Assembly: GCA_042571645.1 (NCBI GenBank)
Contig: JBHPFW010000002.1
Location: forward strand, 3,456 to 67,455
DNA length: 64,000 nucleotides
Reading direction: 5' to 3'
Source of the DNA: Nanobdellota archaeon
Lineage (GTDB): Archaea; Nanobdellota; Nanobdellia; Woesearchaeales; JBHPFW01
Positions 1-64,000 of this stretch are shown piece after piece. Position numbers and translations under genes: made by a program. The notes under the pieces were generated by a model. The model was not told where the DNA came from, did not search any database, and worked only from the letters and a program-made list of their open reading frames with translations. The number at the start of each line of letters is the position of its first letter. The first letter of the stretch is position 1.

Positions 1-761
1 TCCCCCTCAATAACTTTTGGGATTGATTTAAATTCCTGAAATCCTTTTATTTCTGTTCTTGCACCTTCTTTTATTGAGACATTTACATCTTGACGTATGC
101 TGCCTATGCCTCTTTTCATTCCCGGAATACTTCTTAGAATCATGCCTAATTTGGCAGCTACTTCTTTGCATTCTTCTGGAGAAGAAATAGTTGGATCTGT
201 TGCTATTTCTATTAGAGGTATTCCTAGTCTGGATAAATTAAAAACATCTTTAGTTTTGGTTCTTTCAATAACTTGACAGGCTTCTTCTTCCAAACATATT
301 GTGGGGATACCTATCTTTTTCCCATTAACTTCAACATAACCATTTCTTGCTACTAAGCCTGTTCTTTGAAAACCAGAAGTATTTGAGCCGTCTATTACCG
401 TTTTTCTCATAAACTGAAGCTCATCAACCACCTCTGCATTAAGTGCATGAGCAGTTTGAAGACCAATTTTTAGTGCTTCTTTATTTAATTCATGCGGTGG
501 TTCTTCATCTAACTCCACTAAACATGTAGAATCATAATATCCTTGATATACAAAGTTCTTGGCTTTTTGCTGTTCATGCAATGCAGCCTGGTCTACTGCT
601 CCTGATTCTCCAGCAGCTGCTCTTAGCTGGCGTTCAACTGTGAAATCAGGTTTTTCCTTACTAATATCAGTAGGACAGTTGCAGAATAGCTTTTTGCCTT
701 CTAGCTGTTGATGTATCTCTATACCGCATTTAAAGCCCAATTTCTTATAATCTAATGCCAT
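1..761 (-). CDS. gatE: Glu-tRNA(Gln) amidotransferase subunit E, 5' part (runs off window start)
   Basis: Manual translation from CAT at 759-761 gives MALDYKKLGFKCGIEIHQQLEGKKLFCNCP, the GatB/GatE N-terminal signature; directly downstream of gatD. Confidence 0.93.
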   Translation of the reverse strand, partial: MALDYKKLGFKCGIEIHQQLEGKKLFCNCPTDISKEKPDFTVERQLRAAAGESGAVDQAALHEQQKAKNFVYQGYYDSTCLVELDEEPPHELNKEALKIGLQTAHALNAEVVDELQFMRKTVIDGSNTSGFQRTGLVARNGYVEVNGKKIGIPTICLEEEACQVIERTKTKDVFNLSRLGIPLIEIATDPTISSPEECKEVAAKLGMILRSIPGMKRGIGSIRQDVNVSIKEGARTEIKGFQEFKSIPKVIEG

Positions 762-800
762 ATCAGCCTAGAATCAGTGATGGTTTAAATTATTTATGGC

Positions 801-2105
801 TTACAAATGACTTCTGACATCACTACACTCAGAAATCTCTCCTTTCAGATTTGTAGCCATTAATTCCTTGACTTTCTCAGGATTGTTAGGATACTGACCA
901 AGCAACCAAGCTAGCTTGATAAATGCAGTTTCAGTTAGCATATCTTCTCCTGGAATTACACCTGCTTTGAATATTTCAATTGCATCAGTGTATACATGAG
1001 AATGAACTCTTCCAAAGATGCATTGAGAAGTCATTGTCATAACACATTTATTTTTATTCAGAGTTTTAAGAGCTTCAAGATTTTTTAGATTAGGTTTGCA
1101 TAAATCATTTGGTGCTCCAACTGCAATATGGCCTAAGCCTGTTCCTTCTATTATTAGGCCTTTGTAATTTTTATAAAAAAGAATTTCCTCTTCATTTAAA
1201 TCAGGATGCGCTCTTAGTATGCCGACTTTCTCTTCAAATTTATTTTTTATCTCAACTTTATTTCCTTTTCCTTTTTTAGTATAATCTTTTTTATTAAAAG
1301 TAATTTTTTTTGTTTTATAATCAACACTTGCAATAGGCGTATCATTTACTGCCTTGAATGCATCTCTTCTAGAAGTGTGAAGTTTTCTTGTTTTTGTTCC
1401 AGGCAAAATAGCACATTTCAAATCCTCTTCTGTCTCATGCATGCATATTGCGACTCCAGCAAAATCTGTTTTTCCAATAAATTCTGCTGCGCAAATTAAA
1501 TTCATTCCAGCATCACTGCTGCCGCGATCAGAACTTCTTTGTGATCCAACAATTATTACAGGAATATTTAGACTTTCAATAATGAATGATAATGCTGCAG
1601 ATGTGGTTGTCATTGTATCTGTGCCATGGGTTAAAATAATCCCATCAACACCAGAGTCAATTTCCTCTTTAATTGCTTTAGCCATTACAGGATAATGTGA
1701 AAATCTCATGTCTTCAGAAAACATATTGGAAATAAGGCGGCTTTTAATATTAGCTATTTCTGCTAATTCAGGAAACATATTGATGATTTCTTCAGGAGAA
1801 AACATTGCCACAACACCACCAGTCTTATAATCAGCCTTACTAGCAATTGTACCGCCAGTATGCAATATTGCAATTGTTGGAAGTTTTGGATTATTAGCTA
1901 TCTTTCCAGGTTTAGATTCTTTTTCTGCCTTGACTTTTTCAATAACTTTCATTCCTTTAACCTTCTTTTTTTCAATTCCAATATTATAGCCAGAATCCAT
2001 TTTAATAACTACAGAATCAGTTTCCTCATTAGGCATTAATATGCCTGTAACTGTTTCCTTGTCAGTCTTAATCTCAACTTTATCTCCCGGGTTTGCATCA
2101 GCCAT
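801..2105 (-). CDS. gatD: Glu-tRNA(Gln) amidotransferase subunit D
   Basis: N-terminal KLDSGYNIG-type domain (KMDSGYNIG), asparaginase motifs TGGTIAS and HGTDT, GSQRSSDRGSSD; adjacent to gatE. Confidence 0.96.
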   Translation of the reverse strand: MADANPGDKVEIKTDKETVTGILMPNEETDSVVIKMDSGYNIGIEKKKVKGMKVIEKVKAEKESKPGKIANNPKLPTIAILHTGGTIASKADYKTGGVVAMFSPEEIINMFPELAEIANIKSRLISNMFSEDMRFSHYPVMAKAIKEEIDSGVDGIILTHGTDTMTTTSAALSFIIESLNIPVIIVGSQRSSDRGSSDAGMNLICAAEFIGKTDFAGVAICMHETEEDLKCAILPGTKTRKLHTSRRDAFKAVNDTPIASVDYKTKKITFNKKDYTKKGKGNKVEIKNKFEEKVGILRAHPDLNEEEILFYKNYKGLIIEGTGLGHIAVGAPNDLCKPNLKNLEALKTLNKNKCVMTMTSQCIFGRVHSHVYTDAIEIFKAGVIPGEDMLTETAFIKLAWLLGQYPNNPEKVKELMATNLKGEISECSDVRSHL

Positions 2106-2241
2106 ATTAAGCCTTGTTTTTGCTGTATTTATTAAATTTTGGGTCTAGACACTCTAAAACTAAATACTACTTAAAAGTAGTTTCAAAGGGAAAGATTTAA
2201 ATAACAGCGGTATTTAAAGGCTTTCTGGGGGCATTGCGCAA

Positions 2242-3675
2242 ATGAGTCAAGATATCGTAAGTTTAGTTAAAGAAGTTAAAGTTGATGAATTTAATAATTT
2301 CTCAGATCCTACTGTAGCTTATTATTTAGCAAGCAATCTGCAAGGACAACCAAGTGGAACAAATTACAGCACTTTAATTCAAGTATGCGGTTCTGATAAA
2401 GAAACCACTGCAAGAGGAGTTCTATATGAAATGCATAAAAAAGGGATGGTTGCCTATGATCTTCAGCAACATCCACAAGCATTAAGATCTTCAAAAGAAG
2501 CAGAAGAAATATGGGATTATTTTTGTTATGAGATGCATGAAAAGATTTTAAGAAATGATTCCATTGCGAGTGTTGTAAGTGCAGCAAAGCCTGGAAAAGA
2601 AAAACTACAAACAGTCCAAGCTCTCTCTTGGTTGTCTGATAATGGCTGGGTTGATTATGGAGCTTCAAACTCTGAATTTTACTGTCGAAATATTTGTGGC
2701 ACAAAAGGAGTTGTAAACAGAGACAATTTTCTTTCTGTTTTGGAAGGATTAGTTAAAACTGCATCTGATAGATACGCAACAATAAGCATACAAAGCAATT
2801 TGGGTAATGGTAAGATATATGTTTCAAAAGGCAGGATAGCAGCAATAGATTTCGAACATAAACAAGGAAATGGAAAATTTCAAGACAGTGAAGTACTTTC
2901 TAAAATCCTGCCATACACAAAACCTATAAAATACGAAATTGATTTTATCTCAGAAATGCCAGATGATAAATACAGAATGTTGGATGGAGAAATCAATTCT
3001 TTTATTGTATCAGCACGTGAGAGTTTAGGTGAGATTCTCGATGGAAATGCTACTGCAGAATATTTAGGTGAATTTTCGATAATATCAGACAAAACAGAAA
3101 ATCTAAAGAACAAAAATTGTGTTATGGCCTTAGAAAAACTCAGAGAAAGTGGATCTATAATGGGAGTTGTTAAAAGAATTGAGGCCTTAAGAGAACCTAA
3201 GAAAATAGAACAGTCCAAAAAACTTTTCGTGAGGGCTATTTCCAGACTTTTTGAACTTGGCTACATCAGTTATGACATCTCAAATCCGAATTATTATATT
3301 GGAGATTCTTATAGTTGTTCAGGAGATTTAACCAAATGGGATTTTCTCAATTGTTTAGAAAAGATGGTTTCTGGAACTCCAGATAAAACTGCTATTATAG
3401 AAGTACACAGCGGATTCACAAAAGGAGAAATATATGTTTCAAAAGGCAATGTTGTTGGGGTTAATGCTACTACAATAACTGGTGATAAACTTGAAGATGT
3501 TGAGGCCCTATCTCAATTCTTAGCTTCTGCAGATGAACTAGATTATAAACTAAAACTCGCAGCAAAACTCCCTGATGAATCAGTTAGAATTAACTCTGAA
3601 CTGCCTGCTTTCATAGCAGAGGTTAAAACTCAAGCAAGAACAGCCACAGAACAAATTTCTGGTTCTGCAAGATAA
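2242..3675 (+). CDS. Hypothetical protein with two DUF4388-like repeats
   Basis: Two internal repeats (ATISIQSNLGNGKIYVSKGRIAAI / AIIEVHSGFTKGEIYVSKGNVVGV) resemble the DUF4388 G-x-I-Y-x-x-x-G pattern. Confidence 0.55.
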   Translation: MSQDIVSLVKEVKVDEFNNFSDPTVAYYLASNLQGQPSGTNYSTLIQVCGSDKETTARGVLYEMHKKGMVAYDLQQHPQALRSSKEAEEIWDYFCYEMHEKILRNDSIASVVSAAKPGKEKLQTVQALSWLSDNGWVDYGASNSEFYCRNICGTKGVVNRDNFLSVLEGLVKTASDRYATISIQSNLGNGKIYVSKGRIAAIDFEHKQGNGKFQDSEVLSKILPYTKPIKYEIDFISEMPDDKYRMLDGEINSFIVSARESLGEILDGNATAEYLGEFSIISDKTENLKNKNCVMALEKLRESGSIMGVVKRIEALREPKKIEQSKKLFVRAISRLFELGYISYDISNPNYYIGDSYSCSGDLTKWDFLNCLEKMVSGTPDKTAIIEVHSGFTKGEIYVSKGNVVGVNATTITGDKLEDVEALSQFLASADELDYKLKLAAKLPDESVRINSELPAFIAEVKTQARTATEQISGSAR

Positions 3676-3715
3676 CAAAGGTCAGAACAAAAATCAGAAT
3701 TTAGTTACAAATTGC

Positions 3716-4483
3716 TTACAAATCAGTCGGCACATCAATAAAACCAACTTCTAAATAAAATCTTTCCTTAAGTAATTGGGCTAAAGCTTTGACACCATAT
3801 TTTTCAGTTGCATAATGCCCGCCAAAAATGACATTCATGCCAGAATCTTTTGCAATATGATATATTGAATGAGATGGTTCTCCAGTAATAAACAAATCAA
3901 GTTCTTGGTCAATAGCATCCTTTACCTGCCAAGCTGCTCCGCCTGTAACAATGCCCACTGTTCTGATATCTTTCCTGCCAAAGGGCATTGCTTTTATCTT
4001 GTCAAGCTTTAGTTTTTCTTTTATTTCCTGTATTATATCCATTATATTTTTCTCATGCTCGAACTCTCCTTTTACTCCAACAAGTTCTCCATGATACTCC
4101 CCAAAATCACTTAAGCTCTTCAAGCCTAAATCCTGGGCAAACTGAGCAGCATTTCCATAAACCTCATGCTTATCCAAAGGTAAATGAACTGCATATAATG
4201 CAATATTATTTTTTATCAGAAAACTAATTCTTTTATGAGTATAACCAACAATTGGCTCTGGCTTCTCCCAGAACAAACCATGGTGTACAATTAATATTTC
4301 GCAATTTGCATCTTTTGCTCGTTCAAAAGTCTCCAAACTTGCATCCACAGCAAAACCAATTCTGCGTATTTCTTCAGCATCATCTTCTCTGCTGACTTGC
4401 AAACCATTTACAGAATTATCCTTTATTTTATCTATGTTCAAAGTTTCATTAAGATAATTTACAATTTGTTTTTGAGAAACCAT
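3716..4483 (-). CDS. Nif3-like dinuclear metal centre protein
   Basis: NGLQV, GFAVDAS, HHGLFW, HLPLDKH, TGE, GHYATE motifs. Confidence 0.93.
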   Translation of the reverse strand: MVSQKQIVNYLNETLNIDKIKDNSVNGLQVSREDDAEEIRRIGFAVDASLETFERAKDANCEILIVHHGLFWEKPEPIVGYTHKRISFLIKNNIALYAVHLPLDKHEVYGNAAQFAQDLGLKSLSDFGEYHGELVGVKGEFEHEKNIMDIIQEIKEKLKLDKIKAMPFGRKDIRTVGIVTGGAAWQVKDAIDQELDLFITGEPSHSIYHIAKDSGMNVIFGGHYATEKYGVKALAQLLKERFYLEVGFIDVPTDL

Positions 4484-4505
4484 TAATTAACACTCTCTTT
4501 TTAGT

Positions 4506-7178
4506 TTATCCAAAGTATAGTGGCTTTTCTTTCTTGAATTCTTCCCCACGAGCAGATTTCATGGTATTTTTAAGATTTTTATATGCATCTTCGATATCTT
4601 TTGTTACAGAAGGCCCCACTTCTTTTAATGCAGATTCAAAATCTCCCATTGTGACTTGTTTTGCAGACATATCTTTTCTAAGTGCATTGATTGCAGCTTC
4701 TCTGCATACTGCCTCTATATCTGCGCCAACATATCCTTCTGTTTTTTTAGCTAATTCATCAACAGAAACATCTTTAATAGGCATTTCACCTATGTGAACA
4801 TTAAATACTTCTTTTCTTGTTTTTTCATCAGGAATTCCAATAGGAATTAATCTGTCAAATCTTCCTGGGCGGAGTAAAGCAGTATCTATTATGTCTGGTC
4901 TGTTAGTTGCAGCTATAACAACAACATCCTGCATCTCTTCTAAGCCGTCTATTTCTGTGAGCATCTGGTTAACTACTCTTTCTGTGACTTTGCTGTCAGA
5001 AGTTGCTCCACGTCTTGGTGCAATAGAATCAATTTCATCAAAGAATACAATACTAGGAGAAACTTGTCTTGCTTTTTCAAATATTTTTCTTACAGCTTTT
5101 TCTGATTCACCAACCCATTTGCTCAACATTTCCGGGCCTTTAACAAGAATGAAATTAGCTTGTGATTCATTTGCTACTGCTTTAGCTAGTAGTGTTTTTC
5201 CTGTTCCTGGCGGCCCATAAAGTAATATGCCTTTTGGCGGTTTTACACCAAGTCTTGAGAATGCTTCTGGATTTTTCAATGGCCATTCAACAGCTTCTTT
5301 AAGATTTTGCTTAGCATCTTCTAAGCCTCCAACATCATCCCAGCTTAGTTTTGGAATCTCAACAAGCACTTCTCTCATTGCAGAAGGCCTAACAACCTTC
5401 AATGCATCAAAAAAATCTTTTTTTGCGATAGTGAGTTTCTCAAGCATCTCTCTTGATATTGATTCTTCTGATTCCAATTTTAATTCAGGCAATACTCTTC
5501 TCAACACGATCATTGCTGCTTCTTTTGCTAAACTGGAAAGATCTGCTCCTACAAAACCATAAGTGACCTCAGAGATTTCTTTTAGTATTATTTCCTTTAC
5601 AATTGTTGAGATTTTATCGCTAATGTTCTTTTCATCAACAAGCTCCTTTAATTTATCCTTGACTGGGTAATTAAGTTCTCCCCCATTAAGTTCAACTTGA
5701 CCTTCTTCTTTTATTATGGAGTTCGATCTTATTGTGTTTGTTATGTCTTCTGATATCTTTTCAATGCATTTGCTCAAGAAATCTTGTTTGCTGCTATTAA
5801 CACCTTTTGGTAACAAGGCCTCAAGATAAGTAGTGATTTCTTTTTGTGTTCCTTCAAGATGGTTATCTTGAGGTTTGTGTTTTTTTAGAACAAGCTCAAT
5901 CAGTTTTGTACTATCAACTTGCTGAAGTAAATCAGAAATTTGTTTTTTTATTTCATCTTCTTTTAACCGCGGATCTATGGATGAAGGGTCCCTGTTTATA
6001 GGCATATTTCTCGTATGAATTTTTAGTATCTTTAGTCTGCCTTCTGTTCTTGGAACGCCAATATCAATTTCTCTGTCAAATCTTCCAGGCCGTCTTAATG
6101 CTGGATCTAAAAGATTTGGTACATTTGATGCTGCAATAACTACAACTTTTCCTCTGCTTTTTAATCCATCCATCAATGCAAGTAATTGCGCAACAACTCT
6201 TCTTTCAACTTCTCCTTTAACTTCTTCTCTTTTGATTGCAATAGCATCTATTTCATCGATGAATATTATTGAAGGTGCATTCTTTTCAGCATCCTCAAAA
6301 ATCTTTCTTAAATTCTCTTCAGACTGACCATAATATTTACTCATTATTTCAGGACCATTAATCACAACAAAATTAGAGTTAGTTTCAGTTGCAACTGCTT
6401 TAGCAAGAAGAGTTTTTCCAGTACCTGGCGGACCATGCAGTAATACTCCTTTTGGTGCGTCTATTCCTAATCTTTCAAATATCTCAGGATGTTTTAAAGG
6501 CAGTTCAACCATTTCTCTGACCTTTTTAATTTCCTCATCTAACCCGCCAATATCTTCATAGCTGACATCGGGAAGAGCAGATTCCTCTTTTACTTCAGTT
6601 GCTTCTGGTTTGAAAATAACTTCTGTAACTTCTGTAACTATAACTGATTGTTTAGGCTCAGCATCAACTACTATAAACTTCATCTCACCAAACCCGAAGT
6701 TCATTATGTTGTCATCTAACATATTAAATACATCATCAAAAAAGGGATTTCCGCTAGTTGTGGTTCTTCTTCTCTTTGAACCACCTAAACTCACTATATC
6801 TCCTTTAATTAAAGCTCTGCCTAATAAGCCTTGTTTGAAAAGAGATGGAGGTGCTTTGATAAAAACTCCTTTTTTAGCAGGTGCTATTGTGATTTTCTTT
6901 GCTTCCTTAACTTCTGCCCTTTTTATCTTTACTATCTCACCAATACCTGTTTTAGCATTTCTTCTTATAACTCCATCCATCCTTATTATGTTAAGACCTA
7001 TATCTCCTGGATATGCTCTGTCTACCATTGCTACAGTAGGTCTCTCGCCAGTAATCTCAACAATGTCTCCCGGCCTTACATCTATGTTCTGCATAATAGA
7101 AGTATCTATCCTTACAATTCCTTTGTTGACATCATCCTGTATTGCTTCAGCAACTTTAAGTGAGATTTCTTTTGTCAT
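4506..7178 (-). CDS. cdc48: CDC48/VCP family AAA+ ATPase with a ~130-aa insertion in D1; likely start MTKEISL at 7178
   Basis: N domain plus two AAA modules (GPPGTGKT twice, DEIDAI/DEIDSI, RPGRFDR). Confidence 0.96.
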
Positions 7179-7278
7179 TTTTTCAATATGATCTTCTCTG
7201 CCTGATTTATATACATACAATATAAGCTATTAAAAATATTTCGGTAGTTTAAGCCAATAAAACAGAATTTGCAATGAT

Positions 7279-7692
7279 TTATTGTTTCTTAGGGCTTATT
7301 TTTGGCATTGGTACAGGGGGAGGCAATCCTAGCTTATCGCTCATGATTAATGACTGTATATTACACCTTACAAGGATTGCATTAAGCAAGGGCAGAGAAT
7401 CTGCTTTGTTAATATTCTTGTTTTTCTTCCAATGATCTAATATTTTTTTGGCATCCTCAGGCTTTTCTAAAGCCAAAATATTGCCTTTTATCTCAATTTC
7501 GCCTATTTTAGGCTCATAAATTGATTTATAAGTGAAATCATACTTTATTCCTTCGTCTTTTGTGTTACCAAAGCTTAATTTAGCTTTTGAAGCATCAGTT
7601 ATTATCACATTATTATTTATCTTGATATTCCCTCTTGAAGGAGTTTTCTTTTCTGCTGTTATCTTAGTTATATTGACACCCAATATTGCCAT
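7279..7692 (-). CDS. Conserved archaeal hypothetical protein, possibly SecB-like fold
   Basis: 137-aa ORF with host-like composition; fold guess from the beta-rich pattern only. Confidence 0.5.
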   Translation of the reverse strand: MAILGVNITKITAEKKTPSRGNIKINNNVIITDASKAKLSFGNTKDEGIKYDFTYKSIYEPKIGEIEIKGNILALEKPEDAKKILDHWKKNKNINKADSLPLLNAILVRCNIQSLIMSDKLGLPPPVPMPKISPKKQ

Positions 7693-7777
7693 TTTATACC
7701 ACCCTTAAATTGAATATTATAGATATTTGATGGTTTTTAGAAGTACTGGACAGTATATAAATGTTTTGTTGAGGTTT

Positions 7778-9004
7778 TTAAGTGTCCCTTGATTTTACAG
7801 CAGTAATCCTTGGCTTTTCTAGATCATACAAATCTGTGCTAAAGACATAAGCACCTATATTTAGAAATATTAGTGATTGGTGTGTTTTTATTTCTGGCAG
7901 AAAAACTTTATCTCGAAATATATCTATCGGATCTAATGTGCATCCTCTTATATGATGGCTTTTTTTCTCTTTATTCTCTTCAGCCATTATTTTTGTTGGA
8001 ATAACCGGAAGTTCTATACCTGCCAGCATAGTATCAACACTAGAGATATATGTTGAAGTATTTAATATTATTATCTTATTCTCTTCATTGCCTTTTTTTT
8101 CTACAAGAACTTTTGTTAACAACACAAAAGCATCTGCTGCAATGCTTCTGCCGGGTTCAATTATTACTGTGGTTTCGGGGAAGTCTCTTTTTATTTGTGT
8201 TAATTCTGTTTCCCAAGCAGAATAAATTTCTTTAATAGACGGCGCTTCTTTAATATAAGTAGAAGGGAATCCTCCGCCGAGATCAAGATATTGAAGATCA
8301 ATATCTCTTTTTTTTAATTCAACTAGAAAGACACTTATCTCTTCCAGATTCTCCTGCCAGCTATTAATGTCTATGTTTTGTGTTCTGAGGTGATTGTGAA
8401 TTCCTTTTAGGTTAATGTGCGGCATCCATTCAAGCTCTTCCAAAGCAGTTTTGAACTCATCAAGATTCAGGCCTAAATCAATTGAAGTTCCATAAGCAGA
8501 ATTTTTTGGCACAATACTTGTTTTTACTCTAAGCAAAACATTTGCCTTTGTTTTTACTTTTTCTGCACACCTATTTAGAAGTTTAAGTTGCTCTAATGAT
8601 TCAATAACAATAAAACCAATTTTTTCCTCTGCAACCTTTGTTGCTTCTTTTTCAGACATTGCAGGATTATTGTATATTACATCACCATATTCTTTGAATG
8701 CGATTATTTTTGCAAGCTCGTTTAATGAGCTAACAACAAATGTGCATTTATTTTTTGAGATAATATCCAATACAGATTTTGTTCTGTTGGTCTTAACAGG
8801 ATAAGCTATAATTGTCTCTTCCCCGAACTGGGTTCTGAATTTGTCTATATTCTGCTTTAGCTTGTTTGGGCTGAAAATAAATAATGGCTCATCAATTGTT
8901 TTGCCTAACTCATGCAGATTTAAGCTGTCAAATTCAAGCTCATTATGGCTGTTAAATGCCAATAAGGACTCTGGATTTTCTATTATATTAAGTGCTGATT
9001 CCAT
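7778..9004 (-). CDS. PLP-dependent fold-type III decarboxylase (Orn/DAP/Arg decarboxylase family); likely start MESALN at 9004
   Basis: YPVKTN (PLP lysine), LDLGGGF, IEPGRSI, GAY. The ORF-track start at 9070 lies inside a repeat element. Confidence 0.85.
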   Translation of the reverse strand: MESALNIIENPESLLAFNSHNELEFDSLNLHELGKTIDEPLFIFSPNKLKQNIDKFRTQFGEETIIAYPVKTNRTKSVLDIISKNKCTFVVSSLNELAKIIAFKEYGDVIYNNPAMSEKEATKVAEEKIGFIVIESLEQLKLLNRCAEKVKTKANVLLRVKTSIVPKNSAYGTSIDLGLNLDEFKTALEELEWMPHINLKGIHNHLRTQNIDINSWQENLEEISVFLVELKKRDIDLQYLDLGGGFPSTYIKEAPSIKEIYSAWETELTQIKRDFPETTVIIEPGRSIAADAFVLLTKVLVEKKGNEENKIIILNTSTYISSVDTMLAGIELPVIPTKIMAEENKEKKSHHIRGCTLDPIDIFRDKVFLPEIKTHQSLIFLNIGAYVFSTDLYDLEKPRITAVKSRDT

Positions 9005-9060
9005 AGGTTTAGGGGGTTCTAAGGCAGTATATAAAGGTTTGGGGGTTTTAATAAAAGGAA

Positions 9061-9169
9061 TTAAAGCCACCAGTGCCTAGAGTGCCTTTGTTTTTAGTCT
9101 GGTTTTGCATCCCCCTCATGATTGCGAGATGCGACAACACTTGCTTGGCACTCGCCCTGGTGGCTTTAA
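9061..9169 (+). repeat. Dispersed structured intergenic element, family A, copy 1
   Basis: 13-bp terminal inverted repeat TTAAAGCCACCAG/CTGGTGGCTTTAA; core GCCTAGAGTGC...CATGATTGCGAGATGC...TTGGCACTCGCCCTGG shared with five other loci. Confidence 0.92.
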
Positions 9170-9213
9170 TATTTACACAAATCTTATATAAAGAAAATAA
9201 TTAAGAATTAATC

Positions 9214-9438
9214 ATGCCAAAAAAGAACCCTACAAAAAGAAAGAAAAAAGCAGCCAAGAAAAAGATTGCTAAACTGAAGAAAATTATTAAGAAAAGAATA
9301 TCTAAAAAGGAAAAAATCCGCCAAAAGAAATTAAAAAAGAAATTCATAATATGGCTGGTTGTGGTTAAGGGCATTATACTAATAGCTGTACTTATTCTGT
9401 TTTATCTGTTTGTGAGAAAATTGATGGGCCTTCTTTGA
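9214..9438 (+). CDS. Small lysine-rich protein with a C-terminal transmembrane helix
   Basis: Highly basic N-terminus followed by one hydrophobic segment; TATA-like TTATATAAA upstream. Confidence 0.6.
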   Translation: MPKKNPTKRKKKAAKKKIAKLKKIIKKRISKKEKIRQKKLKKKFIIWLVVVKGIILIAVLILFYLFVRKLMGLL

Positions 9439-9444
9439 TCAGAT

Positions 9445-10368
9445 CTATTTCTCAAGCATCACTGCAGCAAGCAAAGGAAAAACAATTGTAACATCACTAT
9501 GAACTGTTACTGCTTTTGCATTTTCATTAACTTTTCCCCAGGATTTTGCTTCAGAAGTTGTAGCTCCACTCAAAGAACCTGTGTAAGGACTTGAAGTTTT
9601 TACATAAATACAATAATCAAATCCTTCTCTCATTAAATTTGCAATAATCGCATGATGTTTTGGAGTAGCACCACCCAGTATAATTCCAGCAGTTTTTTCT
9701 GCATTAGCTGCTTGGTCGATAATATTCTTGAAATCTTTTACAATGCTTACTTCAAAATCTTGGTGTTTTTGCTGGAAAAACATTAATTGCATTCCAAATG
9801 CTCCATCTGTTAATGCTGGACAGAAAATTGGCACATTATTTTTTGCAGCCTGCCATAATATGGAGTTAGAGTCTTCTTTCATGTTTTCTCCAACAAATTT
9901 TATCAGCTCAGATGGGAGCCAGGTCTTTTTTTGTGCATATGCTTTTTCTAATATCTTAGGCATTTCATCTTCTAGGTAAGTATATCTGTCATTTGGTACA
10001 TAAACATTTCCCATTCTATTAATTCCTTTCTTACCTAATTCCGTATCTTTTTCTTCATCAAAACTTCCCTGAAGATATGGTTTGTTGGATTTAATAAAAT
10101 CTTCATCAATTGTACCAGAACTTGTGCTGATAACATTAACCAGCCCTTCTTTAATGAGCTGTGCAATCAACCCTCTTAATCCAGAAGCTGCAATATTTGA
10201 AGTAAAACTCAGAAAAACTTTAGCTTTAGCTTTCTTCATTGCTCTAATTACATCTGCTGCTCGGCCTATTTGTTGTGCTTGAAACCCAGAGTCTTTAAGC
10301 TTAGCCAATAGGTCTTTCACAGTAATATTCTCATCCAGATCAAAGTCTATAATTGGTTTATCTGTCAT
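9445..10368 (-). CDS. dys: Deoxyhypusine synthase
   Basis: FTSNIAASGLR, GINRMGNVYVPN, PALTDG, GGATPKHH, GSLSGA, EAKSWGK (catalytic Lys retained). Confidence 0.93.
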   Translation of the reverse strand: MTDKPIIDFDLDENITVKDLLAKLKDSGFQAQQIGRAADVIRAMKKAKAKVFLSFTSNIAASGLRGLIAQLIKEGLVNVISTSSGTIDEDFIKSNKPYLQGSFDEEKDTELGKKGINRMGNVYVPNDRYTYLEDEMPKILEKAYAQKKTWLPSELIKFVGENMKEDSNSILWQAAKNNVPIFCPALTDGAFGMQLMFFQQKHQDFEVSIVKDFKNIIDQAANAEKTAGIILGGATPKHHAIIANLMREGFDYCIYVKTSSPYTGSLSGATTSEAKSWGKVNENAKAVTVHSDVTIVFPLLAAVMLEK

Positions 10369-10408
10369 ATTTAAGGGGAATGAGAATGGGTTTTTAAAAG
10401 TAATGGTA

Positions 10409-11296
10409 TTATTCCCTTAGATAAGCAGGCCAATTTTCTTTATCAAAGCCGTGCTGTGCAAGAAATGCGTATGCTAGTCTATTCAGCCCTAAGCCAGTAC
10501 ATCCACTCCAGAGATTCTGATCAGGACCAACATTAAATGCTTTTACCAGTCTATCATATTCTATGCCGCAACCTGCAATTTCTCTCCATTCTTCTTTATG
10601 GGGAAGCCAAACCTCAATATCATGGATCGGGATTTCATCAGGCTTTTGTGCTTTTTTGTATTTATCGAGGGTTTCAGGAAATCCACAGCATGGTTCTCCT
10701 ACTGTAGTCCTCCAATTTATTTCAAGATTTGTGAGATAAGATAAAACATATTTTTCTACAGTTCTTCTAGTTTCTCTTACTTGGTCAGGAGTACCGATAT
10801 AAATAAGTTCTAATCTTCGAAATTCTTTTGCTTTAAAGAAGCTATCTAACTCTTCTTCTTTTTCGTTTCTAAAAGTGGGTTCTATTCCTGGTTCATAAAC
10901 CAGAAGCGGTAAGTAATTTAGAGTCTGACCTCGAATAGCTTCATATAAAGGCGCACATTGAACAGGATCAAGTATGCGAGTAGTACTTCCTCGAGTAGCC
11001 TCAAATAAAAGTTCAGGAGTGTATTTTATACAACCAAAATCTGCCAGTGTTTGAGGTAATAGGAGTCTAGAAAAAACCATTTCTCCAAATTCCATTGGAT
11101 AAACAACTTCTTTTTCAAATAATTCTCTTAATTTAGTAAAAATACCAGTTATTTCTTGTCGATAGAGAAATACCCCTGGCGAAACTTCCTTAAGCCACTC
11201 TTTCTCCTCTGCAATCTTACCAACATCTCCAGAGAATGAATTAGAAAAATTTGGTCCTTCTTTCAATACAGTTCCAAATTTAGAAAAATCTGCCAT
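10409..11296 (-). CDS. Stand-alone catalytic domain of a methanogen-type (atypical) SerRS homolog, aa:carrier-protein-ligase-like
   Basis: LDPVQCAPLY, FRNE, EFRRLE, WSGCTGLGLNRLAYAFLAQHGFDKENWP match atypical SerRS motifs; 295 aa with no N-terminal tRNA-binding domain. Confidence 0.82.
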   Translation of the reverse strand: MADFSKFGTVLKEGPNFSNSFSGDVGKIAEEKEWLKEVSPGVFLYRQEITGIFTKLRELFEKEVVYPMEFGEMVFSRLLLPQTLADFGCIKYTPELLFEATRGSTTRILDPVQCAPLYEAIRGQTLNYLPLLVYEPGIEPTFRNEKEEELDSFFKAKEFRRLELIYIGTPDQVRETRRTVEKYVLSYLTNLEINWRTTVGEPCCGFPETLDKYKKAQKPDEIPIHDIEVWLPHKEEWREIAGCGIEYDRLVKAFNVGPDQNLWSGCTGLGLNRLAYAFLAQHGFDKENWPAYLRE

Positions 11297-11375
11297 TTTC
11301 AGACTTTTAGGATTGGTTTGATTTATTTAAACCTTTTCCATAAACTATTTAAAGCTTATAAAAGCCCTTTAATTC

Positions 11376-12140
11376 ATGAACCTTTTAATTGACGCACATG
11401 CACATCTGGATGATAAAGCATTTGAATCTGATTTAGACCAAGTCATAGATAATGCCAAAGCTGCTGGAGTTAAAGCTATTATCTGTTGTGGCTTGAATGC
11501 TGAGTCAAACAAAAAGATTCTGGAACTCTCTAAACAGTATGATCTTATTAAGCCGGCTTTTGGTGTTTATCCAATTGATACAAAAGAATTGACACAAGAG
11601 CAAGAAAAAGAATTCTTTGATTTTGTTTTAGAAAACAAACCTATAGCAATTGGTGAAGTTGGATTGGATTATCATTGGGAAAAAGATCAAGCTAACAAAG
11701 AAAAACAAAAAGAGTTTTTCAAAAAAGCAATTGAATTTGCAGAGAAAAATAATCTGCCAATGTCTATTCATTCAAGAAATGCAGAAGAAGATACAATTCA
11801 AATCCTGGAAAGTGCTAATCTGAAAAATATTAAAAACAAAATAATAATGCACTGTTTTGGTGGTAATAGTTCTCAAACAAAGAAAGTCATTGAGAATGGC
11901 TGGAGTTTCTCTGTCCCAACAAATATTGTAAGAAGCCAGCATTTTCAGAATATTGTCAAGCAAGCTCCAATAACACAAATTCTCACAGAAACAGACTGTC
12001 CTTATTTAGCTCCAGAAAAAGATCAGCGTAATGAGCCAGCTTTTGTTGCTAAGTCAATCAAGAAAATTGCGGAAATTAAAGGCATGACAAAAGAAGACGC
12101 TACAAACAACATTTTCATGAATTATCAGAGGATTTTCTAG
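11376..12140 (+). CDS. tatD: TatD family hydrolase
   Basis: DAHAHL, IGEVGLD, IHSRNA, MHCF, ETDCPYL. Confidence 0.95.
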   Translation: MNLLIDAHAHLDDKAFESDLDQVIDNAKAAGVKAIICCGLNAESNKKILELSKQYDLIKPAFGVYPIDTKELTQEQEKEFFDFVLENKPIAIGEVGLDYHWEKDQANKEKQKEFFKKAIEFAEKNNLPMSIHSRNAEEDTIQILESANLKNIKNKIIMHCFGGNSSQTKKVIENGWSFSVPTNIVRSQHFQNIVKQAPITQILTETDCPYLAPEKDQRNEPAFVAKSIKKIAEIKGMTKEDATNNIFMNYQRIF

Positions 12141-12171
12141 ATTTTTAAATGATTTGAGATATTATGAATAA

Positions 12172-12221
12172 CAAAAATTAGCCAAATATTTATAGTTCGA
12201 CTTTTAGTTGGCTAATTTTTG
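12172..12221. promoter_or_regulatory. Perfect 14-bp inverted repeat with a 22-nt spacer
   Basis: CAAAAATTAGCCAA (12172-12185) / TTGGCTAATTTTTG (12208-12221), between tatD and the next gene. Confidence 0.6.
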
Positions 12222-12310
12222 GAATTACAAATCAGTACTATATTTCTCTGATTTGTAATAAACTTTAAATATATCCTTTTGTACAGTACTCTAAAACGGA
12301 GGTAATCCCC

Positions 12311-12613
12311 ATGCAAATCACAATTGACACTAAACATGATACAAAAGAGGAGATTAAGAGAGTCATAGAGATCCTGACTCGTATAGTGGATGAGCCGGTT
12401 TCTAATTACTCCAGCAATACAAGCAGCTCGGATTCTCCTGCAATAACTGACTTCTTTGGCAATCCTATTGGCACTCCAGCCAGAGAATCTAGCAGCCAGA
12501 GCCCAACACCACCACCTTCAAATCAGCCGCCAGGAGATATATTCAGCATATTCCAGCCTTCTGATAATGAGCCAGAGAAAAAGCCAGACGGTTTTAAGAT
12601 AACTGAGTATTAA
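12311..12613 (+). CDS. Hypothetical protein, Ser/Pro-rich
   Basis: Shine-Dalgarno-like GGAGGT upstream; 100-aa ORF. Confidence 0.7.
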   Translation: MQITIDTKHDTKEEIKRVIEILTRIVDEPVSNYSSNTSSSDSPAITDFFGNPIGTPARESSSQSPTPPPSNQPPGDIFSIFQPSDNEPEKKPDGFKITEY

Positions 12614-12668
12614 CTTATTTCTATCTTTATTTATTAATAACAAAAACTTTCTAATTTTGTAAGTTCCA

Positions 12669-12708
12669 CAAAAACTTAAGTTTTTGGGAGCCAAAATCGA
12701 AGATTTTG
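12669..12708. promoter_or_regulatory. Palindrome cluster upstream of archease-rtcB
   Basis: Perfect 18-bp palindrome CAAAAACTTAAGTTTTTG (12669-12686) followed by hairpin CAAAATC-GAA-GATTTTG (12692-12708). Confidence 0.55.
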
Positions 12709-12786
12709 TGCTTTTGGAATTAAAAGACGATGTCGTCATCGTCTTTTAATAAAACTTATAAACCCTATTTCAACCCCTTCTTTAAA

Positions 12787-13212
12787 ATGGACAAGAAATT
12801 TGAGTATCTAGAACATACTGCAGATAAGAAATTTAGAGCATTTGGCAGTACACTAGAAGAAGCTTTCAAAAACTCAGGTTTAGCAATGTTCAATATACTT
12901 GTGAATCCAGAAGACGTCAAGCCTGAAATCAAGCACAAACTAAAGGTTAACACAAGAAAATTAGAATCTTTGCTTTATGATTTCTTAGAAGAGCTCTTAA
13001 TACTGTTAGATACAGATGGATTTGTACTTTCTAGCATAGACAAAATAGAAATAAAAGAAAAAGACGGTATTTTTGATCTGGTTTGTGAATTTTCAGGAGA
13101 CTCCTACAAAAACTACGAAGTTTCAGGAAACATAAAATCCATTACTTACAATGATATGAAAATAGAAAAGGTTAATAATAATTATGAAATCACAGCAGTA
13201 GTTGATATTTAG
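12787..13212 (+). CDS. Archease (RtcB cofactor); likely start MDKKFEY
   Basis: EYLEHTAD, GSTLEEAF, IKSITY, C-terminal VVDI; immediately upstream of rtcB. Confidence 0.94.
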   Translation: MDKKFEYLEHTADKKFRAFGSTLEEAFKNSGLAMFNILVNPEDVKPEIKHKLKVNTRKLESLLYDFLEELLILLDTDGFVLSSIDKIEIKEKDGIFDLVCEFSGDSYKNYEVSGNIKSITYNDMKIEKVNNNYEITAVVDI

Positions 13213-13220
13213 GTGGTAAA

Positions 13221-14648
13221 ATGACAGAATACAAAAAAGTTAATGATAATGAATTTGTAATTGAGAAAAAAGGCAAGATGAAAGTTCCTGTTAGGATATT
13301 TGCTTCTGAAAAGATTATGGAAAAACTTAAAGACGATAAAAGTCTTCAACAAGGCAGTAATGTTGCACAAATGCCTGGTATTTACAAGCATGCTTTAATG
13401 ATGCCTGATGCTCACCAAGGCTATGGGTTTTCAATTGGTGGAGTGGCAGCGTTTGATGCAAAAGAAGGATGCATCACTCCTGGAGGAATAGGCTTTGATA
13501 TAAATTGTGGAGTAAAATTTCTGATAACTAACTTAACAAAAGAACAGGTAGAGCCAAAAATTAAGGAATTGCTTGAAGCGATTTATGCCAGAGTGAAAGT
13601 TGGTGTTGGTGGAGAGTCAAAAATAAGATTAGAAGATGATGAATTAGATGCAGTTCTAAAAACTGGTGCAAAATGGACATTAGAAAAAGGCTATGCAACT
13701 AAGGATGATCTTGAGCATTGTGAGGAAAACGGCACAATGGAACAAGCAGATCCTTCAAAAGTAAGTCAAAAAGCAAAGAAGCGTGGCAGAAAACAACTCG
13801 GAACACTTGGAGCAGGAAATCATTTCATGGAAATTCAAGTTGTGGATGAGATTTTTGATGAGAAAATTGCTAAAGCATTTGGCATAGAGAAAAAAGGACA
13901 AATTGGTGTGATGATTCATTGCGGTTCTCGTGGATTGGGACATCAGGTTTGCAGTGATTATATCAGAAGAATGGAAGATGAACAACCTGAATTAATGGCG
14001 AGTCTGCCAGAAAAAGATTTGATCTATGCAAAAGCTGGTACAAAATTAGCAAATGATTATTTTGGAGCAATGTGCAGTGCAGCAAATTTTGCCTGGGCTA
14101 ATCGCCAAGTAATTGCTTTTGAAGTTAGAAATGCTTTCAAAGAAGTTTTTGGTGATTCTGAACTCAAACATGTTTATGATGTTGCTCATAATATTGCTAA
14201 ATTAGAAAAACATATGATTGATGGCGAGGAAAAAGAGGTGTATTTGCACAGAAAAGGTGCGACTAGAGCATTCCCTCCAGGACATCCAGATGTTCCAGAA
14301 GCTTATAGAGCTGTTGGCCAGCCAATAATTTTGCCAGGCAGCATGGGTACTGCTTCTTATATCTTAGTTGGCACACAAAAAGCAATGGAAGAAACCTTTG
14401 GCTCAACAGCTCATGGTGCAGGCAGAGTAATGTCAAGACATGCAGCAATTAATCAGTTCAGAGGAGAAGATATCAAGAAACAACTTGAAGCTAAAAACAT
14501 TACAGTTAAAGCAGGCTCGTGGAAAGGTTTATCAGAAGAAGCACCTCAGGTGTATAAAAAAATTGAGGATGTTATTCAAGTAACAGTTGATGCAGGTCTT
14601 GCAGGGCTGGTTGCTCGTGTTGTTCCGCTAGGCGTCATCAAAGGCTGA
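13221..14648 (+). CDS. rtcB: tRNA-splicing RNA ligase RtcB
   Basis: MPDAHQGYG, GFDINCG, GTLGAGNHF, HCGSRG, HNIAK, HRKGATR, HGAGR, EEAP. Confidence 0.97.
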   Translation: MTEYKKVNDNEFVIEKKGKMKVPVRIFASEKIMEKLKDDKSLQQGSNVAQMPGIYKHALMMPDAHQGYGFSIGGVAAFDAKEGCITPGGIGFDINCGVKFLITNLTKEQVEPKIKELLEAIYARVKVGVGGESKIRLEDDELDAVLKTGAKWTLEKGYATKDDLEHCEENGTMEQADPSKVSQKAKKRGRKQLGTLGAGNHFMEIQVVDEIFDEKIAKAFGIEKKGQIGVMIHCGSRGLGHQVCSDYIRRMEDEQPELMASLPEKDLIYAKAGTKLANDYFGAMCSAANFAWANRQVIAFEVRNAFKEVFGDSELKHVYDVAHNIAKLEKHMIDGEEKEVYLHRKGATRAFPPGHPDVPEAYRAVGQPIILPGSMGTASYILVGTQKAMEETFGSTAHGAGRVMSRHAAINQFRGEDIKKQLEAKNITVKAGSWKGLSEEAPQVYKKIEDVIQVTVDAGLAGLVARVVPLGVIKG

Positions 14649-16039
14649 AGCTCTTCCTTAGCGGATTTCATCAAATATAGAAAATTTTCTCCCTTTTTTG
14701 TTATATGGTAAATAATATTAACATCGCTCTTGATTTTATGTAAAAAACCTCTTTTTGTATTATCGCTTAAATATTTCTGAGCAGTCTTAATTGAAATGTT
14801 GTGTTTTTTAGCAAATTCAGATATTCTTCTATTATTAACTGATTTCAATCTTTCATAAAGAATCTTGAAATAGTAATTTGACAGTACATATTTCAGAAGC
14901 TTTCTTCTATTGTCTTTATGTTCTGCAAAAGCATTATTTTCTATTAGCCAAATACAGACTTCAAAATTAGTCGAAAGATGAATTTTAATATCTTGAGAAG
15001 AAGAATTAATATTAAGTAGTTTTAATAATTTCCTGATGCTTGGGTGTATTGATAAATTACCTTCTGATATGAAAATATCTAAGCTTGAATTATTAGCAAT
15101 GACAGTCCCATCCCCTAAGAGATATTTTATTATGAACCCTGTAGAGAATTCTCTTAGGTAGTTATTTAATTTTTCTTGTTTTTCAAGATGTGTTCTTATT
15201 TTTGTTAGTATTGTTATCATGATTTGTCCTAAAGTAGTATTAGGAATATACATGCTATAAATTATATCTAAGAGATTCTTATTTTTAATAAGTGATATGC
15301 TGGTTTCATTGATATCTAAAAGCTTGGCAAATTCTTTTTTACGTGATTCTAAACACTCATTAGTTATGTCAGGATTGTGAAATATCATCCCTTTCCAAGA
15401 GGATTCTGGTATACCAAATAACTTGGAAATATCCATGAATAAGTTTATTTGACTTAAGAACTTCATTGTAAAATCAAGTCTAACTCCATTTTTAGAAGAC
15501 TCTGCTTGCATTAATCCGAAAAATTCACCAAGTTTTTCATCAATCGTAACAAATCTCTTTAATTCTATTGATTTTGCATTTCCTCCTTTCCCAGAACAAT
15601 ACCAAGCTTTCAGCCAATCTTCATCATTTTTGTTAAAAAGCTCAACCATTATAGTTTTATTACATTTAGTTTTTCTAGGAATCAGTGCTAATAAATCAAG
15701 ATAGTCTCCAATAATTATTCTATTAGTTCTTATATTATCAACTAAAGAGATGGATATATCTAAAATATCGCCTGTTTTCAAATTAGCCTTTTCCACAAAA
15801 TCTTTAGGAACAGCTCTTCTGACTTGTAAATTGTCTCTGCTTTTAGGCAAACTGGGAATGCTCAGATAAGTTTGATATTTGTGACTATCTTTTTGAATAT
15901 TGAGTTTAACATAATTATCTGGTTTGGCTCCGATTTTTCTTATAGAACTTGTTGGAATAGTAAATCTAAATTTATCACGATCAGGAAATACCTTGATTTT
16001 TATAAACTCTTTTTTGATTATTTTTTGATTAATTTCCAT
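14576..16039 (-). CDS. Free-standing LAGLIDADG-family endonuclease-like protein
   Basis: Two LAGLIDADG-like helices (LGEFFGLMQAESSK; GFIIKYLLGDGTV), two N-terminal AbrB-like repeats, C-terminal HTH; overlaps the rtcB 3' end antisense by 73 nt. Confidence 0.75.
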   Translation of the reverse strand: MEINQKIIKKEFIKIKVFPDRDKFRFTIPTSSIRKIGAKPDNYVKLNIQKDSHKYQTYLSIPSLPKSRDNLQVRRAVPKDFVEKANLKTGDILDISISLVDNIRTNRIIIGDYLDLLALIPRKTKCNKTIMVELFNKNDEDWLKAWYCSGKGGNAKSIELKRFVTIDEKLGEFFGLMQAESSKNGVRLDFTMKFLSQINLFMDISKLFGIPESSWKGMIFHNPDITNECLESRKKEFAKLLDINETSISLIKNKNLLDIIYSMYIPNTTLGQIMITILTKIRTHLEKQEKLNNYLREFSTGFIIKYLLGDGTVIANNSSLDIFISEGNLSIHPSIRKLLKLLNINSSSQDIKIHLSTNFEVCIWLIENNAFAEHKDNRRKLLKYVLSNYYFKILYERLKSVNNRRISEFAKKHNISIKTAQKYLSDNTKRGFLHKIKSDVNIIYHITKKGENFLYLMKSAKEELQPLMTPSGTTRATSPARPASTVT

Positions 16040-16216
16040 TTTTAATCAACTTATTTATTCCTGAAACTTTATTGAATGATTTGTGAAAAAGGAGTTTCGT
16101 AAATTATAATCTAAAAGTTGAGGTTTTTGGTAGACTGATTAAAAAGGGACAAGATCTTTAAATATCTCACGCCCATAAATGTCCACTGGGTAATCAAAAA
16201 AGTAGGGATTTATAAA
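14592..16216 (-). mobile_element. Putative homing-endonuclease insertion carrying a replacement rtcB 3' end; boundaries approximate
   Basis: Bounded by two versions of the rtcB tail, both starting GCAGG (14592 and 16217). Confidence 0.7.
16172..16190 (-). promoter_or_regulatory. GGACATTT/TCCA(C/G)TGG motif upstream of a TATA box, copy 1
   Basis: Minus strand CCCAGTGGACATTTATGGG, about 12 nt before TATTTAAA; similar motifs at 23310 and 36121. Confidence 0.55.
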
Positions 16217-16273
16217 GCAGGCATTGGCAATATAGTTGCAAGAATGAAGCCTTTGGGCGTTATTAAGGGTTGA
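16217..16273 (+). pseudogene. Displaced duplicate of the rtcB 3' terminus
   Basis: Translates AGIGNIVARMKPLGVIKG*; 12/18 aa identical to the in-frame tail AGLAGLVARVVPLGVIKG*. Confidence 0.88.
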
Positions 16274-16291
16274 ATTCTTAGCAGTTTTTAA

Positions 16292-16399
16292 AAGACTGCC
16301 AGGGCGAGTGCCTAACACATATTATTTCCTTTCGCAATCATGACAAATAGATGCAATAACATTCAGAAACTCCTTAGCACTCTGGGCGCTGGCAGTCTT
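16292..16399 (-). repeat. Family A structured element, copy 2
   Basis: Terminal stem AAGACTGCCAG/CTGGCAGTCTT; same conserved core on the minus strand. Confidence 0.92.
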
Positions 16400-16407
16400 A
16401 TTTATAC

Positions 16408-16869
16408 TTAGACCAACAACAAAATAATTATAAGAAATATCAAAACACCATTTAGAATTAATTCTTCTCTGCCTGCATTGAATAGCCAGCCAAATTCTTT
16501 TGTTTTGAACATCTCGGGTTCATATATGCTTAAGTCATCCAGCAAGTAATGGCTGTAATAAGCTAAAGCAATTATCAAAGAAGCAACAGGATTGAATATA
16601 AAAACAACACCAACAATAATACTAACAACTATAAAAGCAATAGGATTATGAAGCAAGGTTTCATGATGTTCAATATGATATACTGTTTTGTGCCACATCT
16701 TTTTTAGATCAAATTTCTTGTGAAATACCAAATTGCTAATTACATGATCAAAATCCATAAATATGGCTAAAATCGCCACTAAGAAAGCTATATGCAAGCC
16801 TAACAAACCTCTTTCATAAGCTATTACTCCAAGCAATAATGCCAGTAAAAAATGACTTTGAGGGAACAT
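16408..16869 (-). CDS. Membrane-bound metal-dependent hydrolase (YdjM/DUF457-like); likely start MFPQSH
   Basis: SH...DFDH...LLH...SHYLLD pattern with hydrophobic helices. Confidence 0.65.
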   Translation of the reverse strand: MFPQSHFLLALLLGVIAYERGLLGLHIAFLVAILAIFMDFDHVISNLVFHKKFDLKKMWHKTVYHIEHHETLLHNPIAFIVVSIIVGVVFIFNPVASLIIALAYYSHYLLDDLSIYEPEMFKTKEFGWLFNAGREELILNGVLIFLIIILLLV

Positions 16870-16921
16870 ATAAAGCTTTATAGAAGTTTCATTTAAAAAG
16901 TTTGCTTTAAAATGATCAAAA

Positions 16922-17929
16922 TTAACTTTTAGTATATATTTCAACTAATTCATGAAAATTGACTGCATTATACCTAGCAAAGAACCCACAAAGAGATGTG
17001 CAATCAAGACAATATCTGCCTTTTAGTTCTCTAATATTTCTATTTGCTTCACCAAGGTATTTCTCTCTAGTCATATCTAAAAAATTAGCATTGGATTTGG
17101 ATCCTGCTGCAGCACATTTGAAAATCTTGCCATCTATATCAATTTGGATAGCATTTAATCCTATGCCGCAGTCTTCAAATAATGCGTCATCAGCTAAATA
17201 ATTAGGAATACCATTCAAATAATGTAAAGGAGTAGTTATCAAAGCACCATTATCTTTTTCTTTAATTAAATAATCAACAATCTTTTGTAGTTCCCCACTT
17301 ATTGCTGGATCTTGGCGAATTAAAGGTTCTTGATTTACCAGCCCAAAGGATATTGAGATATTAAATGCTACTTCTTCTACTAATTTATGAATTTCATCAA
17401 GATTATAAGGAGTTATTACACAATGAATTTTTCCTATAATTCCATGCTCGTCCTTTGCATATGTTAATAGATCTATTAAATCAGGTTTTTCTGCAAGGGT
17501 TTTTTTAGAGCTGTTTATTGAATCAACACCATCTAAAGAGACATAGATAAAATCACCTCCTGCTTTTGCAAATGAATCTATGAATCTTTCATCTAATAAG
17601 CTCCCATTTGTACTAATTGAACTAATCATATTAAAGCTATTAGCATATTCTATTAAATTAATCAAATCTTCTCTTAAAAGAGGCTCTCCGCCTATGAAAT
17701 TAATGACAGGAATATCAAATTCTGTTTGAGAGTGTTCAATTATTGTGCGAGTTGATTCTTCAGAAGAAGCTTCAGAGGATTTGGGCAAGTCACAATAACC
17801 ACAATCAAGATTACAATCATGAGTTATATAATACTGTAATAAGTATAAGGCAGATAAACCTAAGAATTTTTCTTTTTCTGCATTTTTATAAAACTTTAGG
17901 AGTCTATCTATTTTGCTCGTAGTAATCAT
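16922..17929 (-). CDS. Radical SAM protein with a SPASM/twitch-like C-terminus
   Basis: CNLDCGYC, GGEPLL, STNG, SLDG; extra C-terminal Cys residues. Confidence 0.9.
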   Translation of the reverse strand: MITTSKIDRLLKFYKNAEKEKFLGLSALYLLQYYITHDCNLDCGYCDLPKSSEASSEESTRTIIEHSQTEFDIPVINFIGGEPLLREDLINLIEYANSFNMISSISTNGSLLDERFIDSFAKAGGDFIYVSLDGVDSINSSKKTLAEKPDLIDLLTYAKDEHGIIGKIHCVITPYNLDEIHKLVEEVAFNISISFGLVNQEPLIRQDPAISGELQKIVDYLIKEKDNGALITTPLHYLNGIPNYLADDALFEDCGIGLNAIQIDIDGKIFKCAAAGSKSNANFLDMTREKYLGEANRNIRELKGRYCLDCTSLCGFFARYNAVNFHELVEIYTKS

Positions 17930-17943
17930 GAGCTTTTTATCTC

Positions 17944-18000
17944 AAAAAAAAAGTTAAAAAAGGATAGTTTAAACTATTAAACAAAATGTTTAAATATTAA
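17944..18000 (-). promoter_or_regulatory. Duplicated upstream region of the radical SAM genes, copy 1
   Basis: Contains TATTAAACAAAATGTTTAAATATTAA, 25/26 identical to 19434-19459. Confidence 0.75.
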
Positions 18001-18022
18001 GAATTATCTGAGATTGTCTTTT

Positions 18023-19387
18023 TTAACTAGCGAATTTTTCAATAAATTCTCTAAAATATTCAGGTTGTGCAGTTGCTTGTTTTAAGAAGTAATTCATTCC
18101 GTTATTTGTAACTGCGTCTTCTAAACACTTTAGATATTTTGGTGAATAAGGTTGGCCATGTTTGTCTGAAAACACAGGAATACCTCTTTTTACATTATAT
18201 TTTATCCAGTCTTCGGGATATTTTGTATACAGTAGTCTTTTTGCTTCCTTATATTCATCATATAGAGCAGTTCCAGGGTAGGGGGTTTCCACACCTGGTA
18301 TGTAAAACATAAACTTTTCATTTATTACATAATCATAGAGTGTCTGTATTGATTCTTCATTTTCTCTGTCACTTCCAAGAATAAAAGATGCTGCAACTAA
18401 TACACCATTGTTTTGAAGGTCTCTTACAAACTTACCATAATCTTTTCCAATATTATGTTTTTTCCCATATCGTTTTAAGAATTTTTCAGATGTTGATTCA
18501 AACCCTACAACTAAAAATTTGCATCCCGATTCAATCATTAAATCAGTTAATTCGGGATCCTCGCTTAATGATAAAGATGTACTGCCTGCCCATCTTTTAT
18601 TCAATTTTATAAGTTCTGTTAGGAGTTCTTTTGCAAAAATAGGGTCTCCTGTTAGATTATCACTGGGAAAAAAGATATAATCTGATTCCGTTTGTTCTAT
18701 TTGATCAATAACGTCTTTTAAATCCCTCATGCGGTACTTTTTTCCACTGATTATAGGGCCTGAACAAAACTTGCACCTGGAAGGACATCCTCTGGCAGTT
18801 TCTATTGAAGTATCAAAAAAATAATGTTCTGGTTTTGTTATAGACTTATCAGGCCATACATAATCTCTTTTCATATCTAAGAATCTATTTGCTTGGTATC
18901 TTTGTTTGAGTTTGCCATGAAGAAAATCATTTAATAATTCTGGCAAAACATATTCTGCTTCACCCACAACAATAGAATCTGCATATTTTTGTGCTTCATT
19001 TGGTTTGACTGTTGGATGGATGCCTCCAAGAGCCACTTTAGAGCCATTTTCTCTAAATTTTGATGCTAATCCATATATTCTTGGAGCCATAGTGGTATTT
19101 GCGGAAAAAACCACTAAATCATTGCAATCAAACTTGTTGGGATTAATAAGTCCCATTATTTTCTCATCATGTAGTTGTATTTCAAATTCGTCTTTGTAGT
19201 GTTTTTTAGTAATTGCAGAAAGAATCATTAAAGCTAATGGCGGAAGATTAATCGCCTTTTTATGTTCAAGATGACTTTTTAATCTGCTTTTTGGAAGGAA
19301 AGCTCTAACTTGCTCAAGAATTCCTGCAGAATAAATTTGATCAATAGTATAAGGGGCAGTAGTATCTACTAATAACAACCTCTTCAT
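18023..19387 (-). CDS. B12-binding-domain radical SAM protein
   Basis: PPLAL, VALGGIHPT, VVGEAE, RGCPSRCKFC, GFES, PYPGTALY. Confidence 0.92.
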   Translation of the reverse strand: MKRLLLVDTTAPYTIDQIYSAGILEQVRAFLPKSRLKSHLEHKKAINLPPLALMILSAITKKHYKDEFEIQLHDEKIMGLINPNKFDCNDLVVFSANTTMAPRIYGLASKFRENGSKVALGGIHPTVKPNEAQKYADSIVVGEAEYVLPELLNDFLHGKLKQRYQANRFLDMKRDYVWPDKSITKPEHYFFDTSIETARGCPSRCKFCSGPIISGKKYRMRDLKDVIDQIEQTESDYIFFPSDNLTGDPIFAKELLTELIKLNKRWAGSTSLSLSEDPELTDLMIESGCKFLVVGFESTSEKFLKRYGKKHNIGKDYGKFVRDLQNNGVLVAASFILGSDRENEESIQTLYDYVINEKFMFYIPGVETPYPGTALYDEYKEAKRLLYTKYPEDWIKYNVKRGIPVFSDKHGQPYSPKYLKCLEDAVTNNGMNYFLKQATAQPEYFREFIEKFAS

Positions 19388-19402
19388 TGGTATTTTATTA
19401 GT

Positions 19403-19459
19403 AAAAAAAGTTAAAAAACCCCAGTTTAAAGAATATTAAACGAAATGTTTAAATATTAA
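19403..19459 (-). promoter_or_regulatory. Duplicated upstream region of the radical SAM genes, copy 2
   Basis: Near-identical to 17944-18000, at the same distance from the start codon. Confidence 0.75.
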
Positions 19460-19479
19460 CATTACATTTAATTGATAAA

Positions 19480-20322
19480 ATGCTTGTAAATCTCTTTCCG
19501 CCAAAAGGATCATTAAAGAATATCATAATTAATATATTGTTGTTTTCTAGTGAGACTCCTAATAAGCTGAGTGTTGAGAACATAAGAAAACAAATTAAAA
19601 AGCATCATAATCATTCTTTTACATATCAGGGGATAAATAAGATTCTGCATGCTCTTAAAGAAGAAAAAATAATAATAAGGAATGAACAATTGTGGAGCAT
19701 TAATGAGGAATGGTCAAAAACAATAGGTACCACTCTAAGCAAATATGATAATAGAGAAAAGATACCCATTTATAATTCTGATATGAGATCAATTTCATTT
19801 TCAACAATAGGAGAAGCATTTGAGTTTATGATAGAAAATATAAAGAATGATACACTTAGAACTGAAGGAGAAAGAATTTTTATCACTCATGTTAGAAATA
19901 TTGCTTTTTTTAGTTTAGATAAGGAATATAGAGATTTCCTGAGAAGGTTTTCAAAGGATACAAAATGCTATGTTCTTGTCCAGAATAATAATTTCATCAA
20001 TAGGTTTCTTGCTAAATATTTTAAATCACTAGGGTGGAGGGTTTATCTGGACATACCACGTTCTACACCCCATACTATTACAGTATATGGAAATACATTG
20101 TATAATACTTTCTCTAATGCTGATTTAATTGATTATATGACATCTGCATATAATAAGGTAAAAAGCATAACTAATGTTAAAGCCCTGAAGGTTTATGATT
20201 CCCTCAAAGATGATCAGCGTTTTCCTATAATGTTTACTTTTGAAACAGACAATGAAGCAGTAAATCAGACAAAGGAGTTTTTACTCGATCTCGTTGAGAA
20301 AAATAAATCCAAGGCTCTTTAA
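19480..20322 (+). CDS. Putative winged-helix transcriptional regulator
   Basis: N-terminal wHTH-like segment (LSVENIRKQIKK...TYQGINKILHALKEEKII); divergent from the radical SAM genes. Confidence 0.6.
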   Translation: MLVNLFPPKGSLKNIIINILLFSSETPNKLSVENIRKQIKKHHNHSFTYQGINKILHALKEEKIIIRNEQLWSINEEWSKTIGTTLSKYDNREKIPIYNSDMRSISFSTIGEAFEFMIENIKNDTLRTEGERIFITHVRNIAFFSLDKEYRDFLRRFSKDTKCYVLVQNNNFINRFLAKYFKSLGWRVYLDIPRSTPHTITVYGNTLYNTFSNADLIDYMTSAYNKVKSITNVKALKVYDSLKDDQRFPIMFTFETDNEAVNQTKEFLLDLVEKNKSKAL

Positions 20323-20330
20323 TTTCCAAC

Positions 20331-21032
20331 TCAAATCTTAATGATCTTGCCTTTTTTGCCAACATTCAGAACTTTTGTTTTTCCGAGCTTTTCCTCAATG
20401 CCTTCTGCTTCATGGACGTGGCTGCATAATAGCAGGTCTGGCTTGAATTTCTCTACAGCTCTTTTAATGCCTGGACTTCCAGGAACAAAATCTGAGAATT
20501 TCTCCATAGTTGTTTCAGAAGGATGGACATGAGTTACCATGATCTTCTTTTTTAGATAGTTTATCTTATCATTACCTTTTTTCAATAGATCATATATCTC
20601 TTTTTCAGTCATCTTATCTAATCCAATGTTTACACCACTACAACCAAAAATTCCAACATCTGCATAATTTACAGAATAACCATGTATGTTTTTCACACCA
20701 TACATATCCGCCAAAAAATCAGCTGTTGCAATTGTGTCATGATTTCCAGGTATTAGAAGAACTTTTTTATGGTGTTTTTTGAACGGCCCAATTAAATTAT
20801 CAGCATTTTGATCCATAAAAGTTAAATCACCACAAAGAATTACTAAGTCAACATTTTCTTTTTCTGCTCTTGCAGCAAGTTTTTCTGCTAGATCAGTATC
20901 TCCGTGGATGTCTCCTGCTGCAAGAATTTTCAGTTTTTTGCCTTCATTCTCCTTCCCAAATTTCTGCTCTGCAGAAATTGGGCCCAATTGAGCTTTGCTC
21001 AATTTGGGTTTATCTTTTTTAGCAGCACTCAT
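20331..21032 (-). CDS. Calcineurin-like metallophosphoesterase
   Basis: GDIHG, CGD, PGNHD, THVHP, SHVHE. Confidence 0.92.
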   Translation of the reverse strand: MSAAKKDKPKLSKAQLGPISAEQKFGKENEGKKLKILAAGDIHGDTDLAEKLAARAEKENVDLVILCGDLTFMDQNADNLIGPFKKHHKKVLLIPGNHDTIATADFLADMYGVKNIHGYSVNYADVGIFGCSGVNIGLDKMTEKEIYDLLKKGNDKINYLKKKIMVTHVHPSETTMEKFSDFVPGSPGIKRAVEKFKPDLLLCSHVHEAEGIEEKLGKTKVLNVGKKGKIIKI

Positions 21033-21610
21033 TTTTTTGTTCTTTCCTTGATTTCCAACTCTTCTTTCTCAAGGTGAATCATTGTAGAAGGACTTCCCTG
21101 CTTTTCACCATCATCAAATATCATATCAATATTATTTTTTATATCAGCATCTAAATCCTCAATTGAGGTCATATATGCTTGGCCTGTTTTATTTACACTT
21201 GTTGTAATTATCGGCATCTCAAGATCTTTTGCTATCTTTGATGTCCAGCAATCAGGAATTCTTATACCTATGCTGTCTAAACCTAAAAGAACTTCTTCTG
21301 CAACACAACTCTTGTTTTTCAATGGGATGATAAGAGTATATGGGCCTGGCAATTTGTCAATCCATTCTTCTGCATTTTCATTGATTATGCAATTCTCAAG
21401 AATCCATTCTTTACTTGGAGCAATTACAGAAAATGGTGCTTTTGATTTGTTCTTTAGTTGTCTTATTTTATTGACTGCTCCTGAATCAAGAGCATTGCAG
21501 CCAATTCCATAGATTGTGTCTGTTGGATATATAAAAATAGCTCCTTCTTTTATGTCATAGATTACTCTTTCTTTTTTTAATTCATACTCATCTTTGGTTA
21601 GTATTTTCAT
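21029..21610 (-). CDS. sua5: L-threonylcarbamoyladenylate synthase (Sua5/YrdC)
   Basis: YPTDTIYGIGC, LPGPYT, IGIRIP, TTSVN, PST. Confidence 0.93.
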   Translation of the reverse strand: MKILTKDEYELKKERVIYDIKEGAIFIYPTDTIYGIGCNALDSGAVNKIRQLKNKSKAPFSVIAPSKEWILENCIINENAEEWIDKLPGPYTLIIPLKNKSCVAEEVLLGLDSIGIRIPDCWTSKIAKDLEMPIITTSVNKTGQAYMTSIEDLDADIKNNIDMIFDDGEKQGSPSTMIHLEKEELEIKERTKK

Positions 21611-21670
21611 TGTAGAACCAGGGAGTCTAGATTGATTTAAAAATATTGAGGTTTTGTTTTTATACTAAGC

Positions 21671-22141
21671 TTATTTAACTTTCTTCGAGAATTCTTTTAA
21701 ATCATAGTTTCCTTTGATTACTTCCTTTGTTTTCAGCTCTAGTGTAGCTAGAGGATTTTTCCCTGCTAATTCTCCCATTTCCTTGAATAATTTTTCACAA
21801 TCAGAACCGCCTTTTGTTATAAAGAATGCAACTTTCTTGAATTTATCCTTATTTTCTGTGATGTAAGTTCTGATTGGAGCAGATATAGCCCAAGCCCAGA
21901 CAGGAGTGCCAAGGATAATTAAGTCATATTTTGAAGGGTCTTTTTTTATTGGTTCTAATTTTGTTAGTTTCTTTGTACTGCCGTCTCTTCCTGCACCCAT
22001 ATATCCCAAAACACCATCTCTGTTTTTAGTATCAATAATTTCTTCAATATCTGCATTTAGGGCTTTAGAAATATCTTGAGCTAATTTCCTTGTTGTGCCT
22101 GTTCTTGAATAATATGCCACTAATATTTTCATATTTTTCAT
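21671..22141 (-). CDS. Flavodoxin-like protein
   Basis: YYSRTGTT, LGTPVW, FFIT-GG. Confidence 0.9.
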   Translation of the reverse strand: MKNMKILVAYYSRTGTTRKLAQDISKALNADIEEIIDTKNRDGVLGYMGAGRDGSTKKLTKLEPIKKDPSKYDLIILGTPVWAWAISAPIRTYITENKDKFKKVAFFITKGGSDCEKLFKEMGELAGKNPLATLELKTKEVIKGNYDLKEFSKKVK

Positions 22142-22175
22142 AAGATTTTTATATCTTTTAAAATATTTTGATCAT

Positions 22176-22676
22176 ATGGACTATTTTTCACATGGATTTT
22201 GGGCTTATATCATTTTCCACAGAATTAAGAAATGGTATTATGCAGTTTTATTTGGTTTATTGCCTGATACATTATCTTGGGGTATTTACTTGGTTTATAG
22301 TATGATAACTGGCTTTAGTGTTTTCAGACAGCCGGGCCCTCCAAGAATAGATTTAATACCTGATTGGGTATTCATGCTTTATGGGATAAGTCATAGCTTG
22401 ATAGTTTTTGGTATTGTAATTTTGTTTGTTTATCTGTTTTTGAAAAGAATTCCTGTTTATATGTATGCCTGGCCAATTGCTGTGTTGATGGACATACCAA
22501 CACACTCAAGAGAATTCCTGCCAACACCTTTTTTATGGCCAATTTCTGATTGGAAATTTCCAGGGTTTAGCTGGGGTGTGAGTTGGTTTATGATATTGAA
22601 CTATTCTTTTATATTATTCTTTTTGATTTATATCTTTGTTACTAGAAATCATTCAAAGAAAAAGTTAAAGAACTAG
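22176..22676 (+). CDS. Membrane protein, metal-dependent hydrolase-like
   Basis: SHG...GLLPD...SHSL...MDIPTH...FLWP. Confidence 0.65.
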   Translation: MDYFSHGFWAYIIFHRIKKWYYAVLFGLLPDTLSWGIYLVYSMITGFSVFRQPGPPRIDLIPDWVFMLYGISHSLIVFGIVILFVYLFLKRIPVYMYAWPIAVLMDIPTHSREFLPTPFLWPISDWKFPGFSWGVSWFMILNYSFILFFLIYIFVTRNHSKKKLKN

Positions 22677-22849
22677 GAACACAGATTCCTTAGACTCAAT
22701 TCTCTTGTTTCTTGTTGGAAATTAAATTGATCCAGAAATTCAACCCTTTCCCTGTAAGTATTCCAATCAAGGTATTTTGTTTTAGATTTTTTTCTGAATA
22801 CATTAACAATTGCTGTTATTAACAATAATTCTAATAAAACTTTAATCAC
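22673..22849 (-). CDS. Possible small protein; start uncertain
   Basis: Open frame from GTG 22849 (MIKVLLELLLITAIVNVFRKK...), third in a tandem of small ORFs; not in the ORF track. Confidence 0.35.
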   Translation of the reverse strand: MIKVLLELLLITAIVNVFRKKSKTKYLDWNTYRERVEFLDQFNFQQETRELSLRNLCS

Positions 22850-22853
22850 CTCG

Positions 22854-23012
22854 TTATGCTTCTAAATATCCTACCATGAAACCCTGCTCTATTGGAGATA
22901 TTTCATCATTTTCTTCTAATGCTTCAAGATTCTCATCATTGTAAAAGTCTATTGGATCTTGATATTCTTCTATTCCTTCATATTCTTTTAGTAGTTGTCT
23001 TATGTCTTTCAT
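22854..23012 (-). CDS. Small acidic protein (52 aa)
   Basis: MKDIRQLLKEYEGIEEYQDPIDFYNDENLEALEENDEISPIEQGFMVGYLEA; abuts the stop of the upstream ORF. Confidence 0.65.
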   Translation of the reverse strand: MKDIRQLLKEYEGIEEYQDPIDFYNDENLEALEENDEISPIEQGFMVGYLEA

Positions 23013-23132
23013 CTAAACCATGCCTCCGGAAAACTGTATATCAAATGTATCTTCCAGATGGTTTAGTGTTAATCCTTTTATTTGTCTGAAGAACAAGTCT
23101 TCAATTGTTCTGTTGGTTAAGTCTATGCTCAT
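23013..23132 (-). CDS. Small protein (39 aa)
   Basis: MSIDLTNRTIEDLFFRQIKGLTLNHLEDTFDIQFSGGMV, preceded by SD-like AGGTGA. Confidence 0.55.
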   Translation of the reverse strand: MSIDLTNRTIEDLFFRQIKGLTLNHLEDTFDIQFSGGMV

Positions 23133-23171
23133 TTTTTTCACCTTTTTTTATTTGTTATGATTAAAAAATTT

Positions 23172-23272
23172 AATAGCAGAGCAGGGTTTGGGGCAAAATG
23201 CTCTGCCAAGCTTAAAGCCATCCGGAATTTTGCAAAAGAGGTTCGGAGGTGTGGGCAGCTAAAAGCCAATAT
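23172..23272 (-). ncRNA. Candidate structured leader or small RNA
   Basis: GC-rich hairpins (GCAGAGCA/TGCTCTGC; TCCG/CGGA), repeated TGGCTTT(T/A)AGCT, TATA box at 23294-23301 upstream and a T-run downstream. Confidence 0.4.
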
Positions 23273-23309
23273 GAGTTATACTGCTGGAAGTCCTTTATAT
23301 ACCTCACTA

Positions 23310-23336
23310 CCACAAATGTCCAGTGTCCAGTGGGAA
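23310..23336 (-). promoter_or_regulatory. GGACATTT/TCCA(C/G)TGG motif upstream of a TATA box, copy 2
   Basis: Minus strand TTCCCACTGGACACTGGACATTTGTGG with a tandem CACTGGA, about 13 nt before TATATAAA. Confidence 0.55.
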
Positions 23337-23492
23337 GGTATTATGTCGAATATTAGAGAATTTGGGTGTTTTAAGAGGTTTGAGCAGTGGTCAGGGGTAT
23401 TTAAATCTCAGCCACAATGTTTATATAATATTAAAAATCTAAATCTAAAAAAAGCATTGGAGAATTAATCACTCAAAGATTTTGGATATCAG

Positions 23493-24005
23493 GTGGTTGT
23501 TAAAATGAACGTAAGCATTGAGACTCTTTCAGCTACTAAAACTCCAGATTTAGACTCTGGTGCGGCAGATGAAGTCCATCTTAAGTATGTTGCTTTTCCT
23601 TCTATAGATGACTTAGTTGACCAAGCATTAGAATATGCGTCTATCTCGGATTATGAAGGATTTAAGACTGATGATGGTCTTGCTATGTATGTTTTAGATG
23701 CAATGGAAAATAATAAAGACTGTACCTATATTAGAATGATGCAATTATTAGATTCCCCTACTAGAATGAAACAACGATTAGAGAAACAAGATGCAACTCC
23801 TGGTGAGCATGTCAAAAAAATGACTGAAACAACTGATAAAAGAATATTTTTAGAAGCTTTTTATTATCAAGTTTTGCTTGCTCTTGGTCACGATGAAGGT
23901 AAAGCCAATCATTATGGATATAAATTTATGTCTCCAACAGGAGAAAATGAAGCAAAAACATTCATTAATAGTGTAAGAGAAAAAGCTTTGTATAGAGCTA
24001 ATTAA
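23493..24005 (+). CDS. Hypothetical protein, paralog of 56048..56554
   Basis: Shared blocks PS(I/M)DDLV..AL.Y, FY.QVL..L.HD, F...VREKA. Confidence 0.75.
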   Translation: MVVKMNVSIETLSATKTPDLDSGAADEVHLKYVAFPSIDDLVDQALEYASISDYEGFKTDDGLAMYVLDAMENNKDCTYIRMMQLLDSPTRMKQRLEKQDATPGEHVKKMTETTDKRIFLEAFYYQVLLALGHDEGKANHYGYKFMSPTGENEAKTFINSVREKALYRAN

Positions 24006-24063
24006 ATTATTTTATTTTCTAATTAACATAAAATTTAAATTATAGCCAGTATTAGATTTATTT

Positions 24064-24336
24064 ATGAAACAAATCAACCTAATTATCTCAGGCCAAGTCC
24101 AAGGAGTTTGGTTTAGATCTTCTACAGTAGATGCTGCTAAAGACATTGGAGATATTACTGGTATTGTTAGGAATCTTTCTTCTGGTGAAGTTGAAGTAAT
24201 AGCAGAAGGCCCTGAAGATAAATTAGAGAAACTAATTAAGTTCTGCAAGAAAGGTCCTTCTGGTGCTAAGGTTGAAGATGTTAAAATAGAATATAAAGAA
24301 GCTACTGGTGAGTTTGAGGGTTTTAGTCAGGGTTAG
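24064..24336 (+). CDS. acyP: Acylphosphatase
   Basis: GQVQGVWFR, GIVRNL, GEVEV, GPSGAKV. Confidence 0.94.
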   Translation: MKQINLIISGQVQGVWFRSSTVDAAKDIGDITGIVRNLSSGEVEVIAEGPEDKLEKLIKFCKKGPSGAKVEDVKIEYKEATGEFEGFSQG

Positions 24337-24339
24337 AAA

Positions 24340-25569
24340 TCAATTATCCTTTCCATCCCTGTTTTGCTGCAATATATTATCAATATATTTGGAAACTACA
24401 CTTTTATCAGTAAGGTTAACATAAACCATGACCTGTTTTTCATCTACTTCTACAGCGCCAATTAATCTTTCTTCCTTTATTATATCTGTATAAAGTCTTG
24501 TTAAGAAGGGTTTGTTTCCAGCTTCTTTATCATTTATCAATGAGGTTAATGTCGCATAACCTTTTTTTTTATAATCTTCAACTTCCCCTCTTAATATTCT
24601 CTCGGCTTTTCTTACATATCCATCAACAGAAGTATCTTCTTGATATGTGGGAGTTGCTAAACTAGGAAGCTGTTTTCTGTCTGCATTTTCTGCAGAACTT
24701 TTATTTCCTGCTGCCTTGGCTTTTGCCATCTTATAAAGCTTAACATTTCCTGCATAAAATACTTCAATATATGAAGCAGGAAGCAAAGTAAGAACTTCAA
24801 TAACATCCATTTTTTTGTCAGGATCAATGAAGGAATAGGTGATGAAGTTTTTTGCTCTTTCGTGAGCACCCATATTTGCGTCAGTTATATTTCTAGTTTG
24901 TTCGTGTATATATCTTCTTAAGCTTATGCTCATGCTGTTATAATACTTTGTTATATCATTCCATGAAAGTTTTGTTACTTTGCCTTTTTCAAAATAATCC
25001 GCAACCCTGCAAGCATTATATAATCCTTTTATGTCTCTTTTAGAAACACCTCTAAAATAACTTTTTACTGCATCCTGAAATTGTTTGTATAAAAAATCAG
25101 TTCCTTTCATATTATAAAAATATATGGCAATATCTCTCGGACTTTTTGGTTTTAGGCCGTGTAAAAAAGCATCAAGATTTAAAGTTCTGCTCTGGATATA
25201 TGATTCAATTTTTTGAACATCTAACATTCTTTCTCTTTGTTTTAGCGTTACTGTCGAAGGTATAAAAACAGCGAGATCTGTAGATTCACTAATAACAATA
25301 TCATCAAGTGAATCTTGATCAGAAAAATCGATTATTAATTCAGGCTCTATCATTTGAGGAACAGCCACATCAGAAGACAGAATACTTGGCAATATATGTT
25401 CTGGAATCCCGTATCTAACAGTTGCAAGACCTGTATAAGATATGGCTCCTTTAGCAACTAGTGGAGTTAATCTTCTTTTTAGTGTTAAACTGTCTAAATC
25501 AGATACAGATAATAATTCAGCAAAAGAAATGGGCGTTATAAGATTGTTATCTTGATCCATTTTGGTCAA
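24340..25569 (-). CDS. Hypothetical protein (409 aa)
   Basis: Long ORF overlapping the upstream 706-aa ORF; no motif recognised. Confidence 0.75.
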   Translation of the reverse strand: MTKMDQDNNLITPISFAELLSVSDLDSLTLKRRLTPLVAKGAISYTGLATVRYGIPEHILPSILSSDVAVPQMIEPELIIDFSDQDSLDDIVISESTDLAVFIPSTVTLKQRERMLDVQKIESYIQSRTLNLDAFLHGLKPKSPRDIAIYFYNMKGTDFLYKQFQDAVKSYFRGVSKRDIKGLYNACRVADYFEKGKVTKLSWNDITKYYNSMSISLRRYIHEQTRNITDANMGAHERAKNFITYSFIDPDKKMDVIEVLTLLPASYIEVFYAGNVKLYKMAKAKAAGNKSSAENADRKQLPSLATPTYQEDTSVDGYVRKAERILRGEVEDYKKKGYATLTSLINDKEAGNKPFLTRLYTDIIKEERLIGAVEVDEKQVMVYVNLTDKSVVSKYIDNILQQNRDGKDN

Positions 25570-27667
25570 CTACTTCTAAAAAATTATTGGGGTGGAATAC
25601 ACTTATTAAGCTTTCTAGTTTATATGTTCTTAAAAAGTCCATTATCTCTGATTTTTTGTAAAATAGGAAACTATCGCCTGTTTTTTTCTTAATGTAGTCT
25701 ATTGTCTCGGCTCTGTTGTTAATAACTTCGTATGGATCTATTTTACCACGTTGAGTGACAGATACTGCATCTGCAAACATTCTGCAAAGAGGAGTGCCTT
25801 TTTTTACTTCTTCTTGATAATTTATTGCTTTGTTTTTTGCACCAGTAAAGGTAGTTAACTCTGTATTGAACCATTCTAACATCACCCTATATCTTTCTAC
25901 TTCTCTCATCTCTATTAATTTAGCATCATAAAGAGGGATGTCTGCTCCTTTTGCATCTTTTATCATCTGTTCAAACTCTATAATATCAGCTTCTTGATCT
26001 CTTGCTTCTTGCCCGTAAAAACCTTCACCTGCAGTCTGTTTCCTCATTTTTTTTAATTTCTTCTCGGGAAATTGTATGATGGCAGCTTGATCTTTTTTCT
26101 TTTCTTCTTCTGCTATTCTAACTTTTTTTTGCCATTCAGCTTCAAGATCCATTATGCCTAATTGAGATTTCCAATATTGAGTTGGCATAGAATCTGATAG
26201 ATTTTTACAAACTGAAATAAGTGTTTTTATAGACCCGCTTGGCAGTTCAAGTGCACGATCAATAGTGTTATCTTGTATATCTTGATAAACACTTTCTGCA
26301 TAAGGAAGAATTTCTGAAACTCTTTGAGGTCCTTCTCTTTTATCAATTGTTTCAATATAATGTCTATAAAAGAAATTGTTGGTTATTTCTTTTGATACCA
26401 CCACATCAACAACAGATGAAATGACTACTGGCTCAACAGAATCTTCTATAACTCTTTCAGAAAGATATTTGAACATTGTACTTAACAAAATTTCATTTAT
26501 TATGTCCAAATGAACAGATCTTTCACCCGGAGAAAGATATTTAATATTTATTTCTAGAGGTGTTTTTTCACTTCTTTCACTTCTTAGAAATACATTGGGT
26601 CTTTCAGGATTTCTAGTTTCTGCATATTCTCTGACTCTTTCTACATATTCTTCTTTTGTTATTGTTTTTTTCCTTATTAATTTTCCCTGAACATAAAACT
26701 TTTTCTGATCTTGATCAAAAAACTCCATTAAAGTTGCGTAGTAAGGAATCATATCAACAGGAATAATGAGTTTTTCACCCATTGTTGCATCTGCGAATTC
26801 ATCTCCAGAAGTTTCAGATTGAGAAGGATCCTCTTTTTTTTCATCCTGATCTTTTAAGTGTGCAAATACCTGCAAAAGCAAGTCTGATTTGTTTGTTCTT
26901 CTCCCCAAAGACATATTTATGCTATTCAAAGTTTTATAATGGTCAAGATAAGTCTCGCCATTTCCTCCAGGTAAAAATTCTGCAAATTTTGGGTGTATTT
27001 TTTCTGCAAATAATTCATAATATCTAAGATTTCTTGAAACTACTGTTTCATTTTTTGTTGTATCTTCTTCACCCTTACTTATAAGCCAATTATTAACTGT
27101 ACTTACATTTACAAGATTCAATTGTTCTGCTTTACAATATTTTTCAAGCATGCCATATATTATATCTCTAGCTAGAAGTCTTTCTTTTTTTGCAAAATCT
27201 ACAGGAACATCTTCTCCACTATCATCCCCTACTAAAAAATTTCTCGTTGCTATATCTTCTAAGCTTTTATAGTCAAACAAACCATCTTCATGTTTTGCTT
27301 CTTCAAAAAATCCCTTTTCTTCCAAACCAGTAAAGAACAATATTCTTTGCCAAGGAACCAGTAACCCTAAATCATTGAGATGATAAACCCTATGTGTTAA
27401 GCCTCTGTAATTTTCATTATTTGCAATTAGTATTGGTTTAAGAACATCAAGAGATGGAAGTTCCATTTCAAATAAAGATGTTTCTCCTGGCTTAATGCTT
27501 CTAACATCTGTTTCATACATACTCTCTCCAAACAATACATTAGAAGCCACATTAGCGCCTTTAGCAGGCACTTTATGAAGTTGTTCTCCTACTAAATACT
27601 CAAGCAAGAAGTAAGTTCCTGATTCTTTTTTTGGCTTTGATTTCTTTTTCTTCTTCTTTTTAGTCAT
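25547..27667 (-). CDS. Hypothetical protein (706 aa), N-terminal third possibly DrmE-like
   Basis: Long ORF; recalled resemblance only (see findings). Confidence 0.7.
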   Translation of the reverse strand: MTKKKKKKKSKPKKESGTYFLLEYLVGEQLHKVPAKGANVASNVLFGESMYETDVRSIKPGETSLFEMELPSLDVLKPILIANNENYRGLTHRVYHLNDLGLLVPWQRILFFTGLEEKGFFEEAKHEDGLFDYKSLEDIATRNFLVGDDSGEDVPVDFAKKERLLARDIIYGMLEKYCKAEQLNLVNVSTVNNWLISKGEEDTTKNETVVSRNLRYYELFAEKIHPKFAEFLPGGNGETYLDHYKTLNSINMSLGRRTNKSDLLLQVFAHLKDQDEKKEDPSQSETSGDEFADATMGEKLIIPVDMIPYYATLMEFFDQDQKKFYVQGKLIRKKTITKEEYVERVREYAETRNPERPNVFLRSERSEKTPLEINIKYLSPGERSVHLDIINEILLSTMFKYLSERVIEDSVEPVVISSVVDVVVSKEITNNFFYRHYIETIDKREGPQRVSEILPYAESVYQDIQDNTIDRALELPSGSIKTLISVCKNLSDSMPTQYWKSQLGIMDLEAEWQKKVRIAEEEKKKDQAAIIQFPEKKLKKMRKQTAGEGFYGQEARDQEADIIEFEQMIKDAKGADIPLYDAKLIEMREVERYRVMLEWFNTELTTFTGAKNKAINYQEEVKKGTPLCRMFADAVSVTQRGKIDPYEVINNRAETIDYIKKKTGDSFLFYKKSEIMDFLRTYKLESLISVFHPNNFLEVVDQNGSR

Positions 27668-27733
27668 GGGAGAGAGTTTAAGACAAAAGTTTATAAAACT
27701 TACTGTTCATACCTACTCTGGAGTTAAAACACA

Positions 27734-28807
27734 TTAGAAATCAGTCAATTTCTTAGTACTTCCGGTACTTTCTACAATTGTAGTACTTCCACCTGTTCCG
27801 CCGCTGACTTTGGTGACAGAGATGAACTTGCCTTCTGCTAATTTGGAGATTTTTCTTTGGAATGTTTTATAGCCATTTTCTCCGCCTTCTTTTTTGTAGA
27901 TGTTGAACAAATCTCCAATCTTTTGGTTAGGGTTGTTTTTGGCTATTTTCAGAATGAATTTTGTTTCTTCATCCAGGCCTTCATCTTTTTTTATATAGAA
28001 ATCATTTAGTTTTTGCAGTGCAGTATCAATATTTTTCTTCTCAACTTTTTTGCTGGCTTCATCTTCTGCTGCATTTGTTGCTTCTTTCAATAAATACAAT
28101 CCTGCTCTAATATCTTTTAATTCATAAGCTTTAGAAGCAATTATATTGAAATTTGCATCATCCCAAACTCCTGGAACAAATGCATATTCCATTCTTTGCT
28201 TTAATATTCCATGAGTTTCTTGTTTGTTATATGCTTTAAACTCAATAAGCTCTGCTGTCAACCTTGATTTTATTCTATTATCCAAATCAACAATCCAATC
28301 TTTGAAGTTAGTTATCAAGATGATAGTCTTTCTATAAATATCTTCTAGGATGAAATAAAGAAAATCAGTCTCATCCAGTTTGTCAACTTCATCAAACACT
28401 AAAACAGCGCTTTTTTTGTTTAATATATTCTTCACAATAGCCATTAATTCGTCTGTTTTTTTGTTATGTGTAAATTTATAATCCAATTCTTCGCATATCT
28501 GCACAAGAATTTTGTAAGAAGTGTTTTTCTGCCAGCAATTAATGTAAATTGGAATAATATCATCTGTTTCTTCTTCTAATTCTCTAATCAAATGTTTGCA
28601 AGCCACAGTTTTCCCAACTCCTGGCGGGCCGTGCATAAAAACATTCCTTCCATTTCTTTGAGCAAACAATGGTTTTATGCACATAGCTATTTTTCTCTGC
28701 TCATCTTCTCTGAAAGGAACTAATTTAGGAATAAAATCAAAATCTAACGGCACATGATCTCTAAAAAGAGTTTGATCTGATCCTAACATATCTTTGAACA
28801 TTGACAT
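27734..28807 (-). CDS. cdc6: Orc1/Cdc6 replication initiator
   Basis: GPPGVGKT, YINCW, VFDEVD, RIKSRL, C-terminal winged helix. Confidence 0.93.
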   Translation of the reverse strand: MSMFKDMLGSDQTLFRDHVPLDFDFIPKLVPFREDEQRKIAMCIKPLFAQRNGRNVFMHGPPGVGKTVACKHLIRELEEETDDIIPIYINCWQKNTSYKILVQICEELDYKFTHNKKTDELMAIVKNILNKKSAVLVFDEVDKLDETDFLYFILEDIYRKTIILITNFKDWIVDLDNRIKSRLTAELIEFKAYNKQETHGILKQRMEYAFVPGVWDDANFNIIASKAYELKDIRAGLYLLKEATNAAEDEASKKVEKKNIDTALQKLNDFYIKKDEGLDEETKFILKIAKNNPNQKIGDLFNIYKKEGGENGYKTFQRKISKLAEGKFISVTKVSGGTGGSTTIVESTGSTKKLTDF

Positions 28808-28810
28808 TTT

Positions 28811-29131
28811 CTAGTATTCTCTTTTTTTTAATTGTTTTCCGCATCCAGGACAATACCTATATAATCCGTGCAAAGGGAAATAACATGTTGGGCATCTGCT
28901 TGGATACTTTCTTTTAGCAGGCTGTTGTTTTTTGCCTTGTTTTGATTTTTCAGGTCTTTGATATTCTTTAGGTTTGAATATGGTTAGTTTTAATGCACCA
29001 TAACCAATAAGCAGCAAAGCTACATAGTAAAACACTCTCATTGATTCTCTTAAATATGATATTGAACCAACAACCATCCCTATAACGATAAAGACCCATC
29101 CAGATATAGTGCTTCTTTTAGCCATTTCCAC
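28811..29131 (-). CDS. Small membrane protein with a C-terminal zinc ribbon
   Basis: Two TM helices, then CPTC...CPGC. Confidence 0.75.
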   Translation of the reverse strand: MEMAKRSTISGWVFIVIGMVVGSISYLRESMRVFYYVALLLIGYGALKLTIFKPKEYQRPEKSKQGKKQQPAKRKYPSRCPTCYFPLHGLYRYCPGCGKQLKKREY

Positions 29132-29193
29132 ACCTCTTTCAACACCCCTAGAAAGCTGTTAGAAGGGCTGATTTTTAATGTTTTTGGAATTAA

Positions 29194-29329
29194 AGTATGT
29201 GAATAGCATCTTCAAAACTCTGCCTTCTGGCATTCCAAGGCCCTACGTTCCCGTAGGGAGCAACCCCTCGTTACGGTCTTGATTCTAAACTTACAAGGAG
29301 TTTTGACCTTATGATGCAATGCACATACT
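29194..29329. repeat. Structured intergenic element, family B, copy 1
   Basis: AGTATGTG..GCATCTTCAAAACTC ... GAGTTTTGACCTTATGATGC..CACATACT long stem; homolog at 50972. Confidence 0.88.
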
Positions 29330-29362
29330 AATTAGAATTAAAAAGCAAGATTTGGGATAAAC

Positions 29363-30643
29363 TTATTCTTTCTTCCCAATAACCTTATTGCCGTTCATAT
29401 AAGGCAATAGAACATCTGGGATATTAATGCTTCCGTCTTCATTCTGGAAGTTCTCTAATATAGCAACTAATGCACGGCCTGTTGCAACACAGGTGCTATT
29501 TAAGGTGTGAACAACTTTGTTGCCTTCTGGTGTTCTGAACCTAGTCTTCAGACGTCTTGCTTGGTAATCTGTACAATTACTACAACTAACAACTTCTCTA
29601 TAAGTTTGTTGTACTGGCATCCATACTTCAATATCATATTTTTTAGCAGCTACTGATCCAATATCTCCTGTGCAGATATTAACAACTCTAAATGGCAGTC
29701 CTAAGCTTTCAAAAAACTCAACAGCATTTTTCAAAAGCTCTTCATGAAATTGCCAGCTTTCTTCTGGTTTGCAAATAATTATCTGTTCAATTTTGTTGAA
29801 TTGATGAACTCTGAATATTCCTTTAGTATCTTTGCCATGACTGCCAGCTTCTTTTCTAAAGCAAGCACTCAAACCAACTTCTTTAACAGGCAAATTATCC
29901 TGTTCAATTATTTCATCCATATACATTGCAGTCAAAGGATGTTCACTAGTTGCAATAAGATATAAATCTTCATCATCAATTTTATACATCACGTCTTCGA
30001 AATCTCCTAAATCAGTAACACCTTCGTAAGCTTTGCGGTTCATCATAAAAGGAGGATACACTAACAAATATCCGCGTTTTGTCATAAAGTCAACAGCATA
30101 CTTTTGCATTGCTAATTCAAGTTCTGCTATTTTTCCTTTTAAGAAATAATGTCTACTGCCTGCAATCTTTGCTGCACGCTCAAAATCTGCCCAGTCATTT
30201 TCTTCTAGAATATCAACATGACTTTTTGGTGTGAATGTAAATGTTGGTTTTTCTCCAACTTCTCTTGCAAGAGTATTGCCTTCTTCATCAGCTCCTTCTG
30301 GAACAGACTCATGGAGAATGTTTGGCAATCTCATCAAGTATTGATCTATTTTTTCTTTAATATTAGTTTGTTCTGTTTCAATTTCTTCAATTTTTTTTGG
30401 AATTTCTGCTGCTTGTTTTAGTTTATCTGCTGCATCTTTGCCTTCTTTTTTTAATGCAGCAATTTCTTTGCTGATGTCATTCCTTTGTTTTCGGATTTGT
30501 TCAGTTTCTGTTTTAAGATCCCGCCATTTTTTATCAAGTTCGATAACTTCGTCTAACCATTTTAATTTCTCTTTATCTTTTCTTTTTTCGAGATCTTTTT
30601 TTACAATTTCTGAGTTTTCTCTTATTAGTCTTATATCAAGCAT
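29363..30643 (-). CDS. serS: Serine--tRNA ligase (canonical type)
   Basis: MLDIRLIR, N-terminal coiled coil, ATSEHP, FRKEAG, GIFRVHQF, SCSNCTDYQARR, HTLNST. Confidence 0.97.
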   Translation of the reverse strand: MLDIRLIRENSEIVKKDLEKRKDKEKLKWLDEVIELDKKWRDLKTETEQIRKQRNDISKEIAALKKEGKDAADKLKQAAEIPKKIEEIETEQTNIKEKIDQYLMRLPNILHESVPEGADEEGNTLAREVGEKPTFTFTPKSHVDILEENDWADFERAAKIAGSRHYFLKGKIAELELAMQKYAVDFMTKRGYLLVYPPFMMNRKAYEGVTDLGDFEDVMYKIDDEDLYLIATSEHPLTAMYMDEIIEQDNLPVKEVGLSACFRKEAGSHGKDTKGIFRVHQFNKIEQIIICKPEESWQFHEELLKNAVEFFESLGLPFRVVNICTGDIGSVAAKKYDIEVWMPVQQTYREVVSCSNCTDYQARRLKTRFRTPEGNKVVHTLNSTCVATGRALVAILENFQNEDGSINIPDVLLPYMNGNKVIGKKE

Positions 30644-30920
30644 TTTAGATAACTGTATTTGCCTCTATTCTTTAAAATTTGCTATTTTGGCTGTTATTTT
30701 AATATTCTGTTTTTAATAGAATTAAGATAATTGATGGGTTTTTTAGTAATATAAACAAAATATTCAGAAAAATCTCTTTTTATTACGAATTTCGTAGGAA
30801 AAGTGCTATTAAAAATAACTATTTCCAAAAGAATAAACAATTCATTTATAAATAAAAAAGCAAACATTTATATACTAGTTTTACCATAACTAAGTAGTAG
30901 TAAAAAATAACAGGTGAAAG

Positions 30921-32240
30921 ATGTTTAGTATTAAGGACTATGTCAATCAAACTAGAGATGCAGGCAGAGCTTTAGCTAGATATGTTTCTCCAGAAATTCT
31001 AAAAGAAGAAGGCAGAGAGTTATTGCGTAATGCAAAAGGTAAAGTTAGAAGAGTCCTAAATCCTGATGAAAATTATAGATTAGAAGATGTTGTTTCTGAT
31101 GGTTCTGGAGCACAAGAAGTCCTTGCATTAGCAGGATTTTGTTCAGATGGAAATTTCTTTGAAAGTGGTCCAAAACAAGCATTAGAAGAAGAAGGCTACA
31201 AGGTATTCAACCCAGACCCGCCAACAAGAGAAAAAATAATGACTTACTATAATCAAGCAAAAGAAGCAGTACTGAGAATGAATAATCCTATTGTTATTGG
31301 CCACAGTTTAGGCGGATTGATAACGCATATGCTTTCAATGGATCCTGAAGTAGGACCATATATGAAAAAAGCTATTAGAGTTGGTTCACCAACAGAAAAT
31401 GGAGTAGTGCTTGCAGATATTGCAAAATATCTTACTGATAAATTTAATTTTGCCAAAAGAATAAGAGAACGTCACTTTAAGAATGCAAAAGATTTTGTAA
31501 CAACCAGTGATGTAATTAATTCAATCTCAAAAGGAGTTCCATATTGTCATTCATATCATTTAATTGGCGAAGCTGACTGGATAGTGCCAAAAAGTGCTTC
31601 AACAGGAAACAAACATATTACTTATAAAACAATTCCGAGAGCTACTCATCTTACTATTCTAACTAAAGATGAAACAATACAGGCAATCTCAGATATCTGC
31701 AATGATGGTTCAGATAGTGTGGTAAAAAATTATAGTAAACATGCTATTGAACAAACTAGCCTTACAATTTATTCTCCTGAAACAGGCAAACAAAGAATTA
31801 GTTATTCATTGCGCGCACTTTCTGATGATAGAGGATATGCTTTGATTAGAACTGTTGACAAAAAGTCAGCTATTATTGATATTTGCCTCGATAAAAATGA
31901 AGCAATAAGAAATTTTAAATCTTCTGTAAGAGGGAAAATTGCAAGTTTTTATCATGATAAGAAAAAAGCAGAAGAAATTACAAGGAAATTTGACCCTGCA
32001 AATAACGAATATACTATTGTTATCAATCCAAATGGTGTTGATTTCCCTGATGCAACACAAATCTTAATAGGAGATAGAATGGATCCTTATCATGTGGTGC
32101 TTGTTAATGGTGACTTAAGTAAAGCAAGTAAATTCACAACAGATATCCCTGTTTCGCCAAACAATTTTGTTGATTTGGCTTTGAGAAATACAAGATATAA
32201 TTCTTTAGTGAGAGAACTCCAACTTGAAATGAAAAACTAA
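30921..32240 (+). CDS. Alpha/beta hydrolase (lipase/esterase-like) with a C-terminal extension
   Basis: GHSLGG nucleophile elbow, GSP, late His. Confidence 0.75.
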   Translation: MFSIKDYVNQTRDAGRALARYVSPEILKEEGRELLRNAKGKVRRVLNPDENYRLEDVVSDGSGAQEVLALAGFCSDGNFFESGPKQALEEEGYKVFNPDPPTREKIMTYYNQAKEAVLRMNNPIVIGHSLGGLITHMLSMDPEVGPYMKKAIRVGSPTENGVVLADIAKYLTDKFNFAKRIRERHFKNAKDFVTTSDVINSISKGVPYCHSYHLIGEADWIVPKSASTGNKHITYKTIPRATHLTILTKDETIQAISDICNDGSDSVVKNYSKHAIEQTSLTIYSPETGKQRISYSLRALSDDRGYALIRTVDKKSAIIDICLDKNEAIRNFKSSVRGKIASFYHDKKKAEEITRKFDPANNEYTIVINPNGVDFPDATQILIGDRMDPYHVVLVNGDLSKASKFTTDIPVSPNNFVDLALRNTRYNSLVRELQLEMKN

Positions 32241-34069
32241 CCAAACACTCTTATAGACCTGCCTTCATTAATTGCTTTAAGCAAGTTTCTTGCAATCTTT
32301 TGGTCTTTCTTTATCTTTACTATGCCTTTTTTGCTTACTCTGCCGGTCAATAGATAATTATCTTCAATGTGAATATCTACATCTTTATTTGCAAAATCAG
32401 GAGTTAATAGAAATTTTACTGATTTTTTATCCACAACAACATCATAATCAAACATTTCTGTTTTGGGAGAGCTTTCTTCAGAGATAATTTCCTGCGATCC
32501 TAACTCTCTTATATCAAGAGATAATCCCAGCTTTTTTTCCAAAGCCTCGATGTTTTTGCCCTGCTTGCCGATTATTTTAGCAATATCCTTTTCATTTACA
32601 TATACTATGCACTTATTGTCAGAAACAAACTCTGCCTGAACATTATCAGAATATTTTCTGAATTCTTTTTCAATTGGAGCTATTGCAAGGGATTGCAAAG
32701 GACTTGATTTATGAGCTTTTACTGGAATAACAACTGTTTCTTCACCATAACTGTACATTTCAAACTCAAGTTTGCCAGTTTCAAAATCTGTTACAGTAAC
32801 TACTGGTCTTGCAAGATCTGCTTCAATCATTCCCGATGGAACTTTAACATCCATTTTAACTCCGAATACTTTTTCTGGCTGGCCATTCTTAATGAAAACA
32901 ACTGTATCAATTACTTGAGGGATAACTCCTAATTCTATTCTTCCAATAAATCGTTGGATAGCATCTATTGGATTAGTGGCATGTACTATTCCCACCATAC
33001 CTACTCCACTTAGTCTTAAGTCTGCAAATAATTTGAAATCTTCAGTATTTCTCATTTCATCAAAGATTGTATAATCTGGCCTGCTTAGTAATAGAATGTC
33101 ATGTATTTCTTGACTAGAACCATGACTAATAGAATATTGTGTTACTGTGTCTGGTAAATCTAAATCTCTAGGAGCTTCAACAGTTTTCACAACTTTGCCC
33201 GTATTTGCGTAGAATTTTGCAAGTGCTGTTGCAAACGTGCTTTTACCATGACCTGGTGCTCCTGCTATTAATATTCCTTCTGCTTGTTCTGAAATCCTTT
33301 GTTTTAATTTATCACTTATGTTATATTCATCTAACTCAAGTCTTTTTACAGGCCTCACTGCAGTAATTTCCCAACCGTCTGCAAAAGGGGGCTTAGTGAT
33401 TACAATTCTAAAATCAGATAACTGCACTATTGTGCTTCCCGGTCTTTCAATCTCAATAAAACCATCTTTTCTTATTTTGCATTCTTCTGTGATTTCTCTT
33501 GCAATATCTATTATTCCATCTCTTGTTAGTTTATTTGTGCCTATTTGTTCAAATTTCCATTCTCCAGGAATTCCTTTTTTTCCAAATGCATTAAGATTTT
33601 CTCTTAAATGCACAGACATTGTTGTTGGATCAAAGAATTTCGAAAGCTTTAGATCTTTTTTTTCTGCAAAAATCTGTTCGAGTATAACTTTCATGCCCTT
33701 TGCTTCTGCTAGTTTTGCTTGGATCTTGTCTGCAGTGATTAAAGTTGCATCTTCTGCATATGCCAGCTCTCTTATCAAACTGTCAATTTCTCCTAAACTT
33801 GCAAACTTAATTTCTGATGCGTGTGGTTTTTTACCAGAAAAATGAATCTCAAAATTGTGTTTTGTTGAGAGGTCTCTAAGTCTTTTTACTTCTTCTATTC
33901 CCAAGTATCCGATTTCCTTGTTTTCATTAGCCTGATGCTCTAGTTCAGATAGTATTGCTTCATGGATTAGGAGCTGGTTAAACTTGATTTGCTTATTTTC
34001 CAGTTTTTGGGATATTATTCCTTCTATTACCACAGATGTGTCAGGACAGAGTTTTTCTATTGTTTCCAT
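32237..34069 (-). CDS. PIN-domain/ATPase/KH protein (PINA family)
   Basis: N-terminal PIN (PDTSVVIEG), GAPGHGKS, RPDYTIFDEMR, GIVHA, KH motif IIGKQG. Confidence 0.93.
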   Translation of the reverse strand: METIEKLCPDTSVVIEGIISQKLENKQIKFNQLLIHEAILSELEHQANENKEIGYLGIEEVKRLRDLSTKHNFEIHFSGKKPHASEIKFASLGEIDSLIRELAYAEDATLITADKIQAKLAEAKGMKVILEQIFAEKKDLKLSKFFDPTTMSVHLRENLNAFGKKGIPGEWKFEQIGTNKLTRDGIIDIAREITEECKIRKDGFIEIERPGSTIVQLSDFRIVITKPPFADGWEITAVRPVKRLELDEYNISDKLKQRISEQAEGILIAGAPGHGKSTFATALAKFYANTGKVVKTVEAPRDLDLPDTVTQYSISHGSSQEIHDILLLSRPDYTIFDEMRNTEDFKLFADLRLSGVGMVGIVHATNPIDAIQRFIGRIELGVIPQVIDTVVFIKNGQPEKVFGVKMDVKVPSGMIEADLARPVVTVTDFETGKLEFEMYSYGEETVVIPVKAHKSSPLQSLAIAPIEKEFRKYSDNVQAEFVSDNKCIVYVNEKDIAKIIGKQGKNIEALEKKLGLSLDIRELGSQEIISEESSPKTEMFDYDVVVDKKSVKFLLTPDFANKDVDIHIEDNYLLTGRVSKKGIVKIKKDQKIARNLLKAINEGRSIRVFG

Positions 34070-34115
34070 AGAATCTTAGAAATCTAGGATGTATTTAAAG
34101 TTTTAGTATGGGAAT

Positions 34116-34222
34116 GAGTTCGCCAGCGCCTAGAGTGCTAAGGTATTTTCCATTGTTTTGCATCACCCATCATGATTGCGAGATGCAACAAAATCCTGCT
34201 TGGCACTCGCCCTGGCGAACTT
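34116..34222 (+). repeat. Family A structured element, copy 3
   Basis: Terminal stem GAGTTCGCCAG/CTGGCGAACTT; conserved core. Confidence 0.93.
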
Positions 34223-34264
34223 AGTATGGTAATATTTTTAAATCAGCAATAACATAATGATATT

Positions 34265-34510
34265 ATGCCTGAACTAAACCCCCAAAATGTTGTTCATCCG
34301 GTTCATACTCATCCATATAGGAATATGCTTCTCATGGGATTGATAAGTCTGATAATATTTGGTGTTTTATTGCTTGGGTTCTTTTCATATATGTTTATCA
34401 GAGTTGGATTCCCTCCAAAAACAGTTTTGTATGGTCTTGCACCAACAGTTCTTATGCTAATAGGGATTTTTGTAATGATTAAGATAGAACGGAAAAGAGA
34501 AAAGAAGTAA
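34265..34510 (+). CDS. Small two-helix membrane protein
   Basis: Two hydrophobic segments, basic C-terminus. Confidence 0.65.
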   Translation: MPELNPQNVVHPVHTHPYRNMLLMGLISLIIFGVLLLGFFSYMFIRVGFPPKTVLYGLAPTVLMLIGIFVMIKIERKREKK

Positions 34511-34528
34511 TTAGAATATTAATTATCT

Positions 34529-35428
34529 CTAGAATTCTCTCATTGCTTTAAACTCATGGAATCTTTTTTCTATTTTTTCAGAATCAACTTTCTTTAAATT
34601 GTCTAGACTAAAATCCTCTGCATTAAAACTTGCAATAACACTTCCATAAACAACAGCTTTTCTCAAATTCTTTTCAGAATGATCGCCTGTTTTTGCAAGA
34701 TAACCAATCAAGCCGCCACCAAAACTATCTCCGCAACCAGTTGGGTCTTTAATATCCTCAAGCGGATAGCCGCCTGCTGAAAAATGCTTGTCATCACAAA
34801 ACAATAAAGCTCCGTGCTCGCCTTTTTTTATTATAACTGCTTTTGGTCCGAGTTTCAAAGCAGCATTTGCTGCCTTTACTAAGTTGGTTGTTTCAAAAAG
34901 CTGTCGTGCTTCACCATCATTTATCAGGAGGATGTCAGTTTTCTTTATAACTTCAATTAATTTGTCTTTTTTATTGTCAATCCAGAAATTCATAGTGTCC
35001 ATAACAATTAGCTGGGGATTCTTAAATTGTTCAAGTGCTTTTAATTGAAGTTCGGGATCAATATTAGCCAAAAAAACATATTCTGCATTTTCAAATTCTT
35101 GAGGAATTTCTGCATCAAAACTTGCTAAAGAATTCAGCTCTGTTCTCATAGTTTTAGCTTCATTCATGTCATACTCATAATAACCTTCCCACCTGAATGT
35201 TTTTCCCTGCTTTTTCACACCTTTAATGTCAATTCCTTTTTTTATTAGAAGATCTGTATGATCTTTAGGCAAGTCTTCTCCAGCTGCTGCAACCATCCCT
35301 GGCTGAGTAAAGAAACTTGCTGCATATGCAGCATATGTTGCACTGCCACCTAGAATTTCCTCTTTCTTTCCAAATGGTGTTTCTATAGTATCTAAGCCTA
35401 TTGTTCCTATGATGATTGTTTTTGCCAT
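34529..35428 (-). CDS. PfkB/ribokinase-family kinase; likely start MAKTII at 35428
   Basis: GGSATY, INDGEA, KKGEHG, DPTGCGDSF. Confidence 0.92.
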   Translation of the reverse strand: MAKTIIIGTIGLDTIETPFGKKEEILGGSATYAAYAASFFTQPGMVAAAGEDLPKDHTDLLIKKGIDIKGVKKQGKTFRWEGYYEYDMNEAKTMRTELNSLASFDAEIPQEFENAEYVFLANIDPELQLKALEQFKNPQLIVMDTMNFWIDNKKDKLIEVIKKTDILLINDGEARQLFETTNLVKAANAALKLGPKAVIIKKGEHGALLFCDDKHFSAGGYPLEDIKDPTGCGDSFGGGLIGYLAKTGDHSEKNLRKAVVYGSVIASFNAEDFSLDNLKKVDSEKIEKRFHEFKAMREF

Positions 35429-35504
35429 ATAAGCTGTTTTTTCCTTTATTTTTATAAAGTTTATTACCCTAAAAAATATAAAGGGTGCTGAGTAATGATC
35501 TTCT

Positions 35505-36116
35505 ATGCGTAGACACAAAACCTACTCATTTTGGGGTTTTCACACATCAACCAAAGAATGGGGAGACATAGCTAAAGGCTGGGGTGCTATATCTTTAGCA
35601 GTTGCAATAGCTATTGGAGGGTTTAAGTTTAGCTTTGCATTTATTATAACAATCCTGATTTCTGCTTTTACTGTGGGCATAGGATTTCTAATACATGAAT
35701 TAGCTCATAAAATTGTTGCTCAGAAATACAGGTGCTGGGCAGAATTTAGGAGTTTTGATTTTATGCTGTTAATTGCTATACTTCTTTCTTTTTCTGGGTT
35801 TATTTTCGCAGCTCCAGGAGCAGTGATGATTTCAGGCAAAATATCAAAATCACAGAATGGCAAGATTTCTGCTGCGGGTCCTTTGGCTAATTTTGGTGTT
35901 TCAGGATTGTTTTTGTTGCTCTATCTTTTGTTTGGGCCGACAGTAAAGATGATTGCATACTTTGGAGCATATATCAATGCATTATTGGGATTGTTTAATC
36001 TGATTCCATTTGGTTTTTTTGACGGCAGAAAGATAATGAATTGGAACAAAGTTTTTTATGGAATTATAGTTGGGACTGGAATCATATTGATGATTGGAGT
36101 TCAGATGCTGTTTTAG
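35505..36116 (+). CDS. M50 family membrane metalloprotease (short form)
   Basis: HELAH, AAGP, NLIPFGFFDG. Confidence 0.88.
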   Translation: MRRHKTYSFWGFHTSTKEWGDIAKGWGAISLAVAIAIGGFKFSFAFIITILISAFTVGIGFLIHELAHKIVAQKYRCWAEFRSFDFMLLIAILLSFSGFIFAAPGAVMISGKISKSQNGKISAAGPLANFGVSGLFLLLYLLFGPTVKMIAYFGAYINALLGLFNLIPFGFFDGRKIMNWNKVFYGIIVGTGIILMIGVQMLF

Positions 36117-36120
36117 AAAA

Positions 36121-36140
36121 TTCCCACTGGACATTTGTGG
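36121..36140 (+). promoter_or_regulatory. GGACATTT/TCCA(C/G)TGG motif upstream of a TATA box, copy 3
   Basis: TTCCCACTGGACATTTGTGG, about 12 nt before TTTTTAAG. Confidence 0.55.
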
Positions 36141-36296
36141 AGAGAACTTTTTTAAGAAAACTAATTCTACCATTATTTAGAGTGGTTATTGAATAAACTA
36201 GAGTGTTTTGTGAAAAAACCAAAAGATTTATATAATTGACTATCAACCAATAAGCCTAAATAAGCTTTTTTGGTTGTCAGTCAACAATTGATTAAA

Positions 36297-36659
36297 ATGA
36301 ACCAAAAAGCTTACGAAACAGGATTTAAGGACTATATCGAAGGAGGTATGAGAGAAGAGTCTGTCAAAAGTTACAGATGTGCAGTTAATCTTTATTACAA
36401 GGCATTATGTCAATTAATAGACTACTTATTATTTAAAGAAAATATCGAAATTAACAAGCTTAAAGACCGATTAAATAAAATAGAAATATTAAATTCCGAT
36501 ATCCACAACATATTCACAATAAGTCATAGCATATATAGATCTGCTTACAAAACAAATAGAGATAAGAAAGACTGTCAAGAAATAAAAAATGGCATCAGAA
36601 AAATTATTTTCCTTAAAAACATTGAAGATAGATTTAAAGAAATTGCTAAAAAGATATAA
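36297..36659 (+). CDS. HEPN-like helical protein, putative partner of the downstream MNT
   Basis: AVNLYYKAL helix pattern, overlap with a nucleotidyltransferase gene; no RX4-6H motif seen. Confidence 0.5.
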   Translation: MNQKAYETGFKDYIEGGMREESVKSYRCAVNLYYKALCQLIDYLLFKENIEINKLKDRLNKIEILNSDIHNIFTISHSIYRSAYKTNRDKKDCQEIKNGIRKIIFLKNIEDRFKEIAKKI

Positions 36660-37137
36660 TCAAATTGAGGATTTTTACATATTTGGATCTTCTGTTAAAG
36701 GCGCAATAAAACCTTCTGATGTTGATGTAGCACTTATTTCTTATAAAAAAGATTTTAATCTGTTATCTGATGTTTTAAAAGAATTAAAAAGTTATGACAA
36801 ATTACATGTCGAAATGTTTCAATTCAAAGAGATATTCTCTGAGCCAATTTGGAAATCATTGCTGTCAGAAGGATTTTCTATTAAAAAAAATAAGTATTTC
36901 AGAGATTTGATGGGAATAAAATCAGGAGTATTATACAAATATGACCTTAAAAAAATGACCAGATCAGAAAAAACAATGTTTAATAGAGCATTTAAACAAG
37001 AAGTAAAAAGTACTGGCGGTAATTCTGTTTCTCCTGGATCTGTTATCATACCGATAGAACAAGAAAAAGAATTTGATGCATTTCTCAGTTGTTGGAATAA
37101 AGCCAAAAAGAATAAAATGAGAATTTTAATATTATAA
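36589..37137 (+). CDS. Minimal nucleotidyltransferase (MNT) with a C-terminal extension
   Basis: IFGSSVKG...SDVDVA signature. Confidence 0.82.
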   Translation: MASEKLFSLKTLKIDLKKLLKRYNQIEDFYIFGSSVKGAIKPSDVDVALISYKKDFNLLSDVLKELKSYDKLHVEMFQFKEIFSEPIWKSLLSEGFSIKKNKYFRDLMGIKSGVLYKYDLKKMTRSEKTMFNRAFKQEVKSTGGNSVSPGSVIIPIEQEKEFDAFLSCWNKAKKNKMRILIL

Positions 37138-37142
37138 AAGAA

Positions 37143-38213
37143 TCACTTCAACTCTTCAACACATTTACCGATTAATTTCAAACCTTCTTCGATCTTCTCA
37201 ACATCAAGAGCATAACTTAATCTAATTCTGTCAGGTGCGCCAAACCATTCTCCCAAATAGGTAATAACATTGTACTTGTTAAATAAATTCCACACTAATT
37301 TTTTTGGTTCAATATTATGAGGTGGTTTAGGCAGTACATAGAACGCTCCTTCTGGTTTCCAAAGATCAAAACCAAGATCAACTAATCCATTATAGATTAT
37401 TTCTCTTCTTTCACGCCATATATTTAATTGGTTATCAATAAAAGAACTTGGCAATTTTAAACTTTCAATAGCCATTTGCTGAGCTAAAAGATTTGTGTTC
37501 ATAGAAGTGTGGGTTTTGATTTCTATCATTCTCTTAATCATAGGAATTTCTGTAAACATATACCCTACTCTAACACCGCACAGAGAAAATGTTTTTGAGA
37601 AACTATTAACTACAACAACATGCTCATCTTTTGGTGTGTAATGTTCTCCATCGTATAACAATGCTGAGTAAACTTCGTCAAACAAAAGGACTGTTCCAGA
37701 ATCTTTTGTTATCTTTTCAATCTCTTTAAGCACTTTAGTTGATTGCACACTGCCTGTAGGATTTGCTGGAGAATTTACCAAAGCTAATTTTGCTCCTTCA
37801 ACTTTTTCCTGGAAATCATCAAGATCAATCTTACCATCCTTTAGGTCTGTATAAACTGGTTTAGCATGAATAAAATCACACATAGGTGGGTAAGAATAAT
37901 AATAAGGCCTAGTTAATAGAATTTTTTCTCCAGGTTTAACCACAGATCTCATAACCATATCAAGAGCTTCAGAAGCACCATTAGTAACAACAACATTATC
38001 TGGGCTGACATTATGCTTTTTTCCTAAAGCTTCTCTTAGCGGTGCTTCGCCCTGGATTAATCCATACTTAAAAGACTTGAAATTCTTAATTACTTCATAT
38101 ACTTCTTTTGGTGGAGCCAAATCAGGTTGACCAGAACCAAAGCTTATACCCCCTTCTATCCCGATGAACATTGAAGGTGACATTTCAGGTATTTTTTCTG
38201 CCATATTAATCAC
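37143..38213 (-). CDS. Class I/II PLP aminotransferase
   Basis: GQPD, TNGASEA, NSPANPTG, DEVY, SFSKTF, RVG. Confidence 0.93.
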   Translation of the reverse strand: MINMAEKIPEMSPSMFIGIEGGISFGSGQPDLAPPKEVYEVIKNFKSFKYGLIQGEAPLREALGKKHNVSPDNVVVTNGASEALDMVMRSVVKPGEKILLTRPYYYSYPPMCDFIHAKPVYTDLKDGKIDLDDFQEKVEGAKLALVNSPANPTGSVQSTKVLKEIEKITKDSGTVLLFDEVYSALLYDGEHYTPKDEHVVVVNSFSKTFSLCGVRVGYMFTEIPMIKRMIEIKTHTSMNTNLLAQQMAIESLKLPSSFIDNQLNIWRERREIIYNGLVDLGFDLWKPEGAFYVLPKPPHNIEPKKLVWNLFNKYNVITYLGEWFGAPDRIRLSYALDVEKIEEGLKLIGKCVEELK

Positions 38214-38268
38214 TTAAATTGAGATTTAAATTATGGTAAATCAACAATTTAATAAAAATGTATCTTTT

Positions 38269-38967
38269 TTAGCTTACTTCAATTTTTACTGCGCCAATTG
38301 GAGCTCGGTCTTCTATTGCATATATCGCCACAAAATCATATTCACTAAGGTCTGTGGTATCTTTAATATAATACATTTGAGCACCTGACCCTGTTTCTAA
38401 TAATCCCAAATTGCTAAACCCTGTCTCTATTGGCTTATCATCTGGAACCTCTTCTTTTTTGACTAAATAAACCTGTGTTCCCCTGGTTCTTTCAGTTTGG
38501 AAATCATCACCAAACGCAACAATATATGCATTTGTAATTGTTTTTATCACTCTCAAAGAGCCTGAAGTTCTTTTGCCAGATCTTCCGCTGAATTTCCCCT
38601 CAGACACGACCTTGCCTCTTATATTGATTGTTTTCTCATTTGCATTTTTTACTTTTATTGTGCCAGAGGTTTCAGTAGAAGGCCATGGCACAATATTTGA
38701 TTGTTGTGGAGTAGCTGAATCTGTTGAACTGTCTGTTTCTTTTGAGGAATCTGATTTTTCATCTGCTTCAGGAGATGTTTCTTGAGAGCTGTCTGAATCA
38801 GATGAGCCTTCTGCAGCTGCATTACCTGAATCATTACCAGTTCTAACAATAGCAAATACTGCTAAAAATAATACTATTATTCCGAAAACTATAACTAATG
38901 CCACTACTCTTCCAATTTCTGTGTTTTTTTTCATACTTGGATTGTTTTTCTTAATCATTGCCATCAC
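38269..38967 (-). CDS. Membrane-anchored protein with a DM13-like C-terminal domain
   Basis: N-terminal TM, Ser/Asp/Thr linker, then G-F...TSG...VYLV...LG.L...G.Q.Y.I...DLSEY..V.I pattern. Confidence 0.6.
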   Translation of the reverse strand: MMAMIKKNNPSMKKNTEIGRVVALVIVFGIIVLFLAVFAIVRTGNDSGNAAAEGSSDSDSSQETSPEADEKSDSSKETDSSTDSATPQQSNIVPWPSTETSGTIKVKNANEKTINIRGKVVSEGKFSGRSGKRTSGSLRVIKTITNAYIVAFGDDFQTERTRGTQVYLVKKEEVPDDKPIETGFSNLGLLETGSGAQMYYIKDTTDLSEYDFVAIYAIEDRAPIGAVKIEVS

Positions 38968-40179
38968 CTAACCAAACTTTAATTGTCTGGCTTTAATTTT
39001 TTTAATTTTGTTGTCATTATAAACCATATTTCCCTTAATTAGGGTGGTAATAACAGCTCCTTTAACTTTCTTTCCATTATAAGGAGTCCATTTGCATTTG
39101 TAAAGTATTTTTGAGTTAGTTATTGTATTTTTCTTATTTATATCAACAATTACCAAATCTGCATCATAACCTTTCTTTATTTTGCCTTTGTTTTTTATGT
39201 TAAATATTTTTGCAGGATTTTCGCACATTAATTCCTGGAGTTTTGCTAAAGAGAGTTTTTTCTTATTTACTGCGTCAAGCATTAGTTGGAGAGAAGTCTG
39301 AACACCTGGAACACCATAAGTTTTTCCTGGCTTTTTCTTTTCTGCTTTTGTGTGTGGAGCATGATCTGTTGCAATTGTATCAACTAATCCTGAATTTATT
39401 GCTTTCCACAAAGCATTTTGGTCGGTTTTTGTTCTTAACTCTGGCTTCATTATATTGAATTTGTTTTGCTGGGATTTTGTCAAGAAAAGATGGTGCGGAG
39501 TTACTTCAACAAAGATTTTGTTTTTGTGTTTTTTTTGTTTCTTAGCTTTCTTTATTATAATAAGTTCAGAAGCTTTGGAAATATGACATAAGTATAGTCT
39601 ATTTTTTTTACTTAATTTTATTGCTTTTTTTACAGAGTTTCCTTCAGCATGGACTGCAACAAGTTTGTTTTTGTTGAGTGTGTTGAAAACTTCTTTCAAA
39701 CCATTGTCAAGCTTAAGATTTCCAGTAGTTTCATTCATGTAAACTTTTAATCCAGCAATATTTTTTGCTTTTTTTATTTCGGCAGAGTTTTTTCCATTTG
39801 TTCCTATATATAGTCCATAATTAACAATGCTTTTTTTAGCTGCCTTTCTCTTTTTGTTAAGTTCTTTAACAGTGAATGTTGGCGGAATTGTATTAGGCAT
39901 ATCTATTACAGAAGTTATTCCACCTGCAGCTGCTGCTCTTGATTCAGTTAGCCAATTGCCTTTATGAGTTAATCCTGGATCTCTGAAATGTACATGAGAG
40001 TCAATTATGCCTGGCAGGACTATGTTGTTTTTTGCATCAATTTTCTTAGCTTTATTTTGCTTGCTAGTCTTTATGGATTTGGCGATTTTGGCGATTTTGC
40101 CATTCTTGATTAGAATATCTGTCTCAGTTAATTTCCCATTCTTCGGGATCCTGCAGTTTTGGATTAGAATATTAGTCAT
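38968..40179 (-). CDS. pyrC: Dihydroorotase-family amidohydrolase
   Basis: PGIIDSHVHFRDPG, DMPNT, HAE, CHIS, EVTPHHL, TDHAPH. Confidence 0.85.
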   Translation of the reverse strand: MTNILIQNCRIPKNGKLTETDILIKNGKIAKIAKSIKTSKQNKAKKIDAKNNIVLPGIIDSHVHFRDPGLTHKGNWLTESRAAAAGGITSVIDMPNTIPPTFTVKELNKKRKAAKKSIVNYGLYIGTNGKNSAEIKKAKNIAGLKVYMNETTGNLKLDNGLKEVFNTLNKNKLVAVHAEGNSVKKAIKLSKKNRLYLCHISKASELIIIKKAKKQKKHKNKIFVEVTPHHLFLTKSQQNKFNIMKPELRTKTDQNALWKAINSGLVDTIATDHAPHTKAEKKKPGKTYGVPGVQTSLQLMLDAVNKKKLSLAKLQELMCENPAKIFNIKNKGKIKKGYDADLVIVDINKKNTITNSKILYKCKWTPYNGKKVKGAVITTLIKGNMVYNDNKIKKIKARQLKFG

Positions 40180-40269
40180 TTTGTCCCCAATTCAAGTGTG
40201 TTTAAATAAGAATTGATCAAATATTAATAATCTTTTTGGTTTTTAAAGGCTTTTGCTGTTTTTACATCT

Positions 40270-40285
40270 TGTCCAATATTAGACA
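40270..40285. promoter_or_regulatory. Putative arg operator upstream of argF
   Basis: TGTCCAATATTAGACA, about 36 nt before TTTATAAA. Confidence 0.78.
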
Positions 40286-40353
40286 TTCTTGTTCTTTTTG
40301 TTCTCAGCTTAGTCAATATCTTTATAAAACAGTCCAGCTCAGCTTAAACTACA

Positions 40354-41241
40354 ATGAAACACCTATTAACACTTATGGACTGGAAATCTGAGGAAATAAA
40401 GGAACTGATAGATAATGCTATAGAAGGCAAGAAAAAGCCTCTTAAGACTAAAAACGCAATGAAAGACAAGACTTTGGCTATGCTGTTCCAGAAGAATTCC
40501 ACTAGAACTAGGTTGAGTTTTGAGGTTGGTATGAAACAGCTAGGAGGAGATGCTATTTTCTTAGACTGGCAAAAAACCAATATCACAAAAGGCGAACTTC
40601 AGGATGAAGTCAAATGCATGGAAAGATATGTTGATATAATCATGGCTCGTGTGAATAAGCATGACACACTTAAGCAGATGGCAAAACATTCCAGCATTCC
40701 AATAATCAATGGTTTGTGTGACAAATTTCATCCATGCCAAGCATTAGCAGATTTAATAACAATAAAAGAAAAACTTGGCAAATTATACGATCTTAAATTA
40801 GCTTATATTGGTGATGGCAATAATGTCTGCAATAGTTTAATCATTGCCTGTACTTTAGTTGGAATGAAAATCTCTGTAGCTACACCAAAAGGTTATGAAC
40901 CCTTAAAAGAAGCGATTGATTTTGCTAAGAATTATTTGGAACTAACAAATGATCCTGCAGATGCAGTAAAAGATGCAGATGTAATCTACACAGACACTTG
41001 GGTTAGCATGGGCCAGGAAAAAGAAAAAGAAAAACGAATAAAAGCCTTTAAAGATTTTACTGTCGATAAAAAGCTAGTTAAAAAATCCGGCAAACCCAGT
41101 TTAATAATGCACTGTCTGCCAGCAAATGAAGGTTTGGAGATTACTCGTGAAATAATGGACAGTGAGAATTCTGTAATTTATGACCAAGCTGAAAACAGAA
41201 TGCACGCACAGAAAGCGGTATTGTTAAAAGTTCTGGAATAA
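40354..41241 (+). CDS. argF: Ornithine carbamoyltransferase
   Basis: FQKNSTRTR, HPCQ, GDGNN, DTWVSMG, HCLP, QAENR. Confidence 0.94.
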   Translation: MKHLLTLMDWKSEEIKELIDNAIEGKKKPLKTKNAMKDKTLAMLFQKNSTRTRLSFEVGMKQLGGDAIFLDWQKTNITKGELQDEVKCMERYVDIIMARVNKHDTLKQMAKHSSIPIINGLCDKFHPCQALADLITIKEKLGKLYDLKLAYIGDGNNVCNSLIIACTLVGMKISVATPKGYEPLKEAIDFAKNYLELTNDPADAVKDADVIYTDTWVSMGQEKEKEKRIKAFKDFTVDKKLVKKSGKPSLIMHCLPANEGLEITREIMDSENSVIYDQAENRMHAQKAVLLKVLE

Positions 41242-41712
41242 TTATTCATTGACTGCTTTTCTTCTTTCAGTTGTAGCTACAACTGAATATTCTGTTTCTT
41301 GACTTTTTGGTTTGTAGGGAATTAAGTTAGAAACAGAATGCGATGTCTGGAATCCAGTTAATTGTAAATCTGGACCAAATGAATCATATGTTGTTGAAAC
41401 TTCATCAAACTTAACACCAAAAGATTTTAGACAAGCTTCTAAGTTTTTTTGAAGAGCTAAAGGAATATTTTCTATGTCAGATCTAGACACAATATAATTT
41501 TCAAGAAGAGGAGTATTGTGCAATAGCTTAGCATCAGAATGACCATTAACCAGAAGAGGACTAGAAGGAGTACTTTGTTTAAAATCATATCTTAATTCAG
41601 TTTGTCTGTCATAAAGACTGCTTTTAAAACTAATTGAATCTATTTTATTACCAGTTGCTCTTACAACCATTTCACTTTCTTTGCCCAACAAAGGCACACT
41701 ATATTTTTCCAT
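41242..41712 (-). CDS. Hypothetical protein; likely start MEKYSVP
   Basis: ORF between argF and argG; the longer ORF-track start would overlap the argG operator. Confidence 0.55.
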   Translation of the reverse strand: MEKYSVPLLGKESEMVVRATGNKIDSISFKSSLYDRQTELRYDFKQSTPSSPLLVNGHSDAKLLHNTPLLENYIVSRSDIENIPLALQKNLEACLKSFGVKFDEVSTTYDSFGPDLQLTGFQTSHSVSNLIPYKPKSQETEYSVVATTERRKAVNE

Positions 41713-41786
41713 ATAAATTACGAATTTCGAAGTTGTATTTAAGGCTTTGCCAAGTAGTACTACTATAGAATATAAGCAAGTTATAA

Positions 41787-41802
41787 TGTCCAATATCAGA
41801 CA
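41787..41802. promoter_or_regulatory. Putative arg operator upstream of argG
   Basis: TGTCCAATATCAGACA, about 37 nt before TTTATAAA. Confidence 0.78.
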
Positions 41803-41875
41803 TATCTGTTCATATCTTGATTAAGGTAGGTCAATATCTTTATAAACAGAAATAGAACCCTTTAGACTGATAAAA

Positions 41876-43087
41876 ATGGCAAAAGAAAAAGTTGTACTAG
41901 CATATTCAGGTGGTTTAGACACATCCTGTATACTCAAATGGCTGATTGAAAAAGGCTATGAAATAATAGCAGTAGCTATTGATTTAGGCCAAAAAGAAGA
42001 TTTTAAGGAAGTAGAAGAAAAAGCTTTGAAAGTTGGGGCTTCTAAATTCCAGCTAATTAATGTTCAGGAAGAGTTTGTTAAAGATTTTGTTTTCCCAGCA
42101 ATTAAGGCTAATGCAAAATATGAAGGAAAGTATTTATTGGGTACTAGTTTAGCTAGACCTTTAATTGCAAAAAAATTAGTTGAAGTAGCTAAAAAAGAAA
42201 AAGCTCAGTATATTTCTCATGGTGCAACAGGCAAAGGCAATGACCAAGTTAGGTTTGAATTAACTGCTTCTGCATTAGCACCAGAATTAAAATTCATAGT
42301 ACCGTGGCGTACACAGGAATTCCTAGATCAATTCCAGGGAAGAAATGATTTAATTGAATATGCAGAAAAACATAATATTCCAGTAAAAGCTTCTAAAAAA
42401 GCACCTTGGAGTACAGACCCAAATGTTATGCACATTAGTTATGAAGCGGGCATATTAGAAGATCCTTGGACTCCACCACCAGAAGAGATGTATGAGATGG
42501 TAGTTCAGCCAAAAGATGCTCCAGACAAGGAAACAGTTTTGGAGATTGAATTTAAGAAAGGTATTCCTGTAAAAGTTAAACATGATGGAAAAGAAGTAAC
42601 TGGAGCTTTGAAATTGTTTGAATACCTAAATAAAGTCGGTGGAGAAAATGGTGTTGGAATAATTGACATGGTGGAAAACAGATTTGTTGGAATGAAATCT
42701 CGCGGCAGTTATGAAACTCCTGCTGGTACAATACTTTTTGAGGCTCATTTGGATATTGAAGGCATTACAATGGACCGTGAAGTCAAGCTATTACGTGATG
42801 GTTTAATACCAAAGTATGCTACTCTGATTTACAATGGTTTTTGGTTTGCACCAGAAATGGAATTCTTACAAGCAGCATTTGATAAAAGCCAAGAGAATGT
42901 AGAAGGCACAGTGAAGTTAAGTTTGTATAAAGGAAATATCAAATTACTTGGACGTAAATCACCAAATAGTTTATACGATGAGAAAATAGCTTCAATGGAT
43001 GAACATGGTGGCTATGACCAAAAAGATGCAACTGGATTTATTAAATTGAATGCTTTACGGTTAAAAGCTCGGAGTAAGAAGAAATAA
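41876..43087 (+). CDS. argG: Argininosuccinate synthase
   Basis: [39 protein letters not shown]. Confidence 0.97.
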
Positions 43088-43095
43088 GTTAATAT

Positions 43096-43201
43096 GAGTT
43101 CGGCAACGCCTAGAGTGCTAAGGTTTAACACATAGTTTTGCGTCAATGATCATGATTGCGAGATTATATAATACTTTGTTGGCACTCGCTCTGGCGAACT
43201 C
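43096..43201 (+). repeat. Family A structured element, copy 4 (partly degenerate)
   Basis: GAGTTCG/CGAACTC ends; CGCCTAGAGTGCTAAG and CATGATTGCGAGAT core; begins 9 nt after the argG stop. Confidence 0.9.
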
Positions 43202-43224
43202 AAAAATTAAGGAAAAGAAATAAA

Positions 43225-43479
43225 ATGGAATGGATCATCTTAATAGGACTAACTGCTGGCATATTGACTACTGCTTCATTCTTACCTCAGGTAATTAAGA
43301 CTATAAAACTTAAAGAAACAAAGGATATTTCTCTGGCAATGTATTCTATTATTTCCACTGGAATATTTTTATGGTTGGTTTATGGTTTATTAATCAAGGA
43401 TTTACCAGTTGTTCTTGCTAATGCAGTATCATTAATATTAGTTCTGACAATGGTTGGATTGAAATTGAAGTATGGTTAA
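43225..43479 (+). CDS. SemiSWEET/PQ-loop transporter; likely start MEWIILIG
   Basis: SFLPQVIKT, TKDISL, WLVYG, LANAV. Confidence 0.9.
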   Translation: MEWIILIGLTAGILTTASFLPQVIKTIKLKETKDISLAMYSIISTGIFLWLVYGLLIKDLPVVLANAVSLILVLTMVGLKLKYG

Positions 43480-44163
43480 TCATTTCTTTTTATCAATAAG
43501 TGCTGGAAAATAATAATCAAATACAAAAAGAGATTTCTTAGAGAAAGCTTTGTTAATACGAGTTTTTCTCGGCAAGAACCATTTTGCTAAAGCAGACTCT
43601 ATATTATGCTCTTCTAATTTTTTGATATTTTTATCATTAAAGTCCCAAAAGAATAACTCAATTGCATCAAGTCCTGCTTCTAAAACTTTTGAGAAATTTG
43701 GTTTTAACCTAAATACGCCGCCGTTGCATAATTTTTTCCATCCTTTTGGAAGTTTTCCTGCGTTTGATAGATAGTTAAGATTTTGCGAAGCAAAATATAC
43801 TTCTTTTGTTTTAATATCCTTTAAAATATTTTGAATTTCTTTCTTAGTTATTGATTTATCTTTAATATCTAAAAACAATATGCTTTTGTCTTGTACAAGT
43901 TCAGCAATTTCTTTTAAAGTTGCAACAGTAGGATATTTTTGTTTTAATTTATTGAGTGGTTTCTTAAAGAAATATTTTGCCAATAAATATTCAAAAGTAT
44001 TACCATGATAACAGAATATCACATCATCAGTGCTTTTTCTTAAATCAATCTCAATAATATCAGGTTTGTGTTTAAGGCTTTCTTTAATTGCTTCTATAGA
44101 ATTCTCTACACCAAAACAATCACCGCCTTTGTGAGCTAAGATTAGAGGTTTCATTATCTCCAT
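43480..44163 (-). CDS. Glycerophosphodiester phosphodiesterase-like protein
   Basis: AHKG, ENS, EIDLRKSTD, CYH, LDIK. Confidence 0.82.
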   Translation of the reverse strand: MEIMKPLILAHKGGDCFGVENSIEAIKESLKHKPDIIEIDLRKSTDDVIFCYHGNTFEYLLAKYFFKKPLNKLKQKYPTVATLKEIAELVQDKSILFLDIKDKSITKKEIQNILKDIKTKEVYFASQNLNYLSNAGKLPKGWKKLCNGGVFRLKPNFSKVLEAGLDAIELFFWDFNDKNIKKLEEHNIESALAKWFLPRKTRINKAFSKKSLFVFDYYFPALIDKKK

Positions 44164-44705
44164 TTAATACTACAACCTTGGCTTGGCAAGAATTCCTTAC
44201 TAACTTTTCCAGATTCTAAGAATTCATTAATCACTTCTTCCATTGTGTTTTCATTAGCATTATCATCAGGACTCATTGCATCATTTAAACGACCATGCCA
44301 AATTAATTTGAGATCTTTGTCGAATAGATAGGGATCAGGCGTGCATACTGCATCATAGGCTTTAGCAACTTCTTGTGTAGAATCGATTAAATAAGGAAAA
44401 TCAAAACCTTCCTGCTCAGCAATTTTTTGCATATTCTCAAAACTATCGTCTTGATAATTAGGATTATCATTTGGATTAATTGCTATTAAATTAACACCTT
44501 TGTCTTTGAATTTGTCAGCCAAATCTTTAATCACCGCAAACTTAGTAATAACATAAGGACAATGATTACACATAAATATAATCAAAGTGGCTTTTTTTCC
44601 TTTCAGATCCTTTAATGTGTGCATGGCTTCATCTGTGCCTTTCAGATTAAAGTCTGGAGCAGAATCTCCTGGTTTGAGTTGTTGGGTTGATTTTAAGAGT
44701 GTCAT
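44154..44705 (-). CDS. Thioredoxin-fold (AhpC/TSA) protein
   Basis: APDFNL, FMCNHCPYV, FDFPYL, AVCTPD. Confidence 0.9.
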   Translation of the reverse strand: MTLLKSTQQLKPGDSAPDFNLKGTDEAMHTLKDLKGKKATLIIFMCNHCPYVITKFAVIKDLADKFKDKGVNLIAINPNDNPNYQDDSFENMQKIAEQEGFDFPYLIDSTQEVAKAYDAVCTPDPYLFDKDLKLIWHGRLNDAMSPDDNANENTMEEVINEFLESGKVSKEFLPSQGCSIKWR

Positions 44706-44753
44706 AAGAAGAAAAGGTTTAATTATTACTTTTAAAGATTATCTAATATAAAT

Positions 44754-44769
44754 TGTCTAATATCAGACA
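44754..44769. promoter_or_regulatory. Putative arg operator upstream of argH
   Basis: TGTCTAATATCAGACA, about 37 nt before TTTATAAA. Confidence 0.78.
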
Positions 44770-44835
44770 TTAATGTCAAATATCTCTAAAATATAGGTCA
44801 ATAGCTTTATAAACAAAACTTGCATAATTGCTGAT

Positions 44836-46206
44836 ATGGCAAAATTATGGGATAAAGGATCTAGTAAAGGAAAAGGCACAAATAAGGAAACAGCCAAAGC
44901 AGTAGAGAAATTTACTGTTGGAAATGACTATTTGCTGGATAAGCAGCTTGTTTGTGCAGATGCATTGACTACTGCAGCTCATGCTATGATGCTAAAGAAG
45001 ATAGGTATTCTTGATAAAAATGAGCTGAAAAAACTCAAAAAAGAATTAAAGAAAATCTTTAATCTTGGAACTAAAGATAAATTTGAAATCTCACAAAAAG
45101 ATGAAGATGTTCACACTGCTATAGAAAATCATTTAACTAAAACTGTTGGCAAAGCAGGCAAAAAGATTCATACTGGCAAATCAAGAAATGACCAAGTTCT
45201 TACAGACACAAAACTTTATACAAAATATATGCTGTTAAAAATAGAAAAAGAACTAATTGATTTTGCAAACACATTACAAAAGCTGGCAAAAAAAGAACAA
45301 TTTACTGTAATGCCTGGTTATACCCATATGCAGAAAGCAATGCCTAGTTCAATTGGATTATGGGCAGCAGGTTTTTTAGAATCTACGCTAAATGATTATG
45401 AAACAATAAACTTTGCTTACACACAAAATGATTCATGTCCATTAGGAAGTGCTGCAGGTTATGGTGTAAATCTGCCATTAGACCGCGAATATGCTGCAAA
45501 ATTATTAGGATTCAAAAAAATTGACAATGCAGTTACTTATCCGCAGATTTCCCGAGGAAAAACAGAATTAAATACACTAAATGCACTAAACAATATAATG
45601 CTTACTATAAATAAATTAGCAACAGACTTATCCATATTTACAATGAGTGAATTTGATTATTTCAAAGTACCAGATGGATTCACAACAGGCTCAAGTATTA
45701 TGCCGCAAAAGAAAAATCAGGATGTTTGTGAACTAATAAAAGGGAAATCTGCAGTAATGCAGGGTTATATTGCACAATTAAATTCTCTTTATCTTAATTT
45801 AATGTCTGGTTATAATCGTAATATGCAGTTAGTTAAAGAACCCTTAATTAATGGTCTAAGTTTATGTTTAGAAACATTAAGCATCACAAACATGCTTATG
45901 AAAAAAATAAAAGTGAACAAAGAATCTTTAACAAAAGCAATGACTCCAGAGTTATTTGCAGCAGATTATGCAAATGAATTAGTCAAGCAGGGTGCTACCT
46001 TCCGTGATGCATACAAAGTTGTTGGCAAGAATCTTGATACTCTTAAAGCAATTGATCCGGTTAAGAATATTAAATCAAAGAAATCAACTGGAATGACTGG
46101 GAATTTAAAATTAAATAAAGCTAAATCAGCAATAAATAAGATGAAATTAGACCATAATAAGAAGAATAAATCATTCTCAGGAGCTATTAATAAGCTTCTA
46201 GCCTAG
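44836..46206 (+). CDS. argH: Argininosuccinate lyase
   Basis: KLW, EDVH, HTGKSRNDQ, PGYTHMQ, GSSIMPQKKN, FRDAY. Confidence 0.95.
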   Translation: MAKLWDKGSSKGKGTNKETAKAVEKFTVGNDYLLDKQLVCADALTTAAHAMMLKKIGILDKNELKKLKKELKKIFNLGTKDKFEISQKDEDVHTAIENHLTKTVGKAGKKIHTGKSRNDQVLTDTKLYTKYMLLKIEKELIDFANTLQKLAKKEQFTVMPGYTHMQKAMPSSIGLWAAGFLESTLNDYETINFAYTQNDSCPLGSAAGYGVNLPLDREYAAKLLGFKKIDNAVTYPQISRGKTELNTLNALNNIMLTINKLATDLSIFTMSEFDYFKVPDGFTTGSSIMPQKKNQDVCELIKGKSAVMQGYIAQLNSLYLNLMSGYNRNMQLVKEPLINGLSLCLETLSITNMLMKKIKVNKESLTKAMTPELFAADYANELVKQGATFRDAYKVVGKNLDTLKAIDPVKNIKSKKSTGMTGNLKLNKAKSAINKMKLDHNKKNKSFSGAINKLLA

Positions 46207-46265
46207 CCAATACTCAACACAACATTGGCAAAGTTTATTAATATCTTATTTTCTTTATGATTTAA

Positions 46266-47375
46266 GTGATTATCATGAAAATATCCGAACTACAAAGGTT
46301 TGAACTGAAAAAGTTCATTAAGGGTCTTGAAAATTTCAGAGGCAGGCACACAGAACTAGTTAGCGTGCTAATCCCCTCAGGATATGATATGAACAAGATC
46401 ATACAACATTTAGCACAAGAACAGGGCACTGCCACAAATATCAAATCAACTTCTACAAGAAAAAATGTTATTGATGCCTTGGAAAAAATGATACAACACT
46501 TAAGAGTTGTTGGTCCTACTCCCCCAAATGGTTTGGTTGTATATTCAGGTAATGTAGCTGAACAAGAAGGAAAACAAGACTTTAAAGTTTGGAGTATAGA
46601 ACCTCCAATACCTTTAAAGACACGAATATATCGATGCGACAAGGAATTTGTTCTAGAACCATTAAGAGAAATGGTTGAAATTAAGGAAAGCTATGGTTTA
46701 GTTGTTTTGGATAGAAGAGATGCAACAATAGCTCTGTTAAAAGGAAAATCAATTGTGCCATTAGCCAAAACCCATTCAGAAGTTCCAGGAAAATTTAAAG
46801 CTGGAGGACAATCAGCAGCAAGGTTTGCCAGAAATCGTGAGTTGGCGATAAAAGATCACTACAAAAAAATAGCTGACCATATAAAAGACCAGTTTTTCCA
46901 TCTAAAAGAACTCAAAGGAATAATTATTGGCGGACCAGGAGTTACAGTTTCAGATTTTATGAATAAAGGATACATTACTGGTGATTTACAGGCAAAAATT
47001 ATAGGCACAAAAGACTTGAGTTATACAGATGATTTTGGTCTGCAGGAACTTCTTGAAAAAAGTGAAGATTTACTTGCAAATGAAGCAGTAGCAGAAGAAA
47101 AAAAGATAATGCAGAAATTCTTAGAAATGCTTGCAAAAGATATGGGAAAAGTAACATATGGATTTGATCATGTCAAAAAAGCACTAGAAATGGGTGCAGT
47201 TGAAGTTTTATTATTATCTGAATCTTTAGAAGACCAACAAATAGAACAACTTGAAGAAATAGCACTTGGCCTCGGAACAGAAGTAAAAATAATTTCTACA
47301 GAAACAAGAGAAGGTGTGCAATTAAAAGACATTGGAAAAGTGGCTGCTATTTTAAGATATGAAGCTGATATTTAA
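46266..47375 (+). CDS. prf1: Peptide chain release factor aRF1
   Basis: TELVSV, ATNIKS, YRCD, GGQS, AAILRY. Confidence 0.96.
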   Translation: MIIMKISELQRFELKKFIKGLENFRGRHTELVSVLIPSGYDMNKIIQHLAQEQGTATNIKSTSTRKNVIDALEKMIQHLRVVGPTPPNGLVVYSGNVAEQEGKQDFKVWSIEPPIPLKTRIYRCDKEFVLEPLREMVEIKESYGLVVLDRRDATIALLKGKSIVPLAKTHSEVPGKFKAGGQSAARFARNRELAIKDHYKKIADHIKDQFFHLKELKGIIIGGPGVTVSDFMNKGYITGDLQAKIIGTKDLSYTDDFGLQELLEKSEDLLANEAVAEEKKIMQKFLEMLAKDMGKVTYGFDHVKKALEMGAVEVLLLSESLEDQQIEQLEEIALGLGTEVKIISTETREGVQLKDIGKVAAILRYEADI

Positions 47376-48490
47376 TTGGCATTATGATAACCATTTGTTT
47401 TTGCTTTTACTAAAGGATCATTTCTTCCTGCTATAATAAGATTATAATTTTGTCCAACGGTGAAAGCTTTTATATCACTAAGACCGATATAATTAAATAA
47501 ACTTGGAGGCATTACAGCTGAAAAAAACTTCATAGCTATTGTTTCTCTAAAAGGTCTATTTTCTGAAATCTTATCAAGCTCTTTTGCAGGAGTTCTAATA
47601 AGAAAATCAAGCCAGTAAGGAGATCTTTCAGACACCATCATCTGTACATGACTGAATTTTCCTGCTATTACATTATAGCTATGAGAATTAGAAAGACTTG
47701 TTTCAGGTGGTGTACTGATTGGGTCATTTGTAGGTGTTACTGTTGCAATTTTTGTTTCTTCATCAAACTCAAGATTTCTAAGCTCTAATACATAATCACT
47801 CATTGGCATCATCTGACGTGCAGACTTAGCAAAAAAACCCAGGTATGCCACAATAGTTCCAAGATTTGGTGTTCCCATTGATATAAAAGTATCTAAGCCG
47901 TGCCTATAAGGATTTCTCTTGAGATAACCACCTATTGCTAAACCACCCATACTCCAACCAATACCAATTATTCCTGGATAATTATTTTTCTTTCTTATTT
48001 CATTAATTGAATTACCTGCAATGCCTTCATGCTTTTTTATATCCTGCATAAATGGTGATACTTGAACATAAACATCATATCCTAATTGATTAAGTGCGGA
48101 TACAAGAGGAACAGAAGCTTCATTAGCTGCAAAACCGGGATAAAAATATATTGCAGGTAATTCTGGATTTTGTGGATTGCCAGGCATATATTCTAAACGA
48201 CCATCTCCTACAAAAGAATCTTTAGTATATGCCAATAAAGTTTGAGGTGCTAATTCCAAGATAGATCTTGCTTCTCCTTTTAAAGAATGAATAAAATCAG
48301 GTATATCAATTCCGCCTCCCTCTAACCAACCATCCCTCAGTCTAGAGAAATAACTTAACTCACCAAGATCCGGTTCTTCCTGAGAGATCAATAGCTCTAA
48401 ATCACCAGGAGAAATCTCTATATTTTCGTAACTTCTTCTTTGGGGGGTTGGCATATCCATCTTATACCTAACAGCACTAATAATGCACAA
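47372..48490 (-). CDS. Alpha/beta hydrolase (lipase/esterase-like)
   Basis: GWSMGG, GTPNLG, Asp (NDP) and His (FSH). Confidence 0.78.
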   Translation of the reverse strand: MCIISAVRYKMDMPTPQRRSYENIEISPGDLELLISQEEPDLGELSYFSRLRDGWLEGGGIDIPDFIHSLKGEARSILELAPQTLLAYTKDSFVGDGRLEYMPGNPQNPELPAIYFYPGFAANEASVPLVSALNQLGYDVYVQVSPFMQDIKKHEGIAGNSINEIRKKNNYPGIIGIGWSMGGLAIGGYLKRNPYRHGLDTFISMGTPNLGTIVAYLGFFAKSARQMMPMSDYVLELRNLEFDEETKIATVTPTNDPISTPPETSLSNSHSYNVIAGKFSHVQMMVSERSPYWLDFLIRTPAKELDKISENRPFRETIAMKFFSAVMPPSLFNYIGLSDIKAFTVGQNYNLIIAGRNDPLVKAKTNGYHNAN

Positions 48491-48619
48491 AAGAACACTT
48501 CATTTCCCAACACTACAGAGCAATTTCAAGCAAGTTTATTTTTAAATTTTTCTTGATTTTTGACTAGAAAATAGCTACAATAGTAAGATTTTTATAATTA
48601 CAGCCAATCTGAAGGTATT

Positions 48620-49546
48620 ATGGAAGAGATAGTAGATTATGCCATGCAAAGCAAAAAGAAGAAATATGAGGGTTTATTTTCAGAATCAGAACTACCCAAA
48701 AAGAAAAAAGTAGTTGAAAAACCAGATGATCATGAAAAAGAACATTCTCAAAAACAAGCAGATAATTCTCATCTTGGTTATGGTATGAAAAGATTAAATG
48801 CGGAAATGAAAAAGGCAGAAGAGAAGATTGAATCTGCAGAAGATTTATTGGATTTTACTCATAATCCAAAAGAATTGATTATTCATGCATTTACAAAATT
48901 ATATCCTCATGTTAAATTTAATTATATTCCAAAAATAGTTTACTCTGGGAGATTCTCAGATTATAATGCAAATGTAAAATTAGAAAATGATATTTTAGAA
49001 TTCTCTCTCTGCAGAAAGTGGAGAGATGTTGCACCAGAAATACAAATCGGGTTGATACAAGAATTATTAGTTAAATTATTCAAGAAACAATACAAAACAC
49101 CAAGAACAACAATGTATATTGATTTGTATAATGGTTTTGTTAAAAGATTGCATTATGCTATTCCAAAGAGAAAATCTCATCCTGTTCTGGAAGAATCCTT
49201 TAATAGGATTAATGCAAAATATTTTGATGACAGAGTTGATATACCTAATTTAGTTTGGGGTCAGTGGAGCAAAACTAAACTTGGAAGTTATGATTATAAA
49301 AAAGATGAGCTTTCTATTAGCAAAGTATTTACTAAATTAGATCCAATACTTCTTGATATGGTTATGTACCATGAAATGCTGCATAAAAAGTTTAGCTTTA
49401 AATCTAGTGGGACAAAGAATTATTATCATACAGCAGAATTTAAGAGAGCAGAAAAACAATTTGAGAACTGTGATGAACTTGAAGAGCAATTAAAGAAAAA
49501 GTTAAGATATCTGAAGATTAAGAGTTTGTTTGGGTTTGGGAAGTAA
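48620..49546 (+). CDS. SprT/YgjP-like zinc metalloprotease-domain protein
   Basis: LGSY, YHEMLH, H..EF near the C-terminus. Confidence 0.75.
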   Translation: MEEIVDYAMQSKKKKYEGLFSESELPKKKKVVEKPDDHEKEHSQKQADNSHLGYGMKRLNAEMKKAEEKIESAEDLLDFTHNPKELIIHAFTKLYPHVKFNYIPKIVYSGRFSDYNANVKLENDILEFSLCRKWRDVAPEIQIGLIQELLVKLFKKQYKTPRTTMYIDLYNGFVKRLHYAIPKRKSHPVLEESFNRINAKYFDDRVDIPNLVWGQWSKTKLGSYDYKKDELSISKVFTKLDPILLDMVMYHEMLHKKFSFKSSGTKNYYHTAEFKRAEKQFENCDELEEQLKKKLRYLKIKSLFGFGK

Positions 49547-49553
49547 TTTAATT

Positions 49554-50843
49554 TCATTCAGAGCCAGAAGGTTCATTTAACTTATTATTTGCTTCATTAA
49601 ACGCCTCAACAGATTTCTTTCCTAAGTCCTTGCCAAAAGATTGTAGTCTTTCGTCGATTTTCTTTTTGGTTGATTCCCTCTCTGCTTCTTCGATATTAGA
49701 CTCAACAAATTTACCACCTTTATAGATATCTATTGAAGAGCCTATAATCCTATCCTTTACGCCATCTATTGCCTCTGGATCTAAATAATCATATTTAAGA
49801 ATTGTTACAACATCTTTTTCATACCTGAATACATAAAAATATTCATAATAAGAATTGCCCTTAGCTAAACCAGAAGAGACTCTCTTAACTCTAGCTATAT
49901 CAATAATGATATGACCCTCATTGTCTTTAAATATATTACAATTGATATATACTTTTGCATTAGAATCCGTCTGAAAACGTAAAGACTTTATTTTTTTATT
50001 TTCAATGCCCACTGTCAACCAATCTCCATCAGACGTTTTAAATGTACCCCCTTGATTTTTTATCAGATACTCTTTATCCTCTAAAGGCCAACCATTTCTA
50101 TAATAGTCTGCAACATTAATACATCGAGCTATATCAAAGTCTTTCATTGGTAACTGGTCATTTGATGAGCCTGGAAATCCCACTCCTGGCCATAAAAATA
50201 TCAGTGCAACAAAAACCAAAACAGCTACTCCTGCCACAGCTATGCTATGTCCAGCTTGTTGAGGTTGTGGTTTTAATATTGCTTTAACTTTTGGTTCTTC
50301 TTTTTTCTCTATTAAACCAAGCTTTTCTGCAGCTTGCTTAATGAAGTTCTCATACTTCATGACTCTTTCAGATAATTTTTCTTCCTGTTTAGCTTCTTTT
50401 GCTTGTTCTTTTAAATCAACTTTTTTAACTGCTTCCCTTTCTTTTACCTCTACTTTTTCTCGTTCTTCTAATGCAGGAATCAAACCTTCCCTCAGAATAT
50501 GACTAACAACAAGTTCAAGATGAGGCATCTTTTTAGCATAAATCGTATCATCAAACAAAGATTTTCCAGAAGAAATTGTTTCATGAAGTTGTTCGAGAAC
50601 TTTCTTATGATCACTTTCAGCAAGTTTAAATGCTTCTAAATCTTGTTTTGCAGCTATAATCAATTTCTTTGATTCGGCAATTTGATCATCTAAGAGTTTT
50701 AAAGCTCTTTTCTGATGATGTTGTTCTATTTCTAAAGAAGCTTTTTCTGCAATATATCTTCTTTTCGTTTCAAGTTCAAAAAGCTTATGAGCGCGCTTTA
50801 AAGCAATATTCAAATCGTGGAATTCATCTTTTGCAGTTACCAT
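49554..50843 (-). CDS. Hypothetical coiled-coil plus single-TM protein
   Basis: Charged N-terminal helices, one hydrophobic segment, C-terminal domain. Confidence 0.7.
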   Translation of the reverse strand: MVTAKDEFHDLNIALKRAHKLFELETKRRYIAEKASLEIEQHHQKRALKLLDDQIAESKKLIIAAKQDLEAFKLAESDHKKVLEQLHETISSGKSLFDDTIYAKKMPHLELVVSHILREGLIPALEEREKVEVKEREAVKKVDLKEQAKEAKQEEKLSERVMKYENFIKQAAEKLGLIEKKEEPKVKAILKPQPQQAGHSIAVAGVAVLVFVALIFLWPGVGFPGSSNDQLPMKDFDIARCINVADYYRNGWPLEDKEYLIKNQGGTFKTSDGDWLTVGIENKKIKSLRFQTDSNAKVYINCNIFKDNEGHIIIDIARVKRVSSGLAKGNSYYEYFYVFRYEKDVVTILKYDYLDPEAIDGVKDRIIGSSIDIYKGGKFVESNIEEAERESTKKKIDERLQSFGKDLGKKSVEAFNEANNKLNEPSGSE

Positions 50844-50971
50844 TAAATGACTTTTCAGGCTTTACTCCTTATAAAGTTTTTTTTGAAAATTAGGCAAATT
50901 CTATTTGGAAACCAGATCTTGATAATTATTATTTATTTTCTATACTGACAATAAATAACTTCTAATCACTT

Positions 50972-51106
50972 AGTATGTGCATAGCATCTTCAAAACTCTG
51001 TATGAGAAAATTCTATAGCTCTGCGTCCCCGGATGGGGCGTCCCCCCGCGACGAGCTTGATTCTGAGCTTCTAAGGAGTTTTGACCTTATGATGCTATAC
51101 ACATAC
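50972..51106. repeat. Structured intergenic element, family B, copy 2
   Basis: Same outer stem as 29194-29329 with a different GC-rich interior. Confidence 0.88.
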
Positions 51107-51187
51107 TCAAACTCCACAAGCTTTAAATAGAACTTCTAAACCCAAAAGGATTGGTGTATTTATAATCATTCAAAAGAGGGTGTTTAG

Positions 51188-51586
51188 ATGGGAGAAACAA
51201 AGCTAGCTAGTGTGGGATCATTACAAAAAGGCTCATATGTTGTTATTGATGGAGCTGCTTGTAAAGTTACAGATACTAAGACTTCAAGACCTGGAAAACA
51301 TGGTCATGCAAAAGTCAATATGATGGCTGTAGGATTATTGGATGACAAAAAAAGAAACATCATAATTCCAGGACATGATAATATTGAAGTGCCAATTGTT
51401 GAAAAGAAAAATGCTCAAGTATTAAACATTTCAGGCAAAACAGCAAATGTCATGGATAATGAATCATATGAAACATTTGACATGGACATTCCAGATGAAC
51501 TAAAAGACCAAGTTGTTGAAGGAGCAACAGTAGTCTACTGGGTTGTTTTGGATTCAAAAGTTATGAAACAGGTAAAAACAGAATAA
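51188..51586 (+). CDS. eif5a: Translation factor aIF5A
   Basis: SRPGKHGHAK hypusine loop. Confidence 0.97.
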   Translation: MGETKLASVGSLQKGSYVVIDGAACKVTDTKTSRPGKHGHAKVNMMAVGLLDDKKRNIIIPGHDNIEVPIVEKKNAQVLNISGKTANVMDNESYETFDMDIPDELKDQVVEGATVVYWVVLDSKVMKQVKTE

Positions 51587-51612
51587 ACACAATATTATAA
51601 GGAGTGATTCAC

Positions 51613-51684
51613 ATGGGTAAGCAACAAAAATTAGAAATTTTTGAGCTTACCCCTATAAACACAAGAGGTAATTATAATGGGTAA
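51613..51684 (+). other. Upstream ORF (23 aa) with a long hairpin before rpl40e
   Basis: SD GGAGTGA then ATGGGTAAG; hairpin GGGTAAGC...GCTTACCC (51615-51652); stop overlaps the L40e start. Confidence 0.5.
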
Positions 51685-51841
51685 GTTTCCAGAAGCTGAT
51701 GCAAGATTGTTCAAAAACATTTACGTAGACAGAAAAACAAAAAAGAAAATTAGAGCTCCACCTTTAAAAGTTATAGCTGGCAAGATCAAAGGCAGAGGCA
51801 AACAAGGATCAAAATTTTTGAGGACAAAGAGAAAGAAATAA
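51677..51841 (+). CDS. rpl40e: Ribosomal protein L40e, Cys-free variant
   Basis: Manual translation MGKFPEADARLFKNIYVDRKTKKKIRAPPLKVIAGKIKGRGKQGSKFLRTKRKK; follows aIF5A; SD GAGGT. Confidence 0.8.
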   Translation: MGKFPEADARLFKNIYVDRKTKKKIRAPPLKVIAGKIKGRGKQGSKFLRTKRKK

Positions 51842-51842
51842 A

Positions 51843-53045
51843 ATGGATTTCTATTCTCTTATAAGTTCTAATAAGTTCTGGGCTATTATTTTCTACTCTG
51901 TTATTTTTTTCTTAATTTACAAATATAGGAAAAAGTTTGAGATACAAGGGAATATAATTGCTTTATACAGGACAAAAATTGGCCTTAAATTCATGGATCA
52001 TATGGCTAAAAGATTTGGTAAGATTATAAGGGGTATTGCTTATATAGGAATTGTTGCTGGCTTTATTGGAATCATCATGATTACTTTCTTTCTTACAAAG
52101 GGTCTTAAAGACCTTATTTTTGTAAAAGATGCTCCTGCTGTTGTTTCACCGATAATCCCTGGAGTTCAGGTTGGGGGTATTTTATTGCCGTTTTGGATTG
52201 GTATTGCATCTATTTTTGTTGTTGTGGTAGTTCATGAGTTTGCTCATGGAGTAGTTGCCAGAGCACACAAACTAAAAATAAAATCTTCTGGTTTTGGAAT
52301 GTTTGCAATATTTCCAATAGCATTTGTTGAACCAGATGAAAAAGAACTGAAAAAACAAAAAGATGTTGTTCAACATTCTGTTTTTGCTGCTGGACCCTGG
52401 GCAAATGTGATATTAGCTGTGCTGGCATTACTTATTGTTTCTTTTGTGATGAGTCCTGTTTACGGATTAATCACACAGCCAATTGAACCAAAAGGAGTTT
52501 CTTTGATCAATGTTACATCAGATCTTCCTGCAGAGAAAGCTGGACTTGGGCCGGGACATTTAATAACTGCAATAGATAATCACACTGTAGAAGATTATTC
52601 ATCATTTCTTGAAGGATTAAAAGATGTTAAACCAAACCAAACAATAGAAATAATGGCAAATGGCACAGTTTTCACATTAGTTACTGCTTCTCATCCTACG
52701 AATCCTGAAAAAGGCTATCTTGGAGTGTTTCCAAACCCGGGACCAAGAGTTGAGCTTATTCACAATACAATCATTTATAGATCTCTTCAATCTGTTATAG
52801 TTTGGTTTACAAGACTTCTGACATGGATTTTCATACTTAGCTTGGGTATTGGATTGATAAATCTCTTTCCAATATTTATTACAGACGGCGCAAGAATGCT
52901 TCAGATATTCACTGCAAGTGTATTCAAGAAAGAGAAAAAGAGTGCCAGTATATGGACAAAGATTAATGCTGCTTGTTTGGTTATACTTATCATGAATATG
53001 CTTATTCCATTTGTTAGATGGCTTGGGGAAATAATCATTAAATAA
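51843..53045 (+). CDS. Site-2 protease (M50) with PDZ domain
   Basis: HEFAHG, AFVEPD, AAGPWAN, PDZ-like PAEKAGL, NLFPIFITDG. Confidence 0.92.
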   Translation: MDFYSLISSNKFWAIIFYSVIFFLIYKYRKKFEIQGNIIALYRTKIGLKFMDHMAKRFGKIIRGIAYIGIVAGFIGIIMITFFLTKGLKDLIFVKDAPAVVSPIIPGVQVGGILLPFWIGIASIFVVVVVHEFAHGVVARAHKLKIKSSGFGMFAIFPIAFVEPDEKELKKQKDVVQHSVFAAGPWANVILAVLALLIVSFVMSPVYGLITQPIEPKGVSLINVTSDLPAEKAGLGPGHLITAIDNHTVEDYSSFLEGLKDVKPNQTIEIMANGTVFTLVTASHPTNPEKGYLGVFPNPGPRVELIHNTIIYRSLQSVIVWFTRLLTWIFILSLGIGLINLFPIFITDGARMLQIFTASVFKKEKKSASIWTKINAACLVILIMNMLIPFVRWLGEIIIK

Positions 53046-53054
53046 AACAATAAA

Positions 53055-53771
53055 ATGATTTCTATAATCTTGGTCGAGCCTAAGAACTCAGGCAACATAG
53101 GCGCTATAGCAAGAATAATGAAGAATTTTGAGTTTAGTGAGTTAATTCTGGTTAATCCTAAAGTGAATCATCTTTCTCAGACTGCCAAAAACAGAGCAAA
53201 ACATGCCCAAGAGATTTTGAAGAAAGCTAAAGTAAAGAAATCTGACAAAAAGCTGGATAAAATTTTGGGTGGTTATGATTATTTGATTGGAACTACTGGC
53301 AAAATTGGTTCAGATTATAATATTCCAAGATCTCCAATAACTCCTGAGAAATTAGCTGAGAAATTAAAAGATAAAAAACTTCTAAAAAAGAAAATAGGAC
53401 TAATTTTTGGGAGAGAAAACAAAGGTCTTTACAATAAGGAGATACAAATCTGTGATTTTGTAGTTCACATACCGGGAAATAAGAAATATCCTGTTTTTAA
53501 TCTAAGCCATTCTATTGGAATTATTCTTTATGAATTATTCAAGAAAAAACCAGATAAAACTACATCAAGCTCTTCACATATAGTATATGCTTCTAAAACA
53601 GAAAAAGATCAGCTTGAGAAACTTCTTAACAAAGCTCTGAATAATCTGGAATTTTCTACAGCAGAGAAAAAATTAACTCAAAAAAAAGTGTGGAAACGAC
53701 TGATAGGGAAAAGTTTCTTAACAAAAAGAGAAGCTTATGCACTGATGGGGTTTTTTAGGAAATTAATTTAA
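53055..53771 (+). CDS. SPOUT RNA methyltransferase (TrmJ-like)
   Basis: LVEPKNSGNIGAIARIMKNF, FGRENKGL, NLSHS. Confidence 0.92.
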   Translation: MISIILVEPKNSGNIGAIARIMKNFEFSELILVNPKVNHLSQTAKNRAKHAQEILKKAKVKKSDKKLDKILGGYDYLIGTTGKIGSDYNIPRSPITPEKLAEKLKDKKLLKKKIGLIFGRENKGLYNKEIQICDFVVHIPGNKKYPVFNLSHSIGIILYELFKKKPDKTTSSSSHIVYASKTEKDQLEKLLNKALNNLEFSTAEKKLTQKKVWKRLIGKSFLTKREAYALMGFFRKLI

Positions 53772-54661
53772 AATTCATACTTAGGATTTATTCTGTGACT
53801 TCCTTCTCCACCATAAGGAATTATGGCCAAGTTCAAAGCTCCAACAGGACTACCTAATCTTGTATCAATTACACTCAACATTCTTTGACGAGCCCGAGCA
53901 GATAAACCTTTACCAAAACAATCAGCAAAATCTGTTGCTCTTGCGAGATTTGTCATAGTATCATATGTGTCTGGTGCTTGTTTTTCTTGTTCTTCTGGCA
54001 AACCAGCAATAGTAAAGTTAACATTCCTACCAATTGTTCTTCCACTTTCAGGTGCTCCATCCACTTGCTCTTTCAATTTATGAGCAATATAACCAATAAG
54101 AAAATCTTCAAACATTCTTTGAACACCAAATGAATCAAACTCTCCTATGTTCCATTTATCAGTATTTCCTATTCTATTAGATGGATGATAACGTACTCTG
54201 GATCTGTCTTCTTCAAAATTTTTTCCTGATGGCTCTGGCATTCCAGTGATATCAGAAACAATCTGCCACAAGTATTTGTTATCATAACTTCTTTTTGTGT
54301 CTTCCATATCATAGCCAAGAGAATTCAAAGCATCTGGGTGATCACAAAAAATTAGCTGAGCATAACCATTATTTAAATAAGGTCCAAGCGCTTCTGTTAG
54401 ATCTCCTTCTCCACTAAAAGAATCCCTATATGAGGATAATTGATCGTTTAAGAAAAGAAATAATGCAGGAGTTTCTTCTTCTGTTGAAATTAATTCTGCA
54501 ACCTTTTCTGGGTTTTCTGCAGCTAAAACCTCTAACCCAGGGAATAATTCAGGCATTTTCTTTGTAAAATGATTAAAAAAACTAAGCGAACTTAATTGAA
54601 CAGAATAAGGATTAGCAATAACTAACTTTCCAATAGTCTCAACCTGATCAACCCCAACCAT
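53768..54661 (-). CDS. Hypothetical protein (297 aa)
   Basis: Long ORF, no motif recognised. Confidence 0.7.
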   Translation of the reverse strand: MVGVDQVETIGKLVIANPYSVQLSSLSFFNHFTKKMPELFPGLEVLAAENPEKVAELISTEEETPALFLFLNDQLSSYRDSFSGEGDLTEALGPYLNNGYAQLIFCDHPDALNSLGYDMEDTKRSYDNKYLWQIVSDITGMPEPSGKNFEEDRSRVRYHPSNRIGNTDKWNIGEFDSFGVQRMFEDFLIGYIAHKLKEQVDGAPESGRTIGRNVNFTIAGLPEEQEKQAPDTYDTMTNLARATDFADCFGKGLSARARQRMLSVIDTRLGSPVGALNLAIIPYGGEGSHRINPKYEF

Positions 54662-54707
54662 AATTAAAGGTTGGAAGATATAGGTATTTAAGCTTTTCTG
54701 TGTTTAT

Positions 54708-55013
54708 TTAAAAAGACAAAATTAATAGAATTACTGACTTGTCTCCTTTTTCCCTAATTATCTCTTTAATTTTGTCTAGTCTGTCAGAATTTAAGTAATA
54801 ATTCCAGCCATGAAGTTTTTTCTTTTTTATGCAGATCTTTTGTTTAACTAAGGCTTCTAATACAGTTTCAACCTTGTTGATATACTCTTGATTAAAGCCT
54901 TTCTTAAGTGTTTCATAGTATAATGAACCTTTGCCAAAGCAGTTTGCACGGTAAAGTCTAATAACTATTGTTCTGCTTATCTTAACATAATCGCTTTTTG
55001 TGATTTTTGTCAT
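54708..55013 (-). CDS. Small basic protein, winged-helix-like; likely start MTKITK
   Basis: Helix-helix-wing pattern; the ORF-track start touches repeat copy 5. Confidence 0.55.
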   Translation of the reverse strand: MTKITKSDYVKISRTIVIRLYRANCFGKGSLYYETLKKGFNQEYINKVETVLEALVKQKICIKKKKLHGWNYYLNSDRLDKIKEIIREKGDKSVILLILSF

Positions 55014-55023
55014 CTTAAACACC

Positions 55024-55130
55024 AAGTTTGCCAGCGCCCAGAGTGCTAAGAAACATATTCATGGATTTGCATGGTTGCCTGAGATTGCGAGATACAACCG
55101 CACATTGTTGGCACTCGCCCTGGCAAACTT
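55024..55130 (+). repeat. Family A structured element, copy 5
   Basis: Terminal stem AAGTTTGCCAG/CTGGCAAACTT; conserved core. Confidence 0.92.
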
Positions 55131-55179
55131 AATTTAATGAAAAAGTGGGATAACTATATAATCTTAGTGGTCAGAAAAA

Positions 55180-55195
55180 TGTCCCTTAAGGGTCA
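55180..55195. promoter_or_regulatory. Near-palindrome upstream of a wHTH gene
   Basis: TGTCCCTTAAGGGTCA, 12 nt before TTTATATA. Confidence 0.45.
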
Positions 55196-55236
55196 AAATA
55201 GAAACCTTTATATATCATTAAGCATTTCTTTAAATT

Positions 55237-55599
55237 ATGGAAAAAGAAAAATCACTTTTTTTAGAGATTGAAGGTAACACTACTAAGAATCGGATATGGG
55301 ACTTTCTAATAGTCCATTCTGAGTTTGATTATTCAATGAAAGATATAGCAAAATTTTCAGAAGTTGGATATACAACACTCAAGAGTATTTGGAAGGATTT
55401 TACCAAAAGAAAAATAGTAATTCAAACAAGAACAGTTGGCAAAGCAAAAATGTACAAATTAAATAGGGATAATCCTGTAGTTGAGAGATTTATAGATTAT
55501 TTCTGGACTGTTGTAGATTCAGAAGTTAATAAGGGATTGAATAAGAAAAGTTCTAAGTTAATTGAATCAGAAAGAACCAGTTCTAAAAGTCATGCTTAA
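55237..55599 (+). CDS. Winged-helix (ArsR-like) DNA-binding protein
   Basis: RIWDFL...YSMKDIAKFSEVGYTTL...RTVGKAKMYKLN. Confidence 0.8.
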   Translation: MEKEKSLFLEIEGNTTKNRIWDFLIVHSEFDYSMKDIAKFSEVGYTTLKSIWKDFTKRKIVIQTRTVGKAKMYKLNRDNPVVERFIDYFWTVVDSEVNKGLNKKSSKLIESERTSSKSHA

Positions 55600-55913
55600 G
55601 ATTTCTGTTTCTCAACAAAAGCCTTAACCTGAGGATCGCCTTGTGGCTGGGCACTTGGGCCTAAAGCATAATACTTCTTTTCTACTGTGCCTCCCCAGCT
55701 GAAATTACCCTGCTCAATTTTGACTTCATCAGCTTTAATTTCACCCAAGTCAATACCTTTTTGCAAATGATAATAGATAGAACGTAATGTAACTTTTGGG
55801 AAGATTTGTTTGTATATTTTGAAGATCTCATAGCCATAAGCTTTACCTACAACTGCTAGAATCTCAATGACATTCTGCCTTATCTGGCTTTTTACAGGTC
55901 TTCCTCTTGGCAT
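55596..55913 (-). CDS. PadR-like winged-helix protein; likely start MPRGRP
   Basis: AYGYEI, SIYYHLQK, KKYYALG. Confidence 0.7.
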   Translation of the reverse strand: MPRGRPVKSQIRQNVIEILAVVGKAYGYEIFKIYKQIFPKVTLRSIYYHLQKGIDLGEIKADEVKIEQGNFSWGGTVEKKYYALGPSAQPQGDPQVKAFVEKQKS

Positions 55914-56047
55914 ATAAAGAAAGGAGAAATTCCTATTTAAATAGTTTTTGTATATATTGAAAAGAAATTCGCCAGGAAGCATAATCTTAAATAATACTAA
56001 TTAATCCGAAACATTATAATAATCAGATATAGTTTTGGTATGTTACA

Positions 56048-56554
56048 ATGGTTGCAGTAACACTTGAAGAACAATCTAGAAAAGGTGAACGAGGCATTAT
56101 CACTGCTTCTGAAGTAAATGACAATTATCTAAATCTTCCTAGTATGGATGATTTAGTAAATCATGCTTTGAGATATATAAAATTGCCAGGATATGACTGC
56201 TTTTCTACTGATAAAGACTTTGCTGAATATATCAAAGATACAATTCTAGAATCTTCTTTATGCGCAAAAGAAAGCTTTATTGAAGGTATGAAAATAATGC
56301 CCCAGAACAAAGAAGATTTCTTGAGTGGAAAGTTTGTTGACTGTGGCATACACAGATCAGTTGGTGATGGCATATTAAGATTCGAAATTCTCCAATCATT
56401 TTATAATCAGGTTCTATATTTTCTTGAACATGATGGACCGGAAACACGGTTTGGAGGCTATGATTTTATCTCTCTAACTGTTCCATTTAAGAATCAGGTT
56501 GAAACCTTTGTTGAGAATGTCAGAGAAAAAGCACAAGAATATAGAACTCAATAA
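56048..56554 (+). CDS. Hypothetical protein, paralog of 23493..24005
   Basis: Shared sequence blocks with 23493..24005. Confidence 0.75.
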   Translation: MVAVTLEEQSRKGERGIITASEVNDNYLNLPSMDDLVNHALRYIKLPGYDCFSTDKDFAEYIKDTILESSLCAKESFIEGMKIMPQNKEDFLSGKFVDCGIHRSVGDGILRFEILQSFYNQVLYFLEHDGPETRFGGYDFISLTVPFKNQVETFVENVREKAQEYRTQ

Positions 56555-57032
56555 AGATTCTAAAATCATATGCCCATTAAAGAAAGGTTTTTATACAATC
56601 TCCAAACATCCTTTTTCTATGCAAATATATGAAGGAGATTTTCAAGCAGCTTGGGGAAAACCTCTAGAAGAGATTGCAGCTATGTATAAAGAGCAAGGCC
56701 ATCTAGATTTAGCTAAATTAAAACCTATATCAAATAATGATTACTTAAGAAATCTGCATTATGAAAGGCAAGCTAAAGAATGGACTGATTATGCATTCCA
56801 AGAAATGAAATCTCCTTTCCTAAGAGAATATGCTAGTCCTGATGAAATCCAAGGGTTGATTGATTCAGCAGTAGATGAGACAAAAGAAGCAATATTATTT
56901 TTAGCTAGTTCTTCTGCAGAAATGGCAAGAGTAGAACTTGGCGATAAAATAAGATCTATAGGTCAATTAAGAAAAGAAAGAGAAGCAAATAAAATATTAC
57001 CAGAACTTAGGGCAGAATTAGCTCAAAAGTGA
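56499..57032 (+). CDS. Hypothetical protein; start possibly 56619
   Basis: Helical ORF; the 5' part overlaps the previous gene. Confidence 0.55.
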   Translation: MKPLLRMSEKKHKNIELNKDSKIICPLKKGFYTISKHPFSMQIYEGDFQAAWGKPLEEIAAMYKEQGHLDLAKLKPISNNDYLRNLHYERQAKEWTDYAFQEMKSPFLREYASPDEIQGLIDSAVDETKEAILFLASSSAEMARVELGDKIRSIGQLRKEREANKILPELRAELAQK

Positions 57033-58010
57033 ATCAAATTCTCTCAAATATTTCTCAGCAATCTCTTCATCCTCAATTATCACAATATTCTCATCATTAT
57101 TAACATCTGCATTGATGCTGGGATTAAAACTGCCAGTAATGACTATCTTTTTGTCTATGATGAATACTTTGTGATGCATCATTCCACCATTATTGTCCCA
57201 TGAAATTTCTATATTTGTTTTGTTCTGCAAATTTTTGAACTGATTGTATTTGCTGTTCTGGGATTTCTCAAAAACACCCTTAATAGTGATGCCTTCTTTT
57301 GCTTTTCTTATTAAAGCTCTGCTGATCCAATCATGAGTAAAAGAAAATGTCATGAAATAAATACTGGAATTTGCTTTTTCGATTTGTTCTAAAATCCTAT
57401 TAGCACACCAATCCTCTGGACAAAAATAATACTCTATTGAAATATTATTATGAATTAATTTGTTGTTTTTTGTTCTTTCTTTGGTGTATTTGTTTTTCCA
57501 CAATTCTTGGAATTCTTTTTCATAGTTTTCTGCCATGGATTTTGAGTTGATTATCATGAAATTGTTGTTGTTTCTCTTATCTCCATTAAGAGTCGGGTTG
57601 AAAGATCCTGTAGTTATTGTTTTATTATCTATCACACAGAATTTGTTGTGCATATATTTCCCTTTTTTATCAATAGCGTAATTGCTTGCAGGGATTTTAT
57701 TAATTATTTCATCCAGATTTCTGTCATCCACAATAACTAAGCCATTTTTTTCATTTATTATCTTGATTATTTCGTGCAGGTTAAGCTCAAAGAATGCGCA
57801 ATGGATAAATTGAGTGGATTTGTTTAAGGTGTTAGCTAAATGAGTTGAACAATTATCTCTAGGACAGAAATAGATTTGGATTGGGGAGTTAGTTTCTGTA
57901 ATTATGTTATTTGTTTGGTTGTTTGGTGAGCTTATCTCGCTTGTTTCACAACTAATTATGAAAAAGCTGTTTATAACGATCAGCATCACAATAATCATTA
58001 TTTTATTCAT
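57018..58010 (-). CDS. Phospholipase D family protein, secreted or lipoprotein-like
   Basis: Two HKD motifs (HNKFCVID, HHKVFIID), GSFN; N-terminal signal with Cys. Confidence 0.92.
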   Translation of the reverse strand: MNKIMIIVMLIVINSFFIISCETSEISSPNNQTNNIITETNSPIQIYFCPRDNCSTHLANTLNKSTQFIHCAFFELNLHEIIKIINEKNGLVIVDDRNLDEIINKIPASNYAIDKKGKYMHNKFCVIDNKTITTGSFNPTLNGDKRNNNNFMIINSKSMAENYEKEFQELWKNKYTKERTKNNKLIHNNISIEYYFCPEDWCANRILEQIEKANSSIYFMTFSFTHDWISRALIRKAKEGITIKGVFEKSQNSKYNQFKNLQNKTNIEISWDNNGGMMHHKVFIIDKKIVITGSFNPSINADVNNDENIVIIEDEEIAEKYLREFDSLLS

Positions 58011-58101
58011 TCAAATAGAGAATGCAAAGGGGTTTAATAACCTTATTGAGAAAAGTTATCCCGGAATTAGAAAAGTTCTAAAAAAATAAATTAAAAAATA
58101 C

Positions 58102-60234
58102 CTAATAAACAGGTATCTTAGTGCTAGATTCTTTCAACTCTATGTTCTTGACCTTGCCTAAATCTTCTATCCTATTTATTCTTAACAAGCTAGGAGATTT
58201 TGTGTAGAGCAATTCCTCGATGTAGAGGCTTCTTTCAACTAGAGGTTGATATCTATAGTTATTGCTGCTTTCTGCCATTGAATGGTCTATTAAGCCACGA
58301 AGCTCAATTTCGTCTTTGGTTATCTTAAACACAAATGCGCCATTATAGCTTTCATCTTCATCCCTATAACTTCTGCTATGAGCAGGTATCACAAGCATTT
58401 CTTTTTCTTTGGAAAACAAGAATGCCTTATGCTCATACAAAGCACTAGAGTCTGAGTAACGTTCATCTGCAATATAATTAGCTATTTCTTTTGGATTCTC
58501 AAAATCACTAACATCAAACAATGAAATTTTTAAGCCTTTCTGACGGCCAGTTTCTGTTGCATCTTTGCCAATACCAATTATTGTATTTTCATCATAAGGA
58601 TGAAGATATCTTGAAAATCCTGGAATCTTTAATTCACCAAGCTCTACAATATTGCTAGGATCAGCTAAGTCAATTACAAAGAATGGATCAACCTGCCTGA
58701 AAGTAACCATATACAATTTGTCTCTGATAAATCTTGTTGAGAAAATTCTTTCTCCTTCTGCTAGGCCTTCAAGTTCATCCAATATTTCAAGATCTTTGTC
58801 CAGTGTGTATATATTGTTAGTTGACTGGGATCTTTCTTTGCTGAATCTTGACCATCTTGGGCTTACTGTAGTAGCAATTCTAAAAACATCATCATATTCG
58901 TCCATAGAAAACTGATTCAGCACTTGCCCAGGAACTTTGCCATTAGCTTCTGGTTTGATTGAGGCTTTATCCACATTGATTTTATTTATTATTGTAAATT
59001 CAAAGAACTTGAATTCTTCTAATTTTTTGGTGAGAGAAGCTTCAACATCATCTTCAAGCTCATCTTGGTCTTCCTGCGACATAAAGTTTATGTAGGTCTG
59101 ATAAATCTGCCAAATCTTGTTTTCTTTTTCTTGTCTGGAAAGAACATCATTGTCTGTTGCTTTGATTTTTTCTATTACTTTTTTGTCTGCATTGGACAAT
59201 TTATCTTCTAATAAATCTATAGTTATTTCTCTTCTTAAATCCCACTCATTTATACGTTCTGTATAAGTAATGTAGATATTATCCTGAGACATGTACATAT
59301 TTCTAGAGCCTTCAACAGCAATAGTCTTTGATGAAACATCTTCTGAAGGATTCTTTAGATTAATTGCATTAATATTTACAAACTGAGCATTTTGGTAAGG
59401 AATGTCAAAGTAAAAAATATCCTCTACTGCCACAGATCTCATTACATTATCCTCAAATATCACCGGCATCGGAATTGGCCTATGAACCATACCTGAAGAT
59501 GTTATGAAATACGCATAGCCATTAGTCATTCTTGCTCTGAAATACCTGCCTTCAAACTTGTATTCCTTTGTTAATTCAGGATTATTTCTGTCAGAGATAT
59601 CATATATGTTAAAGAAAGTCATTCCATTAACCGGCCTAAAATCAATTTCATTGAAATAATCATTATCATAGAAGTTTCCAAACACAGCTAAATTATCGCC
59701 ATTGATGAATATGCTTTCTGGTTTGTTATCAAACTTAATTGTGGAAACAATCTCTGCATCTTCTCCAGGATATGCTTTTATTATGTAAAGAACTTTTTTT
59801 GAAACAGTGTATATATAGTTGCCGTCTGTTTTGATTATATCTGCTTCATCTACACCTTTAACTTGGATGTTTGTTTCTGAAAAATCAGTTGGAGCCTGAG
59901 CAATTTCTCCACCTGCTTTTGCTGTTGGAGCTGCCATTGGAACAGATTCTTCCATAACTGCCATGTCCATATCAACCATGGCATTTCTTTCCATCATAAT
60001 CCCGCCATAATATCCTGAGCCTTGATTTTCTTTTATGAAATTCAGAAGTTCTGTTTCTGACTGAAATTGTTTTGTGACAATTTCTTCATCATAACTTAAA
60101 GTTGATGTGGAATAAGTGCCAGGATCTATTGTGACCGAAGGAGGACTTGGCGGTCTTGGTTGTTCGCATGCTATTGTAAAAAACATCAAAGAAATTAAAA
60201 GAATGCTTATTATAATTTGATTTTTTTGTTTCAT
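58102..60234 (-). CDS. Secreted beta-propeller domain protein (Beta_propel family)
   Basis: Signal peptide plus Cys; FSETNIQVKGVDEADIIKTDG, NQFSMDEY, VTFRQVDP, GELKIPGFSRYLHP. Confidence 0.9.
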   Translation of the reverse strand: MKQKNQIIISILLISLMFFTIACEQPRPPSPPSVTIDPGTYSTSTLSYDEEIVTKQFQSETELLNFIKENQGSGYYGGIMMERNAMVDMDMAVMEESVPMAAPTAKAGGEIAQAPTDFSETNIQVKGVDEADIIKTDGNYIYTVSKKVLYIIKAYPGEDAEIVSTIKFDNKPESIFINGDNLAVFGNFYDNDYFNEIDFRPVNGMTFFNIYDISDRNNPELTKEYKFEGRYFRARMTNGYAYFITSSGMVHRPIPMPVIFEDNVMRSVAVEDIFYFDIPYQNAQFVNINAINLKNPSEDVSSKTIAVEGSRNMYMSQDNIYITYTERINEWDLRREITIDLLEDKLSNADKKVIEKIKATDNDVLSRQEKENKIWQIYQTYINFMSQEDQDELEDDVEASLTKKLEEFKFFEFTIINKINVDKASIKPEANGKVPGQVLNQFSMDEYDDVFRIATTVSPRWSRFSKERSQSTNNIYTLDKDLEILDELEGLAEGERIFSTRFIRDKLYMVTFRQVDPFFVIDLADPSNIVELGELKIPGFSRYLHPYDENTIIGIGKDATETGRQKGLKISLFDVSDFENPKEIANYIADERYSDSSALYEHKAFLFSKEKEMLVIPAHSRSYRDEDESYNGAFVFKITKDEIELRGLIDHSMAESSNNYRYQPLVERSLYIEELLYTKSPSLLRINRIEDLGKVKNIELKESSTKIPVY

Positions 60235-60296
60235 TTTTAGTTACCTCGTTGATATTTTATTAATATTTAATTTTACTATAATTTATGTTTTAACTT

Positions 60297-60402
60297 GAGT
60301 TCGCCAGGGCGAGTGCCAACAATGTGTTTTTGCATCTCGCAATCATGACAGGTGATGCAAAACAATTGGAAATACCTTAGCACTCTAGGCGCAGGCGAAC
60401 TT
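60297..60402 (-). repeat. Family A structured element, copy 6
   Basis: Reverse complement closely matches copy 3; begins 6 nt after the stop of 60408..61127. Confidence 0.93.
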
Positions 60403-60407
60403 AAGTT

Positions 60408-61127
60408 TTAATCATCATATTTTCTAATAATATAATCTACTAATACATAGCATGCAACACCGAATATTGCGCCTGCTGCAAAAAATAATGCTAATTCAAC
60501 AGGAGAAAATTGGGAAATATATGTTATTGCTCTTGAAGTTTCCTGAACAGCAGCATCTGTCACAACTGGTGCTGCTTGGACTGCTTTTTCAGAAACAGCA
60601 TCTGCTCCTGCAGCTAATGCTTCCTGTGCTACCTCCTGTGCTGCTGGAACTGCTTTTGCTGCTTCTGGTGCAACTTCAGCCATCATCTTTCTTGGTGCAA
60701 AAGATTCAGCAACAAAAATCTTTCCAAATGTTTTTGAAAACATGCCTATTAATGTTGCTGCTCCACCAGTTAGCAAAGCAACTGGCAAAATTCTCTTAAG
60801 TTTTTCAGCAAATCCTTCTGAAGGCTTTTTTGGAGCAATTATTACATAACGGTTTGCAAGTGAATAATGCAAAATTTCTCTGCCTTTTTTGCTGTAATGA
60901 AATTCCTCTGTCTCAACTAACTGGGCTTTTACAAGATTTTGAAGATTATAATGAACAGTAGATAATGGCAGATTGAGTTTTTCTGCAATTTTAGTCTCAG
61001 AATGCGGGGTTTCAGCTAGAATATCCAATATTTTCCTAGAAGTATCACTTGAAATGACTTGAGCAAGCTTTTTTGCTTTGTTATCTTCCAATGATACTAA
61101 CAGGAATTTTTTGTCTTTTTTTGCCAT
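60408..61127 (-). CDS. ArsR-family HTH regulator with C-terminal membrane helices
   Basis: SRKILDIL...LNLPLSTVHYNLQNL...SKKGRE...YSL, then hydrophobic segments. Confidence 0.85.
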   Translation of the reverse strand: MAKKDKKFLLVSLEDNKAKKLAQVISSDTSRKILDILAETPHSETKIAEKLNLPLSTVHYNLQNLVKAQLVETEEFHYSKKGREILHYSLANRYVIIAPKKPSEGFAEKLKRILPVALLTGGAATLIGMFSKTFGKIFVAESFAPRKMMAEVAPEAAKAVPAAQEVAQEALAAGADAVSEKAVQAAPVVTDAAVQETSRAITYISQFSPVELALFFAAGAIFGVACYVLVDYIIRKYDD

Positions 61128-61172
61128 GAAGCTTAGTAGATTGGACTTTTATTTAAATATGTTTTAATGTTC

Positions 61173-61194
61173 AATTTAGATCGAAGTCTAAATT
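61173..61194. promoter_or_regulatory. Inverted repeat upstream of the ArsR gene (possible operator)
   Basis: AATTTAGA-TCGAAG-TCTAAATT. Confidence 0.5.
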
Positions 61195-61397
61195 TGTCTG
61201 ATTTTCAGAATATTCTTCTTAAAATACAATATATACTTCCGATTAATAGCTAAAAATACTAAAAATCCTTTAAAAATGCTAAAAATCGTTCTTTTTAAAT
61301 AAAAATCCGAAAAAAAAATTAATTTTCTGAAAATCCGAAATCTTTATAAATGAATAATAGAGAAATAACACAAATCCTTCATACGAGCTATTGAAGA

Positions 61398-61688
61398 ATG
61401 AAAAAATATCCAAAGATTGTCCAATGCGACAGCAGAGGACAAATAGTAATACCAAAGGACATTCGTAGAGAGCTTAATATAGATGAAGGAACGGGCTTCT
61501 GGGTTTATGCTGTAACAGACGAAGGAATTCTTCTCAAAAAGATCGACACCCCCAATCTCGATCCGGATAGCAAAGAAATCCAGAAGCTCAAACTTAAATC
61601 TGAAAGACTTGGCATGAAAGAATCCAATGTAGATGAAACTGTAAAGAAATACAAGAAAACCAAAGAAGGCAATCTTGAATTAGTTTAA
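61398..61688 (+). CDS. AbrB/MazE/SpoVT-family DNA-binding protein
   Basis: DSRGQIVIPKDIRRELNI.EG. Confidence 0.9.
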   Translation: MKKYPKIVQCDSRGQIVIPKDIRRELNIDEGTGFWVYAVTDEGILLKKIDTPNLDPDSKEIQKLKLKSERLGMKESNVDETVKKYKKTKEGNLELV

Positions 61689-61711
61689 GATAATTAAAGA
61701 TCACAACTAAA

Positions 61712-64000
61712 ATGCAACACCTGACAAAAAACAAAAAATCAGAAATGGCAACATTAGCTGTAGTAATGGCAAGTGTAGTTGTAGGACTATTGGGAGTTGC
61801 AATGCTTACTAATTTAGGTAATGTTTTGACTGGTTATGCAACTATTAGCGGTATAGACATTTGTGGTTATTATGCAAATGAAGATGTTTTGTTAAGCGGA
61901 GATAGCACTAACTGTGCAAATGGAATAACTGTAAATGCAACTGACATAGTGATTGATTGTAATGGCCATACAATAATGGGACAAGGAGTGGGAACCCAGG
62001 GAATAATTGTTGGAAACAAAAGTGGTGTGACTATCAAAGATTGTGAGATTACAAATTTCACTGTTGGAATTAATTCCCAAGCAGAAAACACAAACATAAC
62101 AGGCAATACCTTCTCTGGTTATACAAGAGATGCTATTGCATTGATAGATGCCCAGAATGCAAATATCGAATTCAATACTTTTAATCCAAATGTTAGTTAT
62201 GGAGTTTATATGGAAGAAGGTGGAAACCACGAAATAATTTACAATGAGTTTGATATAATCTGTTATGGTATTCTCGGGGATAAGACTAATAATAATATAA
62301 TCAAAGAAAATTCAATTACTGGAATACCTAATGGATCCTATGGTTGTCCAGCTCCAGAAGGAAGAATTTCGGGATGGCATAATTCTGGAATTAAATTAGG
62401 AAGGTCAGATAACAATCAACTAATAAAAAATGTGATTTCAAACACAGGAAATGTTGGGCATTCACCTGGCGGCAGAGGTATATTCATAAGCTCTGGTTCA
62501 CAAAGCAATCTTATAGAAAATAACACCTGTTATAATAATACTGAAGCCCTTATAATTGGTCACGATGCCCAAATTACCTGGCCAAATAAATATTCTGATA
62601 ATAACATTGTTAGAAATAATGAATTTCAGAGTTCAAGAAGCACTTCTTCCATAATCCTAACAGGCGCACAATATAATCTAATTACAGGTAATCAAATTAT
62701 TGATTCTCTTGGAGATGGAATCAAAATCCATATAGGTAATGATAACAAGAAAACAAGCTATAATAACATCACAAACAATCTTCTGACATATGACACCAGT
62801 GGAAGCGGTGCCAATGGCATAGCAATCAGGAACGAGCTTATAGATCACGCTGAAGAAGAAATCACAGGAAATATAATTGACAACAACACAATCCTATACT
62901 ATAACTGGAAAGGTATTAGCATTGAATATGCAGATTCAACTACAATCAGCAATAATAAAATAAATGTCAGTGGGTCAGATTATAATCTTGTAATGACTTC
63001 CCAAGAAAATGTGACCAATACTGATGTCTTTGGAAACAGTTTTTATAATCAAGGTGTAAATGATGAAGGAACAAGCACCACTTTCTGTGTAAATTCTATT
63101 GGAAACAAATATTATAGTATAAGTGATTACGACGAATTCGGTGCAGATGAATGCGTACCAGAAACTGCACCTGCATTGCATATTCCTGATTATATCCAAA
63201 CCTCTTCTACACTTACTGTTGCAGGTTATACAAATAAATCAGGAATTAATGCAACAGTGGTTGGAGTGCAAGGAACACCTTATCAATCAGAAACAGAATT
63301 AGGAAGTGCTCAATCCGATTTAATTGAAACATGTACGGTTACAGGCAGCTGCTCAGGAACAAGTTGTAAAGTAGGCTGCAGCCAGGCAAGTGTTGGCAAT
63401 GGATTAAGATTAGCAGGACATGTAAAAGAAACAGGAAAAGACTATCTAATTGATGCAGTTGCACCGCAAGACCAAGGTGCTTGGCTGACTCTCTCAGATG
63501 ATATTGATGGAAGTCCTTTAATAGGTGAGACAGCATACATATATGAAAATGAAGAGCCAACAGGATGGTTTGATTTAGATATAACCTTGCAGCCAGGAGT
63601 GAATGTTATTACTGCATCTGGCCACAACCAAATAGGAGAAAGCGGCAATCAAAGCAATTATACAGTATTATATGAAGTAGCCACAGATGTGAGTGGAGCT
63701 AATGTTTGTGGTTATTTAGCAAATTCAAGTATTAGATTAACTTCAAGCACACCATCAGAATGCGCTGCTCATGGAATAATAGCAAACAAGGACAATATAA
63801 TAATTGACTGCAATAACAAAATAATTAATGGCAGTGGAAATTATAATGGTATTCACATAGGTGCTCATAACGGAGTTACTGTCAAAAATTGCATAATAAG
63901 AAATTTCACAAAGGGAATATACTCTGTTGGCAGCAATAATACTATGAAGTATAATAACATTCAAACAAATGAGTATGGAATTGAACACCAAACATCAAGC
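61712..64000 (+). CDS. Large secreted right-handed beta-helix (NosD/pectin-lyase-like) surface protein, runs off window end
   Basis: Manual translation MQHLTKNKKSEMATLAVVMASVVVGLLGVAM...LTGYAT, IDCNGHTI, VTIKDCEITNF; a second homologous module starts near 63690; same frame at the window end. Absent from the ORF track because it has no stop. Confidence 0.85.
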   Translation, partial: MQHLTKNKKSEMATLAVVMASVVVGLLGVAMLTNLGNVLTGYATISGIDICGYYANEDVLLSGDSTNCANGITVNATDIVIDCNGHTIMGQGVGTQGIIVGNKSGVTIKDCEITNFTVGINSQAENTNITGNTFSGYTRDAIALIDAQNANIEFNTFNPNVSYGVYMEEGGNHEIIYNEFDIICYGILGDKTNNNIIKENSITGIPNGSYGCPAPEGRISGWHNSGIKLGRSDNNQLIKNVISNTGNVGHSPGGRGIFISSGSQSNLIENNTCYNNTEALIIGHDAQITWPNKYSDNNIVRNNEFQSSRSTSSIILTGAQYNLITGNQIIDSLGDGIKIHIGNDNKKTSYNNITNNLLTYDTSGSGANGIAIRNELIDHAEEEITGNIIDNNTILYYNWKGISIEYADSTTISNNKINVSGSDYNLVMTSQENVTNTDVFGNSFYNQGVNDEGTSTTFCVNSIGNKYYSISDYDEFGADECVPETAPALHIPDYIQTSSTLTVAGYTNKSGINATVVGVQGTPYQSETELGSAQSDLIETCTVTGSCSGTSCKVGCSQASVGNGLRLAGHVKETGKDYLIDAVAPQDQGAWLTLSDDIDGSPLIGETAYIYENEEPTGWFDLDITLQPGVNVITASGHNQIGESGNQSNYTVLYEVATDVSGANVCGYLANSSIRLTSSTPSECAAHGIIANKDNIIIDCNNKIINGSGNYNGIHIGAHNGVTVKNCIIRNFTKGIYSVGSNNTMKYNNIQTNEYGIEHQTSS

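Follow-up and report, generated by a model that had tools for sequence, protein, structure and literature searches.

Six hairpin elements and the family they belong to

The window, that is, the whole stretch of 64,000 nucleotides that was analyzed, belongs to the MAG of a Nanobdellota archaeon (DPANN/Woesearchaeota-like; 1.49 Mb, 82% complete) and carries six copies of an intergenic hairpin element, here called family A, at the places and on the strands that an initial annotation had given them, copy 1 being now set at 9063-9167(+). Every one of these copies folds far better than dinucleotide shuffles (z from -3.5 to -6.3), and their G+C content is 43-51% versus 33% for the window. Copy 1 (9063..9167, plus strand, 105 nt; 101.3 bits with covariance model R1; z = -5.7) belongs to a 'GAGTGCC-TTTG' subfamily and has the outer stem AAAGCCACCAG/CTGGTGGCTTT, which ATT/AAT pairing extends into the flanks. 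Copy 2 (16292..16399, minus strand, 108 nt; 104.1 bits; z = -3.5), with the outer stem AAGACTGCCAG/CTGGCAGTCTT, lies in sense orientation 8 nt past the stop codon of a 178-aa gene (16408-16944, minus strand). We used copy 3 (34116..34222, plus strand, 107 nt; 114.1 bits; z = -6.3) as the exemplar: its arms (5' arm 34116-34126, 3' arm 34212-34222) enclose a C·C mismatch (C at 34127 opposite C at 34211), two G-C pairs (GC at 34128-34129 and GC at 34209-34210), a CTA bulge (34130-34132), a helix of GAGTGC (34133-34138) with GCACTC (34203-34208) and an interior with TTTTGCATC (34156-34164) and TCATGATTGCGAGATGC (34170-34186).

Copy 4 (43096..43201, plus strand, 106 nt; 108.2 bits; z = -4.7) starts 8 nt past the stop codon of argG (41876-43087; Pfam) and is partly decayed, with a degenerate apex and two outer-stem mismatches. 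Copy 5 (55024..55130, plus strand, 107 nt; 97.9 bits; z = -3.5) is flanked by divergent ORFs on either side and has a variant 'type 2' apex, GCATGG...CTGAGATTGCGAG. Copy 6 (60297..60402, minus strand, 106 nt; 115.5 bits) lies in sense orientation 5 nt past the stop codon of an HTH gene (60408-61127, minus strand; Pfam), and pairwise identities make it and copy 3, at 89%, each other's nearest relatives genome-wide. When aligned, the six copies have a mean column identity of 73% and share the invariant blocks GCC.AGAGTGC, GATTGCGA and GGCACTCGC.CTGG.

A covariance model search of the MAG showed that all six are real members, but of a family of ~39 copies of ~107 nt each rather than of the six that had been annotated. 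These copies occupy intergenic sites with unrelated surroundings, around which no common neighbor gene family was found; there is also an internally deleted remnant at C11:7519, and two pairs of copies are arranged tail-to-tail (C15:15684/15819 and C6:69729/69863). The host, a tiny symbiotic-type (DPANN) archaeon, has a genome of ~1.5-1.8 Mb. Family A had not been recognized as a known family, and Rfam, with its ribozymes and its C/D and H/ACA sRNAs, agreed: the window gave nothing at the gathering score, and one copy searched at E <= 10 gave only noise. Since family A was found neither in same-order genomes (40 + 400 searched), nor in metagenome or viral contigs, nor beside the closest ArgG relatives, it is so far known from a single genome and lineage-specific.

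Fold, conservation and gene context

Each element is an irregular hairpin. Its outer stem, variable and 9-19 bp long, leads into an asymmetric conserved 'box', in which a C·C (or T·C) mismatch is followed by two G-C base pairs, a CYA bulge of 3 nt and finally the GAGTGC/GCACTC helix. Beyond the box come AT-rich linkers, which pair loosely, and an apex that is conserved as sequence (TTTGCATC ... TCATGATTGCGAGAT). The compensatory changes first noticed in the outer stem are real, as both sides vary in 11 of 13 pairs while 96.4% of the cells are paired, and among the genome-wide copies its covariation score was reached by none of 500 shuffles. When helices 1 and 2 were taken together, two-sided changes were seen in 16 of 22 pairs, again with a score matched by 0/500 shuffles. 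The GAGTGC/GCACTC helix covaries as well (GAACTC/GAGTTC, GAGCAC/GTGCTC and GAGTCC/GGACTC), which the first reading of the sequence had missed, whereas the apical hairpin that it proposed (TGCATC/GATGCA) is only 78% paired, with two-sided changes in no pair, showing that the apex is kept as a sequence and not as a helix.

All pairs of copies differ by at least 11%, the closest being 89% identical, so that the copies appear to be old and family A would no longer be moving. Identity among them is nevertheless 89% in the box and 70% in the apex, while the linkers have drifted to ~50% (49-58%), a contrast which suggests that each resident copy may be under purifying selection for a host function. 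This would argue against a decaying selfish element and favors a rival reading, in which family A is a host-maintained family of cis-acting structured RNAs: sense transcripts, from stop read-through or a nearby bidirectional promoter, would be bound at the bulge/box and apex by an RNA-binding protein or nuclease that sets mRNA 3' ends, stability or processing. We regard this as possible, if clearly less probable than the DNA-based reading developed below. It is helped by the elements being G+C-rich islands in an AT-rich genome, by the sense strand folding better than the antisense strand (by 2.9 kcal/mol, p = 0.002), by a conserved U·G pair in helix 2, which 27 of 36 copies share, and by the one-sided nature of the changes in the apical pairing (U·G/U-A and A-U/G·U).

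The gene context of the copies also bears on this RNA reading. The 5' end of the element is nearer to the neighboring gene in 30 of 37 copies, with median distances of 9 nt where a stop codon faces it and 44 nt where a start codon does, a polarity that fits a cis-acting RNA and counts against our preferred reading, since a neutral-insertion model does not foresee it. Copies between tandem genes had been said to follow a stop codon by 6-9 nt, in sense orientation, which is close to what copies 2, 4 and 6 of the window display (8, 8 and 5 nt), but genome-wide the copies between tandem genes divide into 11 sense and 7 antisense, with another 10 between convergent and 9 between divergent genes. 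Next to stop codons, the sense:antisense ratio is 9:1 if the ORFs considered are 100 aa or longer, which would speak for an RNA, but 9:5 once those of 60-99 aa are included; the orientation rule is only a trend, and its weakening counts against our preferred reading as well. The RNA reading is itself at odds with the 7 of 18 tandem copies that are antisense to both neighbors, with the nine copies between divergent genes and with the lack of a homolog among the related genomes searched, an unusual situation for a class of functional RNAs. Neither does a conserved promoter or terminator signal surround the copies: no BRE/TATA promoter was found upstream at a fixed distance (no position above 0.35 bit), and a T5 run, as expected for an oligo-T terminator, lies downstream of only 6 of 38 copies. 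Thus, the copies are not independent sRNA genes, contrary to one suggestion of the initial annotation (a new ncRNA). Two known RNA motifs were also rejected: a K-turn, because inspection by eye shows Watson-Crick pairs (G-C and A-U) after the 3-nt bulge in place of tandem G·A, and an H/ACA sRNA, because no ACA box follows the stem.

Maintenance of the outer stem and search for a mobilizer

The outer-stem arms comprise 32 different 11-nt sequences among 36 copies, in which only CCAG/CTGG and AAG/CTT are semi-conserved (AAG....CCAG/CTGG....CTT), and an arm forms 94.7% Watson-Crick pairs with its own partner versus 58% with the arm of another copy. The 21 non-Watson-Crick pairs of the stem include four G·T and three A·C, hence no wobble bias, and an indel of base pairs in one arm has its mirror image in the other; both observations count against the RNA reading. 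In 14 of 36 copies, the palindrome reaches at least 3 bp into the copy-specific flank (4.8% expected, p = 4e-10), and the history of the stem is decoupled from that of the interior (Mantel r = 0.15, versus 0.50 between the two interior halves). Taken together, the missing wobble preference, the mirrored indels and the palindromes growing into the flanks point to arm-to-arm copying at the DNA level. Template switching is a documented maker and repairer of perfect stems (PMC8794818), and we favor it here, as read from these patterns rather than from a tree reconstruction. On such sequence patterns, outer-stem covariation alone would be no argument for an RNA. The initial annotation had seen selection on structure rather than a fixed TIR: the conserved fold and the covarying, non-fixed ends bear this out, but the stem pattern points to DNA-level copying instead of selection on an RNA. 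Family A thereby bears on the question of whether compensatory stem changes reflect RNA selection or DNA-level template switching, and it would call for caution when ncRNAs are sought by covariation.

The strand-symmetric, purely Watson-Crick outer stem would also suit sites that act as DNA, in the form of cruciforms or folded ssDNA that a structure-specific protein (e.g., a tyrosine recombinase, as IntI on attC) binds or cleaves, with a role in recombination, replication or chromosome organization. Integron attC sites are sequence-variable imperfect palindromes that are recognized by their structure, through conserved extrahelical bases adjoining a variable stem, and their apical structure varies in length. 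Family A shares this logic, with its conserved extrahelical CYA bulge and C·C mismatch beside a variable stem, and such sites would be consistent with the near-palindromic apex (TTGCATC-N17-GATGCAA, with TCATGA at its center), with the Xer-like tyrosine recombinase that is encoded and with the two tail-to-tail copy pairs, which recall BIMEs. However, the conserved box lies inside the variable outer stem and not at the ends, from which R/L boxes (R''/R', RYYYAAC/GTTRRRY) are absent; the copies lie dispersed one by one rather than in cassette arrays, no integrase of the IntI type was identified, and any archaeon should have a lone Xer-type recombinase to resolve dif. As DNA sites would also leave the gene-directed polarity and the sense/antisense folding asymmetry unexplained, we consider this reading unlikely.

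The check for a HUH/RAYT or IS partner that had been proposed was run, and no such gene turned up in the 82%-complete assembly. A profile search for RAYT (Y1/HUH, PF01797) gave nothing at E <= 0.1, while control genomes gave matches; no TnpB zinc-ribbon domain was above the cut-off, and DDE_Tnp_1, rve and IS110 were absent. This absence counts against our preferred reading and at the same time against family A being a classical MITE, i.e., a deletion derivative of a DDE-type IS that moved by cut-and-paste via fixed TIRs and left TSDs. The size, copy number, intergenic location and inverted-repeat shape of the elements would fit a MITE, as would the TA or TTAA-like bases that are common beside the arms (T/A just outside the 11-bp arm in 20 of 36 copies), but in 36 of 38 copies the flanking direct repeats are no better than those obtained by shuffling the flanks, and a convincing one is found in only 1 of 38; GTATGG(G/T)AA flanks copy 3 only. 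Moreover, the ends differ in nearly every copy, and flanks that are not self-complementary continue the palindrome without a direct repeat (e.g., TG...CA). No longer element bracketed by family-A half-sites was found, the sole half-site pair (on C54) being an assembly foldback. A MITE origin is thus largely refuted and in our view very improbable. Derivation from an IS200/IS605-type PATE was rejected too, family A being a single hairpin throughout, with neither Y1_Tnp nor a TnpB zinc ribbon above the cut-off. Outside the arms, no conserved base such as a GTAG or CGTC-type terminal tag was found on family A. Neither a near-identical pair of copies nor a presence/absence polymorphism was seen, which counts against our preferred reading too, as mobility is inferred only from the dispersal of the copies.

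A dispersed hairpin repeat and its nested module

Our preferred reading, to which we give a probability of roughly one half, is that the copies of family A make up a non-autonomous dispersed repeat that forms hairpins and is specific to this lineage, an archaeal counterpart of ERIC or REPIN rather than a cut-and-paste MITE or a set of independent sRNA genes. In the past it would have spread by way of a folded intermediate, single-stranded and with the asymmetric box as recognition site, which would account for the absent TSD, for the strand asymmetry of the fold and for the conserved extrahelical bases, and it would now be immobile. After insertion, a process acting mainly on the DNA, namely quasi-palindrome correction by template switching at replication, would have preserved the perfect pairing of the outer stems and even added to their length; substitutions would thereby be compensated, and indels mirrored, in a single step with no wobble intermediates. 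Transcription of the copies would be passive only, and those in sense orientation after a stop codon are predicted to form stable 3'-end hairpins that probably influence how stable the mRNA is or how it is processed, in the manner of ERIC and REP. The strand polarity described above (better folding of the sense strand, the shared U·G pair, the 5' end close to the neighboring gene and the 9:1 ratio next to stop codons) also counts in favor of this reading.

'REP/ERIC-like' was indeed among the initial suggestions and is the best description of an imperfect palindrome of ~100-130 nt with tens of diverged intergenic copies, internal insertions and no transposase found. PMC10969869 describes the ERIC/IRU elements of Enterobacteriaceae as 127-bp imperfect palindromes (citing Hulton et al. 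1991; Wilson & Sharp 2006) that affect mRNA stability, with orientation-dependent effects on flanking mRNA. Family A resembles them in size, shape, copy number, intergenic location, divergence and lack of a known transposase, but it has no sequence similarity to them, lives in an archaeon and, so far, in one genome, and its outer stem, although hypervariable, keeps perfect pairing and runs into the flanks, so that this is an analogy and not common descent. REPINs are likewise hairpin-forming, intergenic and mobilized as single strands (Bertels & Rainey 2011, PMC3116915). Like them, family A consists of ~100-nt extragenic hairpin units without TSD, for which a single-stranded intermediate is proposed and which occur in clusters or inverted pairs, with elements inserted into or beside each other. 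In contrast to REP-RAYT systems, it has neither a RAYT or Y1/HUH gene nor a GTAG/CGTC-type terminal tag; its copies, all at least 11% apart, form no cloud of a master sequence plus close mutants, and its core is asymmetric and non-duplicated, whereas REPINs are two inverted REPs.

Among archaeal elements, the MITEs of Sulfolobus (SM1-SM4) and Halobacterium and the PATEs of Haloquadratum are listed in PMC10969869. Family A is similarly archaeal, non-coding and intergenic, in the range of 25-44 copies per genome, but it lacks both the fixed TIRs matching a resident IS with TSDs (DDE types) and the sub-terminal hairpins with TnpA (IS200/IS605 types) of such elements. Structured repeats such as REP, REPIN, ERIC and RPE are well studied in bacteria, and DPANN genomes are small, dense and thought to be poor in repeat DNA. 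To our knowledge, structured dispersed repeats are barely described in archaea, and we know of no report from DPANN. With ~40 folded copies in a genome of ~1.5-1.8 Mb and no recognizable transposase, family A would be a clean case for hairpin mobilization without RAYT or IS.

Ten copies of family A contain a nested double mini-hairpin of 45-55 nt, the XY module, always at an unpaired position (apical loop or C·C mismatch); this confinement would also suit the RNA reading. Wilson and Sharp reportedly described longer ERIC variants as insertions at specific internal sites. The nested mini-hairpins, unlike family A, are flanked by GCGC/GCAC/GTGC, short GC-rich tags comparable to those of CGTC-tagged repeats. 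The X hairpin AAATTGAGCAAAGCTCAATT is invariant across several Woesearchaeota MAGs while its partner hairpin covaries, and the clade-wide module would have been inserted later into ten resident family-A copies. More tentatively still than for the RNA reading, family A may be one layer of an undescribed clade-wide 'hairpin ecosystem' of Woesearchaeota/DPANN (X with its partner hairpin, family B/C-type repeats), in which a non-HUH, non-DDE enzyme acting on folded single strands would copy modules into each other's loops and, in frame, into protein genes, the pairing would be kept up by template switching together with selection by the host, and the copies would be protein-bound RNA/DNA structures rather than decaying junk. 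The XY module is in fact inserted in frame in three unrelated housekeeping proteins of the host MAG, as Rickettsia palindromic elements (RPE) are in theirs, and would be their archaeal counterpart. It is shorter (54 nt versus ~100-150 nt), its hosts are archaeal and, unlike RPE, it nests in another repeat family and has a first hairpin that is invariant across several MAGs.

Fold and distribution of family A

The six copies of family A, a dispersed intergenic hairpin repeat of about 107 nt, that the initial annotation had claimed in the window (copy 1, 9063-9167 (+); copy 2, 16292-16399 (-); copy 3, 34116-34222 (+); copy 4, 43096-43201 (+); copy 5, 55024-55130 (+); copy 6, 60297-60402 (-)) could be aligned over their entire length and are real, far beyond chance. 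They share the invariant blocks GCC.AGAGTGC, GATTGCGA and GGCACTCGC.CTGG, and each of them folds into one long irregular hairpin with a stability z-score of -3.5 to -6.3 against dinucleotide shuffles; the G+C content of family-A copies is 43-51%, compared to 31-35% for the window. That the element belongs to no recognised family was borne out by an Rfam gathering-score search of the window, which returned no match, and an Rfam search at an E-value threshold with one family-A copy and three other loci gave no match either.

The anatomy and the covariation of family A were read from an alignment of 36 copies. From the outside inwards, an outer stem of 9-19 bp is followed by a C·C mismatch (sometimes T·C) and two G-C pairs that never vary; the 5' strand then bulges out with 3 nt (CYA) before an inner helix of 6-9 bp, GAGTGC(UAA)/(UUG)GCACUC, in which one U·G pair is conserved. 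We refer to the part from the mismatch to this helix as the box. Above it come AT-rich linkers, paired mutually in a register varying from copy to copy, and then an apex that is conserved as sequence (TTTGCATC-N5-TCATGATTGCGAGAT). The compensatory changes previously described in the outer stem proved real, since 11 of its 13 pairs show double-sided changes and paired cells account for 96%. The inner helix also covaries, with two-sided changes in 5 of 9 pairs (GAACTC/GAGTTC, GAGCAC/GTGCTC, GAGTCC/GGACTC). None of 500 shuffles matched the observed covariation score, and pairing fell from 92% to less than 41% when the partner was shifted by 1-3 columns. The apical hairpin proposed together with these stems (TTGCATC/GATGCAA) did not hold up, being paired in 78% of cases with no double-sided change at all; a putative alternative, a G·U-rich apical pairing, performed slightly better.

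Several RNA identities were rejected on the same alignment. The pairs that follow the bulge are Watson-Crick (G-C and A-U) and not the G·A pairs of a K-turn/L7Ae site, and the second 3-nt bulge 4 bp away that a BHB splice motif would have is absent. A C/D or H/ACA guide RNA was discarded since the ACA box is absent and the linkers pair mutually in variable registers.

Using a covariance model built from the six window copies, 36-38 full copies were found on the sense strand in the host MAG (1.49 Mb in 55 contigs, here given C-numbers; 82% complete), whose proteins have their nearest relatives in Woesearchaeota, Nanoarchaeota and Aenigmatarchaeota. Searches with nhmmer yielded one additional copy, a partial one on C54 and, at C11:7519, a remnant with an internal deletion. 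The total is thus about 39 copies, which corresponds to a density of one per 38 kb, and exactly six of them lie in the window. When 40 and subsequently 400 genomes from the same order were searched with the covariance model, no match was obtained; the 400-genome run scored nine candidates per genome, so that weak matches could be missed. Chance matches were all that pattern scans returned from 185,579 species genomes and from metagenome and viral contigs, and none of them passed the model. Family A was also absent from the 49 kb surrounding the closest relatives (72-75% identical) of ArgG, whose gene adjoins copy 4, and from a total of about 185 kb comprising these relatives, viral contigs and Woesearchaeota MAGs that carry the X mini-hairpin described below. 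Because no relative carrying the family was found, the results on evolution, age, constraint and polarity come from comparing paralogous copies within one genome.

Proposed spread of the repeat, and a nested module

Our main reading, to which we give a probability of about one half, is that family A is a lineage-specific, ERIC/REPIN-like structured repeat that spread in the past as a folded single strand and is now resident, with stems kept mainly by DNA-level copying and with the probable role of a passive RNA hairpin. Such a spread would have occurred without target duplication, through recognition of the folded single strand at the asymmetric box. A classical MITE, with fixed ends and target-site duplications, appears very unlikely: the arms differ nearly everywhere (32 sequences in 36 copies), and flanking direct repeats are not above chance, copy 3 being the sole convincing case. 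Where they are not self-complementary, the flanks continue the palindrome and are not directly repeated. The direct repeat of copy 3, GTATGG(G/T)AA (window 34100-34115 and 34223-34234), agrees at 8 of 9 bases, which was equalled in 2 of 200 shuffles; it may be coincidental or may represent a long target duplication of a rare kind.

We found no target motif for family-A insertion, and the 82%-complete MAG contains no DDE_Tnp_1, rve, IS110, Y1/HUH or TnpB genes, for which control genomes were positive; its single tyrosine recombinase is Xer-like. An autonomous parent element was rejected, since no family-A half-sites bracket a longer element and the sole outward-facing pair corresponds to the C54 foldback. 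This whole contig (2057 nt) consists of a 959-nt inverted repeat of 100% identity around a 139-nt centre and encloses a YggS-like gene. C38 (6365 nt) is also a foldback, with a 3.1-kb inverted repeat of 99.2% identity, and both contigs are probably assembly or amplification chimeras rather than elements with long terminal inverted repeats. Insertion into pre-existing palindromes was discarded as well: hairpins whose stems reach 9 bp or more show no excess over shuffled sequence, and not one 'empty' ...CCAG|CTGG... palindrome was detected. With the exception of one pair, the 73 genes neighbouring family A share no gene family.

Six family-A copies are about 160 nt long because their apical loop carries, at TCATG^ATTGCGAG, a 55-nt nested double mini-hairpin (CTAAATTGAGCAAAGCTCAATTTGCATCCTAAAAATGTTGGCATTTTTATGATG) that we call XY, X being its first hairpin and Y its second. 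Four more copies (C12:1222, C13:33578, C9:43016 and the C54 fragment) carry, precisely at the position of the C·C mismatch, a related XY pair enclosed by repeats of GCGC(C), and thus all 10 of 10 insertions are at unpaired positions of the fold. In three copies the apical XY is identical across its 55 nt on backbones that differ by about 20%, from which it appears that it spread recently and site-specifically, or via gene conversion. The Y hairpin has compensated variants (AAAAATG/CATTTTT versus AGAAATG/CATTTCT), and the X hairpin is also found elsewhere in the same genome, flanked by GCAC, GTGC or GCGC. This 20-nt hairpin, AAATTGAGCA(A/G)AGCTCAATT, is exactly identical in at least seven other Woesearchaeota/Nanoarchaeota (DPANN) MAGs: JACPBS01 (at least 10 sites), JACPTE01, JACPIG01, CALCXY01, JBBSWH01, JABJHR01 and CAIVED01. 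There, a second hairpin, in which the sequence varies and pairing is kept, comes after X in nearly all cases, and at some sites (two loci) X lies within arrays of several mini-hairpin types that resemble BIME mosaics.

Three unrelated proteins of the genome carry an in-frame insertion of a 54-nt version of XY, CCCA-AATTGAGCAAAGCTCAATT-GGGCCCA-ATTTCTGCAGAGCAGAAAT-TTGGG, which adds 18-22 aa (PKLSKAQLGPISAEQKFG) to each: a metallophosphoesterase (ORF at window 20331-21032 on the minus strand, insert at 20955-21008), a uL22-like protein (G000:C5:52099-52848) and a homoserine dehydrogenase (C25:19404-20732), where it forms an extra loop that is absent from the solved homologue PDB 3mtj. These in-frame inserts in archaeal proteins behave like the Rickettsia palindromic elements (PMC10969869; PMC3733652).

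Age of the copies and pairing of the outer stems

Identity is highest, at 89%, between window copies 3 and 6, and amounts to 60-80% for typical pairs of family-A copies; by region, it is 49-58% in the linkers, 70% in the apex and 89% in the box. Decay is visible in copy 4 (two stem mismatches and a degenerate apex) and in the remnant on C11. Judging from these comparisons, family A seems not to have moved recently, its box and apex being nonetheless conserved. This conservation in old copies is the main argument for a constraint on resident copies, and at the same time what speaks most against a purely selfish reading. It favours what we regard as the serious rival, a cis-acting RNA element maintained by the host, an explanation that is possible and that we hold only tentatively; the 5' polarity described below speaks for it as well.

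The way in which the outer stems stay paired bears on the same question. Pairing of the 5' arm reaches 94.7% of positions when the 3' arm is that of the same copy and 58% when it comes from another copy (94% versus 51% over the outer 8 bp). Among 21 non-Watson-Crick pairs in the outer stem, G·T (4) is no commoner than A·C (3), and changes in arm length are mirrored on both sides, as in TAAG-ACTGCCAG/CTGGCAGT-CTTA versus TAAG-CTGCCAG/CTGGCAG-CTTA. The palindrome continues beyond the 11-bp arm, by at least 3 bp and by up to 8 bp into sequence unique to the site, in 14 of 36 copies, compared to 4.8% expected from mismatched flanks (p = 4e-10). Between copies, arm similarity hardly follows interior similarity (Mantel r = 0.15, with 130 of 2000 permutations as high), and the two halves of the interior track each other (r = 0.50). 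These four features, i.e., wobble parity, mirrored lengths, flank extension and arm-interior decoupling, point to a DNA-level process and not to RNA-level selection acting through wobble intermediates. Template switching has been proposed to make and maintain perfect stems (PMC8794818). If template switching at replication used one arm as the template for the other (quasi-palindrome correction), exactly these signatures would result, and under our main reading the stems of resident copies would be kept paired mainly through such DNA-level arm copying. That family A is instead a DNA-structure site seems unlikely to us.

Strand and position relative to genes

Family A occurs in 11 tandem-sense, 7 tandem-antisense, 10 convergent and 9 divergent contexts, a distribution that looks random at first; the intergenic regions of the genome are 65% tandem, 18% convergent and 17% divergent. 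The copies are nonetheless polar. The sense strand folds better than the antisense strand by 2.9 kcal/mol (p = 0.002; better in 22 of 32 copies). When ORFs of 90 aa or more are considered, the median distance to the next gene is 26 nt from the 5' end versus 173 nt from the 3' end, and the 5' end is the nearer one in 30 of 37 copies (p = 7e-5), a bias that is still significant, with smaller margins, when the ORF cut-off is 60 or 120 aa. It is seen both for facing stops (9 nt versus 160 nt, p = 0.007) and for facing starts (44 nt versus 178 nt, p = 0.004). The sense orientation after a stop codon that the initial annotation had noted stands as a trend: where a stop codon lies within 20 nt of one end only, it is at the 5' end in 9 of 10 cases (p = 0.02) when ORFs of 100 aa or more are counted, but this weakens to 9 of 14 once ORFs of 60-99 aa are added.

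This polarity fits with an element that works in a strand-specific manner, for example as a 3'-end hairpin after a gene, or with past strand-specific insertion. In our main reading, family A is predicted to be, probably, a passive RNA hairpin at the 3' ends of genes. Independent sRNA genes were rejected, as no promoter or oligo-T signal is conserved at a fixed distance.

The 3' flanks of family A have no common sequence, and often contain other structured repeats, a tRNA-like gene or a partner copy. Two pairs of copies are arranged tail to tail, 24-28 nt apart (G000:C15:15684-15926 and C6:69729-69969), and each includes one of two divergent 'type 4' copies, with a GAGCAC/GTGCTC helix and a different apex. 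On the 3' side of the copy at C12:15920, a G+C-rich stretch of about 150 nt (G000:C12:16030-16190) closed by GGCTGCGTCA...TGACGCAGCC has the appearance of a further structured RNA. Another family of structured repeats, about 170 nt long (GACTCGCTAAAGCTCGGGCACCATCGGGTTCGC...CCCCGGATGGGGCGACCCCC...GATGATGGTGCCGCAC) and without an Rfam match, is found at G000:C12:1386, C18:25419, C7:245 and C9:12475 (-), and further at C1:72553, C2:88253, C18:21571 and around C28:7600. Three of these repeats share the orientation of a family-A copy located 14-25 nt upstream of them, and the repeat may correspond to the 'family B' of the initial annotation.

Follow-up and report, generated by a model that had tools for sequence, protein, structure and literature searches.

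The question raised by this locus

In the window, the analysed stretch of 64,000 nucleotides on a contig of a tiny DPANN archaeon, a gene for a truncated SerRS-like protein lies directly upstream of the deoxyhypusine synthase gene dys. This arrangement raises the question of what such a core aminoacylates and whether it acts together with deoxyhypusine synthase. The initial annotation had proposed a non-tRNA acceptor, possibly aIF5A/deoxyhypusine or a polyamine.

A stand-alone SerRS2-type catalytic core

The 295-aa ORF (10409..11296, minus strand), referred to here as the ligase, had been recognised by its methanogen-type SerRS motifs, and its coordinates and its profile and PDB matches agreed with that description. 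Pfam, NCBIfam and PDB matches, alignment and an AlphaFold model identified the product as a stand-alone SerRS2-type class II catalytic core. The Pfam profile PF00587 was matched over its cutoff (E=5e-10), and the top NCBIfam models were both for methanogen-type SerRS, namely NF002120 (142.7 bits, cutoff 611) and TIGR00415 (100.4 bits, cutoff 489.55), scores that fall short of SerRS2 membership. The NCBIfam match was restricted to model positions about 310-502. Among PDB sequences 3w3s and 2cim ranked best, with the alignment beginning at about residue 179 of 527 in 3w3s, and the ligase is therefore without the SerRS2 N-terminal tRNA-binding domain. All best matches were of the SerRS type rather than the LysRS type (class IIb), and LysRS or EpmA models were absent from the profile and PDB matches.

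SerRS2 (2cim/2cj9, 3w3s) was closest to the ligase in both sequence and fold. The AlphaFold model (pLDDT 96.4) gave TMq values of 0.87 and 0.84 against the SerRS2 structures of M. kandleri and M. barkeri, and 0.76 against Bll0957. Ligase and SerRS2 have in common the Cys-Glu-Cys zinc site, motifs 2 and 3 and a C-terminal 'QHGFD..WP' tail, whereas the ligase is without the N-terminal domain of about 170 aa (PF18490), has a deletion of about 35 residues between motif 1 and the DPVQC strand, and differs at the serine-pocket residues.

Catalytic residues and the amino-acid pocket

The Cys-Glu-Cys zinc site of the ligase consists of C114 (PVQC), E163 (RRLE) and C266 (SGCTG), and class II motifs 2 and 3 are present as R143-x-E145 and R273. 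The ligands were mapped using the residue numbers of the 2cim chain, which are 20 higher than those published (C306/E355/C461). PVQC and SGCTG had been named as candidate zinc-binding motifs along with WREI, and while the first two stood, the WREI glutamate (E239) aligned with another conserved class II Glu. C114, R143, E145, E163, C266, G268, G270 and R273 were invariant in alignments of 28-70 family members, and the ligase looks catalytically intact from these residues.

The orphan distribution of the gene, with a cluster of one member on one contig, and the lack of a conserved partner in this genome would fit a non-catalytic remnant, a regulatory pseudo-enzyme (HisZ/SLIMP-like) or a decaying horizontally acquired gene. 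Such an origin is nevertheless extremely improbable given an intact ORF with a GC content typical of the genome, the retention of every catalytic residue and a very confident fold.

As read from the alignment, the amino-acid pocket is remodelled, with C203 in place of SerRS2 W396 and G242 in place of N435 (Asn/Ser). Within the clade described below, C203 was found in 29 of 29 aligned members and G242 in 28 of 29, whereas full-length SerRS2 proteins have F/W/V and S/N/A at these positions. Neither the aromatic residue nor the Asn/Ser of a serine pocket is present in the ligase, and the substrate is therefore probably an amino acid other than serine. One candidate is a beta-amino acid, for instance beta-alanine.

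Search for tRNA and carrier protein partners

A full canonical serS had been noted at 29363, and the gene found there (29363..30643, minus strand) encodes a bacterial-type SerRS in which both Seryl_tRNA_N, the N-terminal coiled-coil tRNA-binding arm, and the core domain are present. The SerRS2 tRNA-binding domain PF18490 had no match at E<=1 anywhere in the genome assembly, which is 82% complete. A split SerRS2, in which a separate gene supplies the tRNA-binding domain, was ruled out on this basis.

Class II aaRS-like, aa-tRNA-dependent transferases exist, for example AcmF (PMC12945691), and the ligase retains its class II core, the part normally in contact with the acceptor end. It might accordingly still be linked to tRNA, using Ser-tRNA or another aa-tRNA as acyl donor in the manner of AcmF, or charging a tRNA or minihelix without a binding domain. 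However, this is very unlikely, as the ligase has conserved both the zinc site and the full adenylation machinery, for which a pure transferase would have no use, a tRNA-binding domain was found neither in cis nor in trans, the canonical SerRS is present and no tRNA gene occurs in the window.

A second possibility concerns ligases that join an amino acid to a carrier protein (aa:CP ligases). Bll0957 and Atu2573, reportedly described by Mocibob et al. in 2010 and 2013, are represented by the model NF005479; they likewise have a truncated SerRS2-like core with a zinc site, are zinc-dependent and tRNA-independent, and arose by the same kind of derivation. They are also said by Mocibob et al. to acylate free thiols. 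A ligase of this type acting on a carrier protein that is divergent or was not assembled, on CoA or on another thiol would be consistent with the truncated architecture and zinc triad shared with Bll0957, and with an incomplete genome in which a carrier protein or other partner could be missed. Against this, the ligase scored 44 bits with NF005479 (cutoff 357) and was closer to SerRS2 than to the aa:CP ligases by profile scores and phylogeny, and a GxGC sequence replaces the DPFF loop. The absence of a carrier-protein gene next to the ligase was confirmed, and the carrier protein domain PF00550 had no match at E<=1 in the 82% complete genome, although 11 of 14 control genomes were positive; a cognate PP-binding carrier protein was thus not found. 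This domain was also absent from the Pfam-annotated genes of those family loci returned with annotation, where the genes next to the ligase encoded sugar-amine enzymes, radical SAM enzymes or PanD and not carrier proteins. We therefore consider carrier or thiol loading highly improbable.

A core that looks intact and is without a tRNA-binding domain, in a genome with a canonical SerRS, outside the aa:CP ligase family and with no carrier protein detected, is best read as acting on a non-tRNA, non-carrier acceptor, and in this respect the initial annotation holds. A role in anti-phage defence was rejected, as PADLOC returned no match.

A separate clade of SerRS2-like ligases

The ligase belongs to an uncharacterised clade of proteins of about 300 aa that is distinct from the aa:CP ligases. 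In two phylogenetic trees it fell inside this clade, apart from SerRS2, with SH-aLRT support of 96% (77-row tree) and 93% (second tree). We define the group here as clade A of stand-alone SerRS2-like ligases, which has its own pocket signature. The signature consists of a length of about 300 aa with DPVQC, RxE, GxGC, G242 and SGCxGxGxxR, and all of these are present in the ligase. NF005479 was also run on ten representatives, seven of them from the clade, and all remained below its cutoff (25-54 bits or no match).

When 1.84 billion cluster representatives were searched exhaustively, 46 related clusters were obtained at E<=1e-30, and the gene loci recovered numbered in the dozens. Within the clade the ligase forms a long, deep orphan branch with at most 40% identity to any protein among about 15 billion, and the transfer of function from bacterial contexts is therefore weak. 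The clade as a whole is widespread and probably joins amino acids to amines.

Genomic contexts of relatives and the proposed reaction

The contexts of the family were heterogeneous and included sugar clusters, a small radical SAM enzyme, PanD and, in the present case, dys. Bacterial members of the clade were located in amino-sugar, nucleotide-sugar and heptose clusters. A Streptomyces-type (type 1) cluster with the order DegT-NTP transferase-GHMP-GFO-SIS-epimerase-UDPG dehydrogenase-HAD-ligase-GT-ABC was found at no fewer than 10 loci, while a type-2 cluster had the order AKR-GT4-carbamoyltransferase-ligase-PIG-L-DegT-GT-Fem-like. An AKR-ligase fusion was also present.

The type-2 arrangement invites comparison with mycothiol synthesis, in which MshC is the Cys:GlcN-Ins ligase and acts with MshA (GT4) and MshB (PIG-L). 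The likeness is one of working principle only, namely an aaRS-derived, zinc-containing, tRNA-independent ligase beside a GT4 and a PIG-L deacetylase, and by this analogy the type-2 PIG-L deacetylase would expose a sugar amine. MshC differs in being a class I (CysRS) derivative, and the archaeal ligase has no GT4 or PIG-L neighbours. The type-2 GT4 was below the cutoffs for both BshA (117.9 versus 273.7) and MshA (79.7 versus 462.5).

In DPANN members the partner was either a small radical SAM enzyme or PanD. The radical SAM partner resembled the TatD-associated model TIGR04038 (106-114 bits, cutoff 129.7), and this small enzyme was absent from the present genome. In another DPANN genome (G346) a KamA-family aminomutase was paired with a truncated SerRS-like core. 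In genome G424 the closest archaeal homolog (P0008) is operonic with panD, the two genes overlapping, and this panD is bona fide, with the Gly-Ser cleavage site and the R/T/Y residues intact. Since the neighbours of relatives include enzymes that generate free amines (PIG-L deacetylase, DegT aminotransferases, PanD), an amine acceptor fits these contexts.

We infer an adenylating activity, an amine acceptor and a substrate other than serine for the ligase. The amino acid would be bound through its amino group on the Cys-Glu-Cys zinc site, and aminoacyl-AMP would then be formed with ATP by the Arg/Glu of motif 2 and the Arg of motif 3. The acyl group would be passed to a nucleophile other than tRNA or a phosphopantetheinyl carrier protein. 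The most likely such nucleophile is a primary amine carried by a small molecule or a glycan, which would yield an amide; a hydroxyl acceptor, giving an ester, or a thiol acceptor is possible. We see about an even chance that the protein is a tRNA-independent amino-acid-adenylating ligase derived from methanogen-type SerRS, with an acceptor that is neither tRNA nor carrier protein and is probably an amine. The description that best summarises it is an amino acid (possibly beta-amino acid):amine ligase.

A narrower form of this explanation is that beta-alanine from PanD is activated and joined to a small acceptor, either an amine or an acid, forming a soluble beta-alanyl compound unrelated to translation. 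The panD overlap in G424 points in this direction, as does a pocket predicted to be enlarged relative to SerRS2. The present genome has PanD (C9), but PanB, pantoate kinase, PPS and CoaBC were not detected, and its beta-alanine therefore lacks a route into CoA. On the other hand, the PanD-ligase operon occurs in one organism only, with the ligase in 0 of 80 relatives of G424, four genomes of the order have PanD but neither CoaBC nor the ligase, and panD and the ligase are on separate contigs here. It is therefore unlikely, although worth considering, that the reaction takes this specific form. An osmolyte, a cofactor-like compound and a polyamine conjugate are candidate beta-alanyl products.

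The dys locus and its conservation

The dys gene (9445..10368, minus strand, 307 aa) is genuine, with PF01916 at 336 bits and TIGR00321 at 308.6 bits (cutoff 304.25). As the initial annotation had stated, the ligase lies 40 nt upstream on the same strand; the spacer (10369..10408, minus strand), read directly from the sequence, runs from the ligase stop to the dys start. It contains no Shine-Dalgarno motif and no run of five or more T; relatives have GGAGG/AGGTG leaders. Co-transcription of the two genes is possible. A TATA-like element, TTTTAAAAA, is located 25-33 nt before the dys ATG, and dys may therefore have its own promoter and be transcribed alone. TATA-like boxes TTTTATAA and TTTAAATA are also found upstream of the ligase ATG, in the divergent intergenic region (11297..11375) between the ligase and a TatD-family hydrolase (11376..12140, plus strand).

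Downstream of dys are a PLP-dependent Orn/DAP/Arg-type decarboxylase (7778..9070, minus strand), which adjoins dys in 26 of 29 relatives from the order, a 137-aa protein of no assigned function, p137 (7279..7692, minus strand), and a CDC48/VCP-type AAA ATPase at the end of the syntenic block (4506..7220, minus strand). The dys-decarboxylase pair, contiguous in relatives, is split here by an antisense, Lys-rich ORF of 74 aa with a C-terminal hydrophobic segment (9214..9438, plus strand). Relatives keep the CDC48-p137-dys-decarboxylase block with TatD directly after the decarboxylase and without the ligase. Synteny comparison positioned the ligase between dys and TatD, where an inversion has its breakpoint. 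The ligase here is a lineage-specific accessory gene inserted at this breakpoint, and its adjacency to dys may be incidental. A TatD-ligase link was rejected as well, since no other ligase locus has TatD, which is the ancestral neighbour of dys-decarboxylase.

The phyletic pattern agreed with this. Within the order dys was present in 60 of 61 genomes and the ligase in one of 61, and the ligase occurred in about 2 of 400 genomes of the phylum. Neither dys nor aIF5A was near the ligase in about 35 other family loci examined, and G424 has two dys genes, both on contigs other than that of the ligase. In genome G037 PanD lies 1 kb from dys but within a CoA operon (PanB, CoaBC, PoK, PPS), and a PanD-dys-ligase triangle was rejected. 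The aIF5A gene noted at 51188 was present (51188..51586, plus strand, hypusine-site motif PGKHGHAK), 40 kb from the ligase.

EpmA/PoxA, which acts with EpmB, is a LysRS-derived beta-lysine ligase that modifies EF-P. The ligase resembles it as a truncated class II aaRS that would join a beta-amino acid to an amine and, in the window, as a neighbour of a gene for an aIF5A-modifying enzyme. It differs in its SerRS-type core, in the lack of an aminomutase in this genome and in having no conserved genomic or phyletic coupling to a translation factor, whether through dys, aIF5A or EF-P. An EF-P with an unusual PGN[W/L]RA loop does occur in or near two bacterial type-2 clusters (L026, L038). However, three of three additional long contigs carrying this type of EF-P had no ligase or glycan cluster, and in two Streptomyces genomes and one alphaproteobacterial MAG, the three that were searched, EF-P was ordinary and lay away from the ligase contig. 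An EF-P-ligase link was rejected, the adjacency being probably incidental and not conserved from the EF-P side.

It is in our view improbable that the ligase is coupled to dys and aminoacylates, in an EpmA-like manner, the deoxyhypusine amine on aIF5A or a polyamine donor. The shared strand, the short spacer without a strong terminator, a chemistry that fits the amine acceptors implied by the family contexts, the two EF-P loci and the EpmB/EpmA-like pairing, in G424 and G346, of a truncated SerRS-like core with an enzyme that forms a beta-amino acid would favour it, but these are opposed by the distribution of dys and ligase, the intact dys block of relatives, the possible separate promoter of dys and the unconserved EF-P adjacency. 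There is likewise only a slim chance that the ligase extends the hypusine pathway by adding an amino acid, perhaps PanD-derived beta-alanine, to deoxyhypusine or a polyamine, and that DPANN archaea repeatedly recruited SerRS-like cores together with beta-amino-acid enzymes. The specific link to dys and aIF5A was accordingly not upheld. As the dys adjacency is a lineage-specific insertion, a route of aIF5A modification should not be assumed, and this negative result is a useful outcome for the original claim.

Relation to other aaRS-derived ligases

Truncated aaRS paralogs have been a recurrent source of new chemistry, as in AsnA, MshC, EpmA and the aa:CP ligases. The proposed amino acid:amine ligase resembles AsnA, the AspRS-derived asparagine synthetase, in that a stand-alone class II core would pass an aminoacyl-adenylate to an amine nucleophile without tRNA, whereas AsnA belongs to the class IIb lineage, has no zinc site and uses ammonia as the acceptor. 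Clade A adds to these a further SerRS2-derived group that has no carrier protein and is marked by a distinct pocket signature. The pairings in DPANN archaea with a small radical SAM enzyme, PanD or dys offer a testable entry into a metabolism with few assignable pathways. In bacteria, the position of the clade within its conserved amino-sugar and heptose clusters is where an enzyme aminoacylating a sugar amine would be expected. To our knowledge, the enzymes that attach amino acids to many glycans are largely unknown, and the clade is therefore a concrete candidate. SepH, which N-glycylates a heptosamine in septacidin biosynthesis (PMC9978623), could be a characterised member of the family.

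Identity and fold of the SerRS2-type core

The 295-aa ligase ORF (10409-11296, minus strand) lies 40 nt from dys, the deoxyhypusine synthase gene (9445-10368, minus strand, 307 aa), on the same strand as the initial annotation had described, and family models identified dys as genuine. The full canonical serS reported at 29363 was likewise recovered (29363-30643, minus strand), including its Seryl_tRNA_N arm. The ligase passed the Pfam class II core model PF00587, and its top NCBIfam matches were the methanogen-type SerRS (SerRS2) models NF002120 (142.7 bits) and TIGR00415 (100.4 bits), of which it covered only the C-terminal two thirds with scores far under the cutoffs. NF005479, the model for amino acid:[carrier protein] ligases (aa:CP ligases), gave 44 bits where its cutoff is 357. 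Top PDB sequence matches were the SerRS of M. kandleri (3w3s) and M. barkeri (2cim), from approximately residue 179 to the C-terminus. An AlphaFold2 model built from a family alignment of 70 sequences had a pLDDT of 96.4 and a pTM of 0.93, and Foldseek against the PDB ranked SerRS2 first (TMq 0.87 and 0.84), followed by bacterial SerRS and then the aa:CP ligase Bll0957 (0.76).

Catalytic residues were placed using the 2cim chain numbering from HMMER, which equals the published numbering plus 20. The zinc ligands of SerRS2 are reported as C306, E355 and C461 in published numbering (Bilokapic et al. 2006). By alignment to 2cim the equivalents in the ligase were C114 (DPVQC), E163 (FRRLE) and C266 (SGCTG), so that the PVQC and SGCTG cysteines put forward earlier as candidate ligands stood and the glutamate of WREI did not, as E239 is another conserved class II glutamate distinct from E163. 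Motif 2 (R143-x-E145) and motif 3 (G268-x-G270-x-x-R273) were intact, and the zinc, motif 2 and motif 3 positions were invariant in the 29 clade members aligned; that the ligase is a pseudo-enzyme appears extremely unlikely. At two positions the amino-acid pocket departed systematically from that of full-length SerRS2, with C203 (29/29 members) in place of the aromatic residue at W396 in the serine-ordering loop and G242 (28/29) in place of the Asn/Ser at N435, and judging from the alignment serine would therefore be an unlikely substrate.

Clade A, the family of the ligase

A word-based search with the ligase returned one relative only, and 46 matches at E<=1e-30 were obtained when HMMER was run exhaustively over 1.84 billion cluster representatives. 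In a tree, clade A, comprising stand-alone proteins of about 300-340 aa and including the ligase, stood apart from both full-length SerRS2 and the other short groups (SH-aLRT 96%). Ten representatives were sampled, seven belonging to clade A and three to other short groups, and not one reached the NF005479 cutoff. A profile search added approximately 80 proteins, including members from Streptomyces, Nocardia and Plantactinospora annotated merely as hypothetical or 'aminoacyl-tRNA ligase-related'. A second tree placed the ligase and P0008, its closest archaeal homolog (39-40% identity), basally in clade A on branches that were deep and unresolved, and the collections searched contained no closer homolog. 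Functions of SerRS paralogs given in reviews are SLIMP and the aa:CP ligases only (PMC9437257), PMC12945691 describes the class II aaRS-like enzymes of natural products as dependent on aa-tRNA, and a literature search by aa:CP ligase names returned nothing on clade A.

Gene neighborhoods and proposed function

Approximately 35 clade A loci were compared, with neighbors annotated using seed proteins, Pfam and NCBIfam, and four patterns recurred. The Streptomyces type (at least 10 loci) featured a DegT aminotransferase, NTP transferase, GHMP kinase, GFO/MocA oxidoreductase, SIS isomerase, epimerase, UDP-sugar dehydrogenase, GmhB-like HAD phosphatase, the ligase, a glycosyltransferase (GT), in some cases an AKR, and an ABC-2 exporter, and reads as a heptose/amino-uronic-acid glycopolymer cluster. 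Heptose-activation genes and WbpA/B/E-like enzymes accompany the ligase, GT and ABC-2 exporter in a conserved cluster of Streptomyces and metagenome contigs (L023, L029-L036, L041), a set similar to that for the N-glycyl-heptosamine of septacidin. SepH places glycine onto the 4'-amine of septacidin heptosamine (PMC9978623) and, because the gene sets are alike, might by analogy be a characterised relative of clade A.

The second type included an AKR, GT4, NodU-type carbamoyltransferase, ligase, PIG-L deacetylase, DegT, GT, Fem-like Acetyltransf_6 and methyltransferase, and an AKR-ligase fusion (P0004) was also found. The combination of GT4, PIG-L and an aaRS-derived ligase is the logic of MshA/MshB/MshC, which the type-2 set resembles; the type-2 GT4 scored under both the BshA and MshA cutoffs, and the likeness is therefore one of analogy and not membership. 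The carbamoyltransferase family that immediately neighbors the ligase in these bacterial clusters also occurs in the genome of the window (G000), where contig 5 (L120, 3629-8325) carries a TrmB regulator and, divergent to it, an operon that encodes a NodU-type carbamoyltransferase together with a 384-aa protein and an arginase/agmatinase-family protein, and contig 4 carries a second carbamoyltransferase. A conserved DPANN-type cassette (L053-L061; L021 on G163:C6) consisted of a divergent TrmB-family regulator, a clade A ligase and a radical SAM enzyme of approximately 230 aa overlapping the ligase stop. This enzyme is close to TIGR04100 and TIGR04038 (TatD-associated radical SAM), and a bacterial radical SAM-ligase fusion of 625 aa was identified (P0017). 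The fourth pattern is the pairing of P0008 with panD.

Since the ligase neighbors of the Streptomyces type and type 2 make free sugar amines, an amide-forming amino acid:amine ligase is proposed, mainly on this basis. The enzyme would adenylate an amino acid in a Zn-dependent step and then transfer it without tRNA or carrier, probably onto a primary amine; this is the best supported reading, and we give it about an even chance of being correct.

The alternatives with tRNA or a carrier bear on the G000 assembly (1.49 Mb, 55 contigs, 82% complete). The SerRS2 N-terminal tRNA-binding domain PF18490 had no match anywhere in it, so the missing domain is not supplied by a separate gene, a possibility that the initial annotation had raised, and ARAGORN found no tRNA genes in the 64-kb window. 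A tRNA-linked function is accordingly very unlikely in our estimate. The PP-binding carrier domain PF00550 was absent from the assembly as a whole, in line with the earlier remark that no carrier gene is adjacent, and the identical search was positive in 11 of 14 control genomes; a hidden carrier protein or thiol as acceptor, as the Bll0957 resemblance might suggest, has a similarly slim probability.

Linkage to dys

The coupling of ligase and dys suggested initially was not conserved, with the ligase in one and dys in 60 of the 61 genomes sampled from the order. One further match among the 61 was a full-length SerRS2, and short homologs occurred in two of 400 other sampled genomes of the phylum, neither adjoining dys. 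At 29 dys loci of relatives the ligase was never adjacent, and a PLP decarboxylase homolog was directly adjacent in 26 and TatD in three; it is the decarboxylase, and not the ligase, that is the conserved functional partner of dys. Neither of the two dys genes in G424, the host of P0008, shares a contig with the ligase.

The dys gene and the Orn/DAP/Arg-type decarboxylase (L127-L155), whose stop and start often overlap, are part of a CDC48-p137-dys-decarboxylase-TatD block. In G018 (L155) and G010 (L149), where the dys and decarboxylase genes overlap, CDC48 and p137 are divergent from dys, the decarboxylase and TatD. The window block (4506-12140) has its dys-decarboxylase segment in inverted orientation, and a 374-nt gap with an antisense 74-aa Lys-rich membrane ORF (9214-9438) splits this segment; the ligase occupies the breakpoint that separates dys from TatD. 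The 137-aa p137 (7279-7692, minus strand) matched no Pfam or NCBIfam model, and at least two more genomes of the order have a homolog of it (34-37% identity) beside CDC48 and dys.

The 40-nt spacer lacks an SD motif, in contrast to the GGAGG-type leaders of relatives, and contains a TATA-like TTTTAAAAA 25-33 nt ahead of the dys ATG, so that independent, leaderless transcription of dys would be as plausible as an operon with the ligase. The proposal that the target is aIF5A, deoxyhypusine or a polyamine draws on the dys adjacency and on the aIF5A gene in the window (51188-51586, plus strand), and with this pattern of conservation we consider it quite improbable.

Beta-amino acids and translation factors

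P0008 (GCA_016185435.1, G424:C3; L007, 231-1510) has no counterpart in 80 relatives of its host. A true panD, which retains the Gly-Ser self-cleavage site, lies 9 nt upstream of it; CoaBC (PF04127) was absent from the host genome. PanD was found in eight of the 61 order genomes, four of which lacked both CoaBC and the ligase. In G000, tblastn detected CoaBC only as a 35-residue fragment and PanB, pantoate kinase and PPS not at all, and panD (C9:32058-32390; L119, 6059-7561) adjoins an HDAC/acetylpolyamine-amidohydrolase-like gene. The position of PanD beside dys in G037 is explained by a CoA operon. Another genome of the order (G346:C78; L022, 6914-8954) encodes a KamA-family radical SAM 2,3-aminomutase (TIGR00238, 246 bits, cutoff 199), with a 239-aa mini class II aaRS core 4 nt behind it and MetRS next; aminomutase and core make up a DPANN pair that is EpmB/EpmA-like. 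This core is distantly related to clade A and has lost the first zinc Cys. A beta-amino-acid theme for the ligase is suggestive and not established, and beta-alanine as the amino acid transferred to the amine is an unlikely but credible sub-case.

EF-P was found in two type-2 loci, co-directional with and adjoining DegT and GT in L026 (11426-11986, minus strand) and 9 kb away in L038 (20126-20686, minus strand). Both have the loop PGN[W/L]RA with Asn at the position of E. coli Lys34, a mark of a large EF-P subfamily (P0223-P0342; 117 of the 121 best homologs) from sources including KSB1, Hydrogenedentes and Spirochaetes; the subfamily loop reads PGNWRAM, its Asn replacing the Lys34 that is modified in E. 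coli. Three long contigs with such EF-P, one of them 83% identical and with the same upstream gene, carried neither ligase nor glycan cluster, and EF-P in two ligase-bearing Streptomyces genomes and one alphaproteobacterial MAG had the ordinary PGKG loop and lay away from the ligase contig. The adjacency of EF-P and ligase is probably incidental. Some DPANN genomes use full-length methanogen-type SerRS2, and in two of the same class (L017 and L018; G359 and G404) aIF5A is located tail-to-tail with it, about 10-80 nt apart, a placement probably due to chance.

Follow-up and report, generated by a model that had tools for sequence, protein, structure and literature searches.

What explains the presence of two versions of the last rtcB codons in a Nanobdellota archaeon, one in frame and one further downstream, with an open reading frame on the opposite strand between them? 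We examined a window of 64,000 nt (contig JBHPFW010000002.1 of assembly GCA_042571645.1; positions are counted from its first nucleotide), for which a sequence-only reading had proposed an intron-less and intein-less selfish element residing in the RNA ligase gene of a DPANN-like archaeon. The follow-up analysis supports this proposal with refinements. We consider it highly probable that a selfish, free-standing endonuclease cassette occupies the 3' end of rtcB, where it supplies a recoded gene end and has displaced the native tail (Table 1).

Table 1. Features of the rtcB locus and of the protein encoded antisense to its 3' end (window coordinates, or residues of the 487-aa protein where indicated)
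Feature	Position	Strand	Basis or remark
Native rtcB body (M1 to about Y445)	13221-14555	+	Pfam RtcB E = 3e-171, model 2-426/426
Putative cassette-borne in-frame tail KKIEDVIQVTVDAGLAGLVARVVPLGVIKG, K446-G475 plus stop	14556-14648	+	Left edge approximate
Predicted free-standing LAGLIDADG homing endonuclease gene, 487 aa	14576-16039	-	Fold model and motifs
AbrB/SpoVT-like beta domain	About residues 1-150		
Double LAGLIDADG core	Residues 160-392 (14864-15562)	-	
LAGLIDADG motifs	GEFFGLMQAES, residues 171-181; GFIIKYLLGDG, residues 301-311		
Winged helix	Residues 391-468		
Disordered read-through tail, antisense to the rtcB tail	Residues 472-487		
Probable promoter and leader of the endonuclease gene (5' flank), putative cassette part	16040-16192	-	Flank conserved with locus L032
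Displaced native rtcB tail AGIGNIVARMKPLGVIKG plus stop, pseudogene fragment	16217-16273	+	HMM E = 4e-8

The rtcB ORF (13221-14648, plus strand) encodes 475 aa, is preceded by an archease gene (12730-13212) and is a single-copy gene with one match in its own genome assembly. In the rtcB tree its body clusters with relatives of the same order that lack the homing endonuclease gene (HEG). RtcB is full length, colinear with the Pfam RtcB model and free of intein domains, and searches of positions 14400-16700 yielded no Rfam intron match and no tRNA above noise. The suggestion that neither an intron nor an intein is involved therefore holds, and the ligase, intact along the whole Pfam model, probably stays functional with the insert, as had been supposed.

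The ORF closes with AGLAGLVARVVPLGVIKG and a stop codon at 14592-14648. The downstream tail has no start codon and is preceded by in-frame stops; it agrees with the in-frame tail at 12 of 18 amino acids and 33 of 57 nt (58%), and nine of the twelve common residues use different codons. The G+C content is 57.9% in the in-frame tail and 43.9% in the displaced one. The sequence-only reading had given the same coordinates and identities for the two tails, rounded G+C contents of 58 and 44%, and a 487-aa antisense ORF between them whose last codons run through the in-frame tail, all of which was reproduced on recount; the overlap comprises the last 24 codons of this ORF and its stop (73 nt). Tail G+C content was also considered as a signature of the family and rejected, as the tails of other loci have G+C fractions of 0.35-0.44 against 0.33-0.57 in the gene bodies, and the excess is a property of the window locus alone.

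The downstream fragment was recovered from among 892 stop-to-stop pieces by a 45-position HMM of RtcB C-termini (Table 1), and in blastn searches positions 16212-16280 align with the 3' end of rtcB in several relatives (E 1e-7 to 7e-10), which together argue against a chance match. It has 75 and 74% nucleotide identity to the HEG-less alleles L003 and L054, respectively, and 79% to the displaced L032 tail, while the identity of the in-frame tail to HEG-less relatives is 58-61%. At the protein level, the displaced tail is the better match for 94 of the 118 closest RtcBs with an aligned end. Relatives without the antisense ORF carry, as the sequence-only reading had anticipated, a tail of the AGIG(N/K)(I/L)VA...PLGVIKG type and not of the AGLAGL type. 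The closest RtcB (74% identical), encoded by L054 in an archease-rtcB arrangement, has no insert. Since a search for a close empty allele in 5.8 billion proteins gave no RtcB above this identity, the true empty site of the window population was not found.

Displaced tails are clear in five loci (the L032 group, L036, L037, L045 and the window) and marginal in L039. Those of the L032 group and L036 are 32 aa (E = 4e-17) and 30 aa (E = 8e-16) long, respectively, and the L032 and L036 copies open exactly at TAC AAG GAC (Y-K-D). Relative to L032, about 38 nt, equivalent to the first 13 codons, are absent from the window copy of the displaced piece. L032 and L036 have the same polarity as the window, with the displaced tail nearer to HEG-less alleles; in L037 and L045, it is the in-frame tail and not the decayed displaced tail that is nearer to HEG-less relatives. 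A likeness of the L045 displaced tail ('KKIQD') to recoded in-frame tails is too short to interpret.

The sister loci also revise the extent of the replaced segment. The in-frame sequence YKKIEDVIQV is common only to the window and the two further cassette-bearing alleles whose endonucleases belong to its subclade, which puts the replaced piece at about 30 codons; the earlier view that the in-frame tail is recoded stands, but its length of 18 codons does not. By sister-locus comparison, the cassette-borne segment begins about 12 codons upstream of 14592, after Y445-K446 (approximately 14556-14559). Over the 13 codons Y445-D457, nucleotide identity is 85 and 74% to the in-frame tails of L032 and L036, respectively, both of which bear the HEG, compared with 46-67% to HEG-less alleles. 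At the 12 positions K447-D458, the mean number of matches to the 118 closest RtcBs is 4.0, against 10 to L032. An aspartate follows Y-K in 114 of the 120 closest RtcBs listed, and in 22 of 28 HEG-less but only 3 of 15 HEG-bearing alleles (Fisher p = 3e-4). Of the 120 listed, the window protein alone has a lysine in this place, and the YKKIEDVI signature of the window, L032 and L036 in-frame tails is absent from the other 119.

The full-length AlphaFold2 (AF2) model of the antisense protein has a pLDDT of 89.3 and a pTM of 0.85, with residues 472-487 below 50. Whole-protein Foldseek searches gave weak and mixed matches owing to the presence of three domains, which was cleared up by modelling residues 160-392 alone (pLDDT 89.8). 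In the PDB, this core matches I-DmoI (TM on target 0.54-0.62, probability 1.0), as well as PI-SceI, the TliVMA intein endonuclease, I-Tsp061I, WhiA and I-OnuI/I-LtrI (probability 0.8-1.0); nearly all of the best 45 matches are LAGLIDADG enzymes, at a sequence identity of only 9-15% to the best ones. According to the model, the core is a double LAGLIDADG domain with the pseudo-dimeric alpha-beta-beta-alpha-beta-beta-alpha fold. E180 and D310, one in each LAGLIDADG motif, are invariant in an alignment of 29 homologues. The window protein scores 15.7 bits against Pfam LAGLIDADG_3 (PF14528), below the gathering cut-off of 22.5. This model matches 20 of the 29 homologues (E <= 0.1, best 3.8e-7); HTH_45 is found in 14, MazE/AbrB in nine, LAGLIDADG_WhiA in three and Hom_end in two of them. 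A family profile searched against PDB chains retrieved the Sso10a winged helix-turn-helix and AbrB and no LAGLIDADG chain, which made structure prediction necessary. The two LAGLIDADG helices of the sequence-only reading are borne out by the predicted fold and the invariant acidic residues, but the description understates a protein of three domains (AbrB-like, double LAGLIDADG and winged helix-turn-helix). Fold model and motifs together point to a single-chain LAGLIDADG nuclease that is predicted to cut site-specifically. Upstream of the gene, positions 16061-16125 are 79% identical to the L032 flank and conserved blocks reach to about 16192 in the pairwise alignment of the two loci; the interval 16040-16192 probably acts as promoter and leader.

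The endonuclease family has at least 29 members, always at the end of rtcB, the essential tRNA-splicing ligase gene. Homologues were located by tblastn at 15 distinct loci, all from Nanoarchaeota/Woesearchaeota, and are convergent with rtcB in 15 of 15, abutting its stop codon or overlapping it (-3 to 130 nt). L051 was not counted as an independent locus, being 99.97% identical to L045. The arrangement seen in L032 is present in no fewer than three separate assemblies or records (L032, L033/L040 and L034). The rtcB of L032 carries an intein, and RtcB is a known intein host (NCBIfam RtcB_rel_intein). Of about 800 genomes sampled from the order and phylum, one has a full-length member. In the rtcB tree, HEG-bearing alleles turn up in scattered positions that require at least five well-supported changes (gains or losses). 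Between L037 and L045, the endonuclease genes have a dS of 0.31 and a dN/dS of 0.18, and dS of the adjacent rtcB is saturated (about 3.2); this ten-fold difference in one genome pair indicates recent lateral movement. The exchanged block consists of the endonuclease gene and its promoter and includes neither tail, and the in-frame tails of these two loci are nearer to HEG-less relatives, so tail plus HEG is not always the moving unit. The three clades of the endonuclease tree mirror three rtcB clades, which leaves room for long vertical residence or even domestication. In another order, a 152-aa derivative without the nuclease core, open in frame and composed of the two DNA-binding domains only, still overlaps the rtcB end. 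With a fixed site, sporadic distribution and lateral transfer, the family behaves as a mobile selfish gene.

We propose that the cassette measures about 1.6 kb (about 14556-16200) and would comprise the recoded last ~30 rtcB codons with their stop, the opposite-strand endonuclease gene with its 3' end inside the new rtcB tail, and the 5' flank of that gene; the native tail would have been pushed downstream, surviving as the start-less fragment at 16217-16273. The endonuclease would cleave cassette-free rtcB alleles within the conserved coding stretch Y-K-D-(V/I)-D-E-V-V, with the cut predicted in or near TACAAGGAYGTTGATGARGT. An empty allele may be reconstructed as the window rtcB body, the consensus segment YKDVDEVVKVSH and positions 16217-16273. 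Repair of the break from a cassette-bearing allele would rely on homology to the rtcB body on the left and to the displaced tail on the right. With the tail recoded (YKK-IEDVI...), RtcB would keep its function and the target would be lost, which would render the carrier immune. Such homing would be both intron-less and intein-less, of the mitochondrial 'mORF' type.

The fixed position of the gene would also be expected of a domesticated, LAGLIDADG-derived resident regulator of rtcB or of the convergent transcript, with the displaced tail no more than a relic of a single ancient insertion. This would fit the two accessory DNA-binding domains of transcription-factor type, the parallel between endonuclease and host rtcB clades, the purifying selection (dN/dS = 0.18), the persistence of the 152-aa derivative as an open frame at the rtcB site and the presence of WhiA among the core fold matches. 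WhiA is a bacterial transcription factor derived from a LAGLIDADG protein that has lost the catalytic acidic residues and that, to our knowledge, is universally conserved in its clade. It resembles the window protein in combining a LAGLIDADG scaffold with a helix-turn-helix (core match to 3hyj, TM 0.59), but in the rtcB-associated family both E180 and D310 are invariant (29 of 29 members) and no more than about 1% of related genomes have the gene. Its absence from about 99% of genomes that all have rtcB means that the endonuclease is not needed for rtcB function. Domestication is further at odds with the synonymous divergence of the endonuclease in the L037/L045 pair, ten-fold below that of neighbouring rtcB, and with displaced tails that are well kept in several separate lineages, which points to repeated and fairly recent insertions. 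We regard a resident regulator as improbable.

The L037 and L045 loci bear on a different reading, by which the cassette docked at or after the rtcB stop, the in-frame tail is essentially native and the downstream tail is a fossil that hitch-hiked from an earlier host. In both, the nearest HEG-less relatives are more similar to the in-frame than to the displaced tail, and the block transferred recently between the two loci excludes the in-frame tail. The 79% identity between the displaced tails of the window and L032 would agree with such a history, as would a sister family at class-Ib aminoacyl-tRNA synthetase genes that overlaps the stop with no detectable duplicated tail. In the window, L032 and L036, however, the polarity is the opposite: the in-frame tails bear the derived YKKIEDVI signature, the displaced tails are nearer to HEG-less alleles, and the exact opening of the L032 and L036 displaced copies at the Y-K-D codons fits an intragenic junction. 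We give docking beyond an intact gene very little credence. Two strains or species joined during assembly at the conserved rtcB 3' end could produce a false duplicated tail; the genome is a 55-contig MAG of 82% completeness and the 487-aa protein was found on one contig only. Yet a chimera would not place an intact 1.4-kb ORF belonging to a conserved family precisely between two tails, and rtcB, in-frame tail, antisense ORF and displaced tail follow one another in this order in independent NCBI, JGI, ENA and Logan assemblies. The recurrence of the architecture at 14 additional independent loci of other assemblies argues against such an artefact, the probability of which we consider negligible.

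The preferred reading, replacement of the rtcB end by a selfish cassette, has its closest known analogue in the mitochondrial mORFs, such as those of Allomyces atp6 and Glomus. C-terminal replacement of this kind affects atp6 of Allomyces macrogynus, atp6, atp9, cox2 and nad3 of Glomus sp., atp9 of Rhizopus and cox2 of Mortierella (PMC3630166). In these elements, an endonuclease ORF, mostly of the LAGLIDADG type and with neither intron nor intein, has entered an essential gene towards its 3' end. The gene is made whole again by a foreign in-frame C-terminus, and the original one is displaced downstream and is nearer to the sequences of relatives than the inserted one (PMC3630166). The rtcB locus likewise has an in-frame, apparently foreign C-terminus that restores the gene and a displaced native one nearer to relatives, with the same tail polarity (75 versus 58% nucleotide identity, compared with 91 versus 64% in Glomus atp6; PMC3630166). 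Unlike the organellar mORFs, whose ORF shares the direction, and often the reading frame, of the host gene, the rtcB cassette is located on an archaeal chromosome, its ORF is antisense and convergent and overlaps the new stop codon, and its endonuclease has AbrB-like and winged-helix domains unreported for mORF enzymes. Intron-less homing and marker exclusion are the subject of work on the free-standing Seg and Mob endonucleases of T4-like phages (PMC2988022, PMC2790892). Enzymes of this kind have no self-splicing shield, spread by cleavage of endonuclease-less alleles with co-conversion of flanking markers, and leave the carrier immune through differences in its target sequence. These features are shared with the proposed cassette, but the Seg and Mob enzymes are of the GIY-YIG or HNH type, phage-borne and encoded between genes rather than within one, and are not known to bring a duplicated or replaced gene end. 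I-DmoI and I-Tsp061I (rRNA introns) as well as PI-SceI and TliVMA (inteins) have the same pseudo-dimeric fold, in which each LAGLIDADG helix contributes one acidic residue, but ride in splicing introns or inteins, whereas the rtcB endonuclease is free-standing and supplies a new gene end. The literature searched contained no report of a free-standing endonuclease at rtcB or in DPANN, and as far as it shows, C-terminal replacement, known from fungal mitochondria, is new for an archaeal chromosome.

In the sister endonuclease family, all four loci examined (4 of 4) are convergent on the end of a class-Ib aminoacyl-tRNA synthetase gene; inspection of three-frame translations by eye revealed no recognisable displaced tails there. 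Tentatively, and with considerable doubt, the two families might represent a DPANN class of 'stop-codon-docked' LAGLIDADG elements, each family occupying, in convergent orientation, the final codons of another essential gene of RNA or translation function. If so, an ORF that overlaps or supplies the end of its host gene would make imprecise deletion lethal, an addiction by overlap in place of the intron or intein solution, and the AbrB-like and winged helix-turn-helix domains, which survive alone in the nuclease-less derivative, might regulate the convergent host transcript. Homing endonucleases are thought to enter conserved coding sequence mainly under the shield of an intron or intein, and the family described here would take the replacement-end strategy to a third genetic compartment, the archaeal chromosome, and to ultra-small DPANN genomes. 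Its new three-domain LAGLIDADG architecture with a predictable natural target may be of use in meganuclease engineering. For the uncultured Nanoarchaeota lineages themselves, the rtcB cassette would be a marker of DNA exchange, and its copies, from intact to nuclease-deleted, would form a natural series for the study of the endonuclease life cycle.

rtcB is present once in the genome, and its product is covered by the Pfam RtcB profile to its last residue. The gene is followed by an antisense ORF, a homing endonuclease gene (HEG) as argued here, and by a second, displaced rtcB tail. The last 24 codons and the stop of the ORF (73 nt) are antisense to the in-frame tail. The tails share 12 of 18 residues and 33 of 57 bases, nine of the 12 common residues use different codons, and G+C content is 58% in the in-frame and 44% in the displaced tail. 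The two tails, their differences and the antisense ORF between them had been reported by the sequence-only reading, and all were reproduced. The match of the displaced tail to the end of rtcB is not due to chance: an HMM of RtcB C-termini recovered it among 892 stop-to-stop pieces (E = 4e-8) and blastn aligned it to rtcB 3' ends of several relatives. Just 3' of it, a G+C-rich long-range helix (AAGACUGCCAGGGCGAGUGC ... GCACUCUGGGCGCUGGCAGUCUU; MFE z-score -2.3) encloses ~60 nt; searches of this region found neither an Rfam family nor a tRNA, and it may be what was originally the terminator or 3' structure of rtcB, or else a small RNA.

Coordinates of features in the window and, with L-numbers, at other loci
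Feature	Position	Strand	Remarks
rtcB	13221-14648	+	475 aa, directly 3' of archease gene; ends in AGLAGLVARVVPLGVIKG and stop
Antisense ORF	14576-16039	-	487 aa, between both rtcB tails
HEG 5' flank	16061-16125, blocks to ~16192	-	conserved with L032
Displaced rtcB tail	16217-16273	+	AGIGNIVARMKPLGVIKG and stop; upstream in-frame stops, start codon absent
Helix	16292-16400	+	
rtcB of L032	6399-9350	-	983 aa
Decayed displaced tail	L045:5835-5966 / L051:2477-2608		reads ...KIYFKKIQDSVKGANVSIPVTRLVPIGVLKG
Exchanged block	L037:3700-5020		
Sister-family ORF	L053:1165-2403	+	aminoacyl-tRNA synthetase gene at 2381-3538 (-); likewise L056, L057, L058
152-aa ORF	L060:1309-1767	+	LAGLIDADG core absent
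rtcB of L060	1757-3247	-	stop overlapped 11 nt by 152-aa ORF

Alone, the 487-aa protein gave only sub-threshold Pfam matches (HTH_45 winged helix, E = 5e-5; MazE/AbrB, E = 0.005; LAGLIDADG_3, E = 0.019). It has 28 full-length homologues (437-495 aa, 33-61% identity), whose sources are without exception MAGs and metagenomes of Nanoarchaeota/Woesearchaeota type, and scanning the 29 members individually yielded LAGLIDADG_3 in 20 (best E = 3.8e-7), HTH_45 in 14 and MazE/AbrB in nine. The motifs GEFFGLMQAES and GF(I/V)xKxLLGDG are nearly invariant in the family alignment and contain the acidic residues E180 and D310, whose positions are catalytic in single-chain LAGLIDADG enzymes. The AlphaFold2 model from this alignment is confident at full length (pLDDT 89.3, pTM 0.85), with disorder limited to the stretch that is read antisense through the rtcB tail (residues 472-487). 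Residues 160-392 modelled alone (pLDDT 89.8) matched almost exclusively LAGLIDADG proteins in the PDB, with hits to I-DmoI (TM on target up to 0.62), PI-SceI, the TliVMA intein endonuclease, I-Tsp061I, WhiA, I-OnuI and I-LtrI; the N-terminal third resembles AbrB-type swapped-hairpin proteins and the C-terminus Sso10a/MarR-type winged helices. The LAGLIDADG-like helices noticed in the sequence-only reading are thus borne out by motifs and modelled fold, and these together with the Pfam matches of family members predict a three-domain, single-chain LAGLIDADG enzyme.

At the nucleotide level, the displaced tail is 75% and 74% identical to the tails of two HEG-less alleles, L003 and L054 (the latter with the RtcB closest overall), and 79% to the displaced tail of L032, the closest cassette-bearing relative, but only 58% to the in-frame tail of its own locus. 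Its protein sequence also fits 94 of the 118 closest RtcBs better than the in-frame tail does. YKKIEDVIQVTVD, the in-frame stretch 5' of the 18 codons originally compared, is 85% and 74% identical to the in-frame tails of L032 and L036, two alleles whose HEGs fall in the same subclade as that of the window, but only 46-67% to HEG-less alleles. Since, in addition, RtcB residues K447-D458 match the 118 closest RtcBs at a mean of only 4/12 positions and the displaced copies in L032 and L036 begin exactly with TAC AAG GAC (Y-K-D), the cassette-borne replacement appears to span ~30 codons from near 14556. The recoded replacement tail of the sequence-only reading therefore stands, with the displaced tail closer to HEG-less alleles, but comparison with sister loci extends it beyond the 18 codons proposed. 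The window's displaced copy shows a ~38-nt gap relative to L032, its 5' 13 codons having been lost, and the conserved HEG 5' flank is part of the cassette. At L037 and L045 the polarity is opposite: there the in-frame tails come closer to HEG-less relatives than the decayed displaced tails do, so the window's polarity cannot be generalised to every locus. The decayed L045 tail contains 'KKIQD', similar to the recoded 'KKIED' present in the in-frame tails at L032, L036 and in the window, but this is too short to be interpreted as a former cassette-borne tail.

Loci with homologues were gathered from species genomes, metagenomes and assemblies. In 15 of 15 distinct loci the ORF and rtcB converge, and their 3' ends overlap at the rtcB stop codon over 11-130 nt, except at one locus, where a 3-nt gap separates them; none of 29 rtcB loci examined in order-level relatives carries it. 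A tail HMM applied to DNA beyond the ORF start detected displaced tails in the L032 group (SYKDVDEVVKVSHDAGIGNLVVKVVPLGVIKG, E = 4e-17), L036 (30 aa, E = 8e-16), L037, L045 and the window, and a marginal one in L039. Judged from these loci, site specificity and a duplicated tail appear to be family properties. In the L032 rtcB, a Pfam Intein_splicing match separates two RtcB halves; with this intein besides the cassette, the gene holds two kinds of selfish element. rtcB matches broken into several HSPs suggest inteins in L038 and L039.

Of 401 genomes sampled from the order, one had a full-length member of the family; a sample of 401 genomes from the phylum added none, and both samples otherwise yielded only weak partial matches. 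HEG-bearing alleles are scattered on the rtcB-body tree (residues 290-443), requiring nine changes, of which well-supported branches force five or more. The three clades of the endonuclease tree correspond to three rtcB clades. The element thus seems to have spread only among fairly close relatives, which is what homing that depends on homology would predict, although vertical inheritance over long periods with frequent loss would fit as well. Mobility is clearest in the L037/L045 pair, with HEGs 85-98% identical (nucleotides; dS 0.31, dN/dS 0.18) beside rtcB genes saturated at synonymous sites (dS ~3.2). The exchanged block comprises only the endonuclease gene and promoter, with sharp breakpoints inside the cassette and both tails outside, and identity drops to 56-80% in the rtcB genes and tails on either side; the cassette was thus already present in both alleles when the gene was recently converted or transferred. 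Given this block and the tail polarity of the pair, the exchange unit is not always 'tail plus gene'. The 152-aa ORF at L060, from another order, has an AbrB-like N-terminus fused directly to a winged helix and probably represents a degenerate stage of the family, either a relic or a domesticated DNA-binding remnant.

Family loci, tail polarity and predicted fold support the original proposal of a free-standing LAGLIDADG element with a recoded tail in the rtcB 3' end, and the window element is very probably a homing-endonuclease cassette with a replacement rtcB tail. A domesticated regulator is unlikely, and it is quite improbable that the cassette merely docked behind the stop codon and carries the tail copy as a hitch-hiking fossil. 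An assembly chimera is very unlikely because the identical architecture recurs in independent assemblies.

The closest known analogue of the cassette is the mitochondrial mORF with C-terminal replacement, first described in Allomyces atp6 and later in Glomus atp6, atp9, cox2 and nad3 (PMC3630166). The logic is identical, the native tail there exceeding the inserted one in similarity to relatives (PMC3630166), whereas the window cassette resides in an archaeal chromosome instead of an organelle, has rtcB as host gene, carries its ORF antisense and overlapping the new stop codon, and encodes an enzyme with two predicted accessory DNA-binding domains. Free-standing endonucleases of phages likewise home without introns but are not known to replace a gene end. 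Literature searches returned no report of a free-standing endonuclease at rtcB or of a comparable LAGLIDADG element in DPANN archaea. Another essential gene, for a class-Ib aminoacyl-tRNA synthetase (Pfam tRNA-synt_1b, TrpRS/TyrRS-like), has a sister LAGLIDADG family at its end, whose 33 members of ~370-413 aa match the rtcB-associated profile at E = 5e-18. In four of four loci examined the geometry is that seen at rtcB: the ORF converges on the synthetase gene and overlaps its 3' end by 9-23 nt, and no displaced synthetase tail was recognisable.

Among the most conserved parts of the rtcB 3' region is the one that codes for YKD(V/I)DEVV. Of 28 HEG-less alleles, 22 have D directly after Y-K, versus three of 15 HEG-bearing alleles (Fisher p = 3e-4, uncorrected for phylogeny); the 120 RtcB proteins listed have D there in 114 cases, N in five and K only in the window's own. 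This fits a candidate recognition or cleavage site at that residue, destroyed in carriers. We propose that the window enzyme would cleave cassette-free rtcB near the Y-K-D codons, with an even chance that it is active on this target at present, and that repair would copy the cassette from a carrier, with the rtcB body and displaced tail as homology arms. The recoded tail would keep RtcB intact and remove the target, so that the carrier would be immune.
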